A stretch of DNA of 64,000 nt from Candidatus Peribacteria bacterium (GTDB lineage Bacteria; Patescibacteriota; Gracilibacteria; Peribacterales; Peribacteraceae). Below the pieces are notes generated by a model. The model was given only the letters and a program-made list of their open reading frames with translations, was not told where the DNA came from and made no database searches. Positions 1-64,000 of this stretch are shown here, piece by piece. The translations under genes were made by a program, and so were the position numbers. Every line of letters begins with the position of its first letter. The stretch's first letter is position 1. The stretch covers positions 210,718 to 274,717 of the forward strand of contig JBEPVF010000002.1 of assembly GCA_041691135.1 (NCBI GenBank). The letters are read 5' to 3'.

Positions 1-410
1 TGCAGCGGACGCGCGGCGGGCTTGTCGATCTTGTTGATGACGACGATCGGACGTAATCCCAGCTCCAGCGACTTCTTCAACACGAACTTTGTCTGCGGCA
101 TCGGACCTTCCTGAGCATCGACGAGGAGAAGCACGCAATCGACAGTGCGGAGCACGCGTTCCACTTCGGATCCGAAGTCGGCGTGTCCCGGCGTGTCGAC
201 GATATTGATCTTGCAGTCTTTGTAATGGATCGATGTGTTCTTGGCGTAGATGGTAATGCCGCGCTCGCGCTCCTGATCATTGCTGTCCATGATCAACTCC
301 CCCACTTGTTCGTGCGCCTCAAATGCTCCGCCCTGTTTGAGCAGCGCATCGACGAGCGTCGTTTTACCGTGGTCAACGTGGGCAATGATGGCGATATTCC
401 GGATAGTCAT
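1..410 (-). CDS. typA: Translational GTPase TypA/BipA, N-terminal part (runs off the window start)
   Basis: Manual translation from ATG at 410: [26 protein letters not shown]...[19 protein letters not shown]...[19 protein letters not shown], i.e. the G1/G2/G3 motifs in the TypA form. Confidence 0.95.
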
Positions 411-515
411 AAAACAGGCGAATGCACCCGAAAAGCACGCTCGGGCAGGAAGTAGGGGTAGTATCGGGATTTTTTGGCTAAGTGCAAGGAAAAGTGGATC
501 AAATCAGCACTTTTG

Positions 516-1103
516 TTAAAAGTGGCGGAAGGTCAGGGACTCGCGTTGTTTCCGCTTGTATCTGCGTCCACCAAAATCATCCATACGCACTGAAGGAATA
601 CCATGTTCCCATTGATAACGTGCCGGCCCCTGCAGCACATAGAGGTCACCGGGATTCAGTAACATGCGCACGTATTCCTGAGTGCTCTGTCGTATCAGTT
701 CCATCACACACGATGAACCGAGTGACAGGCCGGCAATAGAGTTACCGAAAATCGGTTTATCCCTGTGATGATGAATGCCTTGTCCTGCAGAATAGCGCGC
801 AATATATACAGAATTAAATGACCCGACATACAGAGGCTCATCATCGAAAGGCAAACCAAAAATGCCCAGGTCATAAATTTGGTTTGCAATGTCCTTCAGT
901 ACATTTGGCAGCTTCGCCGTTCCGAAACTCATGATTCCATATTTATCTGGCTGAAAGCGAATGTGCGTGTTCACCCAACGTTGCAAAATATTCTGCTGTC
1001 GATGGGACATGAAACCCGGGAACAAACTCAATCCTTCCGGAACATTTCCCTCCAATTGTTTTGCTGCAAGCGATCTGTCCGCGACACCTTTAAAGTTCAT
1101 CAT
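516..1103 (-). CDS. AlkB-family 2-oxoglutarate/Fe(II) dioxygenase
   Basis: YSAGQGIHHHRD (HxD), IAGLSLGS, LNPGDLYVLQGPARYQWEHGI (distal His) and RESLTFR match the AlkB-like pattern. Confidence 0.85.
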   Translation of the reverse strand: MMNFKGVADRSLAAKQLEGNVPEGLSLFPGFMSHRQQNILQRWVNTHIRFQPDKYGIMSFGTAKLPNVLKDIANQIYDLGIFGLPFDDEPLYVGSFNSVYIARYSAGQGIHHHRDKPIFGNSIAGLSLGSSCVMELIRQSTQEYVRMLLNPGDLYVLQGPARYQWEHGIPSVRMDDFGGRRYKRKQRESLTFRHF

Positions 1104-1122
1104 AACCTACAAGAAATCAGTA

Positions 1123-1593
1123 TCAACGCTTCATATGTCTTTCGTGTTCCAACAACCATTCCTTGCGCATATCACCGCCGGCGTAATTACCCACACCACC
1201 GCTCGACGGCACCACGCGATGACACGGAATGATGATGACGATGCGGTTTTTGCCGCATGCCGTGCCCACCGCTCTTACGGCTGCCGGACGCTTGACGCGC
1301 TTGGCGATCTGTTGATACGCACGTGTTTCGCCAAACGGAATGGCTGCGATCTCGTCCCACACGCTCAACATAAAATCCGATCCTTCCAGGATAAGCGGCA
1401 GTGAATCGAATGCCGTGCGTCGACCCACCAAGTATTCTTCCACCTGATGCTGACAATCTTTCATGATCGGATGCGGCACATCGCTTGCACCTTCGTCATC
1501 TACGAAACGCACCTCAAGAATACCGCGCGGGGTGCCGCGGATCTCTATATATCCGAGTGGTGAATCGAAGAAGAGGGAACGACTGTCAGTCAT
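1123..1593 (-). CDS. ogt: Methylated-DNA-protein-cysteine methyltransferase
   Basis: IPFGETRAY, AVRAVGTACGKN, active-site PCHRVV, YAGG...KEWLLEHE. Start placed at MTDSR (1593). Confidence 0.93.
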   Translation of the reverse strand: MTDSRSLFFDSPLGYIEIRGTPRGILEVRFVDDEGASDVPHPIMKDCQHQVEEYLVGRRTAFDSLPLILEGSDFMLSVWDEIAAIPFGETRAYQQIAKRVKRPAAVRAVGTACGKNRIVIIIPCHRVVPSSGGVGNYAGGDMRKEWLLEHERHMKR

Positions 1594-1665
1594 GGGGGGA
1601 GAAGAGAGCGAGTACGCAGCTATGGTACAGACTGACAACGATACTGACCCGCAAAATCTCGGAAA

Positions 1666-2253
1666 TTACTGCGGACTCACCGTTCCAACCGACGTGCCGT
1701 TGGCAGGCTGATTCACTCGCATGGCCGGACGCGGACTGGAGATCTGGTACGTTCCGGTGAGTGTTCCTTTGCCGATGACATGGAAACGTAACGCGCTCTT
1801 GAACGCGTCGCGGCTCTGCGGCGCCTTGGTGAGTAAGGTGTTGAGCGCGTACACCGTAAAGACGTAGTGATGCTTGGGGCCGGGATCCGGACATGGGCCG
1901 CTGTAGCCGATACGGTTAAAGGAGTTTTTACCCTGTAGCGATCCACTGGCCGTATCGCCACCGACAATCGTGAGCGGCGACGTGGGAATATTCCACGCCA
2001 TCCAGTGTACGAACGCGCGGTGCTTGGGCGCATCGATATCATCCACCAGAATCGCGAGCGACTTGGTATTTTTGGGCAGGTTATCCAATGTGAGTGTCGG
2101 CGCGGTATCGGCACCGTCACATGTGTTCTCCACCGGAATAATCTTGCCGTCGTCGAAGGCGGGACTACGGACACCGATATCCGTACTGGCGCCGCATGCA
2201 GCAAGAAGCATTGCACCGATACCGAAAGCCAGAAGACGGAGGGAGAGTTTCAT
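1666..2253 (-). CDS. YbhB/YbcL (PEBP/Raf kinase inhibitor-like) family lipoprotein
   Basis: Lipobox LAAC; SPAFDDGKIIP, DIDAP, FVHW, GYSGPCP, HHYVFTVYAL. Confidence 0.9.
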   Translation of the reverse strand: MKLSLRLLAFGIGAMLLAACGASTDIGVRSPAFDDGKIIPVENTCDGADTAPTLTLDNLPKNTKSLAILVDDIDAPKHRAFVHWMAWNIPTSPLTIVGGDTASGSLQGKNSFNRIGYSGPCPDPGPKHHYVFTVYALNTLLTKAPQSRDAFKSALRFHVIGKGTLTGTYQISSPRPAMRVNQPANGTSVGTVSPQ

Positions 2254-2318
2254 ACGAAGGGCGTGATCGTACCATATTTACTGCATGGCACAATATGATG
2301 GCTTGGAACCATACCAAA

Positions 2319-2345
2319 AGAACGGCGGTTGCCCGCCGTTCTCTT
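2319..2345 (-). terminator. Intrinsic terminator-like hairpin after the SLH/Calx-beta gene
   Basis: AGAACGGCGG / CCGCCGTTCT inverted repeat flanked by A/T runs. Confidence 0.65.
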
Positions 2346-2368
2346 TAATTAGACTCAGTACTGCGCGT

Positions 2369-3892
2369 TTATTCAATATTCAACGTTGCCGCACTGGGGC
2401 TCTGCAGTTGCGCACCGCTCGTGATATTACTCAGTGTGATGTTCACATTCTTCTGCAAATCCGACTGCGTCGTATTATTGAGAATAGGAATGATGAACGC
2501 CTTGAGCGTCTCACCCGGTGCAAATGTAAGCGTTCCCGATGTCGCCGTGTAATCGGCGCCGGTCTTGGCATTACCGTCGCTCGTCGAGTAACTCACGCTC
2601 ACCGTCGACTGCACTCCACCCACACGTATCACCGGAATTGAAATGCTGCCTGCACTCTTCAGTACGGTGTACGTACTCTGCGTGAGCTTAAGAGAACCGG
2701 TGGACGCCGATGTCGCTTCGTCGTCGATGATCGTCAGCACGATCGGATTCGGCGCACCGAGAGTCGCACCACCTGTGGGATTGCTCAATGTGAGGTTCAC
2801 CGTCTTATTGCCGTCGATGGTGGAGTTATCCATGATCGGAATCGAGAACGTCTTCGTGGTCTCACCCGCGCCGAACGTGAGCGTGCCGGTGGTCGTCGTA
2901 TAGTTGCTACCCGATGTAGCCGATCCGTTGCTCGTGGCATAGTTCACCGATACCTGTGCCGAATTGCTGCCCGTGCGATTGACCGTGATCACGGCATTAG
3001 CCGTATTTTCCTGCACACCGTACGCATTCGCCGAGAAGAGAAGCATGCCACCCGGTCCGGCCGACGACGCCGTGGACGTATTGCCTCCGGTGCTGGAGTT
3101 ACTGCTGCCGCTGGAAGGTGCCGTGCCTCCGCCACCATCGTTATCCAGAATCGTCAGGATCGCGCCGCAAGGATTGCCCAGCACCACGCCGCCGGACGGC
3201 TCTTTCAGAACCAGACGGAGCGTCTTGTTGTACGTGGCTGCTTTGTTATCGACAATCGTCACTGAGAACGGTTTCGTCAGTTCGCCATCGGCAAACGTGA
3301 GCGTGCCCGATGTATTGTTGTAATCATCACCCGATACAGCTGTAATCGGTTCCAACGCATACTGCACACTCACCGAACCCTTGGTTCCGTTCGAACGGAC
3401 CACTGCAACGTCGAATGTCTTGGACGCCTCGCCAATCGTGAAAGCATCTTTGGAGAAACGAACCGCACCCGCCGCACCAGGCGTACCCGGAGTACACGAC
3501 GTCACCTGGCCATTGTTGCTTGAACTCGATGTGGAAGAATTATTGTTCGTCGCGCCGTTCGAAGACGAGGAACTACTGCTACGCGAACGTGAACTGGCTG
3601 CATTGGTATCGAACGACACACCCATAGCCACTGCGAACCGATCGAACATCACCGCTGCCTGCGCGCGTGTGAGCGGCTCATCGGGATGAAACTTGCCATC
3701 GTCGAATCCTTTGATAATTCCTTTGTTGTACATGTGTGCCACGGGAACATCGTAGTAGCTCCCGGCCGGGATATCGGCGAACAGGCTGGAGCCGAGCATG
3801 GTGGCACCGAAGGTAGTACCTGCCACGCCAAAGACCACGCCTGCAACAAACGGGATCCCCATTGCAAGCGACCAAAGACGTTGTCGTTTCAT
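2369..3892 (-). CDS. Secreted surface protein: SLH domain, Ser-rich linkers and three Calx-beta domains
   Basis: Signal peptide; FADIPAGSYY...GIIKGFDDGKFHPDEPLTRAQAA (SLH); three repeats of VSVxY...A.SG.DY..TSGTLTFxxGETxK (Calx-beta). Confidence 0.9.
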   Translation of the reverse strand: MKRQRLWSLAMGIPFVAGVVFGVAGTTFGATMLGSSLFADIPAGSYYDVPVAHMYNKGIIKGFDDGKFHPDEPLTRAQAAVMFDRFAVAMGVSFDTNAASSRSRSSSSSSSNGATNNNSSTSSSSNNGQVTSCTPGTPGAAGAVRFSKDAFTIGEASKTFDVAVVRSNGTKGSVSVQYALEPITAVSGDDYNNTSGTLTFADGELTKPFSVTIVDNKAATYNKTLRLVLKEPSGGVVLGNPCGAILTILDNDGGGGTAPSSGSSNSSTGGNTSTASSAGPGGMLLFSANAYGVQENTANAVITVNRTGSNSAQVSVNYATSNGSATSGSNYTTTTGTLTFGAGETTKTFSIPIMDNSTIDGNKTVNLTLSNPTGGATLGAPNPIVLTIIDDEATSASTGSLKLTQSTYTVLKSAGSISIPVIRVGGVQSTVSVSYSTSDGNAKTGADYTATSGTLTFAPGETLKAFIIPILNNTTQSDLQKNVNITLSNITSGAQLQSPSAATLNIE

Positions 3893-4067
3893 AAGTAAAG
3901 GTGGAAGAGAATGATACCGGAGCAGTATGCAGGTGCCGTGGAGGAGAATTCAATAGACAAAGGGGAGGGAGTGCTCGATACACATTAAATTACGTGACAC
4001 AGCTTGATATGCCAAACTTACAATATCTAAACACTTAGTATTTAACAGAACTTATTTCCTGAAGTTG

Positions 4068-5468
4068 TTATTTCTTTTTGCGTAAAGGAAGATCAATATA
4101 AAAAGTCGTACCTTTACCCTCATGGCTATCAAAACTAATTTTGCCCCCCTGAGCCTCAACTCCCCCTTTGGCAACATATAGGCCAAATCCATTCCCTTCA
4201 ATAGTGTTTCTGACATTACTCGCTCGATAAAGTTTTTCAAAGATTTTTGACTGCTCTTTAAGTGGGATACCCATTCCTGTATCACGAATTTCAAAATGAA
4301 TTACTTCATCTTTTATTTGCAATAAGAAATCTATTTCTCCATTCGCAGGCGTATATTTGACTGCATTTGTAAGAAGGTTTTCTATTGTCATTCTAGTCAA
4401 GCGTTTATCAAGAAAAACAATAGGTAAAGAGGTCTGAATTTGGATACTGAGCTTAATAGATTTTTCCTTAACTTTAGGCTCAACAACTTGGCAAATTTCT
4501 TCTACAAATTCTTTAAGATTTAACTCTTGGGGCTCGACACGAACACGACCGAGTTGAACCCTCGAAACATCTAAGATCATACTTACTAAGTCAGATAAAT
4601 TAAGAGTTACCGATTGTATAGTTCTTATTTGCTTTTGTTGATCCTGATTTAAAGAGCCAACATCTTCGTCCATCATTAACTCCAAATACCACTTAATTGC
4701 AGTAACCGGTGCTGCGAGCTGATGACTTACTATGCCCAACAGTTCATCTTTTTGTTTGTCAATTTCACGCAGTTGTGCATTGGCAATTTGTAGCTGCTGA
4801 TATAGATAAGCTTTTTCCAAAGCAAGAGCAACTACGTTTGTTAAGTTTTTAATAGATTCTTTCTCAAAATTATTAATTGACATGTAATCACGATTTAAAG
4901 CAACAATAAATACACCTAGTACTTTACTTTCGACTATTAGAGGATAGAGCAATATTGACTTAATATGAGATTCAGATACTAATGATTGCATTTTTTTTGG
5001 ATTAATCAGCTCTCCCCAAATCTCTTTCAGATTATGAGTTACATTCGCTTTTTTGAGGTAGACTGCTTTTTTAAAAAATTTGCGCTTAATAACATTAGAA
5101 ATGATTATTTCTTCTAGAATCATATTTTGTTTTTTTAAAGAATCTTGTACTCTTTTAGTCTTGGAGAAAGCTAAAGGAATAAGTGAATCAACTTGTGAAT
5201 CAAAATAGAGAATACCGACTAGTTCAAAATTAAGATCGGTCAAAACTGTTTGGGAGAGTTGGGCTGCCAACTCTTTAGGCTCAAGTGTTAATATTCCTAT
5301 TTCGTAAAGCCTGCTTAGAAGAGAAAGTGCCTTGTTTTTGTGCACAATTTCAATGTTTTTCTCATAAAGACTTTTAACTATAGCATCATCATTATCAGAA
5401 ACTGTTGGAACTGTGTTAGACGCAATTTTACGTTTTAAATTAGCCTTTAGTTTTCGCTCTAGAAACAT
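4068..5468 (-). CDS. Soluble GAF-domain sensor histidine kinase
   Basis: GAF (SILLYPLIVESKVLGV...FEKESI), H-box SHQLAAP, N-box ENLLTNAVKYT, G1 DTGMGIP, G2 GNGFGL; no transmembrane segment. Confidence 0.92.
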   Translation of the reverse strand: MFLERKLKANLKRKIASNTVPTVSDNDDAIVKSLYEKNIEIVHKNKALSLLSRLYEIGILTLEPKELAAQLSQTVLTDLNFELVGILYFDSQVDSLIPLAFSKTKRVQDSLKKQNMILEEIIISNVIKRKFFKKAVYLKKANVTHNLKEIWGELINPKKMQSLVSESHIKSILLYPLIVESKVLGVFIVALNRDYMSINNFEKESIKNLTNVVALALEKAYLYQQLQIANAQLREIDKQKDELLGIVSHQLAAPVTAIKWYLELMMDEDVGSLNQDQQKQIRTIQSVTLNLSDLVSMILDVSRVQLGRVRVEPQELNLKEFVEEICQVVEPKVKEKSIKLSIQIQTSLPIVFLDKRLTRMTIENLLTNAVKYTPANGEIDFLLQIKDEVIHFEIRDTGMGIPLKEQSKIFEKLYRASNVRNTIEGNGFGLYVAKGGVEAQGGKISFDSHEGKGTTFYIDLPLRKKK

Positions 5469-5643
5469 CTAGTAATTATATCATATTATTATGCCATATA
5501 CAACAAACTATGACTAATAACTTACATGTGTAAAACCTCCAAAAGTATCAGATATCCATACAGCTACTCCCTCAGCAGCTATACCACATTTTTTTACTAA
5601 CGTGCTACTAAATGATAATTAGGTAAATACTCTAAAAAAGTGT

Positions 5644-5928
5644 TTATTCTAGGCTCGTTGGCACTTGATTAGGTTTTAAGTCTGCAATTAGAGTACCCGC
5701 GGCTTCCTTACAAACTTCACGTCCAGCGCGGCCAAAGAGTTTTATAAACCTATTAACTAGGTTATTTATTGTAACAATGGAATTGGAATTTTCTATTGAA
5801 ACTATCCCCATTTCTTTATCAATTATATTTAAGCCTTCTACTTTAGCAGCCTCAAACCAAGCTACAGGTCCCATGAGTAGCTCCTGCTCTCTAATTATTT
5901 TTAGCGCTATTTTTTCGTATATGTTCAT
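5644..5928 (-). CDS. Small (94 aa) helical hypothetical protein, likely signalling partner
   Basis: MNIYEKIALKIIREQELLMGPVA...LFGRAGREVCKEA; lies in the operon between the membrane protein and the kinase. Confidence 0.75.
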   Translation of the reverse strand: MNIYEKIALKIIREQELLMGPVAWFEAAKVEGLNIIDKEMGIVSIENSNSIVTINNLVNRFIKLFGRAGREVCKEAAGTLIADLKPNQVPTSLE

Positions 5929-5944
5929 GATGGCTATGTTGAAA

Positions 5945-6751
5945 CTAAGATTCCTTAAGTTTACTAAAACCAAGAACGCCAAAACTCAATAAGAATAATC
6001 CTATTGTCAGCATGAGATCTCCAAAATTACCATTGTAATAAGTACCAACAGTAGTTGTATAAGAAAAAATAAAATCAGCAGCAGTCATGACTGCTAAACC
6101 TAATAAAATTGGTATAATATCTAAAGTATACATGCCCCCCATATATCTAAAGGAAAGTCCTGATATTACAGCTGCAAGAGTAACTCCTACAAAATCTCCA
6201 AGTGGATAGGCAATATCAAGCGCTGTCTTTAGGGGAGTCTCACCAGCAGGAACTAGTACACCTCCACGCGCGACTACAACAAAAGCATAGTAGGATAAAA
6301 TAAGTAGAATTAGAGGCGCAAATACAACAAAAATTTTAGCGTACAGATTTCTTAGGCCAAACTTAGCACCAGTTACTTTTGAAAGGTGAAAAGCGCCAAG
6401 ACCATAAAAAAAGATACTAGGTGCAAACCCTAAATCTGCAACTGATGGATATGGAGCAGGTATGCCCATGAAGAAATTATAGTAGGACCAAATATTTTCG
6501 CCGCATCCCCACAGAAAAATCCCAAGTCCGATAAAGAATACCGCTCTTCCAATAGCTGTTTTTAGTCCACCCCATTTTTTTGCAGACAACATAGCGATGA
6601 TGCCACTAAAAAAAGGAAGGAGTCCGAATAGGAATGAATAAAGATAGTTGTAGAAACCTTCTGTCGTTTTTGTAAAAAACAATATTGCCCAGAATGCACT
6701 AAGAGCAATTAAAGAAATTACACTGATTTTTTGAGGGTAATTTATTTTCAT
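5945..6751 (-). CDS. Polytopic membrane protein (7-8 TM), putative stand-alone sensor
   Basis: Multiple hydrophobic helices; WGCGENIWSYY, PYPSVAD, DIAYPLGD and ADFIFSY resemble the membrane sensor modules fused to GGDEF/kinase proteins. Start placed at MKINY. Confidence 0.75.
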   Translation of the reverse strand: MKINYPQKISVISLIALSAFWAILFFTKTTEGFYNYLYSFLFGLLPFFSGIIAMLSAKKWGGLKTAIGRAVFFIGLGIFLWGCGENIWSYYNFFMGIPAPYPSVADLGFAPSIFFYGLGAFHLSKVTGAKFGLRNLYAKIFVVFAPLILLILSYYAFVVVARGGVLVPAGETPLKTALDIAYPLGDFVGVTLAAVISGLSFRYMGGMYTLDIIPILLGLAVMTAADFIFSYTTTVGTYYNGNFGDLMLTIGLFLLSFGVLGFSKLKES

Positions 6752-6786
6752 ATGTACTTTAATTATAGCTTTTTTAAATTTTTCTG

Positions 6787-7923
6787 TCAAATATAGTAAA
6801 CTGCCGGTCTCGGAAAACCATTAAAATTGCTTGAAACCGTAAGACTATACGCTCCGACATCATGGAAAATTAGCTTATCACCTATTTCAACATCTCGAGG
6901 CAAGAAGGCTTCACGAGTAATAATATCAGCGGAGTCACCCGTCGGCCCAGCAAGAGCAAAAGGTGCCTCTTCTACGTTATAGGAAGAACGCATAGTAGTA
7001 ACCCTATAACGGGTAGATCCCTGGAAAGCCATTGCTTCATGCAATGCATCATATACACCGGCATCAAGAAATATCCATGTACTCTCACTTCGTTCAACTT
7101 TCCCTATTACAGTGGCTACAAGAATACCTGCAGTAGCTATAATTTTTCTTCCTGGCTCAATTATAATTTTTGGCTGATATGGAAGTTTATTGAATTGGAC
7201 GAGCGTATTTTTAGCAATCTCCTTTAGACTTAGTTCAATTTCTGTCGAAGCATAGGAACAAGGAAAACCACCACCAATATTTACGACTTCTATTTCAATT
7301 CCTAGTTTTTTAAGACGCTTTAGAGGCTCCTGCAAATGCCCTAATGCTTCAGCCCAAGCTAAAGGATTGCTTGCCTGTGATCCTACATGAAAGCTAACAC
7401 CATACGGCTTAAGACCAAGTTTTTTAGCTCTTTCGAGCAGAGGAACTACATTTTCCTTAGTTGTACCAAATTTTTCAGAAAACTTAAAAACACTCCCAGC
7501 ATCATTTGCAATCATTCTAACACTTACTCGTGAGCCAGGGGCTGCTATTGCAATTTTTTCTAATTCAGAGAGTGAATCAAAAGCAAATCTATCTACACCA
7601 TATTCAAAGAACTCTTTTATATGTAACAGTGGTTTTATGGCTGACCCATATATAATTTTCTCAGGTGATACATTTATTTTTTTTAGAATATTGAGCTCAT
7701 AAACTGAAGCAACTTCATAGCCGCAACCAACATCTGATAATATTTTTAATACCTCAGGTTCTGAATTCGCCTTCATTGCATAATGAATCGCCGCTCTTGG
7801 AAAATACTTCTGAAACTCCCTAAAGCTATGAACCATATTCTCTTTGGAAAAGAGAAAAAACGGAGTTTCATATTGGATTTCATCTAAGGCTGCATGATCA
7901 AATTTATTTTTATGAGTTGTCAT
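6787..7923 (-). CDS. Fold-type III PLP-dependent ornithine/lysine decarboxylase-like enzyme
   Basis: YAMKAN (PLP lysine), KFG, FHVGSQ, NIGGGFP, EPGR, GAY, FNGF. Carries GPTGDS in place of GPTCDS. Confidence 0.9.
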   Translation of the reverse strand: MTTHKNKFDHAALDEIQYETPFFLFSKENMVHSFREFQKYFPRAAIHYAMKANSEPEVLKILSDVGCGYEVASVYELNILKKINVSPEKIIYGSAIKPLLHIKEFFEYGVDRFAFDSLSELEKIAIAAPGSRVSVRMIANDAGSVFKFSEKFGTTKENVVPLLERAKKLGLKPYGVSFHVGSQASNPLAWAEALGHLQEPLKRLKKLGIEIEVVNIGGGFPCSYASTEIELSLKEIAKNTLVQFNKLPYQPKIIIEPGRKIIATAGILVATVIGKVERSESTWIFLDAGVYDALHEAMAFQGSTRYRVTTMRSSYNVEEAPFALAGPTGDSADIITREAFLPRDVEIGDKLIFHDVGAYSLTVSSNFNGFPRPAVYYI

Positions 7924-8825
7924 AAAACGCTATAGGCAGATAAAATCATAATTCCGAGTATAATAATTATTATACCAATAATTTGAAGAAGCGTTATTTT
8001 TTCTCTCAAGAAAAGATGTGCAAGGAGAATCGTTGGAAGAGAAAATGCTCCACTCAGAAGGGCAACGACGCTTGTCAAAGATGTAACACTATATCCCCAA
8101 CTAATAGCAAGATAGGCAACTATTTCACAGGCACCAACCAAGAGTAAAAACTTCCAGTCAGAAGATTCTATTTTAAATATTTTTTTCCTCCGAATTTTAG
8201 CAAAAATTAATATAGTTAGAGTCATAAATACATACATTGCAAAAGTATCAAACCACCAATCTTGCCCTTCAATAAAACTATTCCAGGATAAAGTCCATAT
8301 GATTGCAAGTACTGTTGCCACAGCAATTTCTACAAAACCAGGCACACGGCTAAAAATAATGCGCTTCGTTTGCACAGCCTGCTGGTCCAAATTAATTAAT
8401 AGTATGCCAGCAAAAAGAGGAATTAATCCTAAAAGGAAATAGACATTTATAGTCTCTCCAAACAAAATTATAGAAAAGATAGCTGTAAAACCAGAATAGG
8501 AAGAAAAAATGGGGCTGAGCACAGCAACCTGACCCTTTCCAAAACCCTTGTAAACTAAAAGATAGACTGCGGCTTGAAGTACACCAAAGAAAAATAGTAA
8601 TATCCATTCATGAATACCATGGGGTATTTGAAGCGAGTGCTTACTTAGTACTGACTGATAAAATATGACAAGAAAAAGTATCCCCGTTCCAAATAAGTGA
8701 GCCCAAACTAATGTGACAATATCTCCTACCTTATCAATTACTTTTTTTGCAAAAAAATCGGCCAATCCCCAACCTAACATACCTCCAAGCCCAGCAATTA
8801 TAGCGACGATTAATTCAGTTTCCAT
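7920..8825 (-). CDS. EamA/DMT family transporter
   Basis: About 10 TM helices in two repeats; WGLADFFAK, VAVLSPI, LFGET, LFLREKIT. ATGA overlap with the decarboxylase. Confidence 0.88.
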   Translation of the reverse strand: METELIVAIIAGLGGMLGWGLADFFAKKVIDKVGDIVTLVWAHLFGTGILFLVIFYQSVLSKHSLQIPHGIHEWILLFFFGVLQAAVYLLVYKGFGKGQVAVLSPIFSSYSGFTAIFSIILFGETINVYFLLGLIPLFAGILLINLDQQAVQTKRIIFSRVPGFVEIAVATVLAIIWTLSWNSFIEGQDWWFDTFAMYVFMTLTILIFAKIRRKKIFKIESSDWKFLLLVGACEIVAYLAISWGYSVTSLTSVVALLSGAFSLPTILLAHLFLREKITLLQIIGIIIIILGIMILSAYSVL

Positions 8826-9006
8826 AAATTTTATAGCAACTATTAATACTTCAAATTTAGATTACAAGTTATTTTGACATATGTTAAGTCAATATTGCAT
8901 AGACTAAGGACTCAAGTTAATGAGCCTAATAAAAAAATTTTCTCCTGACTAGACATTTCGTAGCTGGATGTTTATTCTTAATTTTAAACAAATAAATTCA
9001 TTCCTT

Positions 9007-11310
9007 CTACTTATATTTTTTTAAATTTAACTTAGCTTCACCTAGTCTGATTAGTAAAATTGCCAGTGCTAATAAAGCTGATAGAGTAAAAAGTGTTACA
9101 ATACCCACTATAAATTTACTTCTAACCTTTCCATACAAATCATCTGTATACATATCGATTTCAATGATACCAATTGTGTTTCCTTCACTATTTTTTATAG
9201 GAGCAATTCCTGAAACAAATTTTCCCCACTGATCAAAAATAGAGTCATAGGCTACTGGTTGCCTAAGAGCATCATTCAAATTTTGAGGAATGGGCGAAAC
9301 ATATCTTATGCCTGGTGCAACGTTTTCCTCAGTATCATCTATTTTCCCATCAAGATTATAATCAGCAGAAAAAGGTAAATTATAATTGGAATCGGCATCA
9401 GCAACAAATTCCCATACATCTTTTATCTCAGTAGGACGCATGATATAAACATATCTAATATTTTTGTCCTGATTTCTTATTTCATTCAATCTATTAAAAA
9501 CTTTTTGATACTCAGTAAGCTTCATATCTTTTGCAAAATGCAGAGCATTTATGTCAGTTTCCTGAAACTCCATAGCAGCAGTTGCCGAAACAAATTTTAA
9601 TTTGCTTAACAGATCATTTTTTACAATCTTCAATGTATAAAAATACATGAATACGATAACTAATAAAGATACTGAACTAATTATAAGGATTAACAAATAT
9701 AGTTTTTTGTTTTTCAAAAAGTTCATGCATTCTTTTAAAAGAGATCTATTAAACGCAGTTAACCTTATAAAAATTAGGAAGATGAAAAGCGCAAAAAACC
9801 AAAACAGAGGGAGAAAAGTTTGCGAACTCAATTTACTCAAGTCACTAGCTCTCATGTCAGCTGCCATAACCGCTATGACATTTCCTTCCTTGTCTTTGAT
9901 TGGTGCATAACCAGAAATTACTTTGCCCCAGTTATCTTGGTAGAAATCTTTATTGGCAAGAGGTCTGTTGTATCCTTCTAGAGCCTCTAAAGGCGGGTTT
10001 GTGTATATTTGTCCTGGCCATTGTAAATAATCTTGAGAATCAATTTTTCCATCACTATTCACATCAACATCATTAGTCGTATCGGCATCTGAATTTGCAT
10101 ATGGATTTATAGAATGGGAGTCGGCGACAAATTCAATCTTTGAAGGATCTGTTTTAGATTTCCTAAAAATATAGGCGAACAGAATGTCGGCGTTGCTTAT
10201 GCGGATTTCCTTTAGCTGAGATACTACTCTTTGCCACTCTGGTTTTTTCCAATCTGCTTCAACCTGCAGAGCCTCAATATCTTTAGGATCAAATGCCAAT
10301 ACTCCGGTTGTAGCTACTGATATGATTTTCTCCTTCATTCGCTGCATATTCAATGCATCGGTGTAGCGTTGAATACCGTATGTTAAACCAGCTGCAAAAA
10401 GAGCAAGACCAAGAATGATTCCTATGCTTCTCTTTGTAAGAAAAAAACCTCGCAGTCCGGATAGTAAGCGGGTTTTGATGGGTATTCCTTCGGGCATTAT
10501 AATATTTTGTTCTCCTGTTCCATTATTTGCAGCAATAGCCGCTTGTATCTTCTCTCTCCAAATTTTCTCGAAGAAGACCTTCTCCATTCCAGCCATCTCC
10601 GGATAATCGATCAAACAGGCACGTTTCTCTACATGATTAAAGCAGGCAATAGTGTCACCGGTAATGATTTTCTCGTACGAGAAAGAACATTCCTCTTGGG
10701 AAATGAGAAACGTTTTCCGATACTCAAATGGATCGCGCGATGCGAAACGCCGACCGAGCGGGGTATCGTGCGCGATGACACGCTCGAAGATATTGCGAGT
10801 ACGGCGCTCGCGAAAATACTCGACAAAAAAATCACGGAGTGGATCCTCTTCTACAGTGTGCTGGACAGGCAGATAACGAAGCATTTCTTTTCCTTTATCA
10901 AGCAAACGCATGTATGCCTGCTTCATTCCAGCTTCTCCTTCGAAGTGTTGCATATCCGGCCGGGTCTTATCCACTTTGAGCGACGCGACATACGACTCAA
11001 AATTTTCGTGTCGGCGCAGTAGTTCTTCACGTTTCTGATTCGTATCTTGATGAAGCATTGTGGACACTGCGTCCAGCGATATAAGCGTGTACTTCCAGTT
11101 ATCGTTAATCCATTCCTTCTTTACTATCTTCTTGCGAATCAATTTCTTCATCGCCTGATCAAGCACGCCAGGACTCTTTCCCGTTTTGGAAGCGATTTGC
11201 CGAGTGGTTAGGGCATCGTGTTCGAGAAGATTTTTCAGAATCAGGAGTTCCGTAGTAGAAAACCCCGCATCCTGTAAATACGCCTCGATGCTTGATGGCA
11301 AGGATTGCAT
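9007..11310 (-). CDS. TrmB-type HTH regulator fused to four TM helices and two extracytoplasmic Cache-like domains
   Basis: N-terminal LQDAGFSTTE...IASKTG...LIRKKIV and FEGEAGMKQAY (TrmB-like). Two repeats of AYI[FM]R...EFVAD...Y.D[NQ]WGK.[IV]SG.APIK...G...[AG]...D, each between TM helices. Confidence 0.8.
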   Translation of the reverse strand: MQSLPSSIEAYLQDAGFSTTELLILKNLLEHDALTTRQIASKTGKSPGVLDQAMKKLIRKKIVKKEWINDNWKYTLISLDAVSTMLHQDTNQKREELLRRHENFESYVASLKVDKTRPDMQHFEGEAGMKQAYMRLLDKGKEMLRYLPVQHTVEEDPLRDFFVEYFRERRTRNIFERVIAHDTPLGRRFASRDPFEYRKTFLISQEECSFSYEKIITGDTIACFNHVEKRACLIDYPEMAGMEKVFFEKIWREKIQAAIAANNGTGEQNIIMPEGIPIKTRLLSGLRGFFLTKRSIGIILGLALFAAGLTYGIQRYTDALNMQRMKEKIISVATTGVLAFDPKDIEALQVEADWKKPEWQRVVSQLKEIRISNADILFAYIFRKSKTDPSKIEFVADSHSINPYANSDADTTNDVDVNSDGKIDSQDYLQWPGQIYTNPPLEALEGYNRPLANKDFYQDNWGKVISGYAPIKDKEGNVIAVMAADMRASDLSKLSSQTFLPLFWFFALFIFLIFIRLTAFNRSLLKECMNFLKNKKLYLLILIISSVSLLVIVFMYFYTLKIVKNDLLSKLKFVSATAAMEFQETDINALHFAKDMKLTEYQKVFNRLNEIRNQDKNIRYVYIMRPTEIKDVWEFVADADSNYNLPFSADYNLDGKIDDTEENVAPGIRYVSPIPQNLNDALRQPVAYDSIFDQWGKFVSGIAPIKNSEGNTIGIIEIDMYTDDLYGKVRSKFIVGIVTLFTLSALLALAILLIRLGEAKLNLKKYK

Positions 11311-11459
11311 GACAAATTGACACTTTACCCCGATTTTTAACGATGTAAACGATCAAAAGTACCCTTTGCGATAGTAAGAATTTGAAATATGGGTATTTTG
11401 GCTTCGGGTAAAGATTATCTGACGTTCTATGAACTAATAGAACAGACCAACGAATCGCC

Positions 11460-11987
11460 TTATAATCCTTGTTTTTCCGCTGGCAGTTTAATGGTTCGTG
11501 GATCAGTAATTCCGGCATTCCATTCATTCTTAGAAGAAGCAAGTTCCATACCTGCGGCCCCCTGTAATTTTCCTGATTTCCAATGCAACAACGGTATATC
11601 GTGATCCATTTGATCAGACCCAAGTGAAGCAATAGTTTTAGGAGGGGGATCGATATTGAATATCAAAATTCCAGTACCCCCCTTGCTAGTTATTATTGGT
11701 GTATTTAGAGCTTTTGCCTGGCACCAACTTTTTGGAGAAGTATACCTTTTGACTCCAGCAATTTTATCAGTCTCACCATCTGTAAATGGCAAGTCTGAGC
11801 AATTTAAGTCTGCTTCATCTATTGTAAAACCTTCAACGACATCCCACGACTGTGATTTATAAACTATGACATGGACCAACAAGTTACTCATAATGGGCAA
11901 TTTTTTTACTGGTTCTGCAAAGCTTTCTGTTTGTGCACAAGAAGTCAGTAATACTAAGAGGCCAGTAATAAAAATTATTTTTTTCAT
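11460..11987 (-). CDS. Lipoprotein, candidate immunity/partner protein of the upstream large protein
   Basis: MKKIIFITGLLVLLTSC lipobox; start overlaps the upstream stop (TAATG); AT-rich like the upstream C-terminus. Confidence 0.75.
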   Translation of the reverse strand: MKKIIFITGLLVLLTSCAQTESFAEPVKKLPIMSNLLVHVIVYKSQSWDVVEGFTIDEADLNCSDLPFTDGETDKIAGVKRYTSPKSWCQAKALNTPIITSKGGTGILIFNIDPPPKTIASLGSDQMDHDIPLLHWKSGKLQGAAGMELASSKNEWNAGITDPRTIKLPAEKQGL

Positions 11988-14900
11988 TATTTCAGTGCGA
12001 TACGATAAATTGTAAATTTATCAGCTTTTTCATCAAGTCTATCGTATGACATAAAATGATACCGTATTGTATTATCAGCTTGGCGATTATAATCCCCATT
12101 ATATTTTTTTTGCACAGAATCGTAAGCAGACACATATTGACCGTTAGTATCGAGCTTAAACTCACCTGTGCCTGAAGCAACAGGCGTGTAATCATTTACT
12201 AAATCACCGAAATTAGTATCCATAACCCATATGCCGTCTTGCTCTTTTTTTCCAATTACCATTGTGTGTGGAGTTGAACCGTACATCATTTGAACAATAT
12301 CACCTTCTTTTACATCAATTGAGCTAACTTTGTTTTTAAATGAATTAAATTTATTACCTTGATCTATAGCTATAACATTAGGACTGCCATCGACATCCCA
12401 TCTATAGCGCAGATCTACAAGTTCTCCGTTTCGAATTTCCTTACCATCATCGTGGTTAGAGGGAAGTAAAATACCTGTGGAGTTTATTATAAGAACTTTC
12501 CTCAGCCAATCTTTACACTCCAGTTGACCTGTGTCATGCGGAGACCCTCTTAACTCAAATCCTTTGACACCTAAACTTGTATTTTCAACGTACGATAATT
12601 CTCCGTTCGCATAATCTTTAATGAATTGGTCAATAATCTTCTTATTCCCCTCCGGGATCTGCCCATAATCAATATCAAATATAGAAGCAATTTTCTCGTT
12701 CATTCTAGTCTTCTCCTCAAGAGAAAAACTGTTCCACTTGTCTCCAAATAATTTGGGAATGTCCACCTCCGAATGAGAAACCTCCTTCACCGTAAACTCG
12801 CTCGTCGCCATCTGCGCTGTCGATCCGTCTTCGAAGCGAACAACCACGTTCAACCATGTCTGACCGTGGATCATGTGATTCGTGAGTACGCTTGCAGGAA
12901 GGGTAATGTAAAGACCATGACGTATGGCTGCCAAAGATTGTGAATCAATATCGGCATCTGATTTACCTGTTACATCAAAGAGTGCTGGCATAACACGTAC
13001 ATTCTGCACTCTCTTGTCACCGATTACATAGTCCAAACGAATGCGGATCTGATCGTCACTCGTAAATTCTGCACCGTTGATTGATGCTGCGATCATATGT
13101 GGTGCAGCATTCGCCTCGTTGCTCGGGTTGAAGATTTGTTCGTAGCCGGCAATACTAAAGAGCGCTTTGAGCATTCTCTGTTTCGCCTGAGTATCTTTCT
13201 GAAGCGCCACAACCATGATCTTCTGCCAGGGAATAGCAGTGACCTGCTCCACTGTTTTTGCGTAGTCGACCATCTCAACTAGAGTCGATGTGACTAACTT
13301 CTGACTCAAGCCAGCATAGACTTTTGCAACCTGACTGTTGGCTGACGCATCCTGAGAAGACCAATTCAGAGCGGCACCCATTGCTTGCTCCATCGTCGGG
13401 TTCGCTTGCGCATACTGAGCGATGGCATTGACAATAGGTTCGGCAGCCATTGCATCTTTGAACTGCTGAGTGCCAAGAGTGATATCAAGACTGCGAATCA
13501 AATCTTGAGTTTCGCTATCAGGCATGAACATTCCCATCGATTCAAAACTGCCAAGCATGGCAGTCACCGAAGGATCATCCTGTAGAACGGCTTTGAGCTG
13601 TTTCTCCGTGTCACCGCCATAGGTGGAAACTTCATTCGTAAAATCTGTTTCCCAGCTATCCGGTAACTTCACGACAATCGTCCCATCATTCTCGACATGT
13701 GTTTTGTCGCCCAATACAATTGTCATACGCCGGTTGCCTCCGTTAATTGTATTGAGAGCCGCACTGAGCGCATCCACCATCCGAGCCTGCGCACGATCGA
13801 CGTTCATTTGCGATTGCTCACTGGCAGTTGTCGGACTATTAGGCACATTGGCACCGTAGGTATAGATGCTCGGTAGTCGCGACACATCCATTGCACGATT
13901 AATCATCGCCGTATAATCGGCTTCCTTCTGCTGCAAAAAAGGATCAGAGGAAATTCTATTCTGACGCTCATAGAGAGCTGTTTGATCGGTCTGCAAATGA
14001 ATCAACGAATCGATCTGCTCAGTCATATACCGATGACCCAGCGCAATAAGCGTATCGACATTGTCCGGAAAAGGCATGCCCGCTCCCCGACTGGCCTCTC
14101 GCATCTGGTAGACATGCTCATTCGAACGTGTGTAGCCACGCTGAACGACTGCATATACATCGTTGAATTCAGTTGCATTGCCCTTGAGCTGCAAAAACGC
14201 CAGTCGCACGCCGTCAGCGAGCAATCCTCCGACCGTCTCTTCCTGCGCATCTTTCAGTTGGGACAGATGTTCGCGTGTCATTTCAGCCTCTGCCTTCAGC
14301 TGATCAACAACGATACGGACTTCGATACCGAAGTTCCCTTTGGCTTTCAACTGGGCGGCATCGGACCGCTCATTCACTCTGTCTTCCGCCACTTTCTGAA
14401 AATTGACACAAAAAAGTTCCGGGCACAAACGCTGGCACAAGTCATCGACGCTCTCGGTAACCGTATATTCTTTGAAGTACTCATAGATCATGTGGCGTCC
14501 GATATTTGCGATGCCCGGATCATTGATGTCGATCGTACGCAGTGCGGCCATCTTGTCGTCGAAGAGCTGTTTCTGGAGAGCGGCAGAAACCTGGCTCGCA
14601 GTTGAAATTGTTTCCTGTTTAAGATGTTCAACGATCAAATCGGCAATTAGCGCGGCAGCAGTTTCTTTTTGCTGATCCACATACGCATCCAATGTCGGCG
14701 TGGCGGGAGACAATGGCCGTGGCGCCGACGGGCCATCGGTGGGAATAGCCGACCAAAGGCGCAAAGGTGTTTGGACCTTGAATAACTTGCCGGTCTGATC
14801 GCCACCGACTACTCCGATAAGGTAGTGATTTTTGGGTGAAGCATGCTGGATCTGCGTGTACTGCGGCACCTGAAGCGTCTCGGGCAGCTGGGTCATAGGC

Positions 14901-15745
14901 CCCTTGCCAAGAGATTTTCCATCGAAGAGGGTTACGAGGCCGTCTCTGTTCGTGACATAGACAACCTCTCCATCGGGAGAACAGGTGATGTTGTTGATCC
15001 ATGGTCCAGACATCGGTTGAACGATGCAATTACCGGACTGTACGTCGATAATGCTGACACCGCCGTTCTGATCTCCGCAAAGAATATACTTGCCGGAGGG
15101 ATCAACGGTAAAGGCAAGAACATGTCCGGGCACGGAGAAATTCTTTGTCTGAGCAGTCGTACTGTCGTAGACGGAAACAGTTCTATCCAAATACGAAGCC
15201 AACTTTTTACCATCCGGAAAGAAACACACGCCATCACCAGCAGGACCAGTGGCAGTTTGCTCACCTGTGTCGGTATTAAGCTGAAGAACCTGAGAACTCG
15301 ACAGGGCAAAGGCGACTGTTCTACCGTCAGAAGACATCTCCATGCGTGTACCCCAATCGGGAAGCGTGAAGCATTGGAGCTGAGCGCCGCTCGAGGCATC
15401 CCACACACGACAGGTGTGATCTTGTCCGAACGAAATTATTTTTGTTCCGGTTGGATCGTAAGTGCATCGCCACACTTGTCCGTTGTGTCCGGCAAGTTCC
15501 TTTAATGGCGCGCCGTTTCTTGCATCGCGAATGACAATGGTGCTTTGCCCATACGTCGTTGTTGCAAGATGCTCACCATCGGGGCTGAGGGAAAGATCCA
15601 CAAAAGATTCTGGGCCGCGATCCACCTCTGTGGAATCCTGGGAAGTTAGATGCGGTATCGCAGCCAAGGCGGCATCGAACGACGCATAGGCAGGAACCTG
15701 CCGGTCTTCCAGGGATTCAAAGGAGGGATGGAACGAACGCGGCAT
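11987..15745 (-). CDS. 1252 aa protein: LEPRxLL-like N-terminal motif, WD40 propeller, helical middle and C-terminal CHAP/NlpC-P60-like domain
   Basis: MPRSFHPSFESLEDRQVPA; WD40 repeats (LSPDGEHLAT, GHNGQVW..YDPTG, DHTCRVWD); C-terminal GQLECKDW...KEGDIVQM...PHTMVI...IWVMDTNF...FTIYRI. Confidence 0.8.
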   Translation of the reverse strand: MPRSFHPSFESLEDRQVPAYASFDAALAAIPHLTSQDSTEVDRGPESFVDLSLSPDGEHLATTTYGQSTIVIRDARNGAPLKELAGHNGQVWRCTYDPTGTKIISFGQDHTCRVWDASSGAQLQCFTLPDWGTRMEMSSDGRTVAFALSSSQVLQLNTDTGEQTATGPAGDGVCFFPDGKKLASYLDRTVSVYDSTTAQTKNFSVPGHVLAFTVDPSGKYILCGDQNGGVSIIDVQSGNCIVQPMSGPWINNITCSPDGEVVYVTNRDGLVTLFDGKSLGKGPMTQLPETLQVPQYTQIQHASPKNHYLIGVVGGDQTGKLFKVQTPLRLWSAIPTDGPSAPRPLSPATPTLDAYVDQQKETAAALIADLIVEHLKQETISTASQVSAALQKQLFDDKMAALRTIDINDPGIANIGRHMIYEYFKEYTVTESVDDLCQRLCPELFCVNFQKVAEDRVNERSDAAQLKAKGNFGIEVRIVVDQLKAEAEMTREHLSQLKDAQEETVGGLLADGVRLAFLQLKGNATEFNDVYAVVQRGYTRSNEHVYQMREASRGAGMPFPDNVDTLIALGHRYMTEQIDSLIHLQTDQTALYERQNRISSDPFLQQKEADYTAMINRAMDVSRLPSIYTYGANVPNSPTTASEQSQMNVDRAQARMVDALSAALNTINGGNRRMTIVLGDKTHVENDGTIVVKLPDSWETDFTNEVSTYGGDTEKQLKAVLQDDPSVTAMLGSFESMGMFMPDSETQDLIRSLDITLGTQQFKDAMAAEPIVNAIAQYAQANPTMEQAMGAALNWSSQDASANSQVAKVYAGLSQKLVTSTLVEMVDYAKTVEQVTAIPWQKIMVVALQKDTQAKQRMLKALFSIAGYEQIFNPSNEANAAPHMIAASINGAEFTSDDQIRIRLDYVIGDKRVQNVRVMPALFDVTGKSDADIDSQSLAAIRHGLYITLPASVLTNHMIHGQTWLNVVVRFEDGSTAQMATSEFTVKEVSHSEVDIPKLFGDKWNSFSLEEKTRMNEKIASIFDIDYGQIPEGNKKIIDQFIKDYANGELSYVENTSLGVKGFELRGSPHDTGQLECKDWLRKVLIINSTGILLPSNHDDGKEIRNGELVDLRYRWDVDGSPNVIAIDQGNKFNSFKNKVSSIDVKEGDIVQMMYGSTPHTMVIGKKEQDGIWVMDTNFGDLVNDYTPVASGTGEFKLDTNGQYVSAYDSVQKKYNGDYNRQADNTIRYHFMSYDRLDEKADKFTIYRIALK

Positions 15746-15944
15746 AGATGGATGGGGGAAAAGGATGTCTCCATCAAATCAGAGCGCCGCATCAGTGAAG
15801 AGAGCATCACGAAGAGCAAAATCGTGCGACACTCGTTTTTTCCCTGCCACTCAATCTCAATGACGTTCTATGCACACACAGAACGTTCATCAAACATATA
15901 ATCATGAACAAAACTATCTCTTCGTGCAATAATCTGTTGTCCTC

Positions 15945-16979
15945 CTACTCTGACTCCAACACCAAATCGTAAACCTCCTTGCTGATGCTTCCATCCTCGT
16001 ATAGCTGCTTCGCTGCCTTGGCATACGTAATCATTCCAATATTCTCGCTCGTCTGCAGCACCGTCTTCAGTTCCACAATACGTCCGGTACGAATGATGTT
16101 CGATACGGCCGGCGTGTTCAGCAGGATCTCGCGCAATGCCACGCGTCCGCCACCGGTACGCGGCAGCAAGCGCTGGGCGACGATCGCCGTGAGGGATAGC
16201 GAGAGCTGTGAACGGATCTGTTGCTGTTGATAGGCCGGGAACACGTCGACGATACGGTCGATCGTCTGCATCGTGTTGGGCGTGTGCAATGTAGCGAAGA
16301 TAAGGTGGCCTGTTTCAGCCAGAGTGAGAGCGAGGGCAATTGTTTCCGGATCGCGCATTTCTCCGACCATGACGATGTCCGGATCCTGACGCAGCACACG
16401 CTTCATCGCTTCGGCGAACGAGAGGAAGTCCTGACCGTACTGACGCTGACGGATCAGACCCTGGCCGCGCGGAAAGATGAATTCGATCGGATCTTCCAGT
16501 GTGATGATGTGCGCCGAGCGTTGCTGGTTGATGAAGTGCACGATGGACGCGAGTGACGAGGACTTTCCTGAACCGGTCGGACCGGTAAAGAGCACCAGGC
16601 CCTGGCGGAGGTTCACGAACTGCTGTGCGATCTGATCCAGACCGAGTTGTTCCAATGTGGGGATATCCTGCGGGATGATACGAGCCGCCAAGCCGACGTT
16701 GCCACGTTCGTAGTGACAGTTCACACGCAGACGAACGCCATCGGGTAGTTCGTACGACACGTCGATTTCGCGCATCTCCTTTAAACGCTTGTAGGATGTC
16801 TCGCCGATAACGCCGCGGACGAACTGGTCCACTTGGGCAGCGGTCATCACCTGCTTGCTCTGGGCAATCAGCTGTCCATCGATACGAAAGAGGATGGGTG
16901 AGCCCTCAGCGATGTGCACGTCGGATGCACCTTGCTTGAACGCTTTCTCGAATAGAAGGGTGGCGGGTTGGTTTGACAT
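15945..16979 (-). CDS. pilT: Type IV pilus retraction ATPase, PilT/PilU family
   Basis: ASDVHI, Walker A GPTGSGKSS, ITLEDPIE, LRQDPDIVMVGEMRD, AETGHL, TLHT. Confidence 0.93.
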   Translation of the reverse strand: MSNQPATLLFEKAFKQGASDVHIAEGSPILFRIDGQLIAQSKQVMTAAQVDQFVRGVIGETSYKRLKEMREIDVSYELPDGVRLRVNCHYERGNVGLAARIIPQDIPTLEQLGLDQIAQQFVNLRQGLVLFTGPTGSGKSSSLASIVHFINQQRSAHIITLEDPIEFIFPRGQGLIRQRQYGQDFLSFAEAMKRVLRQDPDIVMVGEMRDPETIALALTLAETGHLIFATLHTPNTMQTIDRIVDVFPAYQQQQIRSQLSLSLTAIVAQRLLPRTGGGRVALREILLNTPAVSNIIRTGRIVELKTVLQTSENIGMITYAKAAKQLYEDGSISKEVYDLVLESE

Positions 16980-17188
16980 ATCGAACTATTATAGCAGATT
17001 TTGGCTTACAGACCAAGAGCATCCCCTGTTTAGCCCAAGAGAGTTCTATAAAGACAGAATGGACTCAAAACCCATGCTTTTGGGAACTAAAATGCATTTT
17101 TACTCACAAATACGCAACTTTAGAGGCGAAAAGAGCATTTCTTGGACGAGATTATTTACAAAAATCGTTTGCGGCATACGATTGAGGC

Positions 17189-17527
17189 ATGGCCATAGCC
17201 TCTAGAGAAGCGGGAACCGATCCGGACATATCCGATGCTGTTTGGCGTGTAGCAAAGCCAGGTAATCTGTTTGAGGAATTCAACGAATTGTCGAAGCCAG
17301 AATTGCGTCGAATCGTAGAAGAAGCGGAGCGAAAATTGGCTGCAAAAATTGAAATGTTTCAGCAGACGAGAGGACTTATTTGCAAATGCCTCGATGCGGT
17401 CAGGAATACCTCCAACTGCAAAAATCCACCGCCACATACCAATGAATACCGGCGGATTGACAGACTGAGAGACATTATAACAATCGGAAAGGCATTTTTG
17501 CCTCGTGAGAATGATCCGAGGAAATAA
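17189..17527 (+). CDS. Hypothetical protein
   Basis: 112 aa helical ORF filling the gap, convergent with the next gene; no motif recognised. Confidence 0.5.
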   Translation: MAIASREAGTDPDISDAVWRVAKPGNLFEEFNELSKPELRRIVEEAERKLAAKIEMFQQTRGLICKCLDAVRNTSNCKNPPPHTNEYRRIDRLRDIITIGKAFLPRENDPRK

Positions 17528-17541
17528 AAAGTCTTGATGAT

Positions 17542-19410
17542 TTACGAACGCGGCAGTAACCAGCCGCGCTCAACTACCCATTGTTCAACGACATCTCGCG
17601 GCAGCCGCAAGTGCGCAACCAATTCATCGGGACCAAATGAATCTTCCGTTAATTGTGCCAGATTGAAGAGCAGAACAATATCCCGTCTCATTTCGTCACT
17701 TACCATTTCCGGTCCCCACTTCTCGCCCGCGCTCTTTTGATATGCATCCACGTCTGGTAACAGATAGTCACGAAAATCTTGTGCCACACGATCTCTTCTA
17801 TAAACAGTTTTAGATCTAGGTGACTTTCCAGTCGGCTCAACAAAATTTTGCACTATTCGCGGTGGTGATGCAGCAGTTTCATGTTTGCCGTTCCCTCCGA
17901 CAGGTACAACCGGTCGCATTGTCGCTTCTCCATTTACTCTGTCTGTAACTGGGACGGGAAGCTTCACTTCCATTCGCGCTGGAGCAGGTTGTACTGGTTT
18001 CACCGCTGCAGGAATCGGAGGAGCGACTGGCGGCTTTGGTGCCGGAACAGCGGGTGGTGCAGAAGACATCGGCGGTCGTAACGGGATGGGTGCTGCGGGC
18101 GGAGGTGCTGATGGCAAGCGTTGTTGAATAGTGCGGAGCATGGCTGCAACGGATGCTGAGGTCGTTGATTGTTGTCTTTCTGGCGCAGGCGGGACTGCAA
18201 CCGTCGTATTTCTTTCTCCATGTTCGGTAAGAAGCGACGCAATGGAGGTGCCGAATTGCATGCTGCCATTCTGCGAGAGAACCGATGCCTGATACGCCTC
18301 GAATTGCGCGGGTGTAAATGGAACGCCGCGCGGCAAGTTGTATTGCATCACGTCGTGCAACGCAACCTGCCCCATCATAGTCTTTGCTTGCAACTGCATC
18401 GATGCTCTGCGGATCTCGGGATGCAGTCCTTTGCCAGACAGTAAATCGTTGTAGCGACTCACGCCATTCGGTTGCCTCCCATTCACCATCGACGCCAGCA
18501 AATGTGATCGTGTTCCCGGAGCACCGCCGACATTGTCCTGAATAATAATCGATGCGCCATTCGACGACACGGCTTCGGGGAGCCATTTTTTGATCATGCC
18601 GGTATCCTCATGCTGCGAGATGGTATCGAGGAAACGATTCAAGAGAACGACATCAAATGTTTCCGTCATTTTTGTGAGACCTACGGCAACATCGCGCAAC
18701 CATGCCTTCTGCACTTTCATTCCGGTGTGTCCGCCCCGCGTAAGATTGAGATAGCGATTGTCATCCGGCTGATAGGTCACAATGGTGCCGATATGTTCCT
18801 GTAATGCCCGCAACACTGCCGGCGAACTGCCGCCATCCAGTAAGCGGCGTTCGTGCACCGGCTTGGGGTGTCGCTCAAAATGTCTCCTGATCGCATCGAT
18901 GATCAGCGGCGTCACCAGATTTTTTTCGACAAGCGTATCGAAGTAGTCGGGCCCGTGAATAATCATTCCACGTTCACGCTCCTGACGGATGCTCGGCGGC
19001 AATTGCACCGAGAGCAGCGTAGCGAGGGCGCCCGGGCGCTGCACAACATAATGCTCCAGTTCTTGCCAGTACCTTCCGTCATGTTCCATGAGCGGTTTTA
19101 TGGCAGACATATTACTTAATTGGTCCAGAATATCCTCCACATTCTCCACACCCAGACAGCGCTGATCCAGCTGACGAACAATCACCTCGCTCGCACTGGG
19201 ACTAAATCTGTCTATCCACGATGGCGCTTCAGTACTTGCATCGTCTAAATGGCGGGGAAAAAGATTGGCTGGTCCGTCCAGATCAACCACGGTTTGAATG
19301 TTTTGCCGCTCAGGCGATACTCTTATTTCTGAAGATACTGCCGGCGACCCATTAGGAGAATCAGTGTGATCAGGAGAATCCATAGAGTTGAGTGAGTGAT
19401 AAGAACTCAT
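17542..19410 (-). CDS. Hypothetical protein with a degenerate SAM-methyltransferase-like domain, Pro-rich linker and possible C-terminal HTH
   Basis: RRLLDGGSS (motif I-like), ETFDVVLLNRFL, Pro/Ala-rich tract, C-terminal PDELVAHLRLPRDVVEQW. Confidence 0.6.
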   Translation of the reverse strand: MSSYHSLNSMDSPDHTDSPNGSPAVSSEIRVSPERQNIQTVVDLDGPANLFPRHLDDASTEAPSWIDRFSPSASEVIVRQLDQRCLGVENVEDILDQLSNMSAIKPLMEHDGRYWQELEHYVVQRPGALATLLSVQLPPSIRQERERGMIIHGPDYFDTLVEKNLVTPLIIDAIRRHFERHPKPVHERRLLDGGSSPAVLRALQEHIGTIVTYQPDDNRYLNLTRGGHTGMKVQKAWLRDVAVGLTKMTETFDVVLLNRFLDTISQHEDTGMIKKWLPEAVSSNGASIIIQDNVGGAPGTRSHLLASMVNGRQPNGVSRYNDLLSGKGLHPEIRRASMQLQAKTMMGQVALHDVMQYNLPRGVPFTPAQFEAYQASVLSQNGSMQFGTSIASLLTEHGERNTTVAVPPAPERQQSTTSASVAAMLRTIQQRLPSAPPPAAPIPLRPPMSSAPPAVPAPKPPVAPPIPAAVKPVQPAPARMEVKLPVPVTDRVNGEATMRPVVPVGGNGKHETAASPPRIVQNFVEPTGKSPRSKTVYRRDRVAQDFRDYLLPDVDAYQKSAGEKWGPEMVSDEMRRDIVLLFNLAQLTEDSFGPDELVAHLRLPRDVVEQWVVERGWLLPRS

Positions 19411-19499
19411 TGAAGACGTTCCATCCTAAAAGTCAAAAAGACCCCGCCATGAAAGTGAGAGTTAACCACTGGAAGCGCTGAACACGTTCGTCTTCTCTT

Positions 19500-19748
19500 T
19501 TATTCCGTCGCCACCCGGCAGAACTGATTGATCGTTTGCCCCAAACGGTGTGTGGCGGCAGGGTCCCACTCTTTTTCGTCGGCGATCTCGGCCCACTGGG
19601 CCAAAATGCCCGCTTGCTGGCCGGCAGACATGGCTTCTTCATCTTCCTCCTGCGCCAGCTGAGTGAGGGCAATACGTTCTTCCAGTAAATTAGCGATTTG
19701 ACGGTCGATTTTTTCGAGACGGCTGAGGAGATCGAGGGAGACAGGCAT
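19500..19748 (-). CDS. Small chorismate mutase (AroQ)-like helical protein
   Basis: LSRLEKIDRQIANLLEERIAL matches the AroQ first helix (R..ID.ID..I..LL.ER); the rest is divergent. Confidence 0.55.
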   Translation of the reverse strand: MPVSLDLLSRLEKIDRQIANLLEERIALTQLAQEEDEEAMSAGQQAGILAQWAEIADEKEWDPAATHRLGQTINQFCRVATE

Positions 19749-19795
19749 GGGGCGTATCTTTGCGGAATGAGGGGAGATTGCAATTGACAGATTAG

Positions 19796-22096
<2,301 letters not shown>

Positions 22097-22103
22097 TTCG
22101 GCG

Positions 22104-23477
22104 TCAGAGATGTCCCTGCTCGGGACTCTGTTCGGCGGGTGTGTAGGCGAGAATGCACGAGAGGATCAACAGTGCCGCCGGGATGTATAGCTGACGGAAA
22201 AAAGATTCCTCATTGATCAGGAACTGCACATTCTCGGTAAAGAGATACGTGAACAGCACGATTGCCAAACCGACTGTGCCGAAAATGAACGTCGGCAGCA
22301 TGTCGCAGGCGACACGCGGATCGCGGCGCGAGGCAAGTGCGAGCAGGATAACTATGGCCGCGGGCAACACATACCACGTGATGCCGAGTGATCCATTGGT
22401 GAACAGCGCCGGGAAGAGATACGGGAATCCGGCCAGGGTGAACTGCACGGCCGTATCCGTACTGTGCGGCGTGATGTGCATGCCTTTGGCGACGAGGAAC
22501 AATGGATAGATGACCGCCAAAGCGAGTGAGATACCCGCAGCCATGAGCAGATTTTTTCGCTCGGGCCTGTGCAGGAACCAATGACATCCCAGCATGAGCA
22601 CAAAAGGGAAGAATCCGATGAACAATCCTTCGCTCTTCGTCCAACACGCGGCGCCGACGAAGAACGCACTCAGCATCAACCATCGCGCTCCGGCGTACTG
22701 CACATACATCGCATACGCCCCGAGAGCGAGCAGCAGATACTGCGCGAGCGGCAAGTCACCGAAGCCTTGGGCCAGATGCAGTTGTAGCAGAGGGATGCTG
22801 AGGATGAGCGTCGTCCCCAGCAACGCAACCTGTTTGCCGCGCAGGCGACGGATGATCAGGAAGAGCGCGCCAAAGCTGCTGAGACTGAGCAGCCAATGAA
22901 TCGTATTGGCAATGTGATCATTCCATTTGAACTGTAACTGATTCGCCGTGATCTGCAGACTATGGAGCAGAATCGGATACTGCGGTTTTGCGACGCCGCG
23001 ATCTTCCGTCGCATCGTAGACGATGTGATGATCGACGAACGATACCTGCGCACGATGCGTCCAGTTGCTGAGACTATCGAGCTGCATGGTAGGTAACAGC
23101 ACCGCGTGCACGAAGCTGTACACAAAGCTCACACCCAATAGGATGTAACAGAGAAGGAGGATGAAACGACTCCAGCGTTGCGGGAACAATGGCACAGATT
23201 TTTCTCCATTCTCTTGCAGCAACACGTCAGCGCTTTGTCGACGCTTCAGAACAAATAGAACGATGATGATCAGCACATGACCGCCAAGCACACTCGCCGG
23301 CACCAAAGGAATGTCGACAACGGTGTACGCAAATGTGAGCAATGCATTCGATAAGGACGCGACAGGCAGGGCCAGGGGAAGCTGCAACCATTTGCCGGCG
23401 CGCGGCACTATGAGTTGCGCGGCAAACCAGCCTTCGATTAGCAGCAGGGCCAATGGAATCAAAAAGAGAAGGATCAT
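22104..23477 (-). CDS. Polytopic membrane protein, GT-C (GT39/GT83-like) glycosyltransferase
   Basis: Many TM helices; DSLSNW, YPILL, GFGDLPLA, WTKSEG. Confidence 0.7.
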   Translation of the reverse strand: MILLFLIPLALLLIEGWFAAQLIVPRAGKWLQLPLALPVASLSNALLTFAYTVVDIPLVPASVLGGHVLIIIVLFVLKRRQSADVLLQENGEKSVPLFPQRWSRFILLLCYILLGVSFVYSFVHAVLLPTMQLDSLSNWTHRAQVSFVDHHIVYDATEDRGVAKPQYPILLHSLQITANQLQFKWNDHIANTIHWLLSLSSFGALFLIIRRLRGKQVALLGTTLILSIPLLQLHLAQGFGDLPLAQYLLLALGAYAMYVQYAGARWLMLSAFFVGAACWTKSEGLFIGFFPFVLMLGCHWFLHRPERKNLLMAAGISLALAVIYPLFLVAKGMHITPHSTDTAVQFTLAGFPYLFPALFTNGSLGITWYVLPAAIVILLALASRRDPRVACDMLPTFIFGTVGLAIVLFTYLFTENVQFLINEESFFRQLYIPAALLILSCILAYTPAEQSPEQGHL

Positions 23478-24502
23478 TCGGCGGGGAGCAGTGAATACAG
23501 ATGCGTATTGTCGGGATAATCAGCCAGTTTGCGTACCGTTCCTTCGAACTGGCCGCAGTGCAATGTGCCGCCGGTCTCGCTCCATTGCGAATGATGCACC
23601 AGCACGTGCGTGAGCGGTGCATCGGATTGCAAGTCAGTGGCAACCGTCACCGGATATGCGTGATACCGCAGCATTTTGGCATAGTAATTGGTGTCGTCGG
23701 TACACACATACACGTACGGCGCTCCGAAAGAATGCTTCTGTTGATCAGCCTGCACATCCTGTGCGATGTGCACGACGGCACCCGCGCGTGAATACAGCCC
23801 TTCGCCGTACCACTGCTGCAAATGATGCGCGGTAAATCTGATGAGATCGAGGGAGAATCGCATATTGTATGCCAGCATCGCCAGAACAAGTACGCCAAGC
23901 AGAGTTGATGGCTGTGCCTTGCGGATGAGCAGCATCAATAACGTGAGTAGCACGATACATCCACCCAACAACGTGACGGAGACAGTGAGGACTCGATAGC
24001 CGAGGAGCGTGTGGTAACTCGAAATCTGATACGATTCGGCTTCAAAAAATTGTCGGACGGCAATGATGGGAACCTGCAGTAAGGGAGTCGGAAGGAAGCT
24101 CATATCCTCCACCGCCGTATCCACACTCTTCTGCGCGCTGCCAAACAGAAGATAGTACTTGTGCTGTCCGGGCGACCACAGCGGGCTACCGGTCAAATCA
24201 ATACGAACGTCACGATGTTTACCGGCAGGCATGTGCACGCGCGACAGGTCAATCGGTAAATAGCCGCGCGACGATCGGAACGGTGCGATGAGCAGATCGA
24301 AGGGCTGGCTCGACGAGTACACAATGTGCAAGTACCCGCCCTTTCCCTCGGTCGTCATCGACGTCTGCGTTGTGTAATGGGGAAGCAGCTGCGACTCGTC
24401 ACGTGCGATGGTAGGCTTCGGCACCAACAGATCTGCCGCGTGCGCATGAGGAAATGGAGACACACAGAAGAAGAAAACCGCCAGCGCGAGTAAACGCTTC
24501 AT
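23474..24502 (-). CDS. Exported/membrane hypothetical protein, coupled to the GT-C gene
   Basis: Signal peptide (AHA-AD), two internal TM helices, ATGA overlap with the downstream gene. Confidence 0.75.
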   Translation of the reverse strand: MKRLLALAVFFFCVSPFPHAHAADLLVPKPTIARDESQLLPHYTTQTSMTTEGKGGYLHIVYSSSQPFDLLIAPFRSSRGYLPIDLSRVHMPAGKHRDVRIDLTGSPLWSPGQHKYYLLFGSAQKSVDTAVEDMSFLPTPLLQVPIIAVRQFFEAESYQISSYHTLLGYRVLTVSVTLLGGCIVLLTLLMLLIRKAQPSTLLGVLVLAMLAYNMRFSLDLIRFTAHHLQQWYGEGLYSRAGAVVHIAQDVQADQQKHSFGAPYVYVCTDDTNYYAKMLRYHAYPVTVATDLQSDAPLTHVLVHHSQWSETGGTLHCGQFEGTVRKLADYPDNTHLYSLLPAE

Positions 24503-24996
24503 GCCACCACTCTAGCAGTCGGCCCCGAAAAAGATGAGACGGTAGTTTGTAGGGAAAATTGTATGTTATTAAACTTTTATTTAATTTTGACAATCAAATT
24601 ACTAAAAAGTAGATCTAATTTTGTATACATCATTCTTATTTCTCTTATTAAAGCAGAAAAATTTGAATACATTTTAAGTTCATAATTCAAAAAAATACCG
24701 GCGGAAGACATCGGAAGAGGTAAATAATGTTGTTCGCCTTACGGTCAACCTAGACAAGAATTACAGAGTGAATCGTAAGCCGCCATGAAGAAAGAATTGA
24801 ACATATGTTTTAAGTCATGAAATGTGATTAGCAAATTGACTAATGATTCACTTTTTTTGCTCTTTTGGGGCAATTGGATATATTTTGGTGTAATCTTGAC
24901 AACTATTAATTATTGTTTTACAAAGTATATACTCATGATGTAAAGTATTTTCCTTTTTTACTATGGAATCAGAAGTAAGAAAGTTCTTCCCTCCGA

Positions 24997-25536
24997 ATGA
25001 CAAAGTTAGCCCTCCTCATTGTCTCGCCGGCAGTTATTGGCATGTTGGCCACCCCTCTGCTCCTACGCGCAAGCCAGGCAGCTGAGTCGCCACCGCCGAC
25101 GCTCGAGCAAATGCTGACTGATCTGCAGCAACAGTGGAAAGAGAACGATGAAAATAATGTACCGAACCCGACCAACCTCCATATCCGAGCCGAGCGCCTC
25201 CGGTTGTTTTTGTGCCAGGGAGGCAAGACCGAGTACTGCCCGACGCAGAAGTTGGAAGCAAAGAATATCGATATTCAAAAATTGGCGCACGCAGTGGCGA
25301 TGGCCGAGACATCCGACAAGGGCATGGTACTGGCGAAGAACAATTATCACGGCATCAAATGCGGCGAACATTTCTGCTCTTACGCTTCCAAGGAAGAGAG
25401 CTACGAGAAGTTCGGGGAGTTGTGGCTGCGCAAGTACGGCGACCATCTGCCTACTCTGCAGGACGCGCGACGCTACACCGCCGGCGAAGGAACCGGGTGG
25501 CTCAAGACAGTGACAGTGGTGTACAACAGCAAATAA
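24997..25536 (+). CDS. Secreted lysozyme-superfamily (glucosaminidase/GH73-like) protein
   Basis: Signal peptide; LAHAVAMAETS (catalytic Glu), KNNYHGIK, YASKEES, RYT...W. Confidence 0.65.
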   Translation: MTKLALLIVSPAVIGMLATPLLLRASQAAESPPPTLEQMLTDLQQQWKENDENNVPNPTNLHIRAERLRLFLCQGGKTEYCPTQKLEAKNIDIQKLAHAVAMAETSDKGMVLAKNNYHGIKCGEHFCSYASKEESYEKFGELWLRKYGDHLPTLQDARRYTAGEGTGWLKTVTVVYNSK

Positions 25537-25743
25537 CAATTCGACGCATGAAATTCGAAAAATTGATTGCGTTCTTTCGTTGTAAATTATGTATTGTCTA
25601 TTATTCATTCCATTAAGGTTTTCTTAAGAAACGCCAGTTTACGGCAGCCGACAGCCACATATTGAGCTAACAGTCTCTTAAGAGTGCACTCGTATAGTGA
25701 GCACAGTCGCGACTGACTCTTTTACTTCTTTCATCCTCATACT

Positions 25744-26157
25744 ATGAAAAACAAGTTCACACTCGGTGCCATCGCCGGCATCTCCTCTATCGCACTTGCC
25801 ATTCCATTCCTCGCTCAAGTCTCCAATGCCGCTTCCAGCGGATCGACGCAATCGACACCGACGCAGCAGGAACAGACAACGACGACAATGGCCGCTTCCA
25901 TTTCCCAATCCGCCGCCGAACAAACGGCACTTCAGGCGCATCCTGGAAAACTCTCGGAAGCCACTCGACTCGATGATCACTTTGGCGGATATAAAGTGGA
26001 GATCACCGGTAACGACGGCAATGAATATGACGTGATCGTCGACGCAACGAGCGGACAGATCACCGACAGCTGGATCGACGGCCAAGGCGGCCCGCACGGT
26101 CGCGGACCGATGAACGGACATGATCAACCGGACGCAGCCGGCTCTTCGAGCATCTAA
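25744..26157 (+). CDS. Secreted PepSY-domain protein
   Basis: Signal peptide; ISQSAAEQTAL..HPG...YKVEI..DG..YDVIVDATSGQI. Confidence 0.88.
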   Translation: MKNKFTLGAIAGISSIALAIPFLAQVSNAASSGSTQSTPTQQEQTTTTMAASISQSAAEQTALQAHPGKLSEATRLDDHFGGYKVEITGNDGNEYDVIVDATSGQITDSWIDGQGGPHGRGPMNGHDQPDAAGSSSI

Positions 26158-26202
26158 AAGCTTCCGCACATCACCGGCTCTTCCGTAAGGGGGAAAGGGG
26201 GG

Positions 26203-26224
26203 AGGCCGCACAAGCGGCCTTTTT
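26203..26224 (+). terminator. Intrinsic terminator
   Basis: AGGCCGC-acaa-GCGGCCT followed by TTTT, downstream of the PepSY gene. Confidence 0.75.
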
Positions 26225-26360
26225 CCTCTGGGAGAAGCGCCTACCCGTTATATAAATGGTTCAAAGTAGTAATTTTGACCGACATTATTAGTCTTACAGG
26301 CTTATAGAGTTCTTCATCTATATATTGACTTTAATAATTTATTATGTTTATATATAATAT

Positions 26361-27524
26361 ATGGATTCGCTTTACTACTCAGCTGGTGACCAGGAAATGC
26401 TGCAACTGTACGAACAGATCACACATATAGCTCATAATGGAGACATACCTACTATCACGCAGAGGGAAACTCATACGTCAGACGATACGACATTAACTAT
26501 CAGAGCAAACACTCGATGGGAAGCATTGCACCTTTTTAACCAAGCAGTTGCCCTATTGGAAATACAGGCACCTCACGAAGGGCTGGACCCGTCAGTTGTT
26601 ACGAGAATCAAAGAACTTCGACAGACGATCACGGATACATGGGAAGCACACCAACCGGTTTCCTCTAAACCTGCTATGGCGACGGCAACCCACTTCCTTA
26701 ACCGAGTGAGAGATGGAGTCTTTGCCATTCGTGGCAACGACACAATGGAAGTACTAGAACGATGCGGCGCGGTTATATTTTCTGAATTCATGCGCGGGCA
26801 GATGGAGCCGGTTACTTATCTCAGAGCTCGTATGTATTTAGACGAGAGAGTCGAGTTGCTTCAGGTGAAAAAGAAAAGTGAAACGTTAAACCAGGAACTG
26901 ATACATGATGAAGTGGCGACACATGCATGGAGCAGGAGAATCATCAGTGAGGTAGTCGAAGATACGCTGGAGGCAAGCGTCGAAGGACATGGCGTGCTGG
27001 TCCATTTTGACGTTGTCGGATTCGGAAAGTTCAACAATCAAGTGCACTACGAGTATGCAGACAATGCTCTGCGGGCAATCGGAAATACTCTAGCAGATGA
27101 GGGAATCATCACGGCGAGAACCGGCGGCGATGAATTCGTCTGCTTCTTTCCGGATGAAGATGATATGGAAACATGCATCCAAAGAATCATCCAGTTGTGC
27201 CAACCTGCGCTTGCAGAAATAGATGGGCCATTCGCGGAGCAAAATCTGCCCCGTTTCGCCACATTGCATGTAGGGCTCGGCGCAGTTGTGATGCATAAGG
27301 GTGAGAAATACGGTGAGACCACGATAAAGGCAGTCAAACGGATGCAGGTCGCGAAACAAGCGCCTCAAGCAAAAGGTCTGCGCTATCCGCACTTCACCGG
27401 TAAGCAACCAACAAGAATTCTGGGCATGACCCCAGAAGGCACCCCCGCCTCGGCCCCCATCGAACGCCGAACAATGCGTACTATTCTGGAGAGAGTAAAA
27501 AAATTCCTTAAAGAGATTAATTAA
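26361..27524 (+). CDS. GGDEF-domain protein (diguanylate cyclase-like) with an unknown N-terminus
   Basis: VHFDVVGFGKFNN...ADNAL...ARTGGDEF...VGLG. Confidence 0.8.
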   Translation: MDSLYYSAGDQEMLQLYEQITHIAHNGDIPTITQRETHTSDDTTLTIRANTRWEALHLFNQAVALLEIQAPHEGLDPSVVTRIKELRQTITDTWEAHQPVSSKPAMATATHFLNRVRDGVFAIRGNDTMEVLERCGAVIFSEFMRGQMEPVTYLRARMYLDERVELLQVKKKSETLNQELIHDEVATHAWSRRIISEVVEDTLEASVEGHGVLVHFDVVGFGKFNNQVHYEYADNALRAIGNTLADEGIITARTGGDEFVCFFPDEDDMETCIQRIIQLCQPALAEIDGPFAEQNLPRFATLHVGLGAVVMHKGEKYGETTIKAVKRMQVAKQAPQAKGLRYPHFTGKQPTRILGMTPEGTPASAPIERRTMRTILERVKKFLKEIN

Positions 27525-27551
27525 TCGCAGTACACTATTTTCGAATAGCCA

Positions 27552-29552
27552 TTATCGGACAGGCAACGATATCGAGAACACCGTCCCCTTCCCCTCCTCC
27601 GACTGCATCGTCACCGTGCCTTTGAGCACGTTGGTTAAGAGCGATACCAGATAGAGACCTAAACCCGTGCCGCTTGTTTCGCGGTCGATCACGTTGTGGC
27701 CGCGGAAGAATTTCTGGAAGACGTTCTGTTGCTGGTCCAGAGGAATGCCGTAGCCCGTATCTTTCACATCGATACGAATGGCATCTTTTTCCTGCCAGGC
27801 CCGCAGGAAAATTTTTCCAGTTTCCGGGGTATAGGTAATGGCATTCTGGAGCAAATTACCGAGGATCTCGGATAAGAAACGCGGATCGGTGTTGATGGAG
27901 AGCGGCGAAGAACAGTCGATGGTAAACGTCTGTCGCTTGGCCTCGTACTGCGGTTGGAACTGCTGGCCTTTGGTGCGAAGCATCTCGCATACATCCACTT
28001 CGGCAATCGCCAAGTCGATTGCCTGCGCTTCGGCGCGCGAGATCTTCAGCATCGTATCGATCGTCTGAGACATACGCGCGGCGGCCTGCAAACTCTCGCG
28101 CAGAAACTTCTCTTCAGTCGGACTTACTTTGCCGGCCAGATCTTTGGTAAGCCTGCCGAGGCTCCAACGCATGGTCGTGAGCGGCGTGCGCAGTTGATGT
28201 GACGCCAGTGACATGAATTCCGATTTCGATCGGTCTATGCGACGCTCTCTGGTGACGTCGCGGTACAGAAACAACTGACCGCGATGTTTTCCATCTTCAT
28301 ACGTCGGAATAAAATCTCGCAGAATGATGCGTCCGTCTTTCAGCAAAATCTCCTGATCGAAGAGGGGTTCCTTCTTCGCTATAGTCGCGCGGACTTTTAC
28401 CATGTGCTCGTCCGGATGCAACAATCCCTGCAAAAAACGCTCGAGTAATTCTGCAGACGACATGTTTCTTATTTGTTCCGGAGAACGTTTGATGTGGAAC
28501 ATGCGACAGTACGCTTCGTTGAGCTCAAGAATATTCGCCTCTTCATCCATCAGTAGTGCGGCCGATGGCAAATGAGAAACGATTGAGCGTAACCGCTCCA
28601 GGTTGACCCGATCTTTTTGCAATGCGATTTCAAGCTCCTTGGTACGTTCATGTACCTTCTCTTCCAACGATTCGACGGCGTATCTTCGTTCCTGCAGAGC
28701 GGCGGCCAGAATCATGCCGATGGATGATGCAATGGCAATGTAGAATTGCAGCAAGTTGAGTGACGTATTCGGCGATGAGCTCACGAACGGACCGAAACCG
28801 GATAGGGTTCCCAAAATCGCAAGGCATGCCAAAAGAAAAATAGTCGTGACTGTTTCGCGCAGCCCGAAACGGATAGCCGCCCATACGATCGGAAGCAGCG
28901 AAATATACAGCGGATAATGAGCGTATCCGTACTGTGTATTGCCGCTGAAAACGATAAAACTGATGAGCACCATAAATTCCACAAGCAACACTGCTTCCAA
29001 AGACTGCCGTACCGACCAGCGGAATTTGAAATTATGAACCCACAGCAGAAGCAACGGGGCGATCACGAGCGCACCGACCGTATCGCCGAGCCACCAAGTG
29101 AACCATAAATCAGGAGCGCGTGACCATAATGCAGAACCGGCGAGCAATAAAGACAACGAGCCGACAGAAGCACTGATGGCCGAGGAGGCGGCGGCGAAGA
29201 AAATAAAAAGAAGAACCGTGTGCACCTGCCCGAATGCCTTCGCACCGCCGGCGAAACGCTTGATAAGAAATGCTCCGACGAGCCCTTCGAGGGTGTTACC
29301 GATTGCAATGGTTATTGACGTACCGAACGAGCCGGCCGTTAGTATATTCACCAAGAATGCACCGATCAGAACCGATGGCCAGAATCGAAAACCGAGGAGC
29401 AGGAACACGGCGATGGCGATACCCGTCGGCGGCCACACCGGTGATGCGCTGGGAAACCTGAACGCCAACATCAGGCCGAATTTTCCGGCAGCAAAATAGA
29501 TCACTGTGATCAGGACGATGGACGCCCAGAACCGAAGCCGGGATGGATTCAT
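27552..29552 (-). CDS. MASE1-PAS sensor histidine kinase
   Basis: MASE1 (SPVWPPTGIA, TWWLGD, WAAIRFG), PAS, SHQLRTPL, NLLQNAITYT, DTGYGIP, GTGLGL. Confidence 0.93.
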   Translation of the reverse strand: MNPSRLRFWASIVLITVIYFAAGKFGLMLAFRFPSASPVWPPTGIAIAVFLLLGFRFWPSVLIGAFLVNILTAGSFGTSITIAIGNTLEGLVGAFLIKRFAGGAKAFGQVHTVLLFIFFAAASSAISASVGSLSLLLAGSALWSRAPDLWFTWWLGDTVGALVIAPLLLLWVHNFKFRWSVRQSLEAVLLVEFMVLISFIVFSGNTQYGYAHYPLYISLLPIVWAAIRFGLRETVTTIFLLACLAILGTLSGFGPFVSSSPNTSLNLLQFYIAIASSIGMILAAALQERRYAVESLEEKVHERTKELEIALQKDRVNLERLRSIVSHLPSAALLMDEEANILELNEAYCRMFHIKRSPEQIRNMSSAELLERFLQGLLHPDEHMVKVRATIAKKEPLFDQEILLKDGRIILRDFIPTYEDGKHRGQLFLYRDVTRERRIDRSKSEFMSLASHQLRTPLTTMRWSLGRLTKDLAGKVSPTEEKFLRESLQAAARMSQTIDTMLKISRAEAQAIDLAIAEVDVCEMLRTKGQQFQPQYEAKRQTFTIDCSSPLSINTDPRFLSEILGNLLQNAITYTPETGKIFLRAWQEKDAIRIDVKDTGYGIPLDQQQNVFQKFFRGHNVIDRETSGTGLGLYLVSLLTNVLKGTVTMQSEEGKGTVFSISLPVR

Positions 29553-29783
29553 AGCGGATAGCGTGCGGATTTTTTCAGTATATCAGAGGCAAGTTGACTC
29601 TCAATCCGGTATTCATGGGAATGACTGTTCCAGGTAAGGATGGAACTGGTATTCCGTTATGCAGAAGCCAAAAAATTCCCTCTTCGTTCACGAGAACATT
29701 TCCGGCTCTTTTTAGTTTCTTGTGCCTGCAGCCAGGAATGCTATCGTAAAGTCTTCATTTTAGTTTTTTGCCCACCCCTTACC

Positions 29784-32700
29784 ATGGTCAAGATCAATTC
29801 TTCCCAAGGCCTGACAGCGGCTGAAAGTTTGAACATAGACTACGGCATAGGTGAACGCATCGATAGCGGCCGCACCACTGTGCATAGTCGAACCGAAAGA
29901 GCGTTCAGACCAGAGGTGGTGAGAACGCTGGAGGAAAGAATGCTCATGACATTACAGAGCGTTAATATGAACTTCCTGGCATTCGGCATAGGTCCGCACA
30001 AATATGGCGATGCAATCAACATCGACGGAGTCGATGTCGCCGTAACGCTGCAAGGAGCAAACGGATTTATCGTCAACAAAGATGGTAGTATTCAAGCGCA
30101 AGACGGGGGTGGAATTGTTGTCTCATTCAAGCAAGATCAATTAGTCACCAAAGTAGTTGCTAAGCAGACCGGCAATGGGACGGGGCTGATCAATTTTAGT
30201 GAGCCTACCGGCAATGATTATCGACCGTTACCATCGACTGGCGGGACGATCGTCGCAAATGAAGTGTGCAATTCGGTGCAGATTGTGCAAACGAGCGGTA
30301 CTGCCAAGTATGTTTTGACTGGACTCTACACTCAGAAAGACGTGCCAGACGTGCCTAGCGACGCACCCGTTTCCGTACCGACCACGGGTCCGGTATTGCC
30401 GATGCCGAAGATGGAATCTGTCACGCACACTGAATCACTCAACTTTTCATTTCCGGGCAGAGCCAAAGATCACACTGTTTTTCACCTCGGAGACGGTGTG
30501 AATGCTGAAATAGCGTCCGCCGATGGATGGGGACTCGTGATAAAAGAAGGCGCACTTGTAACCGTTAGTGACGGACATACACATGACAGACCCGATTCAG
30601 ATCCGGGCGCGGGAGACATCATGCAAATGACGTTCAGTCCGTTTTTGGAGGGAATGTCTCGCATTAAAATTCAGAGCTTTAAGGAGTTCGGCCCTGCACA
30701 AGGACTTGTGTACTTCGAAACATTGAAAGGTCCTCAATATCTCCCAATACCTGAAAACGGTATCATTGAGTGGGACGGCTCCACGATCATCAGTATGGCC
30801 ATTCTCCCTAAGAGGGCACAAGGTTACGGTCTGACCGGATTTGATCGAGTGGTCACCGAACAGCAACCATCCATCTTGGTGCATCCGCCGAAAGTCAATC
30901 CACTGGACAGCAAAGATCTCGCCAATGGAAACGATTTCCTCAAAGCCCGTCTTTGGCAGTACCAACAGCTCGCCACAACGCTCGACTTTCAGCTGGAGGC
31001 AGGCTCGGATCCCGACGGCATCGCCGCCATGGATGCCTTAGCGACGCAATTGACGATGCTCACGTCTATTTCCGCCGACGTGCAAAAGCAATTCGCCAAT
31101 TTATCGGCGGCCGCGGTCAAAAAAACAAAAGGTCTCCAGCCACTGATAACTGACGCGCAGCTCGTCGATACCGCACTCTCGGCACTCAATAAAGACTGGC
31201 AGCAGCGCATGCGCATAGTCAAATATCGCACCGGTAATATCATCACCGATGACGGAAGAATACTGGATCAGAAAAACCTTAATCTTTCCGCCGGTCCGGG
31301 CACGCTCAAAACGAACGGGAACAGTGCGGTGCTTGTGCGTAGCATACCGGGCTTAGATGGCGCGTTGACGATGCAGACTCTGCGTGGAAAGGTCGATGGG
31401 CAACCGACGATCTTCAATCATGACACAACACTCTCCGCGAGTGGCGGACAAATCACCACGTTGGATTTCACGACGCTGAAAGGCTTGGTAACGAATGCGT
31501 CATTTATCGTTCAGTCCGTGAACGGCGAAACAGTGACGGTCAAATTCATGAAGGGAGAACAAGTCCTGAGCACGCAGAAAGTAGTGAGCGGGCAGCAAGT
31601 CAGCTTTTCACAAGCGGATGGAATGAGCGGCGTCATTATCCTGCATGCCCCAACGGGAAAATCCGCCAGCGGTTTGACGCTGAGCAACATCTCCTTTCAG
31701 ATTCTACCCAACTACACCCCGCGAGACGTGGTTGCCGACATGTCCATCAAGAACAATGGCACGGTCGCCAAAGATTCTCAGCCGGACTGGCGCGCTCCCG
31801 CCAATGCCCAGGAGACAGCACGACTCACCAATTCCAACATCTACTTTGGACAAGCAGGCGGTGACCCGCATTGGGACTTAATGTGCTACACGAGCAATAA
31901 TGACGGTCGGTATAATCGTTACGATGTGATCTCGAGCCAAGGCGACACGCACATAGATGGCCTGTTCTACCTGACATCGGAAGGTACGCAACAGCTCTCA
32001 ACTATGTATTACTACATACTTCCCAGTGGAAAAGGTGTCGTCGTGAGCCCGGGCGCACCGAAAGATTTGATTTTGGACATAAAATCATCAGGCTATTACC
32101 ACATCGTAAACACGGGCGGAACCATGCAAAAAGAATCCGTGACACCGCCGACCGAGTTCACTCTGGAATCGAATTATATCGGCACGTATACACAGCCAAC
32201 CGATAAACCCGGCTTCACCACGAATAAGATCACAACAGACACGATGAAGCCGCAACGCGTGCTAATTGGAAGCGGACTGTTCGTCATGGATTTCATCGAC
32301 CGCGGCCAGAAAGCCGGTGCCATTACAGCGGAAGTATGGACTGGGTATGGCAGCACCAATCGGAAAGCAGAGCTTCTGGCTACCTACAAAGGAAATCTGA
32401 GTCCCAATACGGTCACACATTTGCAGACTAACGTAAGAGGATCATCGGCTCCAAGCCAACGCGATGAACCGATTCTGATTACCGTGGTCATCACTCTTCC
32501 CGATGGAACAATCCAAGAAAACACTGTCTATCTCAATCGCAGACCGAATGAAGCGATGGTCAACGTGCGAGACGCGGATGGCACTCTCCATTCAGTGCCA
32601 AGGCCGCTTGGCAGTGACGAACAAGCTCGTTTGGATCATCTCATTCCCAAAATTCTGTACGCCGCACAAACCGGACAATCAGGCTACACCGCGCCATCAA

Positions 32701-34022
32701 ATCTGGCCGATTTGTATAAGCAGTTGTACAACGTGACAGCCGATCCGCAAACCGTAGGCGCAGTATCCGGCGCACCGGCCACCGTTGTTCCAGGCAAGCC
32801 CGTGCAGCCGGCAGCCGGAGTGGCGTACAAGGCGATGGAAAATATTGGCGATAAAATGGATACGGCGATCGATGTGACACAGGTCTCTTTGGCGAACCTT
32901 AGGCGTAACGTAAACAATGCTGAAATAGGCGCCTTTCATTACAAGATTGTCACTGGCGATACGCTAACTGCAATAGCAGCAAAATTTAAAATTCCAGATT
33001 GGCACACAATCTATAACGATTCTTGGAATGCTGACTTCCGTAAACTTCGACCAGATCCAAATAAGATACAGCCAGGTGATGTTATCAACATTCCCATGCG
33101 TATGATTAGTAATGATCTTGAGATCCAAAACAAAATTCTCGGAATGGATACATCATTGCCGCCCAGCGCTGCTTTCTCACAAATCGTAAATGCTCCTTTC
33201 CTCAGTACTACTACCTGTGCCCAAATTGTTGACACTACGTTGACCGAAATAAAAAACACCGACGATGCTCGAGAGTATCTAAAACTTACCCCGGACGCGG
33301 CCATTGCCAAACAAGTTGCTATTAGTCAAAAGACGGTGCTTGAGGTCCTCAAAGGCAAAATGCCCGAGGCAGTCCATAAGATCTTTGAAAAGATTTTCAG
33401 TGACCCCATCGTAAATAGTACAAATCTGCTAATCAATAGCATAAAGGATTACAAAAATGGGAAACCCATAGATGAGGTAGTGAAAAGCTTTTCCATAATA
33501 ATAACGACAGTAGCAACCTACGATCTGACAAATATGGAAGTTCTCTCTTCTTTGAAAGATATTGTTAAAGCTGTAATTCTTGATACTGGCTTACGGATCC
33601 TGCATCCGAATCAAATAGAAATTAGCTATTCAGCGGATAAACAATTCGCCATCGATACTCTGGTTAGTAAGACGAACAAACTTATAGATTCAACACAAGA
33701 TCCTCGAGCTGTCATTCTTACTGTAGCACTTGGAGAATTCGTATGGAGAAGCACACATATTGATGGACTAAGCACGGCCTCTTTAGGAGATCAATCTGTT
33801 TTCTTAGATGCTGCTTTGGATGACAAGCTAAAAGACGCTGCTACAAAATACAATTTAGTCGCCATCGAGCAAATATATGAAGCTGAAATAAAATATTACG
33901 ATACCCTAATAGCTCAGAAGATGCTCGACCCTCATAAGAAATCTTCAATGATTTCTCAGTTGAATTTATTTTTTGCCGGCATCCTTCAATTCTACAATCG
34001 AGAACGCATTATGTCTGTGTGA
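29784..34022 (+). CDS. About 1412 aa protein: LEPRxLL-like motif, beta-rich domains, LysM and an unknown helical C-terminus
   Basis: Start placed at MVKIN after a pyrimidine-rich leader; RAFRPEVVRTLEERMLMT; LysM HYKIVTGDTLTAIA...PNKIQPGDVINIP at about 32934-33095; AT-richer C-terminus. Confidence 0.8.
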   Translation: MVKINSSQGLTAAESLNIDYGIGERIDSGRTTVHSRTERAFRPEVVRTLEERMLMTLQSVNMNFLAFGIGPHKYGDAINIDGVDVAVTLQGANGFIVNKDGSIQAQDGGGIVVSFKQDQLVTKVVAKQTGNGTGLINFSEPTGNDYRPLPSTGGTIVANEVCNSVQIVQTSGTAKYVLTGLYTQKDVPDVPSDAPVSVPTTGPVLPMPKMESVTHTESLNFSFPGRAKDHTVFHLGDGVNAEIASADGWGLVIKEGALVTVSDGHTHDRPDSDPGAGDIMQMTFSPFLEGMSRIKIQSFKEFGPAQGLVYFETLKGPQYLPIPENGIIEWDGSTIISMAILPKRAQGYGLTGFDRVVTEQQPSILVHPPKVNPLDSKDLANGNDFLKARLWQYQQLATTLDFQLEAGSDPDGIAAMDALATQLTMLTSISADVQKQFANLSAAAVKKTKGLQPLITDAQLVDTALSALNKDWQQRMRIVKYRTGNIITDDGRILDQKNLNLSAGPGTLKTNGNSAVLVRSIPGLDGALTMQTLRGKVDGQPTIFNHDTTLSASGGQITTLDFTTLKGLVTNASFIVQSVNGETVTVKFMKGEQVLSTQKVVSGQQVSFSQADGMSGVIILHAPTGKSASGLTLSNISFQILPNYTPRDVVADMSIKNNGTVAKDSQPDWRAPANAQETARLTNSNIYFGQAGGDPHWDLMCYTSNNDGRYNRYDVISSQGDTHIDGLFYLTSEGTQQLSTMYYYILPSGKGVVVSPGAPKDLILDIKSSGYYHIVNTGGTMQKESVTPPTEFTLESNYIGTYTQPTDKPGFTTNKITTDTMKPQRVLIGSGLFVMDFIDRGQKAGAITAEVWTGYGSTNRKAELLATYKGNLSPNTVTHLQTNVRGSSAPSQRDEPILITVVITLPDGTIQENTVYLNRRPNEAMVNVRDADGTLHSVPRPLGSDEQARLDHLIPKILYAAQTGQSGYTAPSNLADLYKQLYNVTADPQTVGAVSGAPATVVPGKPVQPAAGVAYKAMENIGDKMDTAIDVTQVSLANLRRNVNNAEIGAFHYKIVTGDTLTAIAAKFKIPDWHTIYNDSWNADFRKLRPDPNKIQPGDVINIPMRMISNDLEIQNKILGMDTSLPPSAAFSQIVNAPFLSTTTCAQIVDTTLTEIKNTDDAREYLKLTPDAAIAKQVAISQKTVLEVLKGKMPEAVHKIFEKIFSDPIVNSTNLLINSIKDYKNGKPIDEVVKSFSIIITTVATYDLTNMEVLSSLKDIVKAVILDTGLRILHPNQIEISYSADKQFAIDTLVSKTNKLIDSTQDPRAVILTVALGEFVWRSTHIDGLSTASLGDQSVFLDAALDDKLKDAATKYNLVAIEQIYEAEIKYYDTLIAQKMLDPHKKSSMISQLNLFFAGILQFYNRERIMSV

Positions 34023-34047
34023 CGACTTATGAATGAAGATCATTGCG

Positions 34048-34075
34048 AAAACCCCGGCCAATCCATGGCCGGGGT
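34048..34075. terminator. Terminator hairpin between convergent genes
   Basis: ACCCCGGCCA-atcca-TGGCCGGGGT, with an A run on the left (U tail on the minus strand). Confidence 0.7.
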
Positions 34076-34120
34076 CGTGAGCAAACAAACGTCTGCTCAG
34101 CAGTAGTATTTTGTGTGCCG

Positions 34121-34627
34121 TCATTGTCGTTCGAACTTTCTTAGACATAACTTTGCGATCAGGCAGGCGAAGCCCACCAGAGTGCAGGTCGCGACGACGA
34201 GGCCGGTCTGCCCGCCGAGGCCAAGCGATCTTCCTATCTCTTCTCGAAGATCGTGGAGTATTGCGATGTCTGCGTGATACAGGAAACTCCACGCGATCCA
34301 AGGGACGACGATAACGCCGATCGTCCATGACAGCCAGAAGAACGCCCACCGTCGTTCATAACACCAGCGCCCGCTCGATCGCATAGGGGTCATGAAGAAC
34401 GAGAAGAAGGGCGACCAAAACCAACTGATTGCCAGTGGTTCAAGCCGCTCTGTTCCGGACTCCACGATGCAACCGGTCGAGCAGAAGAAAAGAAAGATAA
34501 ACAAGAACGGATGACGCGCCACCCAACGGTGTAATGGGTCGACCGTATCATTGAATCTGACAACAAGGCCGTCAACGGCAGCGAACATCTTTGCACTCCG
34601 AAAGAGCCAGACGGGTTGAAAGAACAC
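34121..34627 (-). CDS. Hypothetical membrane protein (about 4 TM)
   Basis: Hydrophobic, Trp/Phe-rich segments; start uncertain. Confidence 0.55.
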   Translation of the reverse strand: MFFQPVWLFRSAKMFAAVDGLVVRFNDTVDPLHRWVARHPFLFIFLFFCSTGCIVESGTERLEPLAISWFWSPFFSFFMTPMRSSGRWCYERRWAFFWLSWTIGVIVVPWIAWSFLYHADIAILHDLREEIGRSLGLGGQTGLVVATCTLVGFACLIAKLCLRKFERQ

Positions 34628-34801
34628 AAAACACTTAATTATATTAAATTATAATAATTTTAAACTGTCAAATACTTACCAATAAAGTTGGCAGGACGAA
34701 AATTCCCCACTCCTAATGTATTCGAGTTCTCCGCAATAGCCTGCCATTTTCATGCATACGAAGCATCGCCAAAAAAGCGAAGTCGGCGTATACTTATAAG
34801 A

Positions 34802-37228
34802 ATGCAAAAAACAGACACACACATCGATGACACCCTCCCTGTCGAACAACTGCTCAAAAATCTTGGGACGAGTGCGGAGGGCCTGACCGGTGTAGATGTT
34901 CAGGGGCGTCTGCTGACGTACGGATACAATGAAATATCCGAGCACAGGCCCAGCGCTTTGCTCAAGTTACTGTCATTCTTTTGGGGACCGATTGCCTGGA
35001 TGATTGAAGTCGCCTGCATTCTCTCGGGACTGCTTCGTCATTGGACAGACTTCGGCATCATTGCCTGTCTATTGGTCATGAACGCGCTCGTTGGATTTTG
35101 GGAGGAGTACCACGCCGAGGATGCCATCAGTACTCTGAAGAATACATTGGCACCGACAGCGAGAGTGAAAAGACATGGAACATGGATGGTAATTCCCCGC
35201 CGAGAGTTGGTGCCCGGGGATATGATTCGCGTGCGGATCGGAGATATCGTCCCGGCCGATGCGAAATTGATGGACTGCGATCCCATCGAAGTTGACCAGT
35301 CAATGCTGACCGGCGAGTCCCTGCCGGTGATGCGCAAAGCAGGAGATGTCATCTACTCGAGTTCGATCATCCGCCGAGGCGAAATCGACGGCATCGTCTT
35401 TGCCACGGGTACTCACACAAATTTCGGACGTGTAGTGCAACTGGTTTCCGCCACGACTGGCACGAGCCATTTTCAGAAAGAAATGTTGCGCATCGGCAAC
35501 TTCTTGATGCTGATCGCAACCATATTGGCGTGTCTGCTAGTTACCGTCGGCTTGTTCAGGCAAGAATCGCTTCTTACCAATATTCAGTTTGCTCTTATAT
35601 TGGCAATCGCAGCCATACCGGCAGCAATGCCTGCCGTGCTGACGATCACGATGGCACTTGGCGCTCGTCTGCTTGCGGCCAAGAAGGCCATTGTCACAAA
35701 GCTCGAAAGCATCCATGAACTGGCCGGAATGGATGTCCTCTGCTGCGATAAAACCGGCACTCTCACGCAGAACAATCTGAAAGTAGAAGAAAGTATTCCA
35801 CTCTCCAATCATACGAAACAGGAGGTGTTGCTTTTCGCGCAGCTCGCTTCGCGGAGCGAAGACCACGATCCGATTGATACGGCTGTTAGCCGCGAAGGTG
35901 ACGGAGCTTCAAATCATGCGTATACGGTGTTGCATTTCACCCCGTTCGATCCTGTCAGCAAACGCACCGAAGCACGCGTCGCCGGACCACACGGCGAACA
36001 GCAAGTGAGCAAAGGATCCGTTCCGGTGATTCTGGCGTTGTGCCAGTCCGCAGATACGCAGCGGCAACAGGCTGACCGAAAGGAAATCGAACTGGCAGCG
36101 CGCGGGCTGCGGTCGCTCGGCGTTGCGATAACCGATGCGGAGGGCGTATGGCACTTCGTTGGCATCCTCGCTCTCTCGGATCCGCCACGAACCGATGCAA
36201 AAGAACTGCTGACCGATGCGCATCACATGGGCATTGCCATTAAAATGATCACCGGCGATCAGCTGCCGATTGCACGCGAAATGGCCAAACGACTTTCGCT
36301 CGGCAACAACATTATGGACGCATCGTTGTTCGAGAACACTTCTCACTATCGCATCGGACAACTGGAAGACGAGATCGAAAATGCCGACGGATTCGCCAAG
36401 GCCTTTCCCGATCATAAATATTTCATAGTCGAATCTCTGCAAAAACACGGACATGTTGTGGGTATGACCGGCGACGGCGTGAATGATGCTCCGGCGCTGC
36501 ATAAGGCGGATGTCGGTATCGCCGTGCATGGAGCGCTGGATGCCGCCCGCAGCGCAGCGGATATCGTGCTGCTTGCGCCCGGCCTTTCGGTCATTATCGA
36601 TGCCATCAAAGAAAGCCGGCGTATCTTCAATCGCATGACCAGCTACGCCATCTACAGAATCGCCGAGACGATCCGCCTGCTCCTGTTCATCACATTGTCG
36701 GTGCTGGTCTTCCATTTTTATCCGGTCACGGCCGTGATGGTCATCCTGCTTGCACTCTTGAATGACGGCGCAATCCTTTCTATTGCATTTGATTCGACGG
36801 ACGTCGGTACCAAACCGCAACGATGGAACATGCGCACCATATTAACCGTGTCGACCGCTCTTGGCGGCATCGGTGTCGTATCTTCTTTTCTCCTCTTCTA
36901 TCTTTCGGAAAACGTATTCACTTTGCCACAGGATCTTATCCAAACATTGGTGTATCTTAAGTTATCGGTTGCTGGCCACCTCATGATCTTTCATACCCGG
37001 ACAAGAGGCAGCATGTTCAGCAGCCGGCCGGCGTTCATTCTTCTCTTCGCCACTCTTTCGACACAAATAATCGCAACGCTGATCGCAGTCTACGGCGTGT
37101 TCGTCGCACCAATTGGATGGAAGCTCGCCGGTTTCATTTGGCTCTACGCCATCGCATGGATACCGGCAAACGAAATCATAAAAAGATTTGCGTATCGTAT
37201 TGTCGATCCCGACTACACACTTTCGTAG
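34802..37228 (+). CDS. Plasma-membrane proton-efflux P-type ATPase (P3A)
   Basis: FWGPIAWMIE, LTGES, AIPAAMPAV, DKTGTLT, FTPFDPVSKRT, MTGDGVNDAPAL, YAIYRI, LLNDG, YLKLSVAGH. Confidence 0.93.
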   Translation: MQKTDTHIDDTLPVEQLLKNLGTSAEGLTGVDVQGRLLTYGYNEISEHRPSALLKLLSFFWGPIAWMIEVACILSGLLRHWTDFGIIACLLVMNALVGFWEEYHAEDAISTLKNTLAPTARVKRHGTWMVIPRRELVPGDMIRVRIGDIVPADAKLMDCDPIEVDQSMLTGESLPVMRKAGDVIYSSSIIRRGEIDGIVFATGTHTNFGRVVQLVSATTGTSHFQKEMLRIGNFLMLIATILACLLVTVGLFRQESLLTNIQFALILAIAAIPAAMPAVLTITMALGARLLAAKKAIVTKLESIHELAGMDVLCCDKTGTLTQNNLKVEESIPLSNHTKQEVLLFAQLASRSEDHDPIDTAVSREGDGASNHAYTVLHFTPFDPVSKRTEARVAGPHGEQQVSKGSVPVILALCQSADTQRQQADRKEIELAARGLRSLGVAITDAEGVWHFVGILALSDPPRTDAKELLTDAHHMGIAIKMITGDQLPIAREMAKRLSLGNNIMDASLFENTSHYRIGQLEDEIENADGFAKAFPDHKYFIVESLQKHGHVVGMTGDGVNDAPALHKADVGIAVHGALDAARSAADIVLLAPGLSVIIDAIKESRRIFNRMTSYAIYRIAETIRLLLFITLSVLVFHFYPVTAVMVILLALLNDGAILSIAFDSTDVGTKPQRWNMRTILTVSTALGGIGVVSSFLLFYLSENVFTLPQDLIQTLVYLKLSVAGHLMIFHTRTRGSMFSSRPAFILLFATLSTQIIATLIAVYGVFVAPIGWKLAGFIWLYAIAWIPANEIIKRFAYRIVDPDYTLS

Positions 37229-37284
37229 AAGCGGAATTTTCTTTTTTCGTACCCACTTAAGAATGGTTTTTTAGCCGATCAATC

Positions 37285-38244
37285 TTATAACATATCATGA
37301 ATCTTCACTCTGATGGGAGCACGATCAACATCCGATGTAAGTGGATTATGTCCGCAATTTACGCCAACCGCCCCCTTGTCCGGCAAGAAAACGCTGACGT
37401 GTTGGACGCCTCGGGAACGAAGAATGCCTGCCACTCTGCCCAGCTCATCATTGGGAACAGGTTGTATCCGCTGGTCCACTGGTTCATCGACAGAGACAAC
37501 TTTGATGCAGCGAGTTTGAGGACTTTCGAGTGCAAAATCGGCAGCTTCATGAATGGTTGCATCATCGTACATCCCTTTCGCGAGCAGGAGCGTGTATTTC
37601 ACCGGCGACTGCGACGCCTCGGCGAATGCATCACAAAGAGGTGCCATCTCGGCGCGCTTCGCCATTTGAGGTACCAAATCGGGCGTGAAGACGCCGCTGT
37701 TCTGCATGGTCAAAAAGCCGGGCCGGAGATTTCCCGACACCTGTGTTTTTGTCAGTTGCTGCACAAGTTTTTTGGAACCCGTTGTCGAAAAAACGAGTGA
37801 ACTCACTTGAGGGTTTTTCAACTTTTCCAAAACGCGCGCCGTTTCGCATACTTCCTCCACCGCATCACCTGCATCGCCGGCACCAAAATAAGCGACGTGA
37901 TGTTCGGCACCATTAGCCAGTTCTGTGGATCTTACTTCTCTAGAAAGGAGAGCTTGATGGACCATCTCTTGAGCAGTGCAACGCCGATACGGTGGGGGGC
38001 TAAGCTGATCCTTCCAAGCATCACGGGCACTTTCGCAAATCAGAGCGCAGTTGCGTGCGCACCTGCTGTTGACCGCAATGGAAAGATTCGAATCTATTCT
38101 CAAGACTCCATTACGACGTGTGTAAAAATCCGACGCACTGATAGTCTGGCCATCCTCGGTCGGTATCTCGTAGCGATGCATTCTTCCATCCATAAAAATT
38201 TGGACGGATGGCTCGCGATGTTGAAGAATGTCGAGAGAACCCAT
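37285..38244 (-). CDS. Divergent RlmN/Cfr-like radical SAM protein
   Basis: TEDGQTIS, CARNCALIC, RCTAQEMVHQ, YFGAGDA, VFSTTG, LLAKGMYDD and VNCGH align in order with RlmN motifs. Confidence 0.65.
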   Translation of the reverse strand: MGSLDILQHREPSVQIFMDGRMHRYEIPTEDGQTISASDFYTRRNGVLRIDSNLSIAVNSRCARNCALICESARDAWKDQLSPPPYRRCTAQEMVHQALLSREVRSTELANGAEHHVAYFGAGDAGDAVEEVCETARVLEKLKNPQVSSLVFSTTGSKKLVQQLTKTQVSGNLRPGFLTMQNSGVFTPDLVPQMAKRAEMAPLCDAFAEASQSPVKYTLLLAKGMYDDATIHEAADFALESPQTRCIKVVSVDEPVDQRIQPVPNDELGRVAGILRSRGVQHVSVFLPDKGAVGVNCGHNPLTSDVDRAPIRVKIHDML

Positions 38245-38405
38245 AGGAAGTAGTGCACGATACTGCGCTGAGGATTTTATATCAATCCACTATTAGCACA
38301 ATTACAGAAGCTAACTCGAAAGCTGTAATATGGTTCAAACTGCACATCGTAGATCACTCGGTATGCAATCTTTCTTTGCTTTGTAGTTCCACTATTTTTG
38401 AATTG

Positions 38406-38771
38406 TCACTTCGGTATGTCGCTTCTACAGCTATTTCTATTGTCCGCATCTTGAATACCATCACATATAGTAGGATCTTTTAAGACTCGAGCTGTCTCGA
38501 AGAGACAGGTCAGTTTCAGGGATTCTGCGTCTGGACCCATAAAGTCGAAGCGTGAAATCCTGATTTTACTACATTCTTGCGGATCATGTTTTGATACGGC
38601 GATACGGACAACGTCATCCACGCCAGTCATTCCAGTGGTAATGAGGTAATACCCTTTATTGCTATTTTGAATAATCTTCTTGATGCCCCAGGAAATCGAC
38701 CAGCTAATTAGAGAAATGATAAATAATATACATATGAAACGCAGACCTAGATTTTTTTCTGATTTAAACAT
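38406..38771 (-). CDS. Small membrane-anchored Cys-containing hypothetical protein
   Basis: N-terminal TM; DPQECSKI...TC...KDPTICDGIQD...NSC repeat-like Cys pattern; AT-rich and next to the tRNA 3' end. Confidence 0.65.
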   Translation of the reverse strand: MFKSEKNLGLRFICILFIISLISWSISWGIKKIIQNSNKGYYLITTGMTGVDDVVRIAVSKHDPQECSKIRISRFDFMGPDAESLKLTCLFETARVLKDPTICDGIQDADNRNSCRSDIPK

Positions 38772-38855
38772 TAATGGAAATATAGAGGATTTACTCTACG
38801 AGGCAACATTACTATCCGTAGATAGTATTTTATTATTTCTGTAAAAATTAGTATT

Positions 38856-38942
38856 TGGTGCCGTGGAGAAGACTCGAACTTCCACAACCTTGCGGTTACA
38901 CGCCCCTCAAGCGTGCGCGTCTACCAATTTCGCCACCACGGC
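38856..38942 (-). tRNA. tRNA-Leu (anticodon GAG)
   Basis: Reverse complement GCCGTGGTGGCGAAATTGGTAGACGCGCACGCTTGAGGGGCGTGTAACCGCAAGGTTGTGGAAGTTCGAGTCTTCTCCACGGCACCA: cloverleaf, long variable arm, TTCGA loop, encoded CCA. Confidence 0.97.
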
Positions 38943-38989
38943 AAATAGTGAGCTGGCAGAGTGTATCAATATCCACTGCCGAGCAAAAG

Positions 38990-40303
38990 CTACTTTAAGA
39001 GTTTTAGAAGCCCTTGTTTGGCTGTATCGGGAATAGTGAGCGTTTCGACAAAATCAGCCAGATGCCGCTTGGTCACCTTCTCCCCTCGGGTCAGCTCTTT
39101 CAATTTCTCGTATGCGCCCTTCACGCCATGCTTGCGCAGAACCGTTTGAATCGCCTCGGCGTAAACTTCGGGATGCAGATCGAGTTCCTGTTGAATCATT
39201 TTTTTGTTCACACTGAGCTTCTTAAGACCACGTTCGAGTGAGCGCAGAGCCAAGAGATGATAACCGAACGCCGTGCCAATGCTGCGTTGGACGGTGGAAT
39301 CGCTCAGATCCCGCTGCAGACGACTGACCGGGAGTTTTTCGGCGAAGTGGGCGAACAGTGCATTACTCAGCCCTACATTCCCCTCAGCATTCTCGAAATC
39401 GATCGGATTCACTTTGTGCGGCATGGTGGAGGAACCGACTTCGCCGGCAATTACTTTTTGTCCGAACACGCCGCGCGAGATGTACATCCATATATCGCGG
39501 CTGAAATCGAGCAGGATCGTGTTGATGCGGATGAATAGATGACTCAGTTCAGCGAGGTCGTCATGCGGATTTATTTGCGTCGAGACGGTGAGTGGATCGA
39601 GGCCGAGTGACGAGACGAAATTTTTGCGGAACGCTTCCCAGTTCACCGATGGATATGCAACGAGGTGCGCTGAAAAATTCCCGACTGCGCCTCCCAGCTT
39701 TCCCTGCATCTTCCAACTTTTGAATGACTTCAACTGGCGATCCAGTCGCGTCGTAAATACTTCTATTTCTTTGCCAAGTGTTGTCGGCGTTGCCGGTTGT
39801 CCATGCGTCAGGCTCAACAGCGAAATCTTGGCCGTAGATTTTGCGAGTGCGTTCAATTCTTTTTGAAGCATTTGAAGAGACGGCATCAGCACTAACCGCA
39901 ATGCATCGGAAATCAAAACACCGTATGCCAGATTGTTCACATCCTCGCTGGTGAGAGCGAAGTGGATGAACTCGCTGTGCTGCGCCAGACCGCTGATCTT
40001 CTCCACTTTTTTCTTCAAAAAATATTCCACCGCCTTCACATCGTGCTTGGTCGTCTTTTCGATATCTTTAATTTCCTGGGCATCCTTCGCATCAAAATCT
40101 TTCACGATTTTCCAGAGTGCTTCAATCTGCTTTTGATTGAACGGAGGCAATTCAGGAACTTTGGCTTCTTGGCTCAGCGCAACGAAGTAACTCACTTCGA
40201 TCAGCACACGTGCTCGGATGAGCGCTTCTTCGCTGAAGTAGCCCCGCAGCACCTCGACATCCTTTTCGTAGCGACCGTCGAGAGGGCTTAAGGCTTGAAG
40301 CAT
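38990..40303 (-). CDS. purB: Adenylosuccinate lyase
   Basis: ALSPLDGRY, HDVKAVEY, HFALTSED, THGQPATPTT, GSSTMPHKVNPIDFEN, SRLQRDLSDST. Confidence 0.97.
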   Translation of the reverse strand: MLQALSPLDGRYEKDVEVLRGYFSEEALIRARVLIEVSYFVALSQEAKVPELPPFNQKQIEALWKIVKDFDAKDAQEIKDIEKTTKHDVKAVEYFLKKKVEKISGLAQHSEFIHFALTSEDVNNLAYGVLISDALRLVLMPSLQMLQKELNALAKSTAKISLLSLTHGQPATPTTLGKEIEVFTTRLDRQLKSFKSWKMQGKLGGAVGNFSAHLVAYPSVNWEAFRKNFVSSLGLDPLTVSTQINPHDDLAELSHLFIRINTILLDFSRDIWMYISRGVFGQKVIAGEVGSSTMPHKVNPIDFENAEGNVGLSNALFAHFAEKLPVSRLQRDLSDSTVQRSIGTAFGYHLLALRSLERGLKKLSVNKKMIQQELDLHPEVYAEAIQTVLRKHGVKGAYEKLKELTRGEKVTKRHLADFVETLTIPDTAKQGLLKLLK

Positions 40304-40453
40304 TGGAATGCAGTGTAGCAATGTAAAGGATACTTGACAAGTAAAACATTTATGGGAAAATAATTATGTGGTGAGACCTATCGTTGGTCTTGATCGAACG
40401 TCGATCGGCGTCTCGCTGCATAGACGGGATGCTGATCTTTGGGAGACTGCAAC

Positions 40454-40765
40454 ATGTGGAAGCTCCAGCGGAATGAAAACGGCCAGAAATTATACTCCTG
40501 GTCGTACTTCTTTTTTGTAGCGGCCACAATGATGCTGGCCTTGGGCATCGGACTTGCCATGACAAGCGAGAAGAGAACGGAACAGACGGAGAACCGGGCG
40601 TACAGGATTCTCCGCGAATACGATGTTCAGCGCGCGGAAAAGGAATTTCCGCGGGCAGCAGAACGCGCTAAACGACCGGCTGTCCGACCCTCGACCAAGA
40701 AACAACATCCTGTCGCCCCTCCCCCGCCACTCGGCGGGGGAGGGGCGGTTTTGTATCTTGCGTGA
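40454..40765 (+). CDS. Small single-TM hypothetical protein
   Basis: One hydrophobic helix followed by a charged tail; the 3' end reads through a strong GC hairpin. Confidence 0.45.
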   Translation: MWKLQRNENGQKLYSWSYFFFVAATMMLALGIGLAMTSEKRTEQTENRAYRILREYDVQRAEKEFPRAAERAKRPAVRPSTKKQHPVAPPPPLGGGGAVLYLA

Positions 40766-40865
40766 GCCATCTAATGAAACAATAATCCAAAAAAATCGCT
40801 GCCAGCCGGTAAAAGAGTAGCGTGCTGATCAGTGCAGTAACATCTTTTCTCCTAGGGGAGGAACC

Positions 40866-41246
40866 ATGCGACCCATCGTATGGATCATCATTGTTCTTTG
40901 GCCGATCGTGGCCATCGTGCTCTACCCGTTCAGTATCGTGTGGAATGTGTTCTTTGAAATAGTGAGCACAATCAGCAAACGACTGACCCCTCGCTGGATC
41001 GCGAGACGCTTCAGCGTGATGGAACACGCGTGCATCAATGGAATCATGTGGATCGCACTCGTGATCTATCTGATCCCATCAGCACTGTTGGCATTGGCAG
41101 CCGTTGTTGGCTACCTCGGCCTGAAGGGCATCGTCAATATCTGTCTGAGTTGGACAGGATGGCGATATACAAGCCGCATGCGAAGAACGTTACGCCGTCG
41201 ACTGCACCTCCACGGCCAGCAACGGCCGAGCCCCCTCAAACAATGA
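40866..41246 (+). CDS. Hypothetical membrane protein
   Basis: Hydrophobic segments and a basic C-terminus; ends in a terminator hairpin. Confidence 0.55.
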   Translation: MRPIVWIIIVLWPIVAIVLYPFSIVWNVFFEIVSTISKRLTPRWIARRFSVMEHACINGIMWIALVIYLIPSALLALAAVVGYLGLKGIVNICLSWTGWRYTSRMRRTLRRRLHLHGQQRPSPLKQ

Positions 41247-41253
41247 GGGGGCT
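41229..41253. terminator. Hairpin between convergent genes (ftsH terminator)
   Basis: AGCCCCCTCA-aacaa-TGAGGGGGCT perfect 10 bp stem. Confidence 0.7.
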
Positions 41254-41304
41254 GATTTACTTATATTCGCGCGAAGCCTCGCGCTCTGCAGATAACATTG
41301 ATGA

Positions 41305-43203
41305 TCACACTTGTTCCTTCTTTGCTTCCTCTTTCTTCTTCGCCACTTTGGCCATCGGTTTGCCTTCGAATATTTCGAGGAACTCTTCCACGCTCACCGT
41401 CTCTTTCTTCATCAGCAACTCAACCACTTCGTCGAGCTTCTTGCGATTCTTGAGCAACATGCCCTTGGCACGCTCGTACTGCTCACGCACTGTGGTGCGC
41501 ACCCAGTCATCGATCGATTTGGCCATGTCTTCGGAATAGTTGCGCGAGAGTGACGGATCGATGCCGGCGAGGGCGGATCCCTGGCGCTCACCGTAGGCAA
41601 CGATGCCGAGTTCATCGCTGGCCATGCCGTAGCGCATCGCCATGCCGCGGGCGATTGCCGAAGCGCGTTCGATATCATTGGATGCACCGGTGGTGATTTC
41701 GCTGAAGACGATTTCTTCGGCTGCGCGACCGCCGAGCAGGCCGCAGATTTCATCCAAGAATTTACTCTTCGAGGTGGTGTACTGATCTTCCTGAGGAAGG
41801 AACCACGTCACACCCAGCGCCGATCCGCGCGAGACGATCGAGATCTTGTGGAGCGGATCGCTCTTGGGACACAGGTGCCCGACGATGGCGTGGCCGACTT
41901 CGTGGTAGGCGGTGATGTCTTTCTCATGCTGATTGAGTTTGCGAGATTTGCGTTCGCCGCCGATGGTGATCTTTTCGACGCTGTCGACCAAATCGATCTG
42001 AGCGACGGTCGTGTGCTTGCGTTTGGCCGCGAAGATCGCCGCCTCGTTCATCAGGTTTTCCAAGTCCGCGCCAGTGAGGCCTACTGTCTGCTTGGCGATG
42101 TCTTCGAGTTTCACATCTTTGCCGAGCTTCTTGTTGCGCGCATGTACTTCGAGAATTTTGAGACGTGCGTTCAGGTCCGGCTTGTCGATGAAAATGCGAC
42201 GATCGAATCGACCCGGACGGAGCAGCGCTACGTCCAGCACATCCGGACGGTTGGTGGCGGCCATCACGATCACGTTGGTCTCCTGCTCGAAGCCATCCAT
42301 CTCGGTGAGAATCTGATTAAGAGTCTGCTCGCGCTCATCGTGTCCGCCGCCAAATCCGGCTCCGCCGCGCTGGCGTCCCACGGCATCGATTTCGTCGATG
42401 AAGATGATGCACGGTGCATTGCGCTTGGCCTTGGTAAACAGATCACGCACACGGCTGGCGCCCACGCCGACGAACATTTCGACGAACTCGGAACCGGCAA
42501 TGGCGAAGAAGGGCACTCCGGCTTCGCCCGCTACGGCGCGCGCGAGGAGCGTTTTACCCGTTCCCGGTGAACCGACGAGCAGCACGCCTTTGGGGATTTT
42601 GGCACCAATGGATGTGTACTTTTTGGGATTCTTGAGAAAGTCGACGACCTCGACCAGATCTTCTTTGGCTTCATCCGCGCCGGCCACGTCCGTAAAGCGC
42701 GTCTTCACCTGCTTGGCATCGGCAACGCGCGCACGTGATTTACCGAATGAGAGCGCAGTGGATTGACTGCGTGCAATGCCGCGAAACAGCCAGATCACTC
42801 CCGTAATAATAAGGAGGAAGAAGATGAGATCCGGCAGAATCTGATAGAACATGTTCGTCGCTTCGCGATCTTCCACTTCCACAACCGTCACATTCTTCGG
42901 ATCGTTCCAGCCGAGCTGGCTCACCGTTTCTCCCTCCTCTTTGTACGACTGCAATATTTCTCCATCTTTGGCCGTGGCATAGACTTTATTGGTCCGAATG
43001 AGGATCTTCTGAAACTTGTTCTGCGCGTAACCTTGGGTGATGGCGCTGATCGGCACCTGTTTGGCAGATGCGAACTGCTGCTCTTTTTCGCGTTCCGGAT
43101 TGGTGAGGAACATGAAAGAAAGCAGGACTAGCGTGCAAATAAGGAGCATGGTCCAAAGCCATTGCTGACGATTTCGTTGGGGTGATTTGTAGGGGCTATT
43201 CAT
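41305..43203 (-). CDS. ftsH: ATP-dependent zinc metalloprotease FtsH
   Basis: Two TM helices, [43 protein letters not shown]. Confidence 0.98.
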
Positions 43204-43289
43204 AGGAAAGAAGAATATCAGTTTTTTTCTAGCGGGTCACGGGGAGTGAGACGGTTTTTGAGGTGTATTCGTTACCGAAGATAAAATAC

Positions 43290-43418
43290 AAAGAACCACG
43301 AGCCAAGAACCAGATAAAAACCACATACCGGCAACCGAATTCCCAAGCGGGCATCTTCGATTCCAGAGAGCAATCGCTTGAAGTTCCCCGGTTCTTGGCT
43401 CTTGGCGCTTGGTTCTTT
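43290..43418. repeat. Inverted heptamer-repeat stem-loop element
   Basis: AAAGAACCACGAGCCAAGAACC at the left pairs with GGTTCTTGGCTCTTGGCGCTTGGTTCTTT at the right; 7-nt period TTGGNNC. Confidence 0.65.
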
Positions 43419-43453
43419 CCCCCAGGCCTTCCTCTGCTCTACACTACCCCGGC

Positions 43454-44959
43454 ATGGCAACCAAACCTCTCCCCTTCTGGACGCGCGATACGTGGTGGTA
43501 CCTCGGGTTCATTATCTTGCTGTCCTTCTTTACGTATTTTTATCATTACAACTATCCGCGCGCCGTATTCTGGGACGAGAACTATCACATTGCGAGTGCG
43601 CAGAAGTACCTGCATGGCGTGTACTTTATGGAGCCGCATCCGCCGCTGGGCAAATTGCTCATCGCCGCCGGCGAGAAAATTTTTCACACGAACGCGAAGA
43701 CCGATCAATTTTTGGGAACCGACTACGGCAAAGATTTCAGCGGCGTCGACTTCACCGGCTACCGTTTCTTCTCGGCATTGCTCGGCTGGCTCGCCGCTCC
43801 GCTTCTGTTCATTATTTTCCTGCTCATCACGCGGAACGGATTGCAGGCGACATTGCTGAGCTTCCTGTATGTCTTCGACAACGCGTTGATCGTCCATCTC
43901 CGCGGCGCGATGCTCGAAGGCCCGCTGGTCTTCTTTACGGCGGTGATGATACTGGCGTTCTTCCTGTTCTTCGAAGACCGCGTGCGTGACCAGCGAAAAT
44001 TGCTTACGTGGGTATCGATCCTGTTCGGCGTGGCCTTTGCGTGTGTACTGACCACCAAAGTGACGGGCCTGATTATGATCCTGATGATACCGGCCATTCT
44101 GTACCGGCTGTACCCGCGATGGGACTCCATGTTCCGCTTTCTGATCGCCGCGATTATCCCGTTCCTGATCGTATACATGGGCGTGTGGCAGATTCATTTC
44201 GCACTGGGACAGAAGATCAATCCATTGTTGCCGGACAACGGGTACTACCAGGCATCACCGGCTTACAAACAGATTTTGCAGCAAAAAAAGGCCGGATCAT
44301 TGGCCGCCTTCCCGACCGAGATGATCGATTCTTGGAAGTTCGTGAGCCACTACGAACAGGGTGCGCCACGGCTGGATTTGGCCAAGGCCGATGAGAACGG
44401 CAGTCCGCCATGGTTCTGGCCGCTGGGTGCGCGAAGTATCAATTATCGATGGGAAACACCGAATTCGGAAGTGTACCGCTACCTCTATCTGCAGGTGAAC
44501 CCCGCCGTGTGGTGGACCGGGGCATTGGCTGTACTGATGGCGTGCGCACTGCTGCTGTGTTCGGTGATCGCACCGCCGAAGGAAAAATTACGTCACCCGT
44601 TCCTCCTCACGTTCTTCACCGGTCTGTGGTTCGCATACATGATTGCCGTGAGCCGCATCGGTCGCGTGCTTTATCTATACCACTATTTCACACCGCTCCT
44701 GTTCACATTCGTCATCCTGGCCCTGGTGATCATGAACATCCAACGTCTCCGTAATCTGGTCATCAAGGAAGAACATAGGACGACGATTCTGATGATCCTC
44801 GCCGCTTTGATCTGCATTGTCTTTCAGTTCTATCGGCCCTTTACGTATTACGAACCCATCTCCGACGATCAAGTGAAGCGCCGCGCATTCTTTCCACTCT
44901 GGGAACTGACATGCGTAAGGTGCGAGAAACAGAGCGTATTTGTGGTGACAAAAAAGTAA
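43454..44959 (+). CDS. Polyprenol-phosphate-mannose protein O-mannosyltransferase (PMT, GT39)
   Basis: VFWDENYH (DE motif), EPHPPLGKLLIA, SPPWFWPL, NPAVWW, RVLYLYHY. Confidence 0.9.
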   Translation: MATKPLPFWTRDTWWYLGFIILLSFFTYFYHYNYPRAVFWDENYHIASAQKYLHGVYFMEPHPPLGKLLIAAGEKIFHTNAKTDQFLGTDYGKDFSGVDFTGYRFFSALLGWLAAPLLFIIFLLITRNGLQATLLSFLYVFDNALIVHLRGAMLEGPLVFFTAVMILAFFLFFEDRVRDQRKLLTWVSILFGVAFACVLTTKVTGLIMILMIPAILYRLYPRWDSMFRFLIAAIIPFLIVYMGVWQIHFALGQKINPLLPDNGYYQASPAYKQILQQKKAGSLAAFPTEMIDSWKFVSHYEQGAPRLDLAKADENGSPPWFWPLGARSINYRWETPNSEVYRYLYLQVNPAVWWTGALAVLMACALLLCSVIAPPKEKLRHPFLLTFFTGLWFAYMIAVSRIGRVLYLYHYFTPLLFTFVILALVIMNIQRLRNLVIKEEHRTTILMILAALICIVFQFYRPFTYYEPISDDQVKRRAFFPLWELTCVRCEKQSVFVVTKK

Positions 44960-45003
44960 GTCCGAGAAAAGTACGAAGCTTTTTCGAATTCCAAATTTTC
45001 TCT

Positions 45004-46272
45004 CTAGATCTTCTCTTTCTGGCGGTCTAATCCTTTCATCACGTCAATCGAATAAAACACCAACGCAAACATCTGCGCGGCTGCGATCCATATTGGTAGA
45101 TACCGGTATGACTGAAGGAAAGACGTATTGATCAGTTCGAGCAGAGATGCTCCAAGAAGATTGAGAAAGAAACAGAAAGACACGCATGCATATAACACGG
45201 CGTAGCGTCGGTGCCTGAACGCAAGTGGCAGACCAAAAACCACGAAGGGAAACAGGTATCGCTCGTGCATTTCGGTTCCGATCATAAAAACCAACAATGA
45301 AAGGAAGGAGAGAACATAGAACAGCGCTTCGATATTTTCGGGCTTCGCCAGATTTCCGCGCAATCGTTTGCGGAATCGCCACAGTGTCATCGCAGAAAGA
45401 GCGGCAAACAGCAGGTAACTGGCCTGGTCGTAGGTGATGACGCCAAAGAACGTGGTTGTGCCGGGAGTTTGCCATCCTTCAGGCCAGAGCAGGATCAACC
45501 ATATGTTGTACGCCTGCCACATCGCATGCGATTCTCGCAGCACATCATGAATTACATAGACATGCACCAACTGTGTCAGCGTTCCGGCCAGCACGAAAGG
45601 AACCACCACGATTATCAGAATAGCCAAACATCGATTGAATATTTTCAGCAACACATTGGCATTGAGCGGCAATAAAAAAAGGAACACCGGCAACAACATC
45701 AGCGCCTGTACTTTCACGAGGCAGCTGACCAATGCCAGAACCATGCCCAGTACCGGCCGCTTGGAGCAGTACGCCAGCGCGGCAGGCAACAGAAATACCA
45801 CGTACAATGCATCCGTCTGGCCCCACACTGTCGAGTCGAACAGAACGGCCGGGTGAAACAGATAAATAGCCGCCGCAAGAAGACCCGCCGCTTTCGATCG
45901 CAAACGTGTGACGATGAAGAATAGCAGCGTACCGATGACAAGGTCGGCCGCGATCGCCGGAAGTTTGGCAAAGACCAAATGCGCCGGTTCGACGATGACA
46001 TACGACGGAGAGACGATCCATTTGTACAAATATCCGCTGCCTTCGAGCACCGCGATAGCCAACGGTGGATAGTTGGGAAGCCATGCGGTCGATACCTGTT
46101 CTCGATACGAACGCGCGAGCCCGAGTTTGACGCTGCTTTCCATCCAACTGCGCACGGCAAGCGTATCGGGATGTGCCGTCTGCGGAGCCAGCGCAAGTCG
46201 CACCATTAATCCTGCGAGCAGCAGAAGAGTGAGAGCGGCCGTTGTCTTGATGTCGATGGTGCGGGCAGACAT
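45004..46272 (-). CDS. GT-C membrane glycosyltransferase (mannosyltransferase-like)
   Basis: NYPPL, KLPAIAAD, FHPAVLFDSTVWGQTD, VKVQ, MHERYLFP. Confidence 0.82.
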   Translation of the reverse strand: MSARTIDIKTTAALTLLLLAGLMVRLALAPQTAHPDTLAVRSWMESSVKLGLARSYREQVSTAWLPNYPPLAIAVLEGSGYLYKWIVSPSYVIVEPAHLVFAKLPAIAADLVIGTLLFFIVTRLRSKAAGLLAAAIYLFHPAVLFDSTVWGQTDALYVVFLLPAALAYCSKRPVLGMVLALVSCLVKVQALMLLPVFLFLLPLNANVLLKIFNRCLAILIIVVVPFVLAGTLTQLVHVYVIHDVLRESHAMWQAYNIWLILLWPEGWQTPGTTTFFGVITYDQASYLLFAALSAMTLWRFRKRLRGNLAKPENIEALFYVLSFLSLLVFMIGTEMHERYLFPFVVFGLPLAFRHRRYAVLYACVSFCFFLNLLGASLLELINTSFLQSYRYLPIWIAAAQMFALVFYSIDVMKGLDRQKEKI

Positions 46273-46346
46273 TTTGTCTCACTGTACCCGTGATGCTCAT
46301 TCCATTTCAAACCAATGCGGATGTGCCGAACGAAACAGTGATGCGT

Positions 46347-47102
46347 TCACGACACAACCGTTTCGCCTTGCTCTTCGACCGCCAGCTGCGACGACCGGGC
46401 TGCATATTTGCGCGACCGGTTCAGCTCGCGGAGTTCGCGGAACATACGCAGAATAACGGTGGGCTTGGCACCGGTGGGTTGGCCGTACAAACGCGGATAG
46501 TGAGGCACCGGCACTTCGCACATTGGAATCTTCTGCTCCGCCAGCCGCAGAAAGAGCTCGGCATTAAACAGTGCCCCCGATGAATGCAACGGACGGATGC
46601 GCGGCCAGATGGAAGTACGAAAGGCTTTGAGCGCGCAGTTTACATCTTGTACGCGCACACTGAGCGTCCACCGGACGAGCAAGTTGTACAGACGGGCGTT
46701 CAGAATACGAATGAATTTGTCGGCCCGCTTCTCCCGATATCCGGCAACAAAATCCACGGTCGCGAGTGACGGAAGCAAACGTTCGGCATCAGCCGCATGG
46801 AATTGACCATCGCTGTCCATAAAGACCGTCACTTCTTTCGTCGCCGCATCGGCACCCGAACGCAGTGCAGCGCCATAGCCGCGGTTGGCAATATGCGTCA
46901 CCACATGCAATGTCGGAATATCGGTTTCGAGCCCATCCAGAATAATGGCCGAACGATCGATCGACCCGTCATTCACCACAATGATCTCGCCATCAATGCC
47001 GGCTTTTTCAAACCACGCATTTGCATCGCGCACGGTGCGTTCAATATTTTCTTCCTCGTTAAAGCACGGTAATACAAGAGAAATAGTCATCGTTGTCATC
47101 AT
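46347..47102 (-). CDS. GT2 polyprenol-phosphate glycosyltransferase (DPM1-like)
   Basis: SLVLPCFNEE, VVNDGSID, NRGYGAAL, MDSDGQF, DVNCALK. Confidence 0.92.
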   Translation of the reverse strand: MMTTMTISLVLPCFNEEENIERTVRDANAWFEKAGIDGEIIVVNDGSIDRSAIILDGLETDIPTLHVVTHIANRGYGAALRSGADAATKEVTVFMDSDGQFHAADAERLLPSLATVDFVAGYREKRADKFIRILNARLYNLLVRWTLSVRVQDVNCALKAFRTSIWPRIRPLHSSGALFNAELFLRLAEQKIPMCEVPVPHYPRLYGQPTGAKPTVILRMFRELRELNRSRKYAARSSQLAVEEQGETVVS

Positions 47103-47241
47103 AGTATGAACAGTGACGGCAGGCCACCCATGTTTCTTACGAATTCCCGCAACGGTAGGTCATAAAGGGTGATTTTTTCAGCGGGGCGCTGTCGCTTTCT
47201 TCGCAATGCGTGCAAGTTGTTCGATTCATCGTGCGCGTGTG

Positions 47242-47410
47242 CACCCTCACCCCGGCCCTCTCCCGCCAGCCCTGCCCTACAGGAAGTCTTGATCATTTGT
47301 TCGTGATTGAACACCAGAGGCCTGCCGGGAGAGGGAGATGTGTGTTGTATGTTGTTTAATAAAGCATAAGTCCTTCCACGTGCCAGCGTACGGGAGGGCC
47401 GGGTAAGGTG
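47242..47410. repeat. REP/MITE-like palindromic element
   Basis: CACCCTCACCCCGGCCCTCTCCCG at the left, internal CGGGAGAGGG, and CGGGAGGGCCGGGTAAGGTG at the right (imperfect inverted copy). Confidence 0.6.
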
Positions 47411-47432
47411 CTCCACAGGGCGGATGGATACT

Positions 47433-48974
47433 TCAATAACATCGCACGTGAAACAACCCTTCCGGCGGGCTGACGTCTTTGAACGGCAGACTGCCTATTA
47501 TCTCCGCTTGGTCGTCATTCCTGAATATCAAGCATCGCCCTGGTTTCTGTACCAACTCTTCCTGCCTGACCGGCATCGGCAATTTTGCAACCGTCTGATA
47601 CCACCGCACGGTCGCATAATTGATGTGCGGTGTGACGATGATTTCCTGCGGATGTTCCGCGGCAGCCCGTTGCAACGCACCGGATAGATCGCTGCTCTCG
47701 AATGCCGCCGCGCTTACTGCCGGGTAAACGGCGAAGTAGTGATAGAGGTAGGCCGTCGCTTCGGTGCCCAAGCACAGAAAAATCACAAGAGCCACAATGG
47801 GATACATTCGCTTGGAAAATATCTGGAGCAACAGATCGAATCCGATGCACGACAGCAGAAGCAGCGACAAGCCGAGCAGAATGCTGCGCAGCGAATGAGG
47901 AATGCCATCAGTCGTAAGTGCCGACGCAACCGGCGCAAGCACCATGAGACACACGAGCACCCCGATAAAACGCCGATCGACTCGCAAGCGGCGAATCGTC
48001 AGCAAAACAAGGCATGTCAAAGCCAAAATGCCCACGGTCAGAAATATTTCACCGCCGAAACCGATGGCATGGCGGAGATTTCCGTCGCCCTGTAACAGTA
48101 AAAATGCAGGAGTGAAATGTGCGACATAGTTACCCAAGAATATCATCGCCTTCTGGATGAAGGACAGCGAGGGATCGAAGACGAATGTCATGCCGTTAAA
48201 ACGTGCCGTCAGATGATCGGCATGTCGCAACACGTACAGCAAATATGGCACCAGACAGATGGCGAATGAGCATGTGATGACCAGAGCCTGGCGAACAGTG
48301 GAACGTCGCGCATAGAAAAGCAGCATGATTGCCAGCAGTCCGAAGCCGATTATGCGTCCGGTGGGATACGCGTACACGGACAAAGCCAAAAGGATTCCGG
48401 TTGCCGCACTCCAGCCGAGTGCATGTTTTGTGGCTGGACAAAACGCATACCACAGAGTCAGAAGCGCCGTTGCGGTGAGCGCCGCCTGCGAAATAACTTC
48501 GAAGCTGATACGAGAGAGCGTGAAGAACCACGGTAACGTTCCGGCAGCGAGCAGTGCGTATGCCGCGACAGTCTGACGATGCATGGTCAGTCGCCGGACC
48601 AACAGCACAACCGCCGTGACAAGCAGCAGAACGTAGAACGCGCTCGTCAGTCGCAGTATCGCGGTGGATGGAGGCGCCACGCGGAACAGAAGCGCGGCAG
48701 TGTAGATGTACACCGGCGCTTTGTAATCACCGAAGGACTCGAAAAAAAGCGGAAACACTTCGCCGTGTTCATCACGGCCGTCGTGTGCGATTGAAAGCGC
48801 ATTGATGCCGATGGCCGCTTCATCCTGGTACACACCGCGCGGCACCGTATCGATACGCAATAGATGAATCGACACGATAAGGATGGCAAGCGCCGCGAAG
48901 ATGCCAATCCGCACAATACGACTGTTCCATGCACGCATGAACACATTGGTGGAAGAAAGTTGGACGGCGGTCAT
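47433..48974 (-). CDS. GT-C (ArnT/GT83-GT39-like) glycosyltransferase
   Basis: PRGVYQDEAAIGINA...GRDEHG..FPLFFESFGDYK, SRISFE, GDGNLRH, PHSLR. Start placed at MTAVQ after a TATGCT box. Confidence 0.85.
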   Translation of the reverse strand: MTAVQLSSTNVFMRAWNSRIVRIGIFAALAILIVSIHLLRIDTVPRGVYQDEAAIGINALSIAHDGRDEHGEVFPLFFESFGDYKAPVYIYTAALLFRVAPPSTAILRLTSAFYVLLLVTAVVLLVRRLTMHRQTVAAYALLAAGTLPWFFTLSRISFEVISQAALTATALLTLWYAFCPATKHALGWSAATGILLALSVYAYPTGRIIGFGLLAIMLLFYARRSTVRQALVITCSFAICLVPYLLYVLRHADHLTARFNGMTFVFDPSLSFIQKAMIFLGNYVAHFTPAFLLLQGDGNLRHAIGFGGEIFLTVGILALTCLVLLTIRRLRVDRRFIGVLVCLMVLAPVASALTTDGIPHSLRSILLGLSLLLLSCIGFDLLLQIFSKRMYPIVALVIFLCLGTEATAYLYHYFAVYPAVSAAAFESSDLSGALQRAAAEHPQEIIVTPHINYATVRWYQTVAKLPMPVRQEELVQKPGRCLIFRNDDQAEIIGSLPFKDVSPPEGLFHVRCY

Positions 48975-49074
48975 GGACAGAGCATAGCAACGAAAGAAAT
49001 GAGACAACAGAACTCCGCCGAAGAGCAATGTCGCCGTGTTGATGCCCCCAAACGATTTACCTAAGATTGCCGCC

Positions 49075-50865
49075 ATGGTCCGACGCATGCCTTCTCTCAT
49101 TCTTTGGCTCTCGCTCGCGGTGGTGGCAGTGGGCTGCATCGTCGTATGGCTGCTGCATAGCATTGTGTATCCGCGCATCGAGCCAGGCGCAACTTACAGA
49201 GCGGATAGCGGAAGTCCCCAATCGGTAGACGTACCGTTCGAGTTGCTTAATCAGCCCGAAGGAACATTTTTCGCCACATTCGATATATGGGTCACGCCGC
49301 TCACGGCCCATCGGTACGCCATCAGTGCCGACGACTGTCTGGACAGCATCACCATCAATGGCAAACGTTTCGACGACGACCGGTTCGCCTACTGCGATTT
49401 CCGGAACATTCGCACGTTCGACCTGTCATCGCTGCTTACCATCGGCTTGAATCATATCGCTGTCACCGCACATAATACGGGCGGTGCAGCCAGCGTCCGT
49501 TTTTTGCCGGCACAAAGCGACAGTCGGGTATTGCTGTGGATCTTGGTCCTGCTGGCGGTGATGTGGATGGCGATGCGCACGGTGTTGTGCCGACTGTGGA
49601 AAGACGTCGACACGCCGACGTCCATCGTGCTCTTCTTCGGCGTGTGTCTGCGGCTGCTGTATGTGTTCGCCACACCGTACACCACGCGTGCGCACGATGC
49701 CGATGCTCATATCGAATACATTCATGCGGTGGCGCAGACTCTGCGGATTCCGGCGGCCAGCGGCGGCTGGGAATTCCATCAGGCGCCTCTCTATTACTTG
49801 CTGAGCGGACTCTATGAACGGATGGGAAATTTGTGGGGTCTGTCGCGGGATGCGATTTTGCAGCACCTGCAATACGGTTCGCTGGTGGCATCCATCGCTA
49901 CCTTCTTCGCGGCCTTCGTCGTTTCATTGCTGCTCTTTCCCAAAAAAGCCGATCGTAATCAGCGCCTCTTGTTTCTAAGTATCGTCTCCGCATTCCCAAG
50001 TCTCGTGTTTGTTTCATCCCGTTTGTACAACGATGCCCTGTACAACTTCTTCGCTTTTGCGGCGGTCGCTTTGCTGTTGTGGTGGTGGCAACATCCCTGC
50101 TGGCGGCGATGGATTATGTTCAGCGTCACTGTCGCTCTGGGATACATCACCAAGCTCAGCGCGATGTTTTTTGTGCCGGTTGGTTTCGTATGTCTGCTGG
50201 TGAAGCGAAAAATGACATGGCGCAGCAAAGCGGGACACGCACTGGCAATGGTGGTTATCTTCGTCGTGCTGGCCGGTTGGCTTCCTTATTTGCGTTTCGT
50301 AGTGGAACAAGACACGACACGCTCGCGAACCCTGGGCAACGATGGCATGAGTTCCGGGCTCTCCGTGGAAAACAACGTACCGAATTATCTGATCTTCAAT
50401 CCGATCAAAGTGATCGAGCATCCATTCAACAATCCATGGACCGACGAGGAGAGACGACAGTGGTTTCCCGAATATTTCTACCGTTCCAGTTTCTTCGGCG
50501 AATTCAGCTTCGATCGTCTGCGGCTGCTGTGCCAGGGCATGCTATTGACCGGCATGCTGGTGTTGCCGCTCCTCCTGCTGGGATTCCTTGCTTCCATTCG
50601 ATGGCGCGAGTGGCCGCTTTCCCTGCCGGTCACCATCCTGTTTCCCACGCTGCTGGCGGCGAGTGCGTGGTACCGCTTTAATTTTCCCTACGCACCCAAC
50701 CAAGATTTTCGTTTCGTCGTCCTGCTAGTGTTGCCGATCGCCTTCTGCATTGTGCGTGGCATTGTGTGTCTGCCGCGCAGCATCCGATGGTTCGGATATT
50801 GGCTCGCACTGCTCAACATATCGCTCAGCGCAACATTTCTGCTCAGCATTTTTCTGCAATCCTGA
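49075..50865 (+). CDS. GT-C-like membrane protein with an N-terminal extracytoplasmic beta-sandwich
   Basis: ADDCLDSITING...GLNHIAV (sugar-binding sandwich), HDADAHIEYI, EFHQAPLYY, NDAL, TKLS, QDFRF. Confidence 0.78.
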   Translation: MVRRMPSLILWLSLAVVAVGCIVVWLLHSIVYPRIEPGATYRADSGSPQSVDVPFELLNQPEGTFFATFDIWVTPLTAHRYAISADDCLDSITINGKRFDDDRFAYCDFRNIRTFDLSSLLTIGLNHIAVTAHNTGGAASVRFLPAQSDSRVLLWILVLLAVMWMAMRTVLCRLWKDVDTPTSIVLFFGVCLRLLYVFATPYTTRAHDADAHIEYIHAVAQTLRIPAASGGWEFHQAPLYYLLSGLYERMGNLWGLSRDAILQHLQYGSLVASIATFFAAFVVSLLLFPKKADRNQRLLFLSIVSAFPSLVFVSSRLYNDALYNFFAFAAVALLLWWWQHPCWRRWIMFSVTVALGYITKLSAMFFVPVGFVCLLVKRKMTWRSKAGHALAMVVIFVVLAGWLPYLRFVVEQDTTRSRTLGNDGMSSGLSVENNVPNYLIFNPIKVIEHPFNNPWTDEERRQWFPEYFYRSSFFGEFSFDRLRLLCQGMLLTGMLVLPLLLLGFLASIRWREWPLSLPVTILFPTLLAASAWYRFNFPYAPNQDFRFVVLLVLPIAFCIVRGIVCLPRSIRWFGYWLALLNISLSATFLLSIFLQS

Positions 50866-50886
50866 TTCGCGTTGTGTGACGCTGCG

Positions 50887-51333
50887 TTACGGGTGATACC
50901 CTGCTTTCTGCGCGCTGGCCGCATCAGCGAAGTAGATGCGATTGCCGACCACGATTTGTGCTGCCGCTTTGGTAGTCACCGGATAATACTTCTTCCCTTT
51001 GCGCGAGGCGACGAATCGCATGCCCGCCGGCGGCACAACCGCAGCTGATTGTTGCGCCGGTTGAGAGGTGGAATCAGGAACGACACCGAATGCGCCGTGT
51101 TCGTCCGACGTGATCAGACGATCACCAAGGAACACGCGCACTGCACCTGTCATCGTTCCATGCACCGGCACAGTTGAATCAAAGGTGACCACCGCCGTAC
51201 GCGGAGGATCGATATCCTCGCGAATGACAGGTGCCGCCGGCGCCTCGGCCAGAACCGACACGATGCGGCCCGCCCCGTAGCCGAGACAGACCGCCATGCC
51301 GAGCGCGCCGATAGACAAGAGCCACAAACGCAT
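50887..51333 (-). CDS. Membrane-anchored protein with a C-terminal Ada-metal-binding-like domain lacking Cys
   Basis: N-terminal TM; FVASRKGKKYY...NRIYFADAASAQKAGY. Confidence 0.65.
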   Translation of the reverse strand: MRLWLLSIGALGMAVCLGYGAGRIVSVLAEAPAAPVIREDIDPPRTAVVTFDSTVPVHGTMTGAVRVFLGDRLITSDEHGAFGVVPDSTSQPAQQSAAVVPPAGMRFVASRKGKKYYPVTTKAAAQIVVGNRIYFADAASAQKAGYHP

Positions 51334-51377
51334 GACATCACTGTAGAGCTATCGTTTTTTCTATGAATGCCTTCGAC

Positions 51378-51405
51378 AAAAAAAGAGGGCGACGATGCCC
51401 TCTTT
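51378..51405 (-). terminator. Intrinsic terminator
   Basis: AAAGAGGGC-gacgat-GCCCTCTTT with a long U tail on the minus strand. Confidence 0.75.
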
Positions 51406-51433
51406 CTGATTTCTGCATGAGATAAAGTCCGTT

Positions 51434-51952
51434 CTACTGTGCGGCAGAACTGGCCTGCGCCGAAGCCGGAGCGGCGGCGGGAGCCTTGGGCTGCGCGGCG
51501 GCTGGCTGCTTGTCCTGGGACGATGTGCTTGATGTCTCAGCCGGCTGAATCTGCACCGGTACGACATCCAGAATCTTCTTGGCCTTCGGATCGTAGAGGA
51601 TAGCGCGGTCGTTGGTGACCAGCAGGTTATCGCCGTTCTTCGCCTTGTTGTAGAACGCGTTCACTTTGCGCAGCTCTTCGATCTTCACGATGGTCGCTAC
51701 CGTCGGTTCGATACCATCCGGAATCAGGAAGATCTTCTTCACATCATCGACAATAGCCTTGGCTGCGGCTGCGTCTTCCTGCGGATTTTTATTGGTGAGC
51801 TGATCCATCTTCATGCTCATCTGCTTGAGCTGATTCTCGGCATCGCGACGTTTGGCGTCGATGGTAAAGACGAGAGCAATAAGAGCAATGACAACGATGA
51901 TAGCGAGAGTCTTCGCTATCGAACTGCCAGATTTGGCTGCGGAGGAATCCAT
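51434..51952 (-). CDS. Single-TM coiled-coil hypothetical protein
   Basis: TM, coiled coil, EPTVATI...FYNKAKNGD.LL...AILYDP, Ala/Pro/Ser tail; followed by a terminator. Confidence 0.8.
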   Translation of the reverse strand: MDSSAAKSGSSIAKTLAIIVVIALIALVFTIDAKRRDAENQLKQMSMKMDQLTNKNPQEDAAAAKAIVDDVKKIFLIPDGIEPTVATIVKIEELRKVNAFYNKAKNGDNLLVTNDRAILYDPKAKKILDVVPVQIQPAETSSTSSQDKQPAAAQPKAPAAAPASAQASSAAQ

Positions 51953-52118
51953 AGAAAATTAAGGGTAGGAAACAAGGCGTCTGTCGGACAGGCAGATGCT
52001 ACGAAAGGGTACAGTCTCTGGCAAGAGCTAGACCAGCCCAAAGAACATACTGGCCCATGGCTGAGCGAAGTCGGCAAGCTCACTTCCGTTCTTGAAGGAC
52101 AACTGCTACCATTTGGAC

Positions 52119-53087
52119 ATGCACGATTTGTCGACGTTGCGACCGTACCTGTCGAGCGCCCTGCAGGCGACGGATCTGCCGAACCTGGGCGAACGGTACC
52201 AGGGAAAAGTGCGTGATGTGTACGCGCCTGACCCGCACACGCGCGTGCTGGTCGCGACCGACCGGCAATCGGCTTTCGATATTCTGTGGTGCACCGTTCC
52301 GTTGAAGGGACAAGTGCTCACGCAGATCAGCCGCTGGTGGTTCGAACGCATCGGCGATGTGATGCCAACGCATGTGATCGCCGTGCCGGATCCCAATGTG
52401 ATGGTGGCGAAGAATCTGCAGATGCTCCGCGTGGAAATCGTCGTCCGTGGCTATCTGAGCGGCTCCACCGGTACATCGGCCTGGGTGAACTACAGTAAAG
52501 GAGTCCGCGACTTCTGCGGTGTTCGGCTTCCCGACGGCATGGCAAAGAATCAACCGTTCGCCTCCCCTATCATCACGCCGACCACAAAAGGAGAGGAAGA
52601 TGAATTGATCACGCCGACGGAAATCACGGATCGCGGCTTCGCCACAGCCGAGCAGTGGAAAGAAATTGAACGCTGTGCGTATGCGCTATTCGCGCGCGGG
52701 CAGGATTTGGCAGCCAAGCACGGACTGATTCTGGTCGATACGAAATACGAGATGGGCTACGACGAAGACGGTGTACTCACCGTGGGTGACGAAGTGCATA
52801 CACCTGACTCTTCGCGTTACTGGGTGGCGGCAACATATGAAGAGCGTATGGCTCAAGGAAAAGAACCCGACAGCCTCGATAAAGAGTTCTTCCGCCTGTG
52901 GCTGCGTGAGCAGGGCTTCGAATACGGCGGCAAGCACCCGACGATCACCGATGATGTGCGTCTGATGCTGGCCCAAAAGTACATCGACCTGTATGAACGT
53001 ATCACTGGCGACACGTTCGTGCTGCCGGATATGATGGAAACGGAAGCGAGGATACGAAAGAACTTAGATATGTACTTTAGGAAATAG
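52119..53087 (+). CDS. purC: SAICAR synthase
   Basis: GKVRDVY, TDRQSAFD, KGQVL, EIVVRGYLSGS, TPTTK, LVDTKYEMG, DEVHTPDSSRYW, LDKEFFR. Confidence 0.96.
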   Translation: MHDLSTLRPYLSSALQATDLPNLGERYQGKVRDVYAPDPHTRVLVATDRQSAFDILWCTVPLKGQVLTQISRWWFERIGDVMPTHVIAVPDPNVMVAKNLQMLRVEIVVRGYLSGSTGTSAWVNYSKGVRDFCGVRLPDGMAKNQPFASPIITPTTKGEEDELITPTEITDRGFATAEQWKEIERCAYALFARGQDLAAKHGLILVDTKYEMGYDEDGVLTVGDEVHTPDSSRYWVAATYEERMAQGKEPDSLDKEFFRLWLREQGFEYGGKHPTITDDVRLMLAQKYIDLYERITGDTFVLPDMMETEARIRKNLDMYFRK

Positions 53088-53175
53088 GCGCAGAAGACGA
53101 GAACATAAATGAGCAATCGTAGAACTAAATCGATAGCAGATTGGCAGCCGGAGCTGGTAGAGTGGGCCGCAGTCT

Positions 53176-56100
53176 ATGCTGAGGCGAACTCTCTTTAGGC
53201 GGGCGGCTATCGGTGCAACTTTTGCTATTGTGATCACAATTGTGCTGTATTTGTATTCCGCACAGATATTTCAGTTTCTTGGCGCACAGGTAGGACCGGC
53301 AGGTCCTCCTGGTGCGGGCGGCGTGATGGGCATGGGTGATATAGGCAGCAAAAATCTAGGCGACGCATGCGATTCGAACAGGCAGTGTAAAGATGGTGCA
53401 CAATGCGCAATTTGTGCTCGTCTAAACGATAACGCTCAGAAATGCAGAACGGTAGAAGAGGCGGCAGGTTGCATGGTTCTGAACAATAGAACGTGCGGAA
53501 ATACAGAAACACCCTGTGGGCCCACTGGCGGAGCCGCTAACGATTGTTGTCGTAATGACCAAACTTGCAAATCCCAATATGATGCTTCCCAAAACCGAGA
53601 TGTCTATTATTGTGCAATAGATGACCCCGTAAAATGCATTCCTGTTGGTGATGGCTGTGGACAGTTTTCTAATAATTGCTGTCTTACTGCTATTTGCACA
53701 CAAGACGAAGGTGCAAAAGCAGGCCAACCGTGGGGCAGCTGTGAATTGCCACTAAAATGCGCCAAGACCGGAGGCGATTGCAAGGAAAACGCCGACTGTT
53801 GTCCTGGTCTTACATGCAAAGGAAAGGACACCGGCAAAAAAGATGCCAAAGGAAATCCAATTATCGGTGATCCTAAAGACGGCGGGAAATGTGCCTCTAA
53901 CGCTGGAGCACAAGGAGGCGACAATGCCGGACAGGCGAATGCCGGCACTACTGCCGGCGGTGCAGGTGGCAATAATGGAGCCAATGGTATGACGACGATA
54001 GGTGGCGGAGGCGGTGCAGGGCCGGGAGGTGGTGGTGTTCCTGGCGGAGGCGGAATCCCGGGGGGTGGGGGTGGAGGAAATCCGGGGGGAGGTGGAGGCA
54101 CAAACGGCGTGCACATCGAGCCTGTTCCGGGTTGTGAGCCGGATGCCATGGGAAGCCTGGCATGTTGTTACACCCCCAACATGTGTGACGGACATATTCA
54201 ATGCATTGCGCCGTGTCTGCCCACCCGAATCCTAGGCGGCTTCGCCTGTATATGTCCGACAAAGAATTCGTCATCGTCGAGCGCCAAAAGTTCACAGTCT
54301 TCCAGCTCTTCATCGGTCGTATCAGCGCAGAAGAGTTCTTCTTCGCAGAGCAATTTCTGTGGATCTTCGTGTCCGGCCATCCCCAATCCCATCCCGCAAG
54401 GCTGCACGCTGGTAAAGCTGAATGAAGTCTGTTCGTGCTTGAAACTTGTATGTTCGAGCAGCAGCAGTTCCAAGTCATCCTCGAGTAATTCCTTCGTGAG
54501 CGCGAGTCCGGGAAGCTTATCCAGCATAAATACCAGTCCCGCCAGTAGCAGTAACAGCAGCAGTTCCAACGAATCAGCATCGCAATCATCGAGCAGTTCA
54601 CCGCATTACTACTGCTGTCTAAGTCCGGGCTACGCATGTTATGGACCATTCTCGGACACGTGGCGAATCTGCCCGGCAGAGGTACTACAGACTACTGACC
54701 TCAACACATGCAATGCGGGCTGCATACAGACATTACCGAGCAGTGGGTCGAGCAGTAGCAGTAGTAACAGTAGCAGCAATAGTAGTAGCAGTTCTGCAGG
54801 TCCGCTTTGTTTCGACTTTGAATGTGCCTTCTACGGAAATGATGCGTGCAATGCGCAAGGCAATGCCGATGGAAAGTCGTACCACTGCGAATCCGATCAC
54901 AGCCAAACGCTGTGCTACCGCTGTGTGCAAAATACAAGTTCTTCATCATCGAATGCATCGGTGCCGATCTGCTATGGATTCGAGTGTGCGTTCTATGGCA
55001 ATGACGCTTGTGCGCAGAAGACGGGAAGCAACGGACTGCCGCAACGCTGCGTATCCGATGGATCACGCAACGAATGTTACAGCTGCGTCGATCAGGGATC
55101 CTCCAGCTCGTCGAGCACCAATGCATGCACCGGACTGGAATGTAATTTCTTCGGTGGCAAAGAAGACTGCAACGGACAACGTGACTCGCAGGGCAACCCA
55201 CTGCTCTGTCAGCGCGACGACAGCAAGCCTTCGTGTTACAGCTGCATTCCACCCGCATCATCTTTGTCATCTTCGTCAGCATCGTCCTCTCAGCATTCGT
55301 ATGATTGCAATGGATCCGAATGCTCCTTTAATGGAGGGAACGAATACTGTTCAGGTCAGACAGGATCCAACGGCCTGTCTTTGCGCTGTGTCGCCGATAC
55401 ATCCAACGCCGCTTGTTTCAGCTGTGTGCCAACAACTACTTCTTCGTCGAGCCTGCCGGCCTGCACCGGTTTGGAATGTGATTTTTACGGCGGCAACGAG
55501 GCCTGCGGAAAGTTCAACGGTCAGGACGGACTGCCATTGCGCTGCGTCAAAGATTTCACCGACCCGCTGTGCATCCGCTGCCTTCCTCAAACGCCCCCTT
55601 CGTCCAGTTCCTTTTCTTCTTCATCATCTTCATCGTCGAAGAACAATAGCTCATCATCGTTCATCGACTGCACCGGACTGGAATGTAATTTCTTCGGCGG
55701 CAGAGAGGACTGCAACGCCCAAAGGGACTCCAACGGCCTACCACTCGCCTGCGTGGCCGACGCAACCGTCCAGAAATGTTATCGCTGTAATCCGACCAAC
55801 AGCTCGTCATCGTTAAGCTCGTCGCGTTCTTCCAATTTTTCGAGTTCTTCCAGCTCATCAAGTTCTTCGCATTCTTCGAGCTCTTCCAGTTCGTCCGGAT
55901 TTTCCAGTTCTTCCAGTTCGTCGTCGCAACAATCGAGTAACAGCAATTCTTCGTCGTCAAAATTTTCTTCCAAGTCATCATCGAATTCATCCAGTCGCAA
56001 TTCTTCCCAAGGCTCCTTACTGTCCGCCTCTTCATCGGCTCATCCCTGTTCCACCGCGTCGGATTGTCCGTTGGGTCTGCGCTGCGAAGACAATCGCTGC

Positions 56101-57003
56101 ACCGATCGCTGCACGAATAACGCCGAGTGTCCGTCAGGCCAGTGCGTCGATAACCGCTGCACTTCGGTATCCTGCGGCAATGGCACGCGAGAGGCAGGTG
56201 AAGTGTGCGACGACGGCAATCGGGTCGACACCGACCAATGCTCGAATGCATGCCGACTCGGCAATGGCGCCGCGTGTACCGATTCTCCGCAATGCGCCTC
56301 GGGCCTGTGTCAGAACGGCATCTGCACGCCTTGCAGCAGCAACAGCATGTGCACCAGCGGCCGTTGCGAGAACGGCAAATGTTTACCCACTTTCCGTTGC
56401 GGCAACGGTGTCCTCGACGCCACCGAAGAGTGTGATGACGGCAACACGCGCGATCTGGACGGCTGCACCGCCGACTGCAAACTGGAGAAGGGATCGTGCG
56501 GCGACGGGAAAGTGGAAGTGCTGCTCGACGAGCAGTGCGAACCGTCGCTGATGAATCAGTCGTTGCCATACGACTGTGATCCGCAGACCTGTCACTTCCG
56601 GTCGAAGTTCTGCGGAAATGGCATTGTAGATGCCGGTGAGGAATGCGACACCGGCGTACGCAATGCTGATACGCCGTCCGCTGCACCACAACGGGATTGC
56701 CGCACCGACTGCTCCGCACCGCGTTGCGGCGACCACATCATCGACGCCTTTGAGCAATGTGACGACGGCAACCGCGTGCCAGGCGACGGCTGCGACCGGT
56801 TCTGCCGGATCGAGGCGCCGGCGGCCACTCTGCCGTTCACCGCACGAACGATTGACCTGCCGGTCCTTCCTAATGATTCAGCTACTACCATCGCCACCAG
56901 TCATGCCCCCGCCGGGAATACCGGGCCCGGTGCAGTGGCATTGATGGCCACCGGAGCGGCTGCCGGAATCGCGTGGATGAGAAAGAGACGGAAACAAAGG
57001 TGA
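53176..57003 (+). CDS. Cys/Ser/Gly-rich surface protein with Myxococcus-type Cys-rich (DUF4215-like) repeats and a C-terminal anchor
   Basis: N-terminal TM; poly-Ser linkers; CGNG...E.CDDGN...DGC repeats; C-terminal GNTGP + hydrophobic helix + RKRRKQR. Confidence 0.85.
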   Translation: MLRRTLFRRAAIGATFAIVITIVLYLYSAQIFQFLGAQVGPAGPPGAGGVMGMGDIGSKNLGDACDSNRQCKDGAQCAICARLNDNAQKCRTVEEAAGCMVLNNRTCGNTETPCGPTGGAANDCCRNDQTCKSQYDASQNRDVYYCAIDDPVKCIPVGDGCGQFSNNCCLTAICTQDEGAKAGQPWGSCELPLKCAKTGGDCKENADCCPGLTCKGKDTGKKDAKGNPIIGDPKDGGKCASNAGAQGGDNAGQANAGTTAGGAGGNNGANGMTTIGGGGGAGPGGGGVPGGGGIPGGGGGGNPGGGGGTNGVHIEPVPGCEPDAMGSLACCYTPNMCDGHIQCIAPCLPTRILGGFACICPTKNSSSSSAKSSQSSSSSSVVSAQKSSSSQSNFCGSSCPAIPNPIPQGCTLVKLNEVCSCLKLVCSSSSSSKSSSSNSFVSASPGSLSSINTSPASSSNSSSSNESASQSSSSSPHYYCCLSPGYACYGPFSDTWRICPAEVLQTTDLNTCNAGCIQTLPSSGSSSSSSNSSSNSSSSSAGPLCFDFECAFYGNDACNAQGNADGKSYHCESDHSQTLCYRCVQNTSSSSSNASVPICYGFECAFYGNDACAQKTGSNGLPQRCVSDGSRNECYSCVDQGSSSSSSTNACTGLECNFFGGKEDCNGQRDSQGNPLLCQRDDSKPSCYSCIPPASSLSSSSASSSQHSYDCNGSECSFNGGNEYCSGQTGSNGLSLRCVADTSNAACFSCVPTTTSSSSLPACTGLECDFYGGNEACGKFNGQDGLPLRCVKDFTDPLCIRCLPQTPPSSSSFSSSSSSSSKNNSSSSFIDCTGLECNFFGGREDCNAQRDSNGLPLACVADATVQKCYRCNPTNSSSSLSSSRSSNFSSSSSSSSSSHSSSSSSSSGFSSSSSSSSQQSSNSNSSSSKFSSKSSSNSSSRNSSQGSLLSASSSAHPCSTASDCPLGLRCEDNRCTDRCTNNAECPSGQCVDNRCTSVSCGNGTREAGEVCDDGNRVDTDQCSNACRLGNGAACTDSPQCASGLCQNGICTPCSSNSMCTSGRCENGKCLPTFRCGNGVLDATEECDDGNTRDLDGCTADCKLEKGSCGDGKVEVLLDEQCEPSLMNQSLPYDCDPQTCHFRSKFCGNGIVDAGEECDTGVRNADTPSAAPQRDCRTDCSAPRCGDHIIDAFEQCDDGNRVPGDGCDRFCRIEAPAATLPFTARTIDLPVLPNDSATTIATSHAPAGNTGPGAVALMATGAAAGIAWMRKRRKQR

Positions 57004-57174
57004 ACCGAAGTGACAAAGGAAAAGAATCATAAGGATTAGTACAATCATTTTATCCTTATTTTTCCCAATCCTCTGCCGTATCGATCGCCTCTGCCCCCTC
57101 GGTCACCGTACATTTGCTCTCTCAATTTCTCGGAGGCGTCTATCGGGAAATACTGCTACAGTATCGCGTAGTCT

Positions 57175-60100
57175 ATGCGGAAAGAAACTCTGCTAGTGCG
57201 GGCTGGGGTTGGTGCTGTCTTTGTCGCTGCATTCATCGCGGTCTTTTCGCCTTGGATCAGGGATCAGATCAATCCGGCACCCCATTACTATTCCACTATC
57301 GGCTGCAACGACCCCACCTGCATGGCAACTACCATGGGCAATGGTGGAATCGGCGGTAACGGAATGGGTACTGCCGGCGCTTCGAGCAGCTCCAGTCTTT
57401 CGGTTAATCCCATATCACCACAATCAAGCTCCGAGTCGAGCTCGGACGAAATTGGAGGAACATTCGGCGGGGATGGTATGACTGGAGGAAATGGTGCGGC
57501 AGCAGGGACGCTTGGGGGCACAACCGGAATAACAGGGATGACGGGCGGTGCAACGGGTGGCGGTACCACCGGTACCACGGGTGTAACGGGCGGTATGAAC
57601 GCAGGAACTACTGGAGGAGCGGGCGGGAGCATCGGAACGAATGGTGGGAATGGAACGATGGGAAGCATGGGAAGTTTTGGCTCGCAGGGAGGAAGCTCGG
57701 TGGGAATAAACAATTCTAGTAACGGTTCGGTCAATGGCTCAGCCGGCAGCAGCTTGCCCACATCCGGGCAAAGCAGTTCGCACAACAGCTGCCCTGCCAT
57801 TCCAGATCCTCTACCTCCCGGTTGTACTCTCGTGATCCTGAATGCGATGGGCTCGTGTCCGCAGGTGGTGTGTATCCCCCCTTCGTCGCATTCATCGGCC
57901 CAATCATCCTCTTCAGTTGAGTGCGTGATTCCGAACGCGCCGCTCGGATACACCTGTAAGCCAACGGGTATCGATGGCAAAGGATGCCCGGCGTATACCT
58001 GCACCAGAGACTGTGGCGTTACCTGCGCGACCGGCGGCTTCTATTGCCAATTAAGCGGTCTGAGCTGCAAAGACAAAATACAACCGGGGGCCGAAGTATG
58101 TTACGAGTGCGTGGCCAACGTCTCATCGGGCAGTGCCAGCAGTGCTTCCAGCAAGCAATCGTCATCGTCCAGCAAATCAAGCAGCTCCGCGGCCCCGAGC
58201 AGTTCGGCAAAGAGCTCGAGTGGCAACTCGTCGTCCAGCGCGAGCGAAGCGCCGCAATTCTATTGTTGTCTGACAGCAGGCCATGCCTGTTACGGCCCCT
58301 TCACCGAATCACTTGCTTGCCCAGCACAGGCAATACGTAACAGTGATAAAAATACCTGCGACAGTCTGTGTCTGACGGTCGCATCTTCTTCGTCCTCTAG
58401 CTCAGCATCGCAGGCACCATCGAGTTCATCGTCGAGCTCGTCATCGCGAGCACTTTCCTCGTCTTCCTCCTCTTCTTCGTCTTTTTCATCTTCGAACTCA
58501 TCGTCCTCATCCGCTTCTTCTCTGATAGGTCAGTGCACGGTGTATTCCTTTTTGGTACACGGCATTGCCGTCGGACCTTCTTCATCATCCTCATCATCGT
58601 CTTCATCATCACAAAGTTCGGCAGCCGGCCCGTTCAGTTGTCCGAGCGGCGGCTTCCTGGTCGGGGCGGGCGACCCGTACTACAACACAGTCAATGATGT
58701 CACAAACTGGCATGATCTGTTGGCCGAATATGATGCGGCCCGTGGCACGCATTACACCGTGATGCAATTTTCGACGGCCGCTTTCGCCCGGTTGGGATCA
58801 CAGTTGTATATCGGCGGCTCGCCCGGGTTGTTCCTGTGTCAGAACGATATTCTGTCGTTTTCCAACACAATAGATCAGGTCAATGCGCTGGCCGTCCACG
58901 GCGGTGCCGTCTACGCCGGCGTGCAAAAAGAAGTGCGCCGATACAATCCGGGTACTCTCAGTTACACCGTCATCGGCAACTTCCCGTACGACATCGGTGC
59001 ACTGCTCGATTTCCAGGGAACGCTGTACGCCAGCACAGCCGGCCACGTATATCAGTACGGACTGAATGGATGGAATGAAATCGGCATCATCATGAGCCCG
59101 CAGGCGATTGCACCGATCACCGCATTGGCTGAATACAAAGGCCAACTGTATGCCGGCAGCGGCGATCCCGTTGGCGGAGCGACTGTCGGCCATGTGTTCC
59201 GTCTGACCAATGGAGCGTGGGTGGATGTCACGCCCGACTGGAAGTCCGTCAACACGGTAGACGTGACGACGACGCCGGCCAGCGTCAATGCGCTGGCAGT
59301 ATTCGGCAATTCACTGTTCGCAGCCACGACGTCATACGACTTTCAATCGACACAGGCGATAAAAAGTCAGGGGCACGCCTACGCCTACGACGGCGCCGCA
59401 TGGACCCTGACGAGTCAACAGATGGGTACGCATGCAAACGCGCTCGCATACGATCCAAACAGCACGCAGCTCATCGGCGGCACGAGCGTGGATTTTCTGT
59501 CCGGCGCGCTGTGGTCATACACGAACGGAAATATCTGGAATTTCGGCAGCACTTTCAAACACAGCGTCGATGCACTGCTGACATTGAGCATGTCATCATC
59601 TTCTCAAGCTGTATCCAGCGCGCCAACCGTCATCAGCATCTCGAACGTGCACGTCACGAATCTGCGGACGACCTCGGCAGAAATCGATTGGGATACGAAT
59701 GTCGTCGCCGACTCGCAGGTGGAGTACGGACTCTTGATTGGTCCGCCGTATACCAAGAGCGCCTCGACCGCTTCATTTGTGTCGAGACATGCACTCCCGC
59801 TCACCGGTCTGCAACCCGATACGCTGTACCACTTCCGCGTCCGCTCCAAGGATGCCAGCAATATTACGGCTGCCTCCGGGGATTACACGTTCCGCACCAC
59901 CAGCGACGGACGCATTGAAGTATCGGAAAACGGCGACGTGATTGAGCGCGGCGGCACCTATGATTTCGGCAGCACACTGGTGAACAAACCGGTTACGAAG
60001 ACGTTCTATATCCGCAACGTGGGTGATACGCCTCTCACCGTGAGTTCACTCATCACCGTACCGAGCGGCTTTGCGCTGGTGCAAAATATCACCTTATTGT

Positions 60101-63100
60101 CGCTGCAACCGGGACTGACGACCACCTTTCAGGTGCGCATGAATGCCGACACTCTGTCCACACCCGACGGCAACGTGTCGATTCCCAACAGCGATGTCAG
60201 TCAGAATCCGTTCATCTTCCGGATCACCGGCGCAGTGACGGAGACGATCGCACCGAAAATGGAAGTGTCGGAAGGCGGCAATGCCCTGTCGAGCGACCCG
60301 ACGCCCAGTACTATCGCCTTCAGTACCACCGCCGGCACTCCGGTGACCAAGACGATCACCATCCGCAACGCAGGCAACGGAACACTCAGCGTGGGAACGA
60401 TCAATATCGGCGGCACCGGTTTCTCGTGGACATCTCCCAGTCGCACCGACCTGGGCGCCAACGAGACGACAACATTCACGGTGACGTTCAAGGCAACCAG
60501 CGTGGGCTACGTCAGCAACATTCTGAGCATTGCCAGCAACAGTACGACACCACGTTCGCCGTTCCGCTTGAATGTGACCGGCACTGCCGTTTCGCCAACT
60601 GTGAAATCGCCTCAATTGCACGTGTACGACGGGAACACCGAACTGGTGCGAGGCGGAAGCGTCGTGGATTTCGGTACCACGACTCCCGGCACTGCGCTGA
60701 GCAAAACCATCACCATCAAAAACCTCGGCAATGGTGACCTGACCGTCGGAACAGTGAGCGTGCCGAACGGCTTCTCCATCGCGCAGCAGCCGCAAGCGAC
60801 CGTAGTCGCCGGCGGCAGTACCACCTTTATCGTGAACTTCGATGCCAAAGCGGCCAGTTCGTTCGACGGATGGGCATCGTTCGGTCACAACGACACCAAT
60901 TCACCGTTTACGTTTGTCGTGCGCGGCAACGCGTCCGCCTCGCCCGATCTTCAGGTACTCGACGGTTCTACATCCATCACCCGCACGACGGGCAGTGTCT
61001 ACATCGGCAGTACGACACAGGGCACACCGGTAACCAAAACGATCACCGTCAAAAATACGGGCGGCGCCACACTGACGCTCACGACACCCACCGTCCCCAA
61101 TGGCTTCTCGATTACAAAAGCGCCGCCGGCTGTCGTCCAACCCGGCGCTTCGGCCACTTTCAACGTTCAGTTGGATGCATCTTCCACCGGCTCACCCGAC
61201 GGCACCCTGTCGTTCGCCAACAACGTTGCGGGCAAAACGCCGTTCACCTTCCGCATCCAGGGAAATGTGGGCGCCGCTCCCGCGCCGGAAATCGATGTGC
61301 TCGATGGTATTGCGAGTGTGCCGAATAACGGAGATATCGATATGGGAACGACGGCACAGAACAAACCGTTAAACCGCATCTTCACGGTACAGAACACGGG
61401 GACGGCGCCGCTCACACTCGGCTCCACCATATCCGTGCCCACCGGTTTCAGCATTTCGGCCCCCTTCGGTAAAACCACCCTCGCTCCGGGCGAATCCACA
61501 TTCTTTGCCGTCCGTCTGAATGCGGCAACAGCCGGCTCGTACAGCGGCAACGTATTCTTCACAAATAATGATGCCAACGAAAATCCGTACACGTTCGTTG
61601 TACAAGGAATAGTGAGTGCGCCGCTGATCCCGCTGGTGGAAGTGCGCAGCGATACCGGCATCGTACCGAACGGCGGTTACACCGCTTTCGGATCGACTCC
61701 CGTCGGCACGGCGGTGACGAAAATTTTCTCGGTGCGCAACATCGGCGGCGCCACGCTCAGTCTCCAATCGCTCTCTGCACCGAGCGGCTTTACGGTTGTC
61801 ACGTCATTCGCGCAAACGAGCCTGGCACCCAACGCATCGACGAACTTCACCCTCCGTCTGACTGCCGGTGCGAGCGGCTACTCCAGCGGCAACGTCTCGT
61901 TCGGCACCAACGATGCAGGCAACAATCCGTTCACCTTCCGTATCGATGGCACGGCCACCGCTCCGTCGGTGCAATTATTCGACGGCACCAGCCAGATCAC
62001 CTATTCGACCGGTAAAGTCGATCTAGGATCGCACGCGAAGGGCGATCCGCACGGCAGAACAATCACCATCAAGAACCCCGGGACAGCCCCGTTGAAGATC
62101 GGCGCCATTACGGCACCCGCGCACTTCGCCGTTACGGCATCGGCATCAACGAGCGACGCCTTCAAAGCTGTCACGATCGACGCCGGCGACTCAGCATCGT
62201 TCTACCTGACCTACAAAGCCGATACGACCGGCAACGTGAGCGGTACTGTTTCCGTCCCGACGAACGTGAGCGGACGGAATCCGTTCACCTTCACCGTGGC
62301 CGCCATAGGAGTAGCTGCGCCCAAGCCGGTGATGCAACTGTTCGACGGCATTGACCTGATCGCTCCCGGTGACACCATCGACTTTGGGCGAAGAGTACTC
62401 GGCCATTCGATCGGACGCTGGTTCACGGTACGCAATACGGGAACGGCGAACTTGGTCATCAATTCGATCGGCATCGGTCCGGGATTCTCGTACAGCGGTC
62501 TGCCGGATGACACAGTCGTGAAGCCTGGCGCGGAGAAATCGGTGTACATCAAGTTCAATTCCGAGGAGATCAAGAACTATCAGACAGGCGGCATCTTCCA
62601 CACCAACGAAGCGGCCAGACCGTCGTATGGCTTCAACCTGACCGCCACCGTCCGCGCGGTACCGGAAGTGATGGCCACCTTCTACAGCGCTAATCGCGGC
62701 CCGTACATCGACAACTGCGGCATCCGCTGTTCGGTGCAGTGGTACGACCAGGATAAGCAACCGCCGAAGCTGTTGGTGCGCTACATCGAACCGGGCGACA
62801 AAGTCACTTTTACGAACGTAACGGGCACTATCGATTGGGGCGGCGGCGATTATCCGAATCCATCCAGTTGCCGCGACGGTGCCTCGGCATTCGCGGACAA
62901 GATTCCCAAACTCGTCGGGGTGGCCCAGTTCACCGACTACGATAACAAAGTGGTTGACGCAGGCATCACCACACCGGGCGACCGCAATGCAATCTTGCTC
63001 AGGGACTTCGTGAACATCACCGTGCCCAGCGGCGCCGGCGAAATTTTCGGCGGCTTTCCCGACACCAAGTATTCGGACAACAAAGGCGTTTGCAGTTTCA

Positions 63101-63126
63101 GTATCACCGTGACCACGCCGAATTAA
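57175..63126 (+). CDS. 1983 aa surface protein: Gly/Ser/Cys-rich region, beta-propeller, FN3, eight choice-of-anchor D (ASH-like Ig) domains and a C-terminal lectin-like domain
   Basis: ALA.[FY].G.LYAG blades; WDTN..ADSQVEYG...LTGLQPDTLYHFRV (FN3); eight DFG.T..G...TKT.TI.N.G repeats; C-terminal DTKYSDNKG. Confidence 0.88.
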   Translation: MRKETLLVRAGVGAVFVAAFIAVFSPWIRDQINPAPHYYSTIGCNDPTCMATTMGNGGIGGNGMGTAGASSSSSLSVNPISPQSSSESSSDEIGGTFGGDGMTGGNGAAAGTLGGTTGITGMTGGATGGGTTGTTGVTGGMNAGTTGGAGGSIGTNGGNGTMGSMGSFGSQGGSSVGINNSSNGSVNGSAGSSLPTSGQSSSHNSCPAIPDPLPPGCTLVILNAMGSCPQVVCIPPSSHSSAQSSSSVECVIPNAPLGYTCKPTGIDGKGCPAYTCTRDCGVTCATGGFYCQLSGLSCKDKIQPGAEVCYECVANVSSGSASSASSKQSSSSSKSSSSAAPSSSAKSSSGNSSSSASEAPQFYCCLTAGHACYGPFTESLACPAQAIRNSDKNTCDSLCLTVASSSSSSSASQAPSSSSSSSSSRALSSSSSSSSSFSSSNSSSSSASSLIGQCTVYSFLVHGIAVGPSSSSSSSSSSSQSSAAGPFSCPSGGFLVGAGDPYYNTVNDVTNWHDLLAEYDAARGTHYTVMQFSTAAFARLGSQLYIGGSPGLFLCQNDILSFSNTIDQVNALAVHGGAVYAGVQKEVRRYNPGTLSYTVIGNFPYDIGALLDFQGTLYASTAGHVYQYGLNGWNEIGIIMSPQAIAPITALAEYKGQLYAGSGDPVGGATVGHVFRLTNGAWVDVTPDWKSVNTVDVTTTPASVNALAVFGNSLFAATTSYDFQSTQAIKSQGHAYAYDGAAWTLTSQQMGTHANALAYDPNSTQLIGGTSVDFLSGALWSYTNGNIWNFGSTFKHSVDALLTLSMSSSSQAVSSAPTVISISNVHVTNLRTTSAEIDWDTNVVADSQVEYGLLIGPPYTKSASTASFVSRHALPLTGLQPDTLYHFRVRSKDASNITAASGDYTFRTTSDGRIEVSENGDVIERGGTYDFGSTLVNKPVTKTFYIRNVGDTPLTVSSLITVPSGFALVQNITLLSLQPGLTTTFQVRMNADTLSTPDGNVSIPNSDVSQNPFIFRITGAVTETIAPKMEVSEGGNALSSDPTPSTIAFSTTAGTPVTKTITIRNAGNGTLSVGTINIGGTGFSWTSPSRTDLGANETTTFTVTFKATSVGYVSNILSIASNSTTPRSPFRLNVTGTAVSPTVKSPQLHVYDGNTELVRGGSVVDFGTTTPGTALSKTITIKNLGNGDLTVGTVSVPNGFSIAQQPQATVVAGGSTTFIVNFDAKAASSFDGWASFGHNDTNSPFTFVVRGNASASPDLQVLDGSTSITRTTGSVYIGSTTQGTPVTKTITVKNTGGATLTLTTPTVPNGFSITKAPPAVVQPGASATFNVQLDASSTGSPDGTLSFANNVAGKTPFTFRIQGNVGAAPAPEIDVLDGIASVPNNGDIDMGTTAQNKPLNRIFTVQNTGTAPLTLGSTISVPTGFSISAPFGKTTLAPGESTFFAVRLNAATAGSYSGNVFFTNNDANENPYTFVVQGIVSAPLIPLVEVRSDTGIVPNGGYTAFGSTPVGTAVTKIFSVRNIGGATLSLQSLSAPSGFTVVTSFAQTSLAPNASTNFTLRLTAGASGYSSGNVSFGTNDAGNNPFTFRIDGTATAPSVQLFDGTSQITYSTGKVDLGSHAKGDPHGRTITIKNPGTAPLKIGAITAPAHFAVTASASTSDAFKAVTIDAGDSASFYLTYKADTTGNVSGTVSVPTNVSGRNPFTFTVAAIGVAAPKPVMQLFDGIDLIAPGDTIDFGRRVLGHSIGRWFTVRNTGTANLVINSIGIGPGFSYSGLPDDTVVKPGAEKSVYIKFNSEEIKNYQTGGIFHTNEAARPSYGFNLTATVRAVPEVMATFYSANRGPYIDNCGIRCSVQWYDQDKQPPKLLVRYIEPGDKVTFTNVTGTIDWGGGDYPNPSSCRDGASAFADKIPKLVGVAQFTDYDNKVVDAGITTPGDRNAILLRDFVNITVPSGAGEIFGGFPDTKYSDNKGVCSFSITVTTPN

Positions 63127-63128
63127 CC

Positions 63129-64000
63129 ATGCAACGATTCTCTCTTTTGCTCCTCGGCCTCCTGCTCCCGCTCTCCGTACATGCCGCTACGGAGATCAAA
63201 GTGTATGACGGCGACACGTTCGTGCCATCGCCGACAGGCGCCGTGGATTTCGGTCTGACTCCCAAAGGAACGCCGATTACGAAGGTTTTTCTAATCAGGA
63301 ATACCGGAACGACTGACGTAAAACTGGAGCCGCTCATCCATGCACCGACCGGTTTCGTCATCACCAGCGGTTTTTCGGGACTGACAATATCTCCCGGACA
63401 AACTGTCACGTTCGTCGCCCAAATGAGCGCCATCGATGCCGGCCAGCCGCAGGGCACGGTCTCCTTCAGTTACGCCTGCCCGGTGGATACTTGCACCGAC
63501 TCTTCGCAGTGCCAAAGCGGACTCGTATGCGTGGACAAACACTGTGTGCCTGCATCTTCGTCATCCAGTAGCGGTTGTTTGTATGATTTCCAGTGCAAAT
63601 CCGGCCACTGCAGTGACGACGGCACTTGCACTGATGGCTCTTCATCAAGTGGTGACGAATGCCTCTATGATTTCGAATGTCCGTCAGGAATCTGCAGTGG
63701 AGACGTATGTGTAGATCCTTCGTCATCGAGTTCCAGCGCATGTACCAGTGCTTCCTGTGGATCGTCGTCGAGTGGTGATAAATGTCTCTACGATTTTGAG
63801 TGTCCGTCAGGAATCTGCAGTGGAGACGTGTGTGTAGATCCTTCGTCATCGAGTTCCAGCGCATGTACGGGCACGACGTGTGGATCGTCTTCCAGCGTCG
63901 AATGCTTGTTCAACTTCGAATGTCCGTCAGGAATCTGCAGTGGAAACGTATGTGTAGATCCTTCGTCATCGAGTTCCAGCGCATGTACCAGTGCTTCCTG
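63129..64000 (+). CDS. Secreted protein with a choice-of-anchor D domain and Cys-rich tandem repeats (truncated by the window end)
   Basis: Manual translation from ATG 63129: MQRFSLLLLGLLLPLSVHA-ATEIKVYDG..DFGLTPKGTPITKVFLIRNTG...CLYDFECPSGICSGDVC; open to the end. Confidence 0.85.
   Translation, partial: MQRFSLLLLGLLLPLSVHAATEIKVYDGDTFVPSPTGAVDFGLTPKGTPITKVFLIRNTGTTDVKLEPLIHAPTGFVITSGFSGLTISPGQTVTFVAQMSAIDAGQPQGTVSFSYACPVDTCTDSSQCQSGLVCVDKHCVPASSSSSSGCLYDFQCKSGHCSDDGTCTDGSSSSGDECLYDFECPSGICSGDVCVDPSSSSSSACTSASCGSSSSGDKCLYDFECPSGICSGDVCVDPSSSSSSACTGTTCGSSSSVECLFNFECPSGICSGNVCVDPSSSSSSACTSAS
63655..64000 (+). repeat. In-frame tandem repeat, period 123/120 bp, at least three copies
   Basis: TGTCCGTCAGGAATCTGCAGTGGA...GTAGATCCTTCGTCATCGAGTTCCAGCGCATGTAC starts at 63678, 63801 and 63921. 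Confidence 0.9.

What the first reader, a model, noticed from the sequence alone, without database searches (positions are those of the whole stretch)
11460..34022. Candidate new system: CPR giant proteins with a planctomycete-type N-terminal motif and exchangeable cell-wall-targeting C-termini
Seen: two otherwise dissimilar large proteins lack a hydrophobic signal peptide but share an N-terminal motif, RSFHPSFESLEDRQVPA (15689-15745, minus) and RAFRPEVVRTLEERMLMT (about 29898-29951, plus). Both then have beta-rich domains and a Pro-rich linker (PTDGP/PTTGP). Both switch to visibly AT-richer DNA for a C-terminus linked to peptidoglycan (CHAP-like; LysM). Established: R..FRP...LE.R.LL/VP is the LEPRxLL / 'planctomycete extracellular' motif that marks exported proteins of Planctomycetota. 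Inference: a host-dependent CPR cell uses or mimics this motif on a polymorphic effector family. It may be hijacking a planctomycete host's export/processing machinery, which would also hint at the host.
Basis: partly seen in the sequence, partly recalled or inferred. Interest (0 to 1): 0.85.

Follow-up and report, generated by a model that had tools for sequence, protein, structure and literature searches.

The report
LEPR-led polymorphic cell-wall effectors in CPR
A family of tiny-genome (CPR-like) bacteria puts a short N-terminal 'LE-x-R' tag, best known from planctomycete surface proteins, on large modular proteins whose exchangeable tail ends look like cell-wall-cutting enzymes; this is a modest new twist on polymorphic toxin systems and gives no clue to a planctomycete host.

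Summary
Both ORFs exist, and so do the motifs, the Pro-rich linkers and the sharp GC drops at the C-terminal domain boundaries.

The two window proteins fail the curated motif HMMs: P0001 scores 10.9-11.8 bits against a cut-off of 25.5, and P0002 does not hit. The motif is nevertheless real in this lineage:
- The genome has four such N-termini.
- Relatives in the same family carry canonical '..E.LE[DP]R.LLSA.P' leaders on 900-1800 aa ORFs.
- NF012209 passes its cut-off in 8 of 101 family genomes and 0 of 14 controls.
- A family profile hits 40 of 101 family genomes, but only 2 of 389 genomes elsewhere in the phylum.

The genome is CPR-like and not planctomycete.

P0001 and a paralog share 336 N-terminal residues and then diverge. 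P0001's tail is a conserved Cys-His-Asp domain whose homologs hit Amidase_6 and CHAP. It recurs on other LE.R-led proteins and is followed by an overlapping lipoprotein gene.

Best reading: a polymorphic-toxin-like effector family with a LEPR-type leader. The host-hijack idea is unsupported, because papers report the motif in Vibrio and Chlorobium too.

The parts
11987..15745 (-). P0001, 1252 aa. Order of parts: LE.R leader, WD40 propeller, Pro-rich linker, unassigned middle, conserved pre-tail module, Cys-His-Asp amidase-like tail.
15689..15745 (-). N-terminal leader MPRSFHPSFESLEDRQVPA (aa 1-19), of the 'LE.R..P' variant.
   Evidence: PF07595 11.8 and 10.9 bits, below the 25.5 cut-off; paralog and same-genus homolog keep it; 28.4 bits to profile A2, which includes this row
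14897..15613 (-). WD40 beta-propeller, about aa 45-283.
   Evidence: PF00400 62.3 bits, several propeller families
14690..14749 (-). Pro-rich linker (IPTDGPSAPRPLSPATPT). Similarity to the paralog P0004 ends here, at aa 335/336.
12752..13339 (-). Pre-tail module, aa 803-998. It is conserved next to the tail in unrelated long proteins.
   Evidence: contiguous alignments of aa 803/809-1249 with P0006 and P0005
11990..12751 (-). AT-rich C-terminal tail, aa 999-1252. Papain-like Cys1077 / His1160 / Asp1176 (Asn1178) domain of the Amidase_6/CHAP type.
11460..11987 (-). P0003, 175-aa lipoprotein (lipobox LLTSC). Its start overlaps the P0001 stop (TAATG). GC 0.38. Candidate immunity protein.
   Evidence: (LPAM_1 23.3 bits, cut-off 20); apart from a 143-aa record identical to part of it, no relative was found
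29640..34022 (+). P0002, 1460 aa (1412 aa if it starts at M49, nt 29784). Order of parts: weak LE.R leader, unassigned N-domain, middle domain shared with LEPR-led proteins, LysM, orphan AT-rich tail.
29898..29951 (+). Leader-like motif ERAFRPEVVRTLEERMLMT (aa 87-104).
   Evidence: resembles the same-genus leader in L003; no curated HMM hit; only 3.8 bits to the leave-out profile
31446..32579 (+). Middle domain, about aa 603-980. It is shared at 24-28% identity with P0004 and with LEPR-led proteins of G008, G099 and G001.
32940..33095 (+). LysM-like segment, aa 1101-1152. It starts at the GC break (aa 1099).
33096..34019 (+). Orphan AT-rich C-terminal region, aa 1153-1460, of unknown function.
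15945..16979 (-). PilT-like T2SSE ATPase directly upstream of P0001 on the same strand. The same arrangement is seen in G002 and nearby in G008. Its membership in the system is uncertain.
9007..11310 (-). TrmB-type wHTH plus duplicated sensor-domain protein. A conserved neighbour of LEPR genes, but nearly universal in the family. Context, not shown to be a part.

Best explanation
P0001 and, less surely, P0002 belong to a lineage-specific family of large exported effector or surface proteins. The lineage is a Peribacteria-like CPR family with small genomes and a single membrane.

Architecture (shown):
- A short N-terminal LEPR-XLL-type leader: often an Arg-rich stretch, then '..E.LE[DPE]R.[LM][LM]SA.P' or the 'LE.R..P' variant.
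- No hydrophobic signal peptide in P0001.
- A shuffled modular body (WD40 propeller, coiled coil or beta-rich modules).
- A C-terminal tip that changes between paralogs and genomes, and that sits on AT-rich DNA together with the small gene just downstream.
- P0001's tip is a conserved Cys-His-Asp papain-like domain of the Amidase_6/CHAP kind. The paralog P0004 carries a weak M23 peptidase match plus a DUF4258-like end. P0002 carries LysM plus an orphan domain.

Mechanism (inferred):
- The leader is the export or sorting tag for a route other than a classical Sec signal peptide.
- The body presents the protein at the cell surface.
- The tip cuts or binds peptidoglycan of a neighbouring cell, either host or competitor.
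- The overlapping downstream lipoprotein P0003 protects the producer's own wall.
- Tips and partners are exchanged by recombination, as in polymorphic toxin systems.
For: The leader is real in this lineage:
- Four LE[DE]R N-termini occur in the genome, all on contig C2.
- Homologs in other genera carry canonical leaders on 900-1800 aa ORFs.
- NF012209 passes its 17-bit cut-off in 8 of 101 family genomes and 0 of 14 control genomes.
- Profile A2 hits 40 of 101 family genomes, 23 of them not used to build it. It hits only 2 of 389 genomes elsewhere in the phylum, both in ORFs of 51 and 196 aa.

Modularity and exchange:
- P0001 and P0004 are 66% identical over aa 1-336 and unrelated afterwards. 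P0004 aa 690-904 matches P0002 aa 603-814.
- In G008, a tail plus small ORF is duplicated as an orphan cassette. The tails are 71% identical and the small ORFs 40% identical.
- The P0001-type tail occurs in 9 of 101 family genomes, patchily, and not in the same-genus genome G002. In G060 it is a stand-alone 275-aa ORF.
- HMMER found 47 representative proteins with this tail. Of the 20 that are at least 800 aa long, 12 have [LMF]E.R within the first 130 aa, and 2 more have a Lys variant.

Composition:
- GC breaks fall at the domain boundaries, aa 995 in P0001 and aa 1099 in P0002.
- The same AT-rich tip plus downstream pattern is seen in L049, L051, L052, L054 and L055.

Enzyme:
- In 46 aligned tail domains, Cys is kept in 37 (1 Ser, 8 gaps), His in 43 (1 Gln, 2 gaps), and Asp and Asn in all 46.
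- Amidase_6 hits 10 of 20 aligned members and CHAP hits 4 of 20.

The proteins should act outside the cell:
- LysM, M23 and amidase domains act on peptidoglycan, and P0003 has a lipoprotein signal.
- The genome makes peptidoglycan, since PBP transpeptidases are present.
- It has SecY and a prepilin peptidase, but no TatC and no WXG100 were found.

Not a chimera: P0005 and P0006 align contiguously across P0001's GC switch.
Against: - P0001 and P0002 fail the curated motif models. PF07595 gives 10.9-11.8 bits against 25.5. NF012209 gives no hit for either.
- With a profile that excludes this genome, the E-values are not significant: ORF A 0.43, P0001 2.5, P0004 3.5, P0002 16.
- P0002's N-terminal 520 aa and its tail have no detectable homologs. 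Conservation of its motif therefore cannot be tested. It also has no same-strand small ORF downstream.
- Neither P0003 nor the small ORF after P0004 has a relative beyond a record identical to part of P0003. 'Immunity' rests on position, overlap and composition only.
- P0001's tail itself hits no Pfam family and no solved structure by sequence. The amidase call is transitive, and I did not check those member hits against Pfam's gathering cut-offs.
- Low GC also covers conserved neighbours such as the wHTH protein and histidine kinases. Low GC alone therefore does not prove foreign origin.
- No export machinery was identified. Export, cleavage, activity and target are all untested. No fold could be computed.
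Confidence: 0.55

Rival explanations
1. First reader's reading. The CPR cell mimics a planctomycete-specific export motif, so that a planctomycete host's export or processing machinery handles its effectors. The motif would then hint at the host.
For: - The motif type was first described in Rhodopirellula. PMC8567305 (passages read) calls it a planctomycetes-specific cell-surface signal.
- P0001's 'LE.R..P' variant resembles the Tuwongella logo LxLExLExRxxP quoted there.
- The tails target peptidoglycan, which planctomycetes also have (recalled).
Against: - LEPR-XLL/LEPRxLL N-termini are reported on giant proteins of a Vibrio and of Chlorobium chlorochromatii, so the motif is not host-diagnostic.
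- The leader is spread over 36 of 84 sampled genera of one CPR family and sits in orthologous syntenic loci. This fits vertical inheritance.
- The protein must first leave the CPR cell, and nothing found here connects it to foreign machinery.
- No co-occurrence data were available.
Confidence: 0.03
2. These are self-acting surface proteins: adhesins, S-layer-associated proteins, or autolysins for growth, division or pilus passage. Ordinary domain shuffling produced the variety. The small downstream ORFs are unrelated, so there is no antagonism and no immunity.
For: - Peribacteria are reported to encode many large, strain-variable extracellular proteins thought to act in attachment (PMC4736985, abstract and passages).
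- LysM, M23 and NlpC/P60-type domains are common in housekeeping autolysins (established knowledge).
- P0002 has no immunity-like neighbour.
- The candidate immunity ORFs have no homologs.
Against: - The tips are patchy (9 of 101 genomes for the P0001 type) and compositionally distinct together with an overlapping downstream ORF.
- A tail plus small ORF cassette is duplicated as an orphan in G008.
- One relative's tail hits the NPP1 cytolysin family and is followed by an array of small membrane-protein ORFs.
- These are hallmarks of conflict systems rather than of core autolysins.
Confidence: 0.27
3. The shared motif in the two window proteins is a chance resemblance, and the two proteins are unrelated.
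For: - Both are sub-threshold for the curated HMMs. At the E-values used in those searches (up to 10), the control genomes also give sub-cut-off matches: 7 and 8 of 14.
- P0002 scores only 3.8 bits with the leave-out profile.
- The regex used for the shuffle test was derived from the two proteins themselves.
Against: - P0001's leader is kept in its paralog and in the same-genus homolog.
- Among ORFs of at least 300 aa, the leave-out profile's best three are P0001, P0004 and P0002, each matched within the first ~110 residues of its stop-to-stop frame.
- The three full-length proteins in my loci that share P0002's middle domain (P0004, L049, L055) all carry a leader. A fourth, in G001, is cut at the contig end.
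Confidence: 0.05
4. The AT-rich tails are phage or other mobile-element lysin modules that became fused to chromosomal surface-protein genes. They have no role as effectors.
For: - AT-rich composition.
- CHAP, M23 and LysM are typical endolysin modules (established knowledge).
Against: - No phage gene was recognised in the Pfam scans of 33 window ORFs, which covered most of the ORFs flanking the two proteins. I did not scan against PHROGs.
- The tail always follows the same conserved pre-tail module in long LE.R-led proteins.
Confidence: 0.05

Closest known systems
LEPR-XLL domain (NCBIfam NF012209, shown by the tool as 'LEPR-8K') / Planc_extracel (Pfam PF07595)
   Same: - A short N-terminal motif '..E.LE.R.LLSA', often after an Arg-rich stretch, on the largest extracellular proteins.
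- No hydrophobic h-region.
- Eight family genomes pass the NF012209 cut-off.
- The motif is thought to be a novel export signal (PMC8567305 quoting Studholme 2004).
   Different: - The carrier here is a CPR-like monoderm with a genome of about 1-1.7 Mb, not a diderm planctomycete, Vibrio or Chlorobium.
- The proteins are 0.9-1.8 thousand aa, not about 8000.
- The two window proteins are divergent and sub-threshold.
- The motif here heads a polymorphic family with peptidoglycan-targeting tips.
Polymorphic toxin systems (Rhs/YD, CdiA, LXG and similar; Zhang, Aravind and colleagues 2012 and Jamet and Nassif 2015, both recalled)
   Same: - A conserved N-terminal trafficking part, a modular body and a variable C-terminal tip.
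- A compositional break at the tip.
- A small gene directly downstream.
- Orphan tip-plus-partner cassettes.
   Different: - The leader is of the LEPR type, which I do not recall among the described trafficking domains. This is recall, not checked against that paper.
- No Rhs/YD, TPS, PAAR or LXG part was seen in the Pfam scans.
- Immunity is untested.
- An Rhs/YD-type polymorphic toxin has been noted in a Saccharibacterium (PMC6031116, passage).
NlpC/P60-CHAP-Amidase_6 papain-like peptidoglycan amidases, and T6SS amidase effector / periplasmic immunity pairs (Tae/Tai; recalled) as a working analogy
   Same: - An ordered Cys...His...Asp triad that is nearly invariant.
- Homologs hit Amidase_6 and CHAP.
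- The downstream partner is a lipoprotein that would sit where peptidoglycan is.
   Different: - P0001's tail has no direct family hit and no fold.
- It is fused to a large surface protein and is not a small T6SS cargo.
- No T6SS is expected in a monoderm.

Membership tests
LEPR-XLL / Planc_extracel N-terminal motif | Score at or above the curated cut-off (PF07595 25.5 bits; NF012209 17 bits). | tested here: not met
   P0001 scores 11.8 and 10.9 bits on PF07595, P0002 does not hit, and neither hits NF012209. Relatives do pass: 8 of 101 family genomes are over the NF012209 cut-off.
LEPR-XLL / Planc_extracel N-terminal motif | Motif lies at the N-terminus of a large, presumably extracellular protein without a classical signal peptide. 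| tested here: met
   P0001 aa 1-19, with maximum hydropathy 1.15. P0002 aa 87-104, or 39-56 if it starts at M49.
LEPR-XLL / Planc_extracel N-terminal motif | Motif conserved in homologs. | tested here: met
   Met for P0001: the paralog P0004 and the homolog in L003 (G002) keep it, and 12 of 20 long tail homologs have LE.R. For P0002 no N-terminal homolog was found, so this is inconclusive for that protein.
LEPR-XLL / Planc_extracel N-terminal motif | The motif acts as an export or sorting signal. | not testable with these tools
   To my knowledge this is unproven even in planctomycetes. PMC8567305 says it is 'thought to represent' an export signal.
Polymorphic toxin system | Conserved N-terminal part with divergent C-terminal tips among paralogs or homologs. 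| tested here: met
Polymorphic toxin system | Cognate immunity gene directly downstream of the tip. | tested here: inconclusive
   Overlapping small ORFs follow P0001 (P0003) and P0004. G008 has a duplicated cassette. No relatives of the two small ORFs were found and there is no functional test.
Polymorphic toxin system | The tip is toxic to target cells. | not testable with these tools
   Needs expression assays.
NlpC/P60-CHAP-Amidase_6 (papain-like amidase) | Significant match to a family model. | tested here: inconclusive
   P0001's tail gives 0 families. Of the 20 aligned members, 10 hit Amidase_6 (best E 3.2e-5) and 4 hit CHAP (best E 2.8e-4). These hits were not checked against the gathering cut-offs.
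NlpC/P60-CHAP-Amidase_6 (papain-like amidase) | Conserved catalytic Cys, then His, then a polar third residue. | tested here: met
   Cys1077, His1160 and Asp1176/Asn1178. Conservation in 46 aligned domains is 37, 43, 46 and 46; the rest are gaps except 1 Ser and 1 Gln.
NlpC/P60-CHAP-Amidase_6 (papain-like amidase) | Papain-like fold. | not testable with these tools
LysM | Pfam PF01476 at or above 20.9 bits. | tested here: inconclusive
   20.1 bits in the full protein and 24.7 bits when the 380-aa tail is scanned alone.
CPR / Patescibacteria (Peribacteria-like) genome | Small genome, no outer-membrane biogenesis, no ribosomal protein L30. | tested here: met
   1.74 Mb and 92% complete. LpxC, Omp85 and L30 were not found. 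The 401 sampled genomes of the phylum are about 0.7-2.1 Mb. The name 'Peribacteria' could not be checked. It is only consistent with DUF4215 Cys-rich giants, purB, type IV pilus genes and an SLH protein.

The most novel reading that the evidence does not exclude
The LEPR-type leader marks a dedicated export or sorting route that does not use a classical signal peptide. The route would be shared by Planctomycetota, some Proteobacteria and Chlorobi, and this one CPR family. In the CPR family it would deliver exchangeable cell-wall-attacking tips, with immunity partners, against host or rival cells.

The family's genomes are only about 1.2 Mb, and the leader is detected in about 40% of them. Simple presence/absence profiling there could therefore reveal the machinery, which to my knowledge is still unknown, that handles 'planctomycete-type' surface proteins.
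Probability: 0.2. Interest if true: 0.8.

Novelty: new variant of a known kind. Interest (0 to 1): 0.58.

Why it matters
Three reasons, if the reading is right.

1. A motif usually treated as planctomycete-specific is a stable trait of one CPR family. It is detected in about 40% of that family's sampled genomes and almost nowhere else in the sampled phylum. This widens the motif's range to a monoderm with a minimal genome. It also offers a small search space for finding whatever machinery recognises the motif.

2. It gives a concrete, testable candidate for how an obligately cell-associated CPR bacterium attacks or opens a neighbour's wall. The candidate is a surface protein with swappable amidase, M23, LysM or cytolysin-like tips and possible immunity lipoproteins.

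3. It removes a tempting but unfounded host inference. The motif says nothing about a planctomycete host.

Tried and rejected
Sequence searches that found nothing useful:
- The search for related loci in genome contigs with P0001 returned only an unrelated WD40 protein of a Hyphomicrobium MAG (25% identity).
- PDB sequence searches with both tails and with profile A1 found nothing significant.
- Homolog searches for P0002's tail, for P0002's N-terminal 520 aa and for P0003 found only self-records: P0002's own 1412-aa record (P0051) for the two P0002 queries, and for P0003 a 143-aa protein identical to part of it.
- tblastn of P0003 and of the ORF after P0004 against all fetched loci found only themselves.

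Candidate partners rejected:
- The wHTH-sensor neighbour (window 9007-11310) was tested as a dedicated partner. It occurs in 88 of 101 family genomes, so it is not specific to motif carriers.
- The PilT-like ATPase is adjacent to the LEPR gene only in G000 and G002, and near it in G008. I treat this as synteny.

Other checks:
- Rfam found nothing in the window.
- No RNA holder was listed for window 11000-16000.
- Read laying on run X1 laid a long contig only on 16363-17000. It gave no cover for 9000-16235, and only pieces of 30-34 bases between 16236 and 16362. It therefore says nothing about coverage or the junction.
- Literature searches for the motif names and consensus strings returned 5 papers and then 1 paper, none about CPR. 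A search on polymorphic toxins in CPR listed 15 of 900 papers. I read passages of two, neither about LEPR leaders. Supplements were closed. Supplementary tables of PMC8567305 and PMC4736985 might list motif proteins that I could not see.
- timed out. A lighter version ran.

Full report
**What is there.**
The flagged span holds two large ORFs. P0001 is at 11987-15745 on the minus strand (1252 aa). P0002 is at 29640-34022 on the plus strand (1460 aa). P0001 begins MPRSFHPSFESLEDRQVPA. P0002 has ERAFRPEVVRTLEERMLMT at residues 87-104, which is residues 39-56 if it starts at M49 as the public 1412-aa gene call does.

P0001 continues with a WD40 propeller (PF00400, 62.3 bits) and a Pro-rich linker at aa 335. 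P0002 has a similar linker at aa 247, but its N-terminal domain matches no family.

Both genes drop sharply in GC near their 3' ends. P0001 falls from 0.484 to 0.360 at aa 995. P0002 falls from 0.520 to 0.393 at aa 1099. The genome averages 0.529 (sd 0.043), and only 1.9% of its 1-kb windows are below 0.42.

A 175-aa lipoprotein gene, P0003 (LPAM_1, 23.3 bits), starts inside P0001's stop codon (TAATG) and is equally AT-rich.

**Is the motif real?**
The curated models do not accept the two window proteins. PF07595 gives P0001 11.8 bits on the peptide and 10.9 bits genome-wide, against a cut-off of 25.5. It gives P0002 nothing. NF012209 hits neither. At the permissive E-values used in those searches, 7 and 8 of the 14 control genomes also gave sub-cut-off matches.

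The genome nevertheless holds two more N-termini of the same kind, both on the same contig. One is a 1681-aa paralog, P0004 (C2:50722-55767), starting MPRFSTGPRVEYLEDRQLPS. The other is a frame-shifted gene, 'ORF A' (C2:23138-26132), with GFKPQSLEGLEDRLVLSAV.

Homologs found in relatives carry textbook leaders:
- G002, same genus: MPRTRAFRPSVEDAPLEPRQLLTT.
- Other genera: for example RRRQSRRSLQMEQLEDRTLMSAAP and SFEQLEERTLMDAAP, at the heads of 900-1800 aa ORFs.

NF012209 passes its own cut-off in 8 of 101 sampled genomes of the family and in 0 of 14 controls. In a 401-genome sample of the whole phylum it passes in 5, and three of those five are in ORFs of 20-187 aa.

I built a 24-position profile, A2, from 20 leaders of 17 genomes. 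It hits 40 of 101 family genomes at E <= 0.01. Of these, 23 were not in the model and 15 of those 23 hit in ORFs of at least 500 aa. Outside the family it hits 2 of 389 phylum genomes, in ORFs of 51 and 196 aa.

The honest limit is this. A profile built without this genome's rows ranks ORF A first, P0001 4th, P0004 5th and P0002 19th-20th among 13,920 six-frame ORFs, with non-significant E-values of 0.43 to 16. P0001's membership rests on its paralog and homologs. P0002's rests on three weaker points:
- its resemblance to the same-genus leader (RAFRP...LE.R);
- its position near the N-terminus;
- the three full-length proteins in my loci that share its middle domain all have a leader.

**What organism?**
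The assembly is 1.74 Mb in 35 contigs and 92% complete. LpxC, Omp85/BamA, ribosomal protein L30 and TatC were not found. SecY, PBP transpeptidases and a prepilin peptidase were found. All listed genomes of its phylum are about 0.7-2.1 Mb.

This fits CPR/Patescibacteria and excludes a planctomycete contig. 'Peribacteria' could not be verified by name, because the tool withheld the window's own record. It is consistent with several features described for Peribacteria in PMC4736985 (abstract and passages): a DUF4215 cysteine-rich 1275-aa protein, an SLH protein, purB and type IV pilus genes in the window. The one run that holds the locus is labelled freshwater sediment metagenome.

**Architecture and exchange.**
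P0001 and P0004 are 66% identical over residues 1-336, up to the Pro-rich linker, and unrelated afterwards. P0004 aa 690-904 matches P0002 aa 603-814 at 26%. P0004 also turns AT-rich at its end, GC 0.39 after aa 1400. It carries a weak M23 match (22.9 bits, cut-off 28.7) and a DUF4258-like terminus (14.1 bits). It is followed by a 129-aa ORF that overlaps its stop codon.

P0001's last 254 residues found 47 representative proteins in 1.84 billion, 21 of them at E <= 1e-10. In most of them the match lies at the C-terminus of a 990-1945 aa protein. Of the 20 that are at least 800 aa long, 12 have [LMF]E.R in the first 130 residues. Two more have a Lys in place of Arg. One starts with a transmembrane segment, one is a fragment, and four show no motif. 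Several also have WD40 repeats or long coiled coils.

The tail occurs in 9 of 101 family genomes, scattered over genera and missing from the same-genus genome G002. In G060 it is a separate 275-aa ORF downstream of another LEPR gene.

In G008, the last 474 residues of a LEPR protein and the following 137-aa ORF are repeated just downstream as an orphan pair. The repeated tails are 71% identical and the small ORFs 40% identical.

One relative's tail (G099) hits the NPP1 cytolysin family at 29.6 bits (cut-off 21) and is followed by several small membrane-protein ORFs. The other eight tails I scanned hit nothing.

The AT-rich tip plus downstream pattern recurs in L049, L051, L052, L054 and L055.

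The GC switch in P0001 is not an assembly artefact. P0005 and P0006 align without a break from aa 803/809 to aa 1249 (E 2e-41 and 5e-40).

**What the P0001 tail is.**
It has no direct Pfam or PDB-sequence match. In 46 aligned domains, the Cys of 'QCK.W' is present in 37 (1 Ser, 8 gaps from fragments). The His of 'HTM' is present in 43 (1 Gln, 2 gaps). The Asp and Asn of 'D[ST]N' are present in all 46. In P0001 these residues are Cys1077, His1160, Asp1176 and Asn1178.

Ten of the 20 aligned members hit Pfam Amidase_6 (best E 3.2e-5) and four hit CHAP (best E 2.8e-4). One member also has LysM.

**How it most likely works.**
Shown:
- a family-restricted leader;
- no classical signal peptide on P0001, whereas other giants of this genome have one;
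- a modular body;
- exchangeable, compositionally distinct tips with small overlapping downstream genes;
- wall-related domains.

Inferred:
- The proteins must act outside the membrane, because LysM, M23 and amidase domains and a lipoprotein partner make no sense inside.
- The only conserved N-terminal feature, the LE.R leader, is therefore the export or sorting tag.
- No Tat and no WXG100 (type VII) marker was found. The route would then be Sec with an atypical signal, the type IV pilus apparatus, or something unknown.
- The tip attacks or binds the peptidoglycan of a neighbouring cell, and P0003 shields the producer's own wall.

I put 0.55 on this whole chain. My own estimates for the separate steps, which come from no call, are:

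| Step | Estimate |
|---|---|
| Leader is a real family trait | about 0.9 |
| Polymorphic architecture | about 0.8 |
| Amidase-type tip | about 0.7 |
| Leader is an export tag | about 0.5 |
| P0003 is an immunity protein | about 0.4 |

**Rivals.**
- A self-acting adhesin or autolysin family without antagonism is the main alternative (0.27).
The motif is also reported on giant proteins of a Vibrio and of Chlorobium chlorochromatii (passages). The leader sits in orthologous, syntenic loci across genera: ORF A's locus matches G067's gene for gene, and P0001's matches G002's. It is spread over 36 of 84 sampled genera.
- Chance resemblance and a phage-lysin origin get about 0.05 each.

**Comparison with what is known, and novelty.**
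The leader works like, and in relatives qualifies as, the LEPR-XLL / Planc_extracel motif. The gene organisation works like a polymorphic toxin system. The tip resembles NlpC/P60-CHAP-Amidase_6 amidases.

I found no paper that places this motif in CPR (searches, which returned 5 papers and 1 paper). A Saccharibacterium with an Rhs/YD-type polymorphic toxin has been noted (PMC6031116, passage). I therefore rate this a new variant of a known kind, of moderate interest.

The most useful consequence is practical. One CPR family with genomes of about 1.2 Mb, in which roughly 40% of sampled genomes show the leader, is a small search space for finding what recognises it.

Noticed in passing
window 4001-13000: A 9-kb AT-rich block (GC 0.32-0.43, flanks about 0.55). 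It holds a histidine kinase, two ORFs of 112 and 281 aa with no Pfam match, an Orn/DAP/Arg decarboxylase, an EamA transporter, a TrmB-wHTH protein with a duplicated sensor domain, P0003 and the P0001 tail. The wHTH protein is in 88 of 101 family genomes. In at least 12 genomes it lies within about 13 kb of a LEPR-led gene or a P0001-type tail (coordinates). This may be a conserved variable hot-spot or a regulatory link.
   Followed up: partly
L046:4202-7133 (G000:C2:23138-26132): A fourth LEPR-led gene. It has the most canonical leader in this genome and a DUF11 body, and it is split by a frameshift between a 108-aa and an 893-aa ORF. It is either a pseudogene or an assembly indel. Its locus is syntenic with that of G067 (L050).
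   Followed up: partly
L049:6800-13787 (G008:C33): A LEPR protein followed by a 137-aa ORF. An orphan copy of the last 474 residues (71% identical) follows, with a second small ORF (40% identical). This looks like a tip-plus-partner cassette array.
   Followed up: partly
L055:5271-7951 (G099:C13): A LEPR protein whose C-terminus hits the NPP1 (necrosis-inducing protein) family at 29.6 bits. Four small ORFs follow, two of them paralogous and most with hydrophobic N-termini.
   Followed up: no
L045:4337-5700 (G000:C2): The paralog P0004 ends in a DUF4258-like segment (14.1 bits, covering positions 1-69 of the 71-position profile) after a weak M23 peptidase match. A 129-aa ORF overlaps its stop codon.
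   Followed up: partly
window 53176-63126: Two further large surface proteins with classical hydrophobic N-termini. One is 1275 aa with the DUF4215 cysteine-rich repeat. The other is 1983 aa with HYDIN/ASH/DUF1573 Ig-like repeats. They show that this genome uses ordinary signal peptides for its other giants.
   Followed up: partly
window 2369-3892: A 507-aa protein with an SLH domain and three Calx-beta domains. This suggests an S-layer-type, Gram-positive-like envelope.
   Followed up: no
window 26361-29552: A GGDEF protein and a MASE1-PAS histidine kinase lie directly upstream of P0002. This is unusual signalling capacity for so small a genome.
   Followed up: no
L047:7562-8515 and L052:10860-11927: A conserved membrane protein of about 320-355 aa, with no Pfam hit, directly follows one sequence class of LEPR genes in two genera. 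It could be a partner or an immunity protein.
   Followed up: no
L058:6974-9742 (G323, another family of the phylum): A 922-aa ORF starting MGTSRRVRGLAMESLERRIYLSADP. It passes NF012209 at 18.6 bits but does not reach E 0.01 with the family profile A2. It may be a rare occurrence of the leader outside the family.
   Followed up: no
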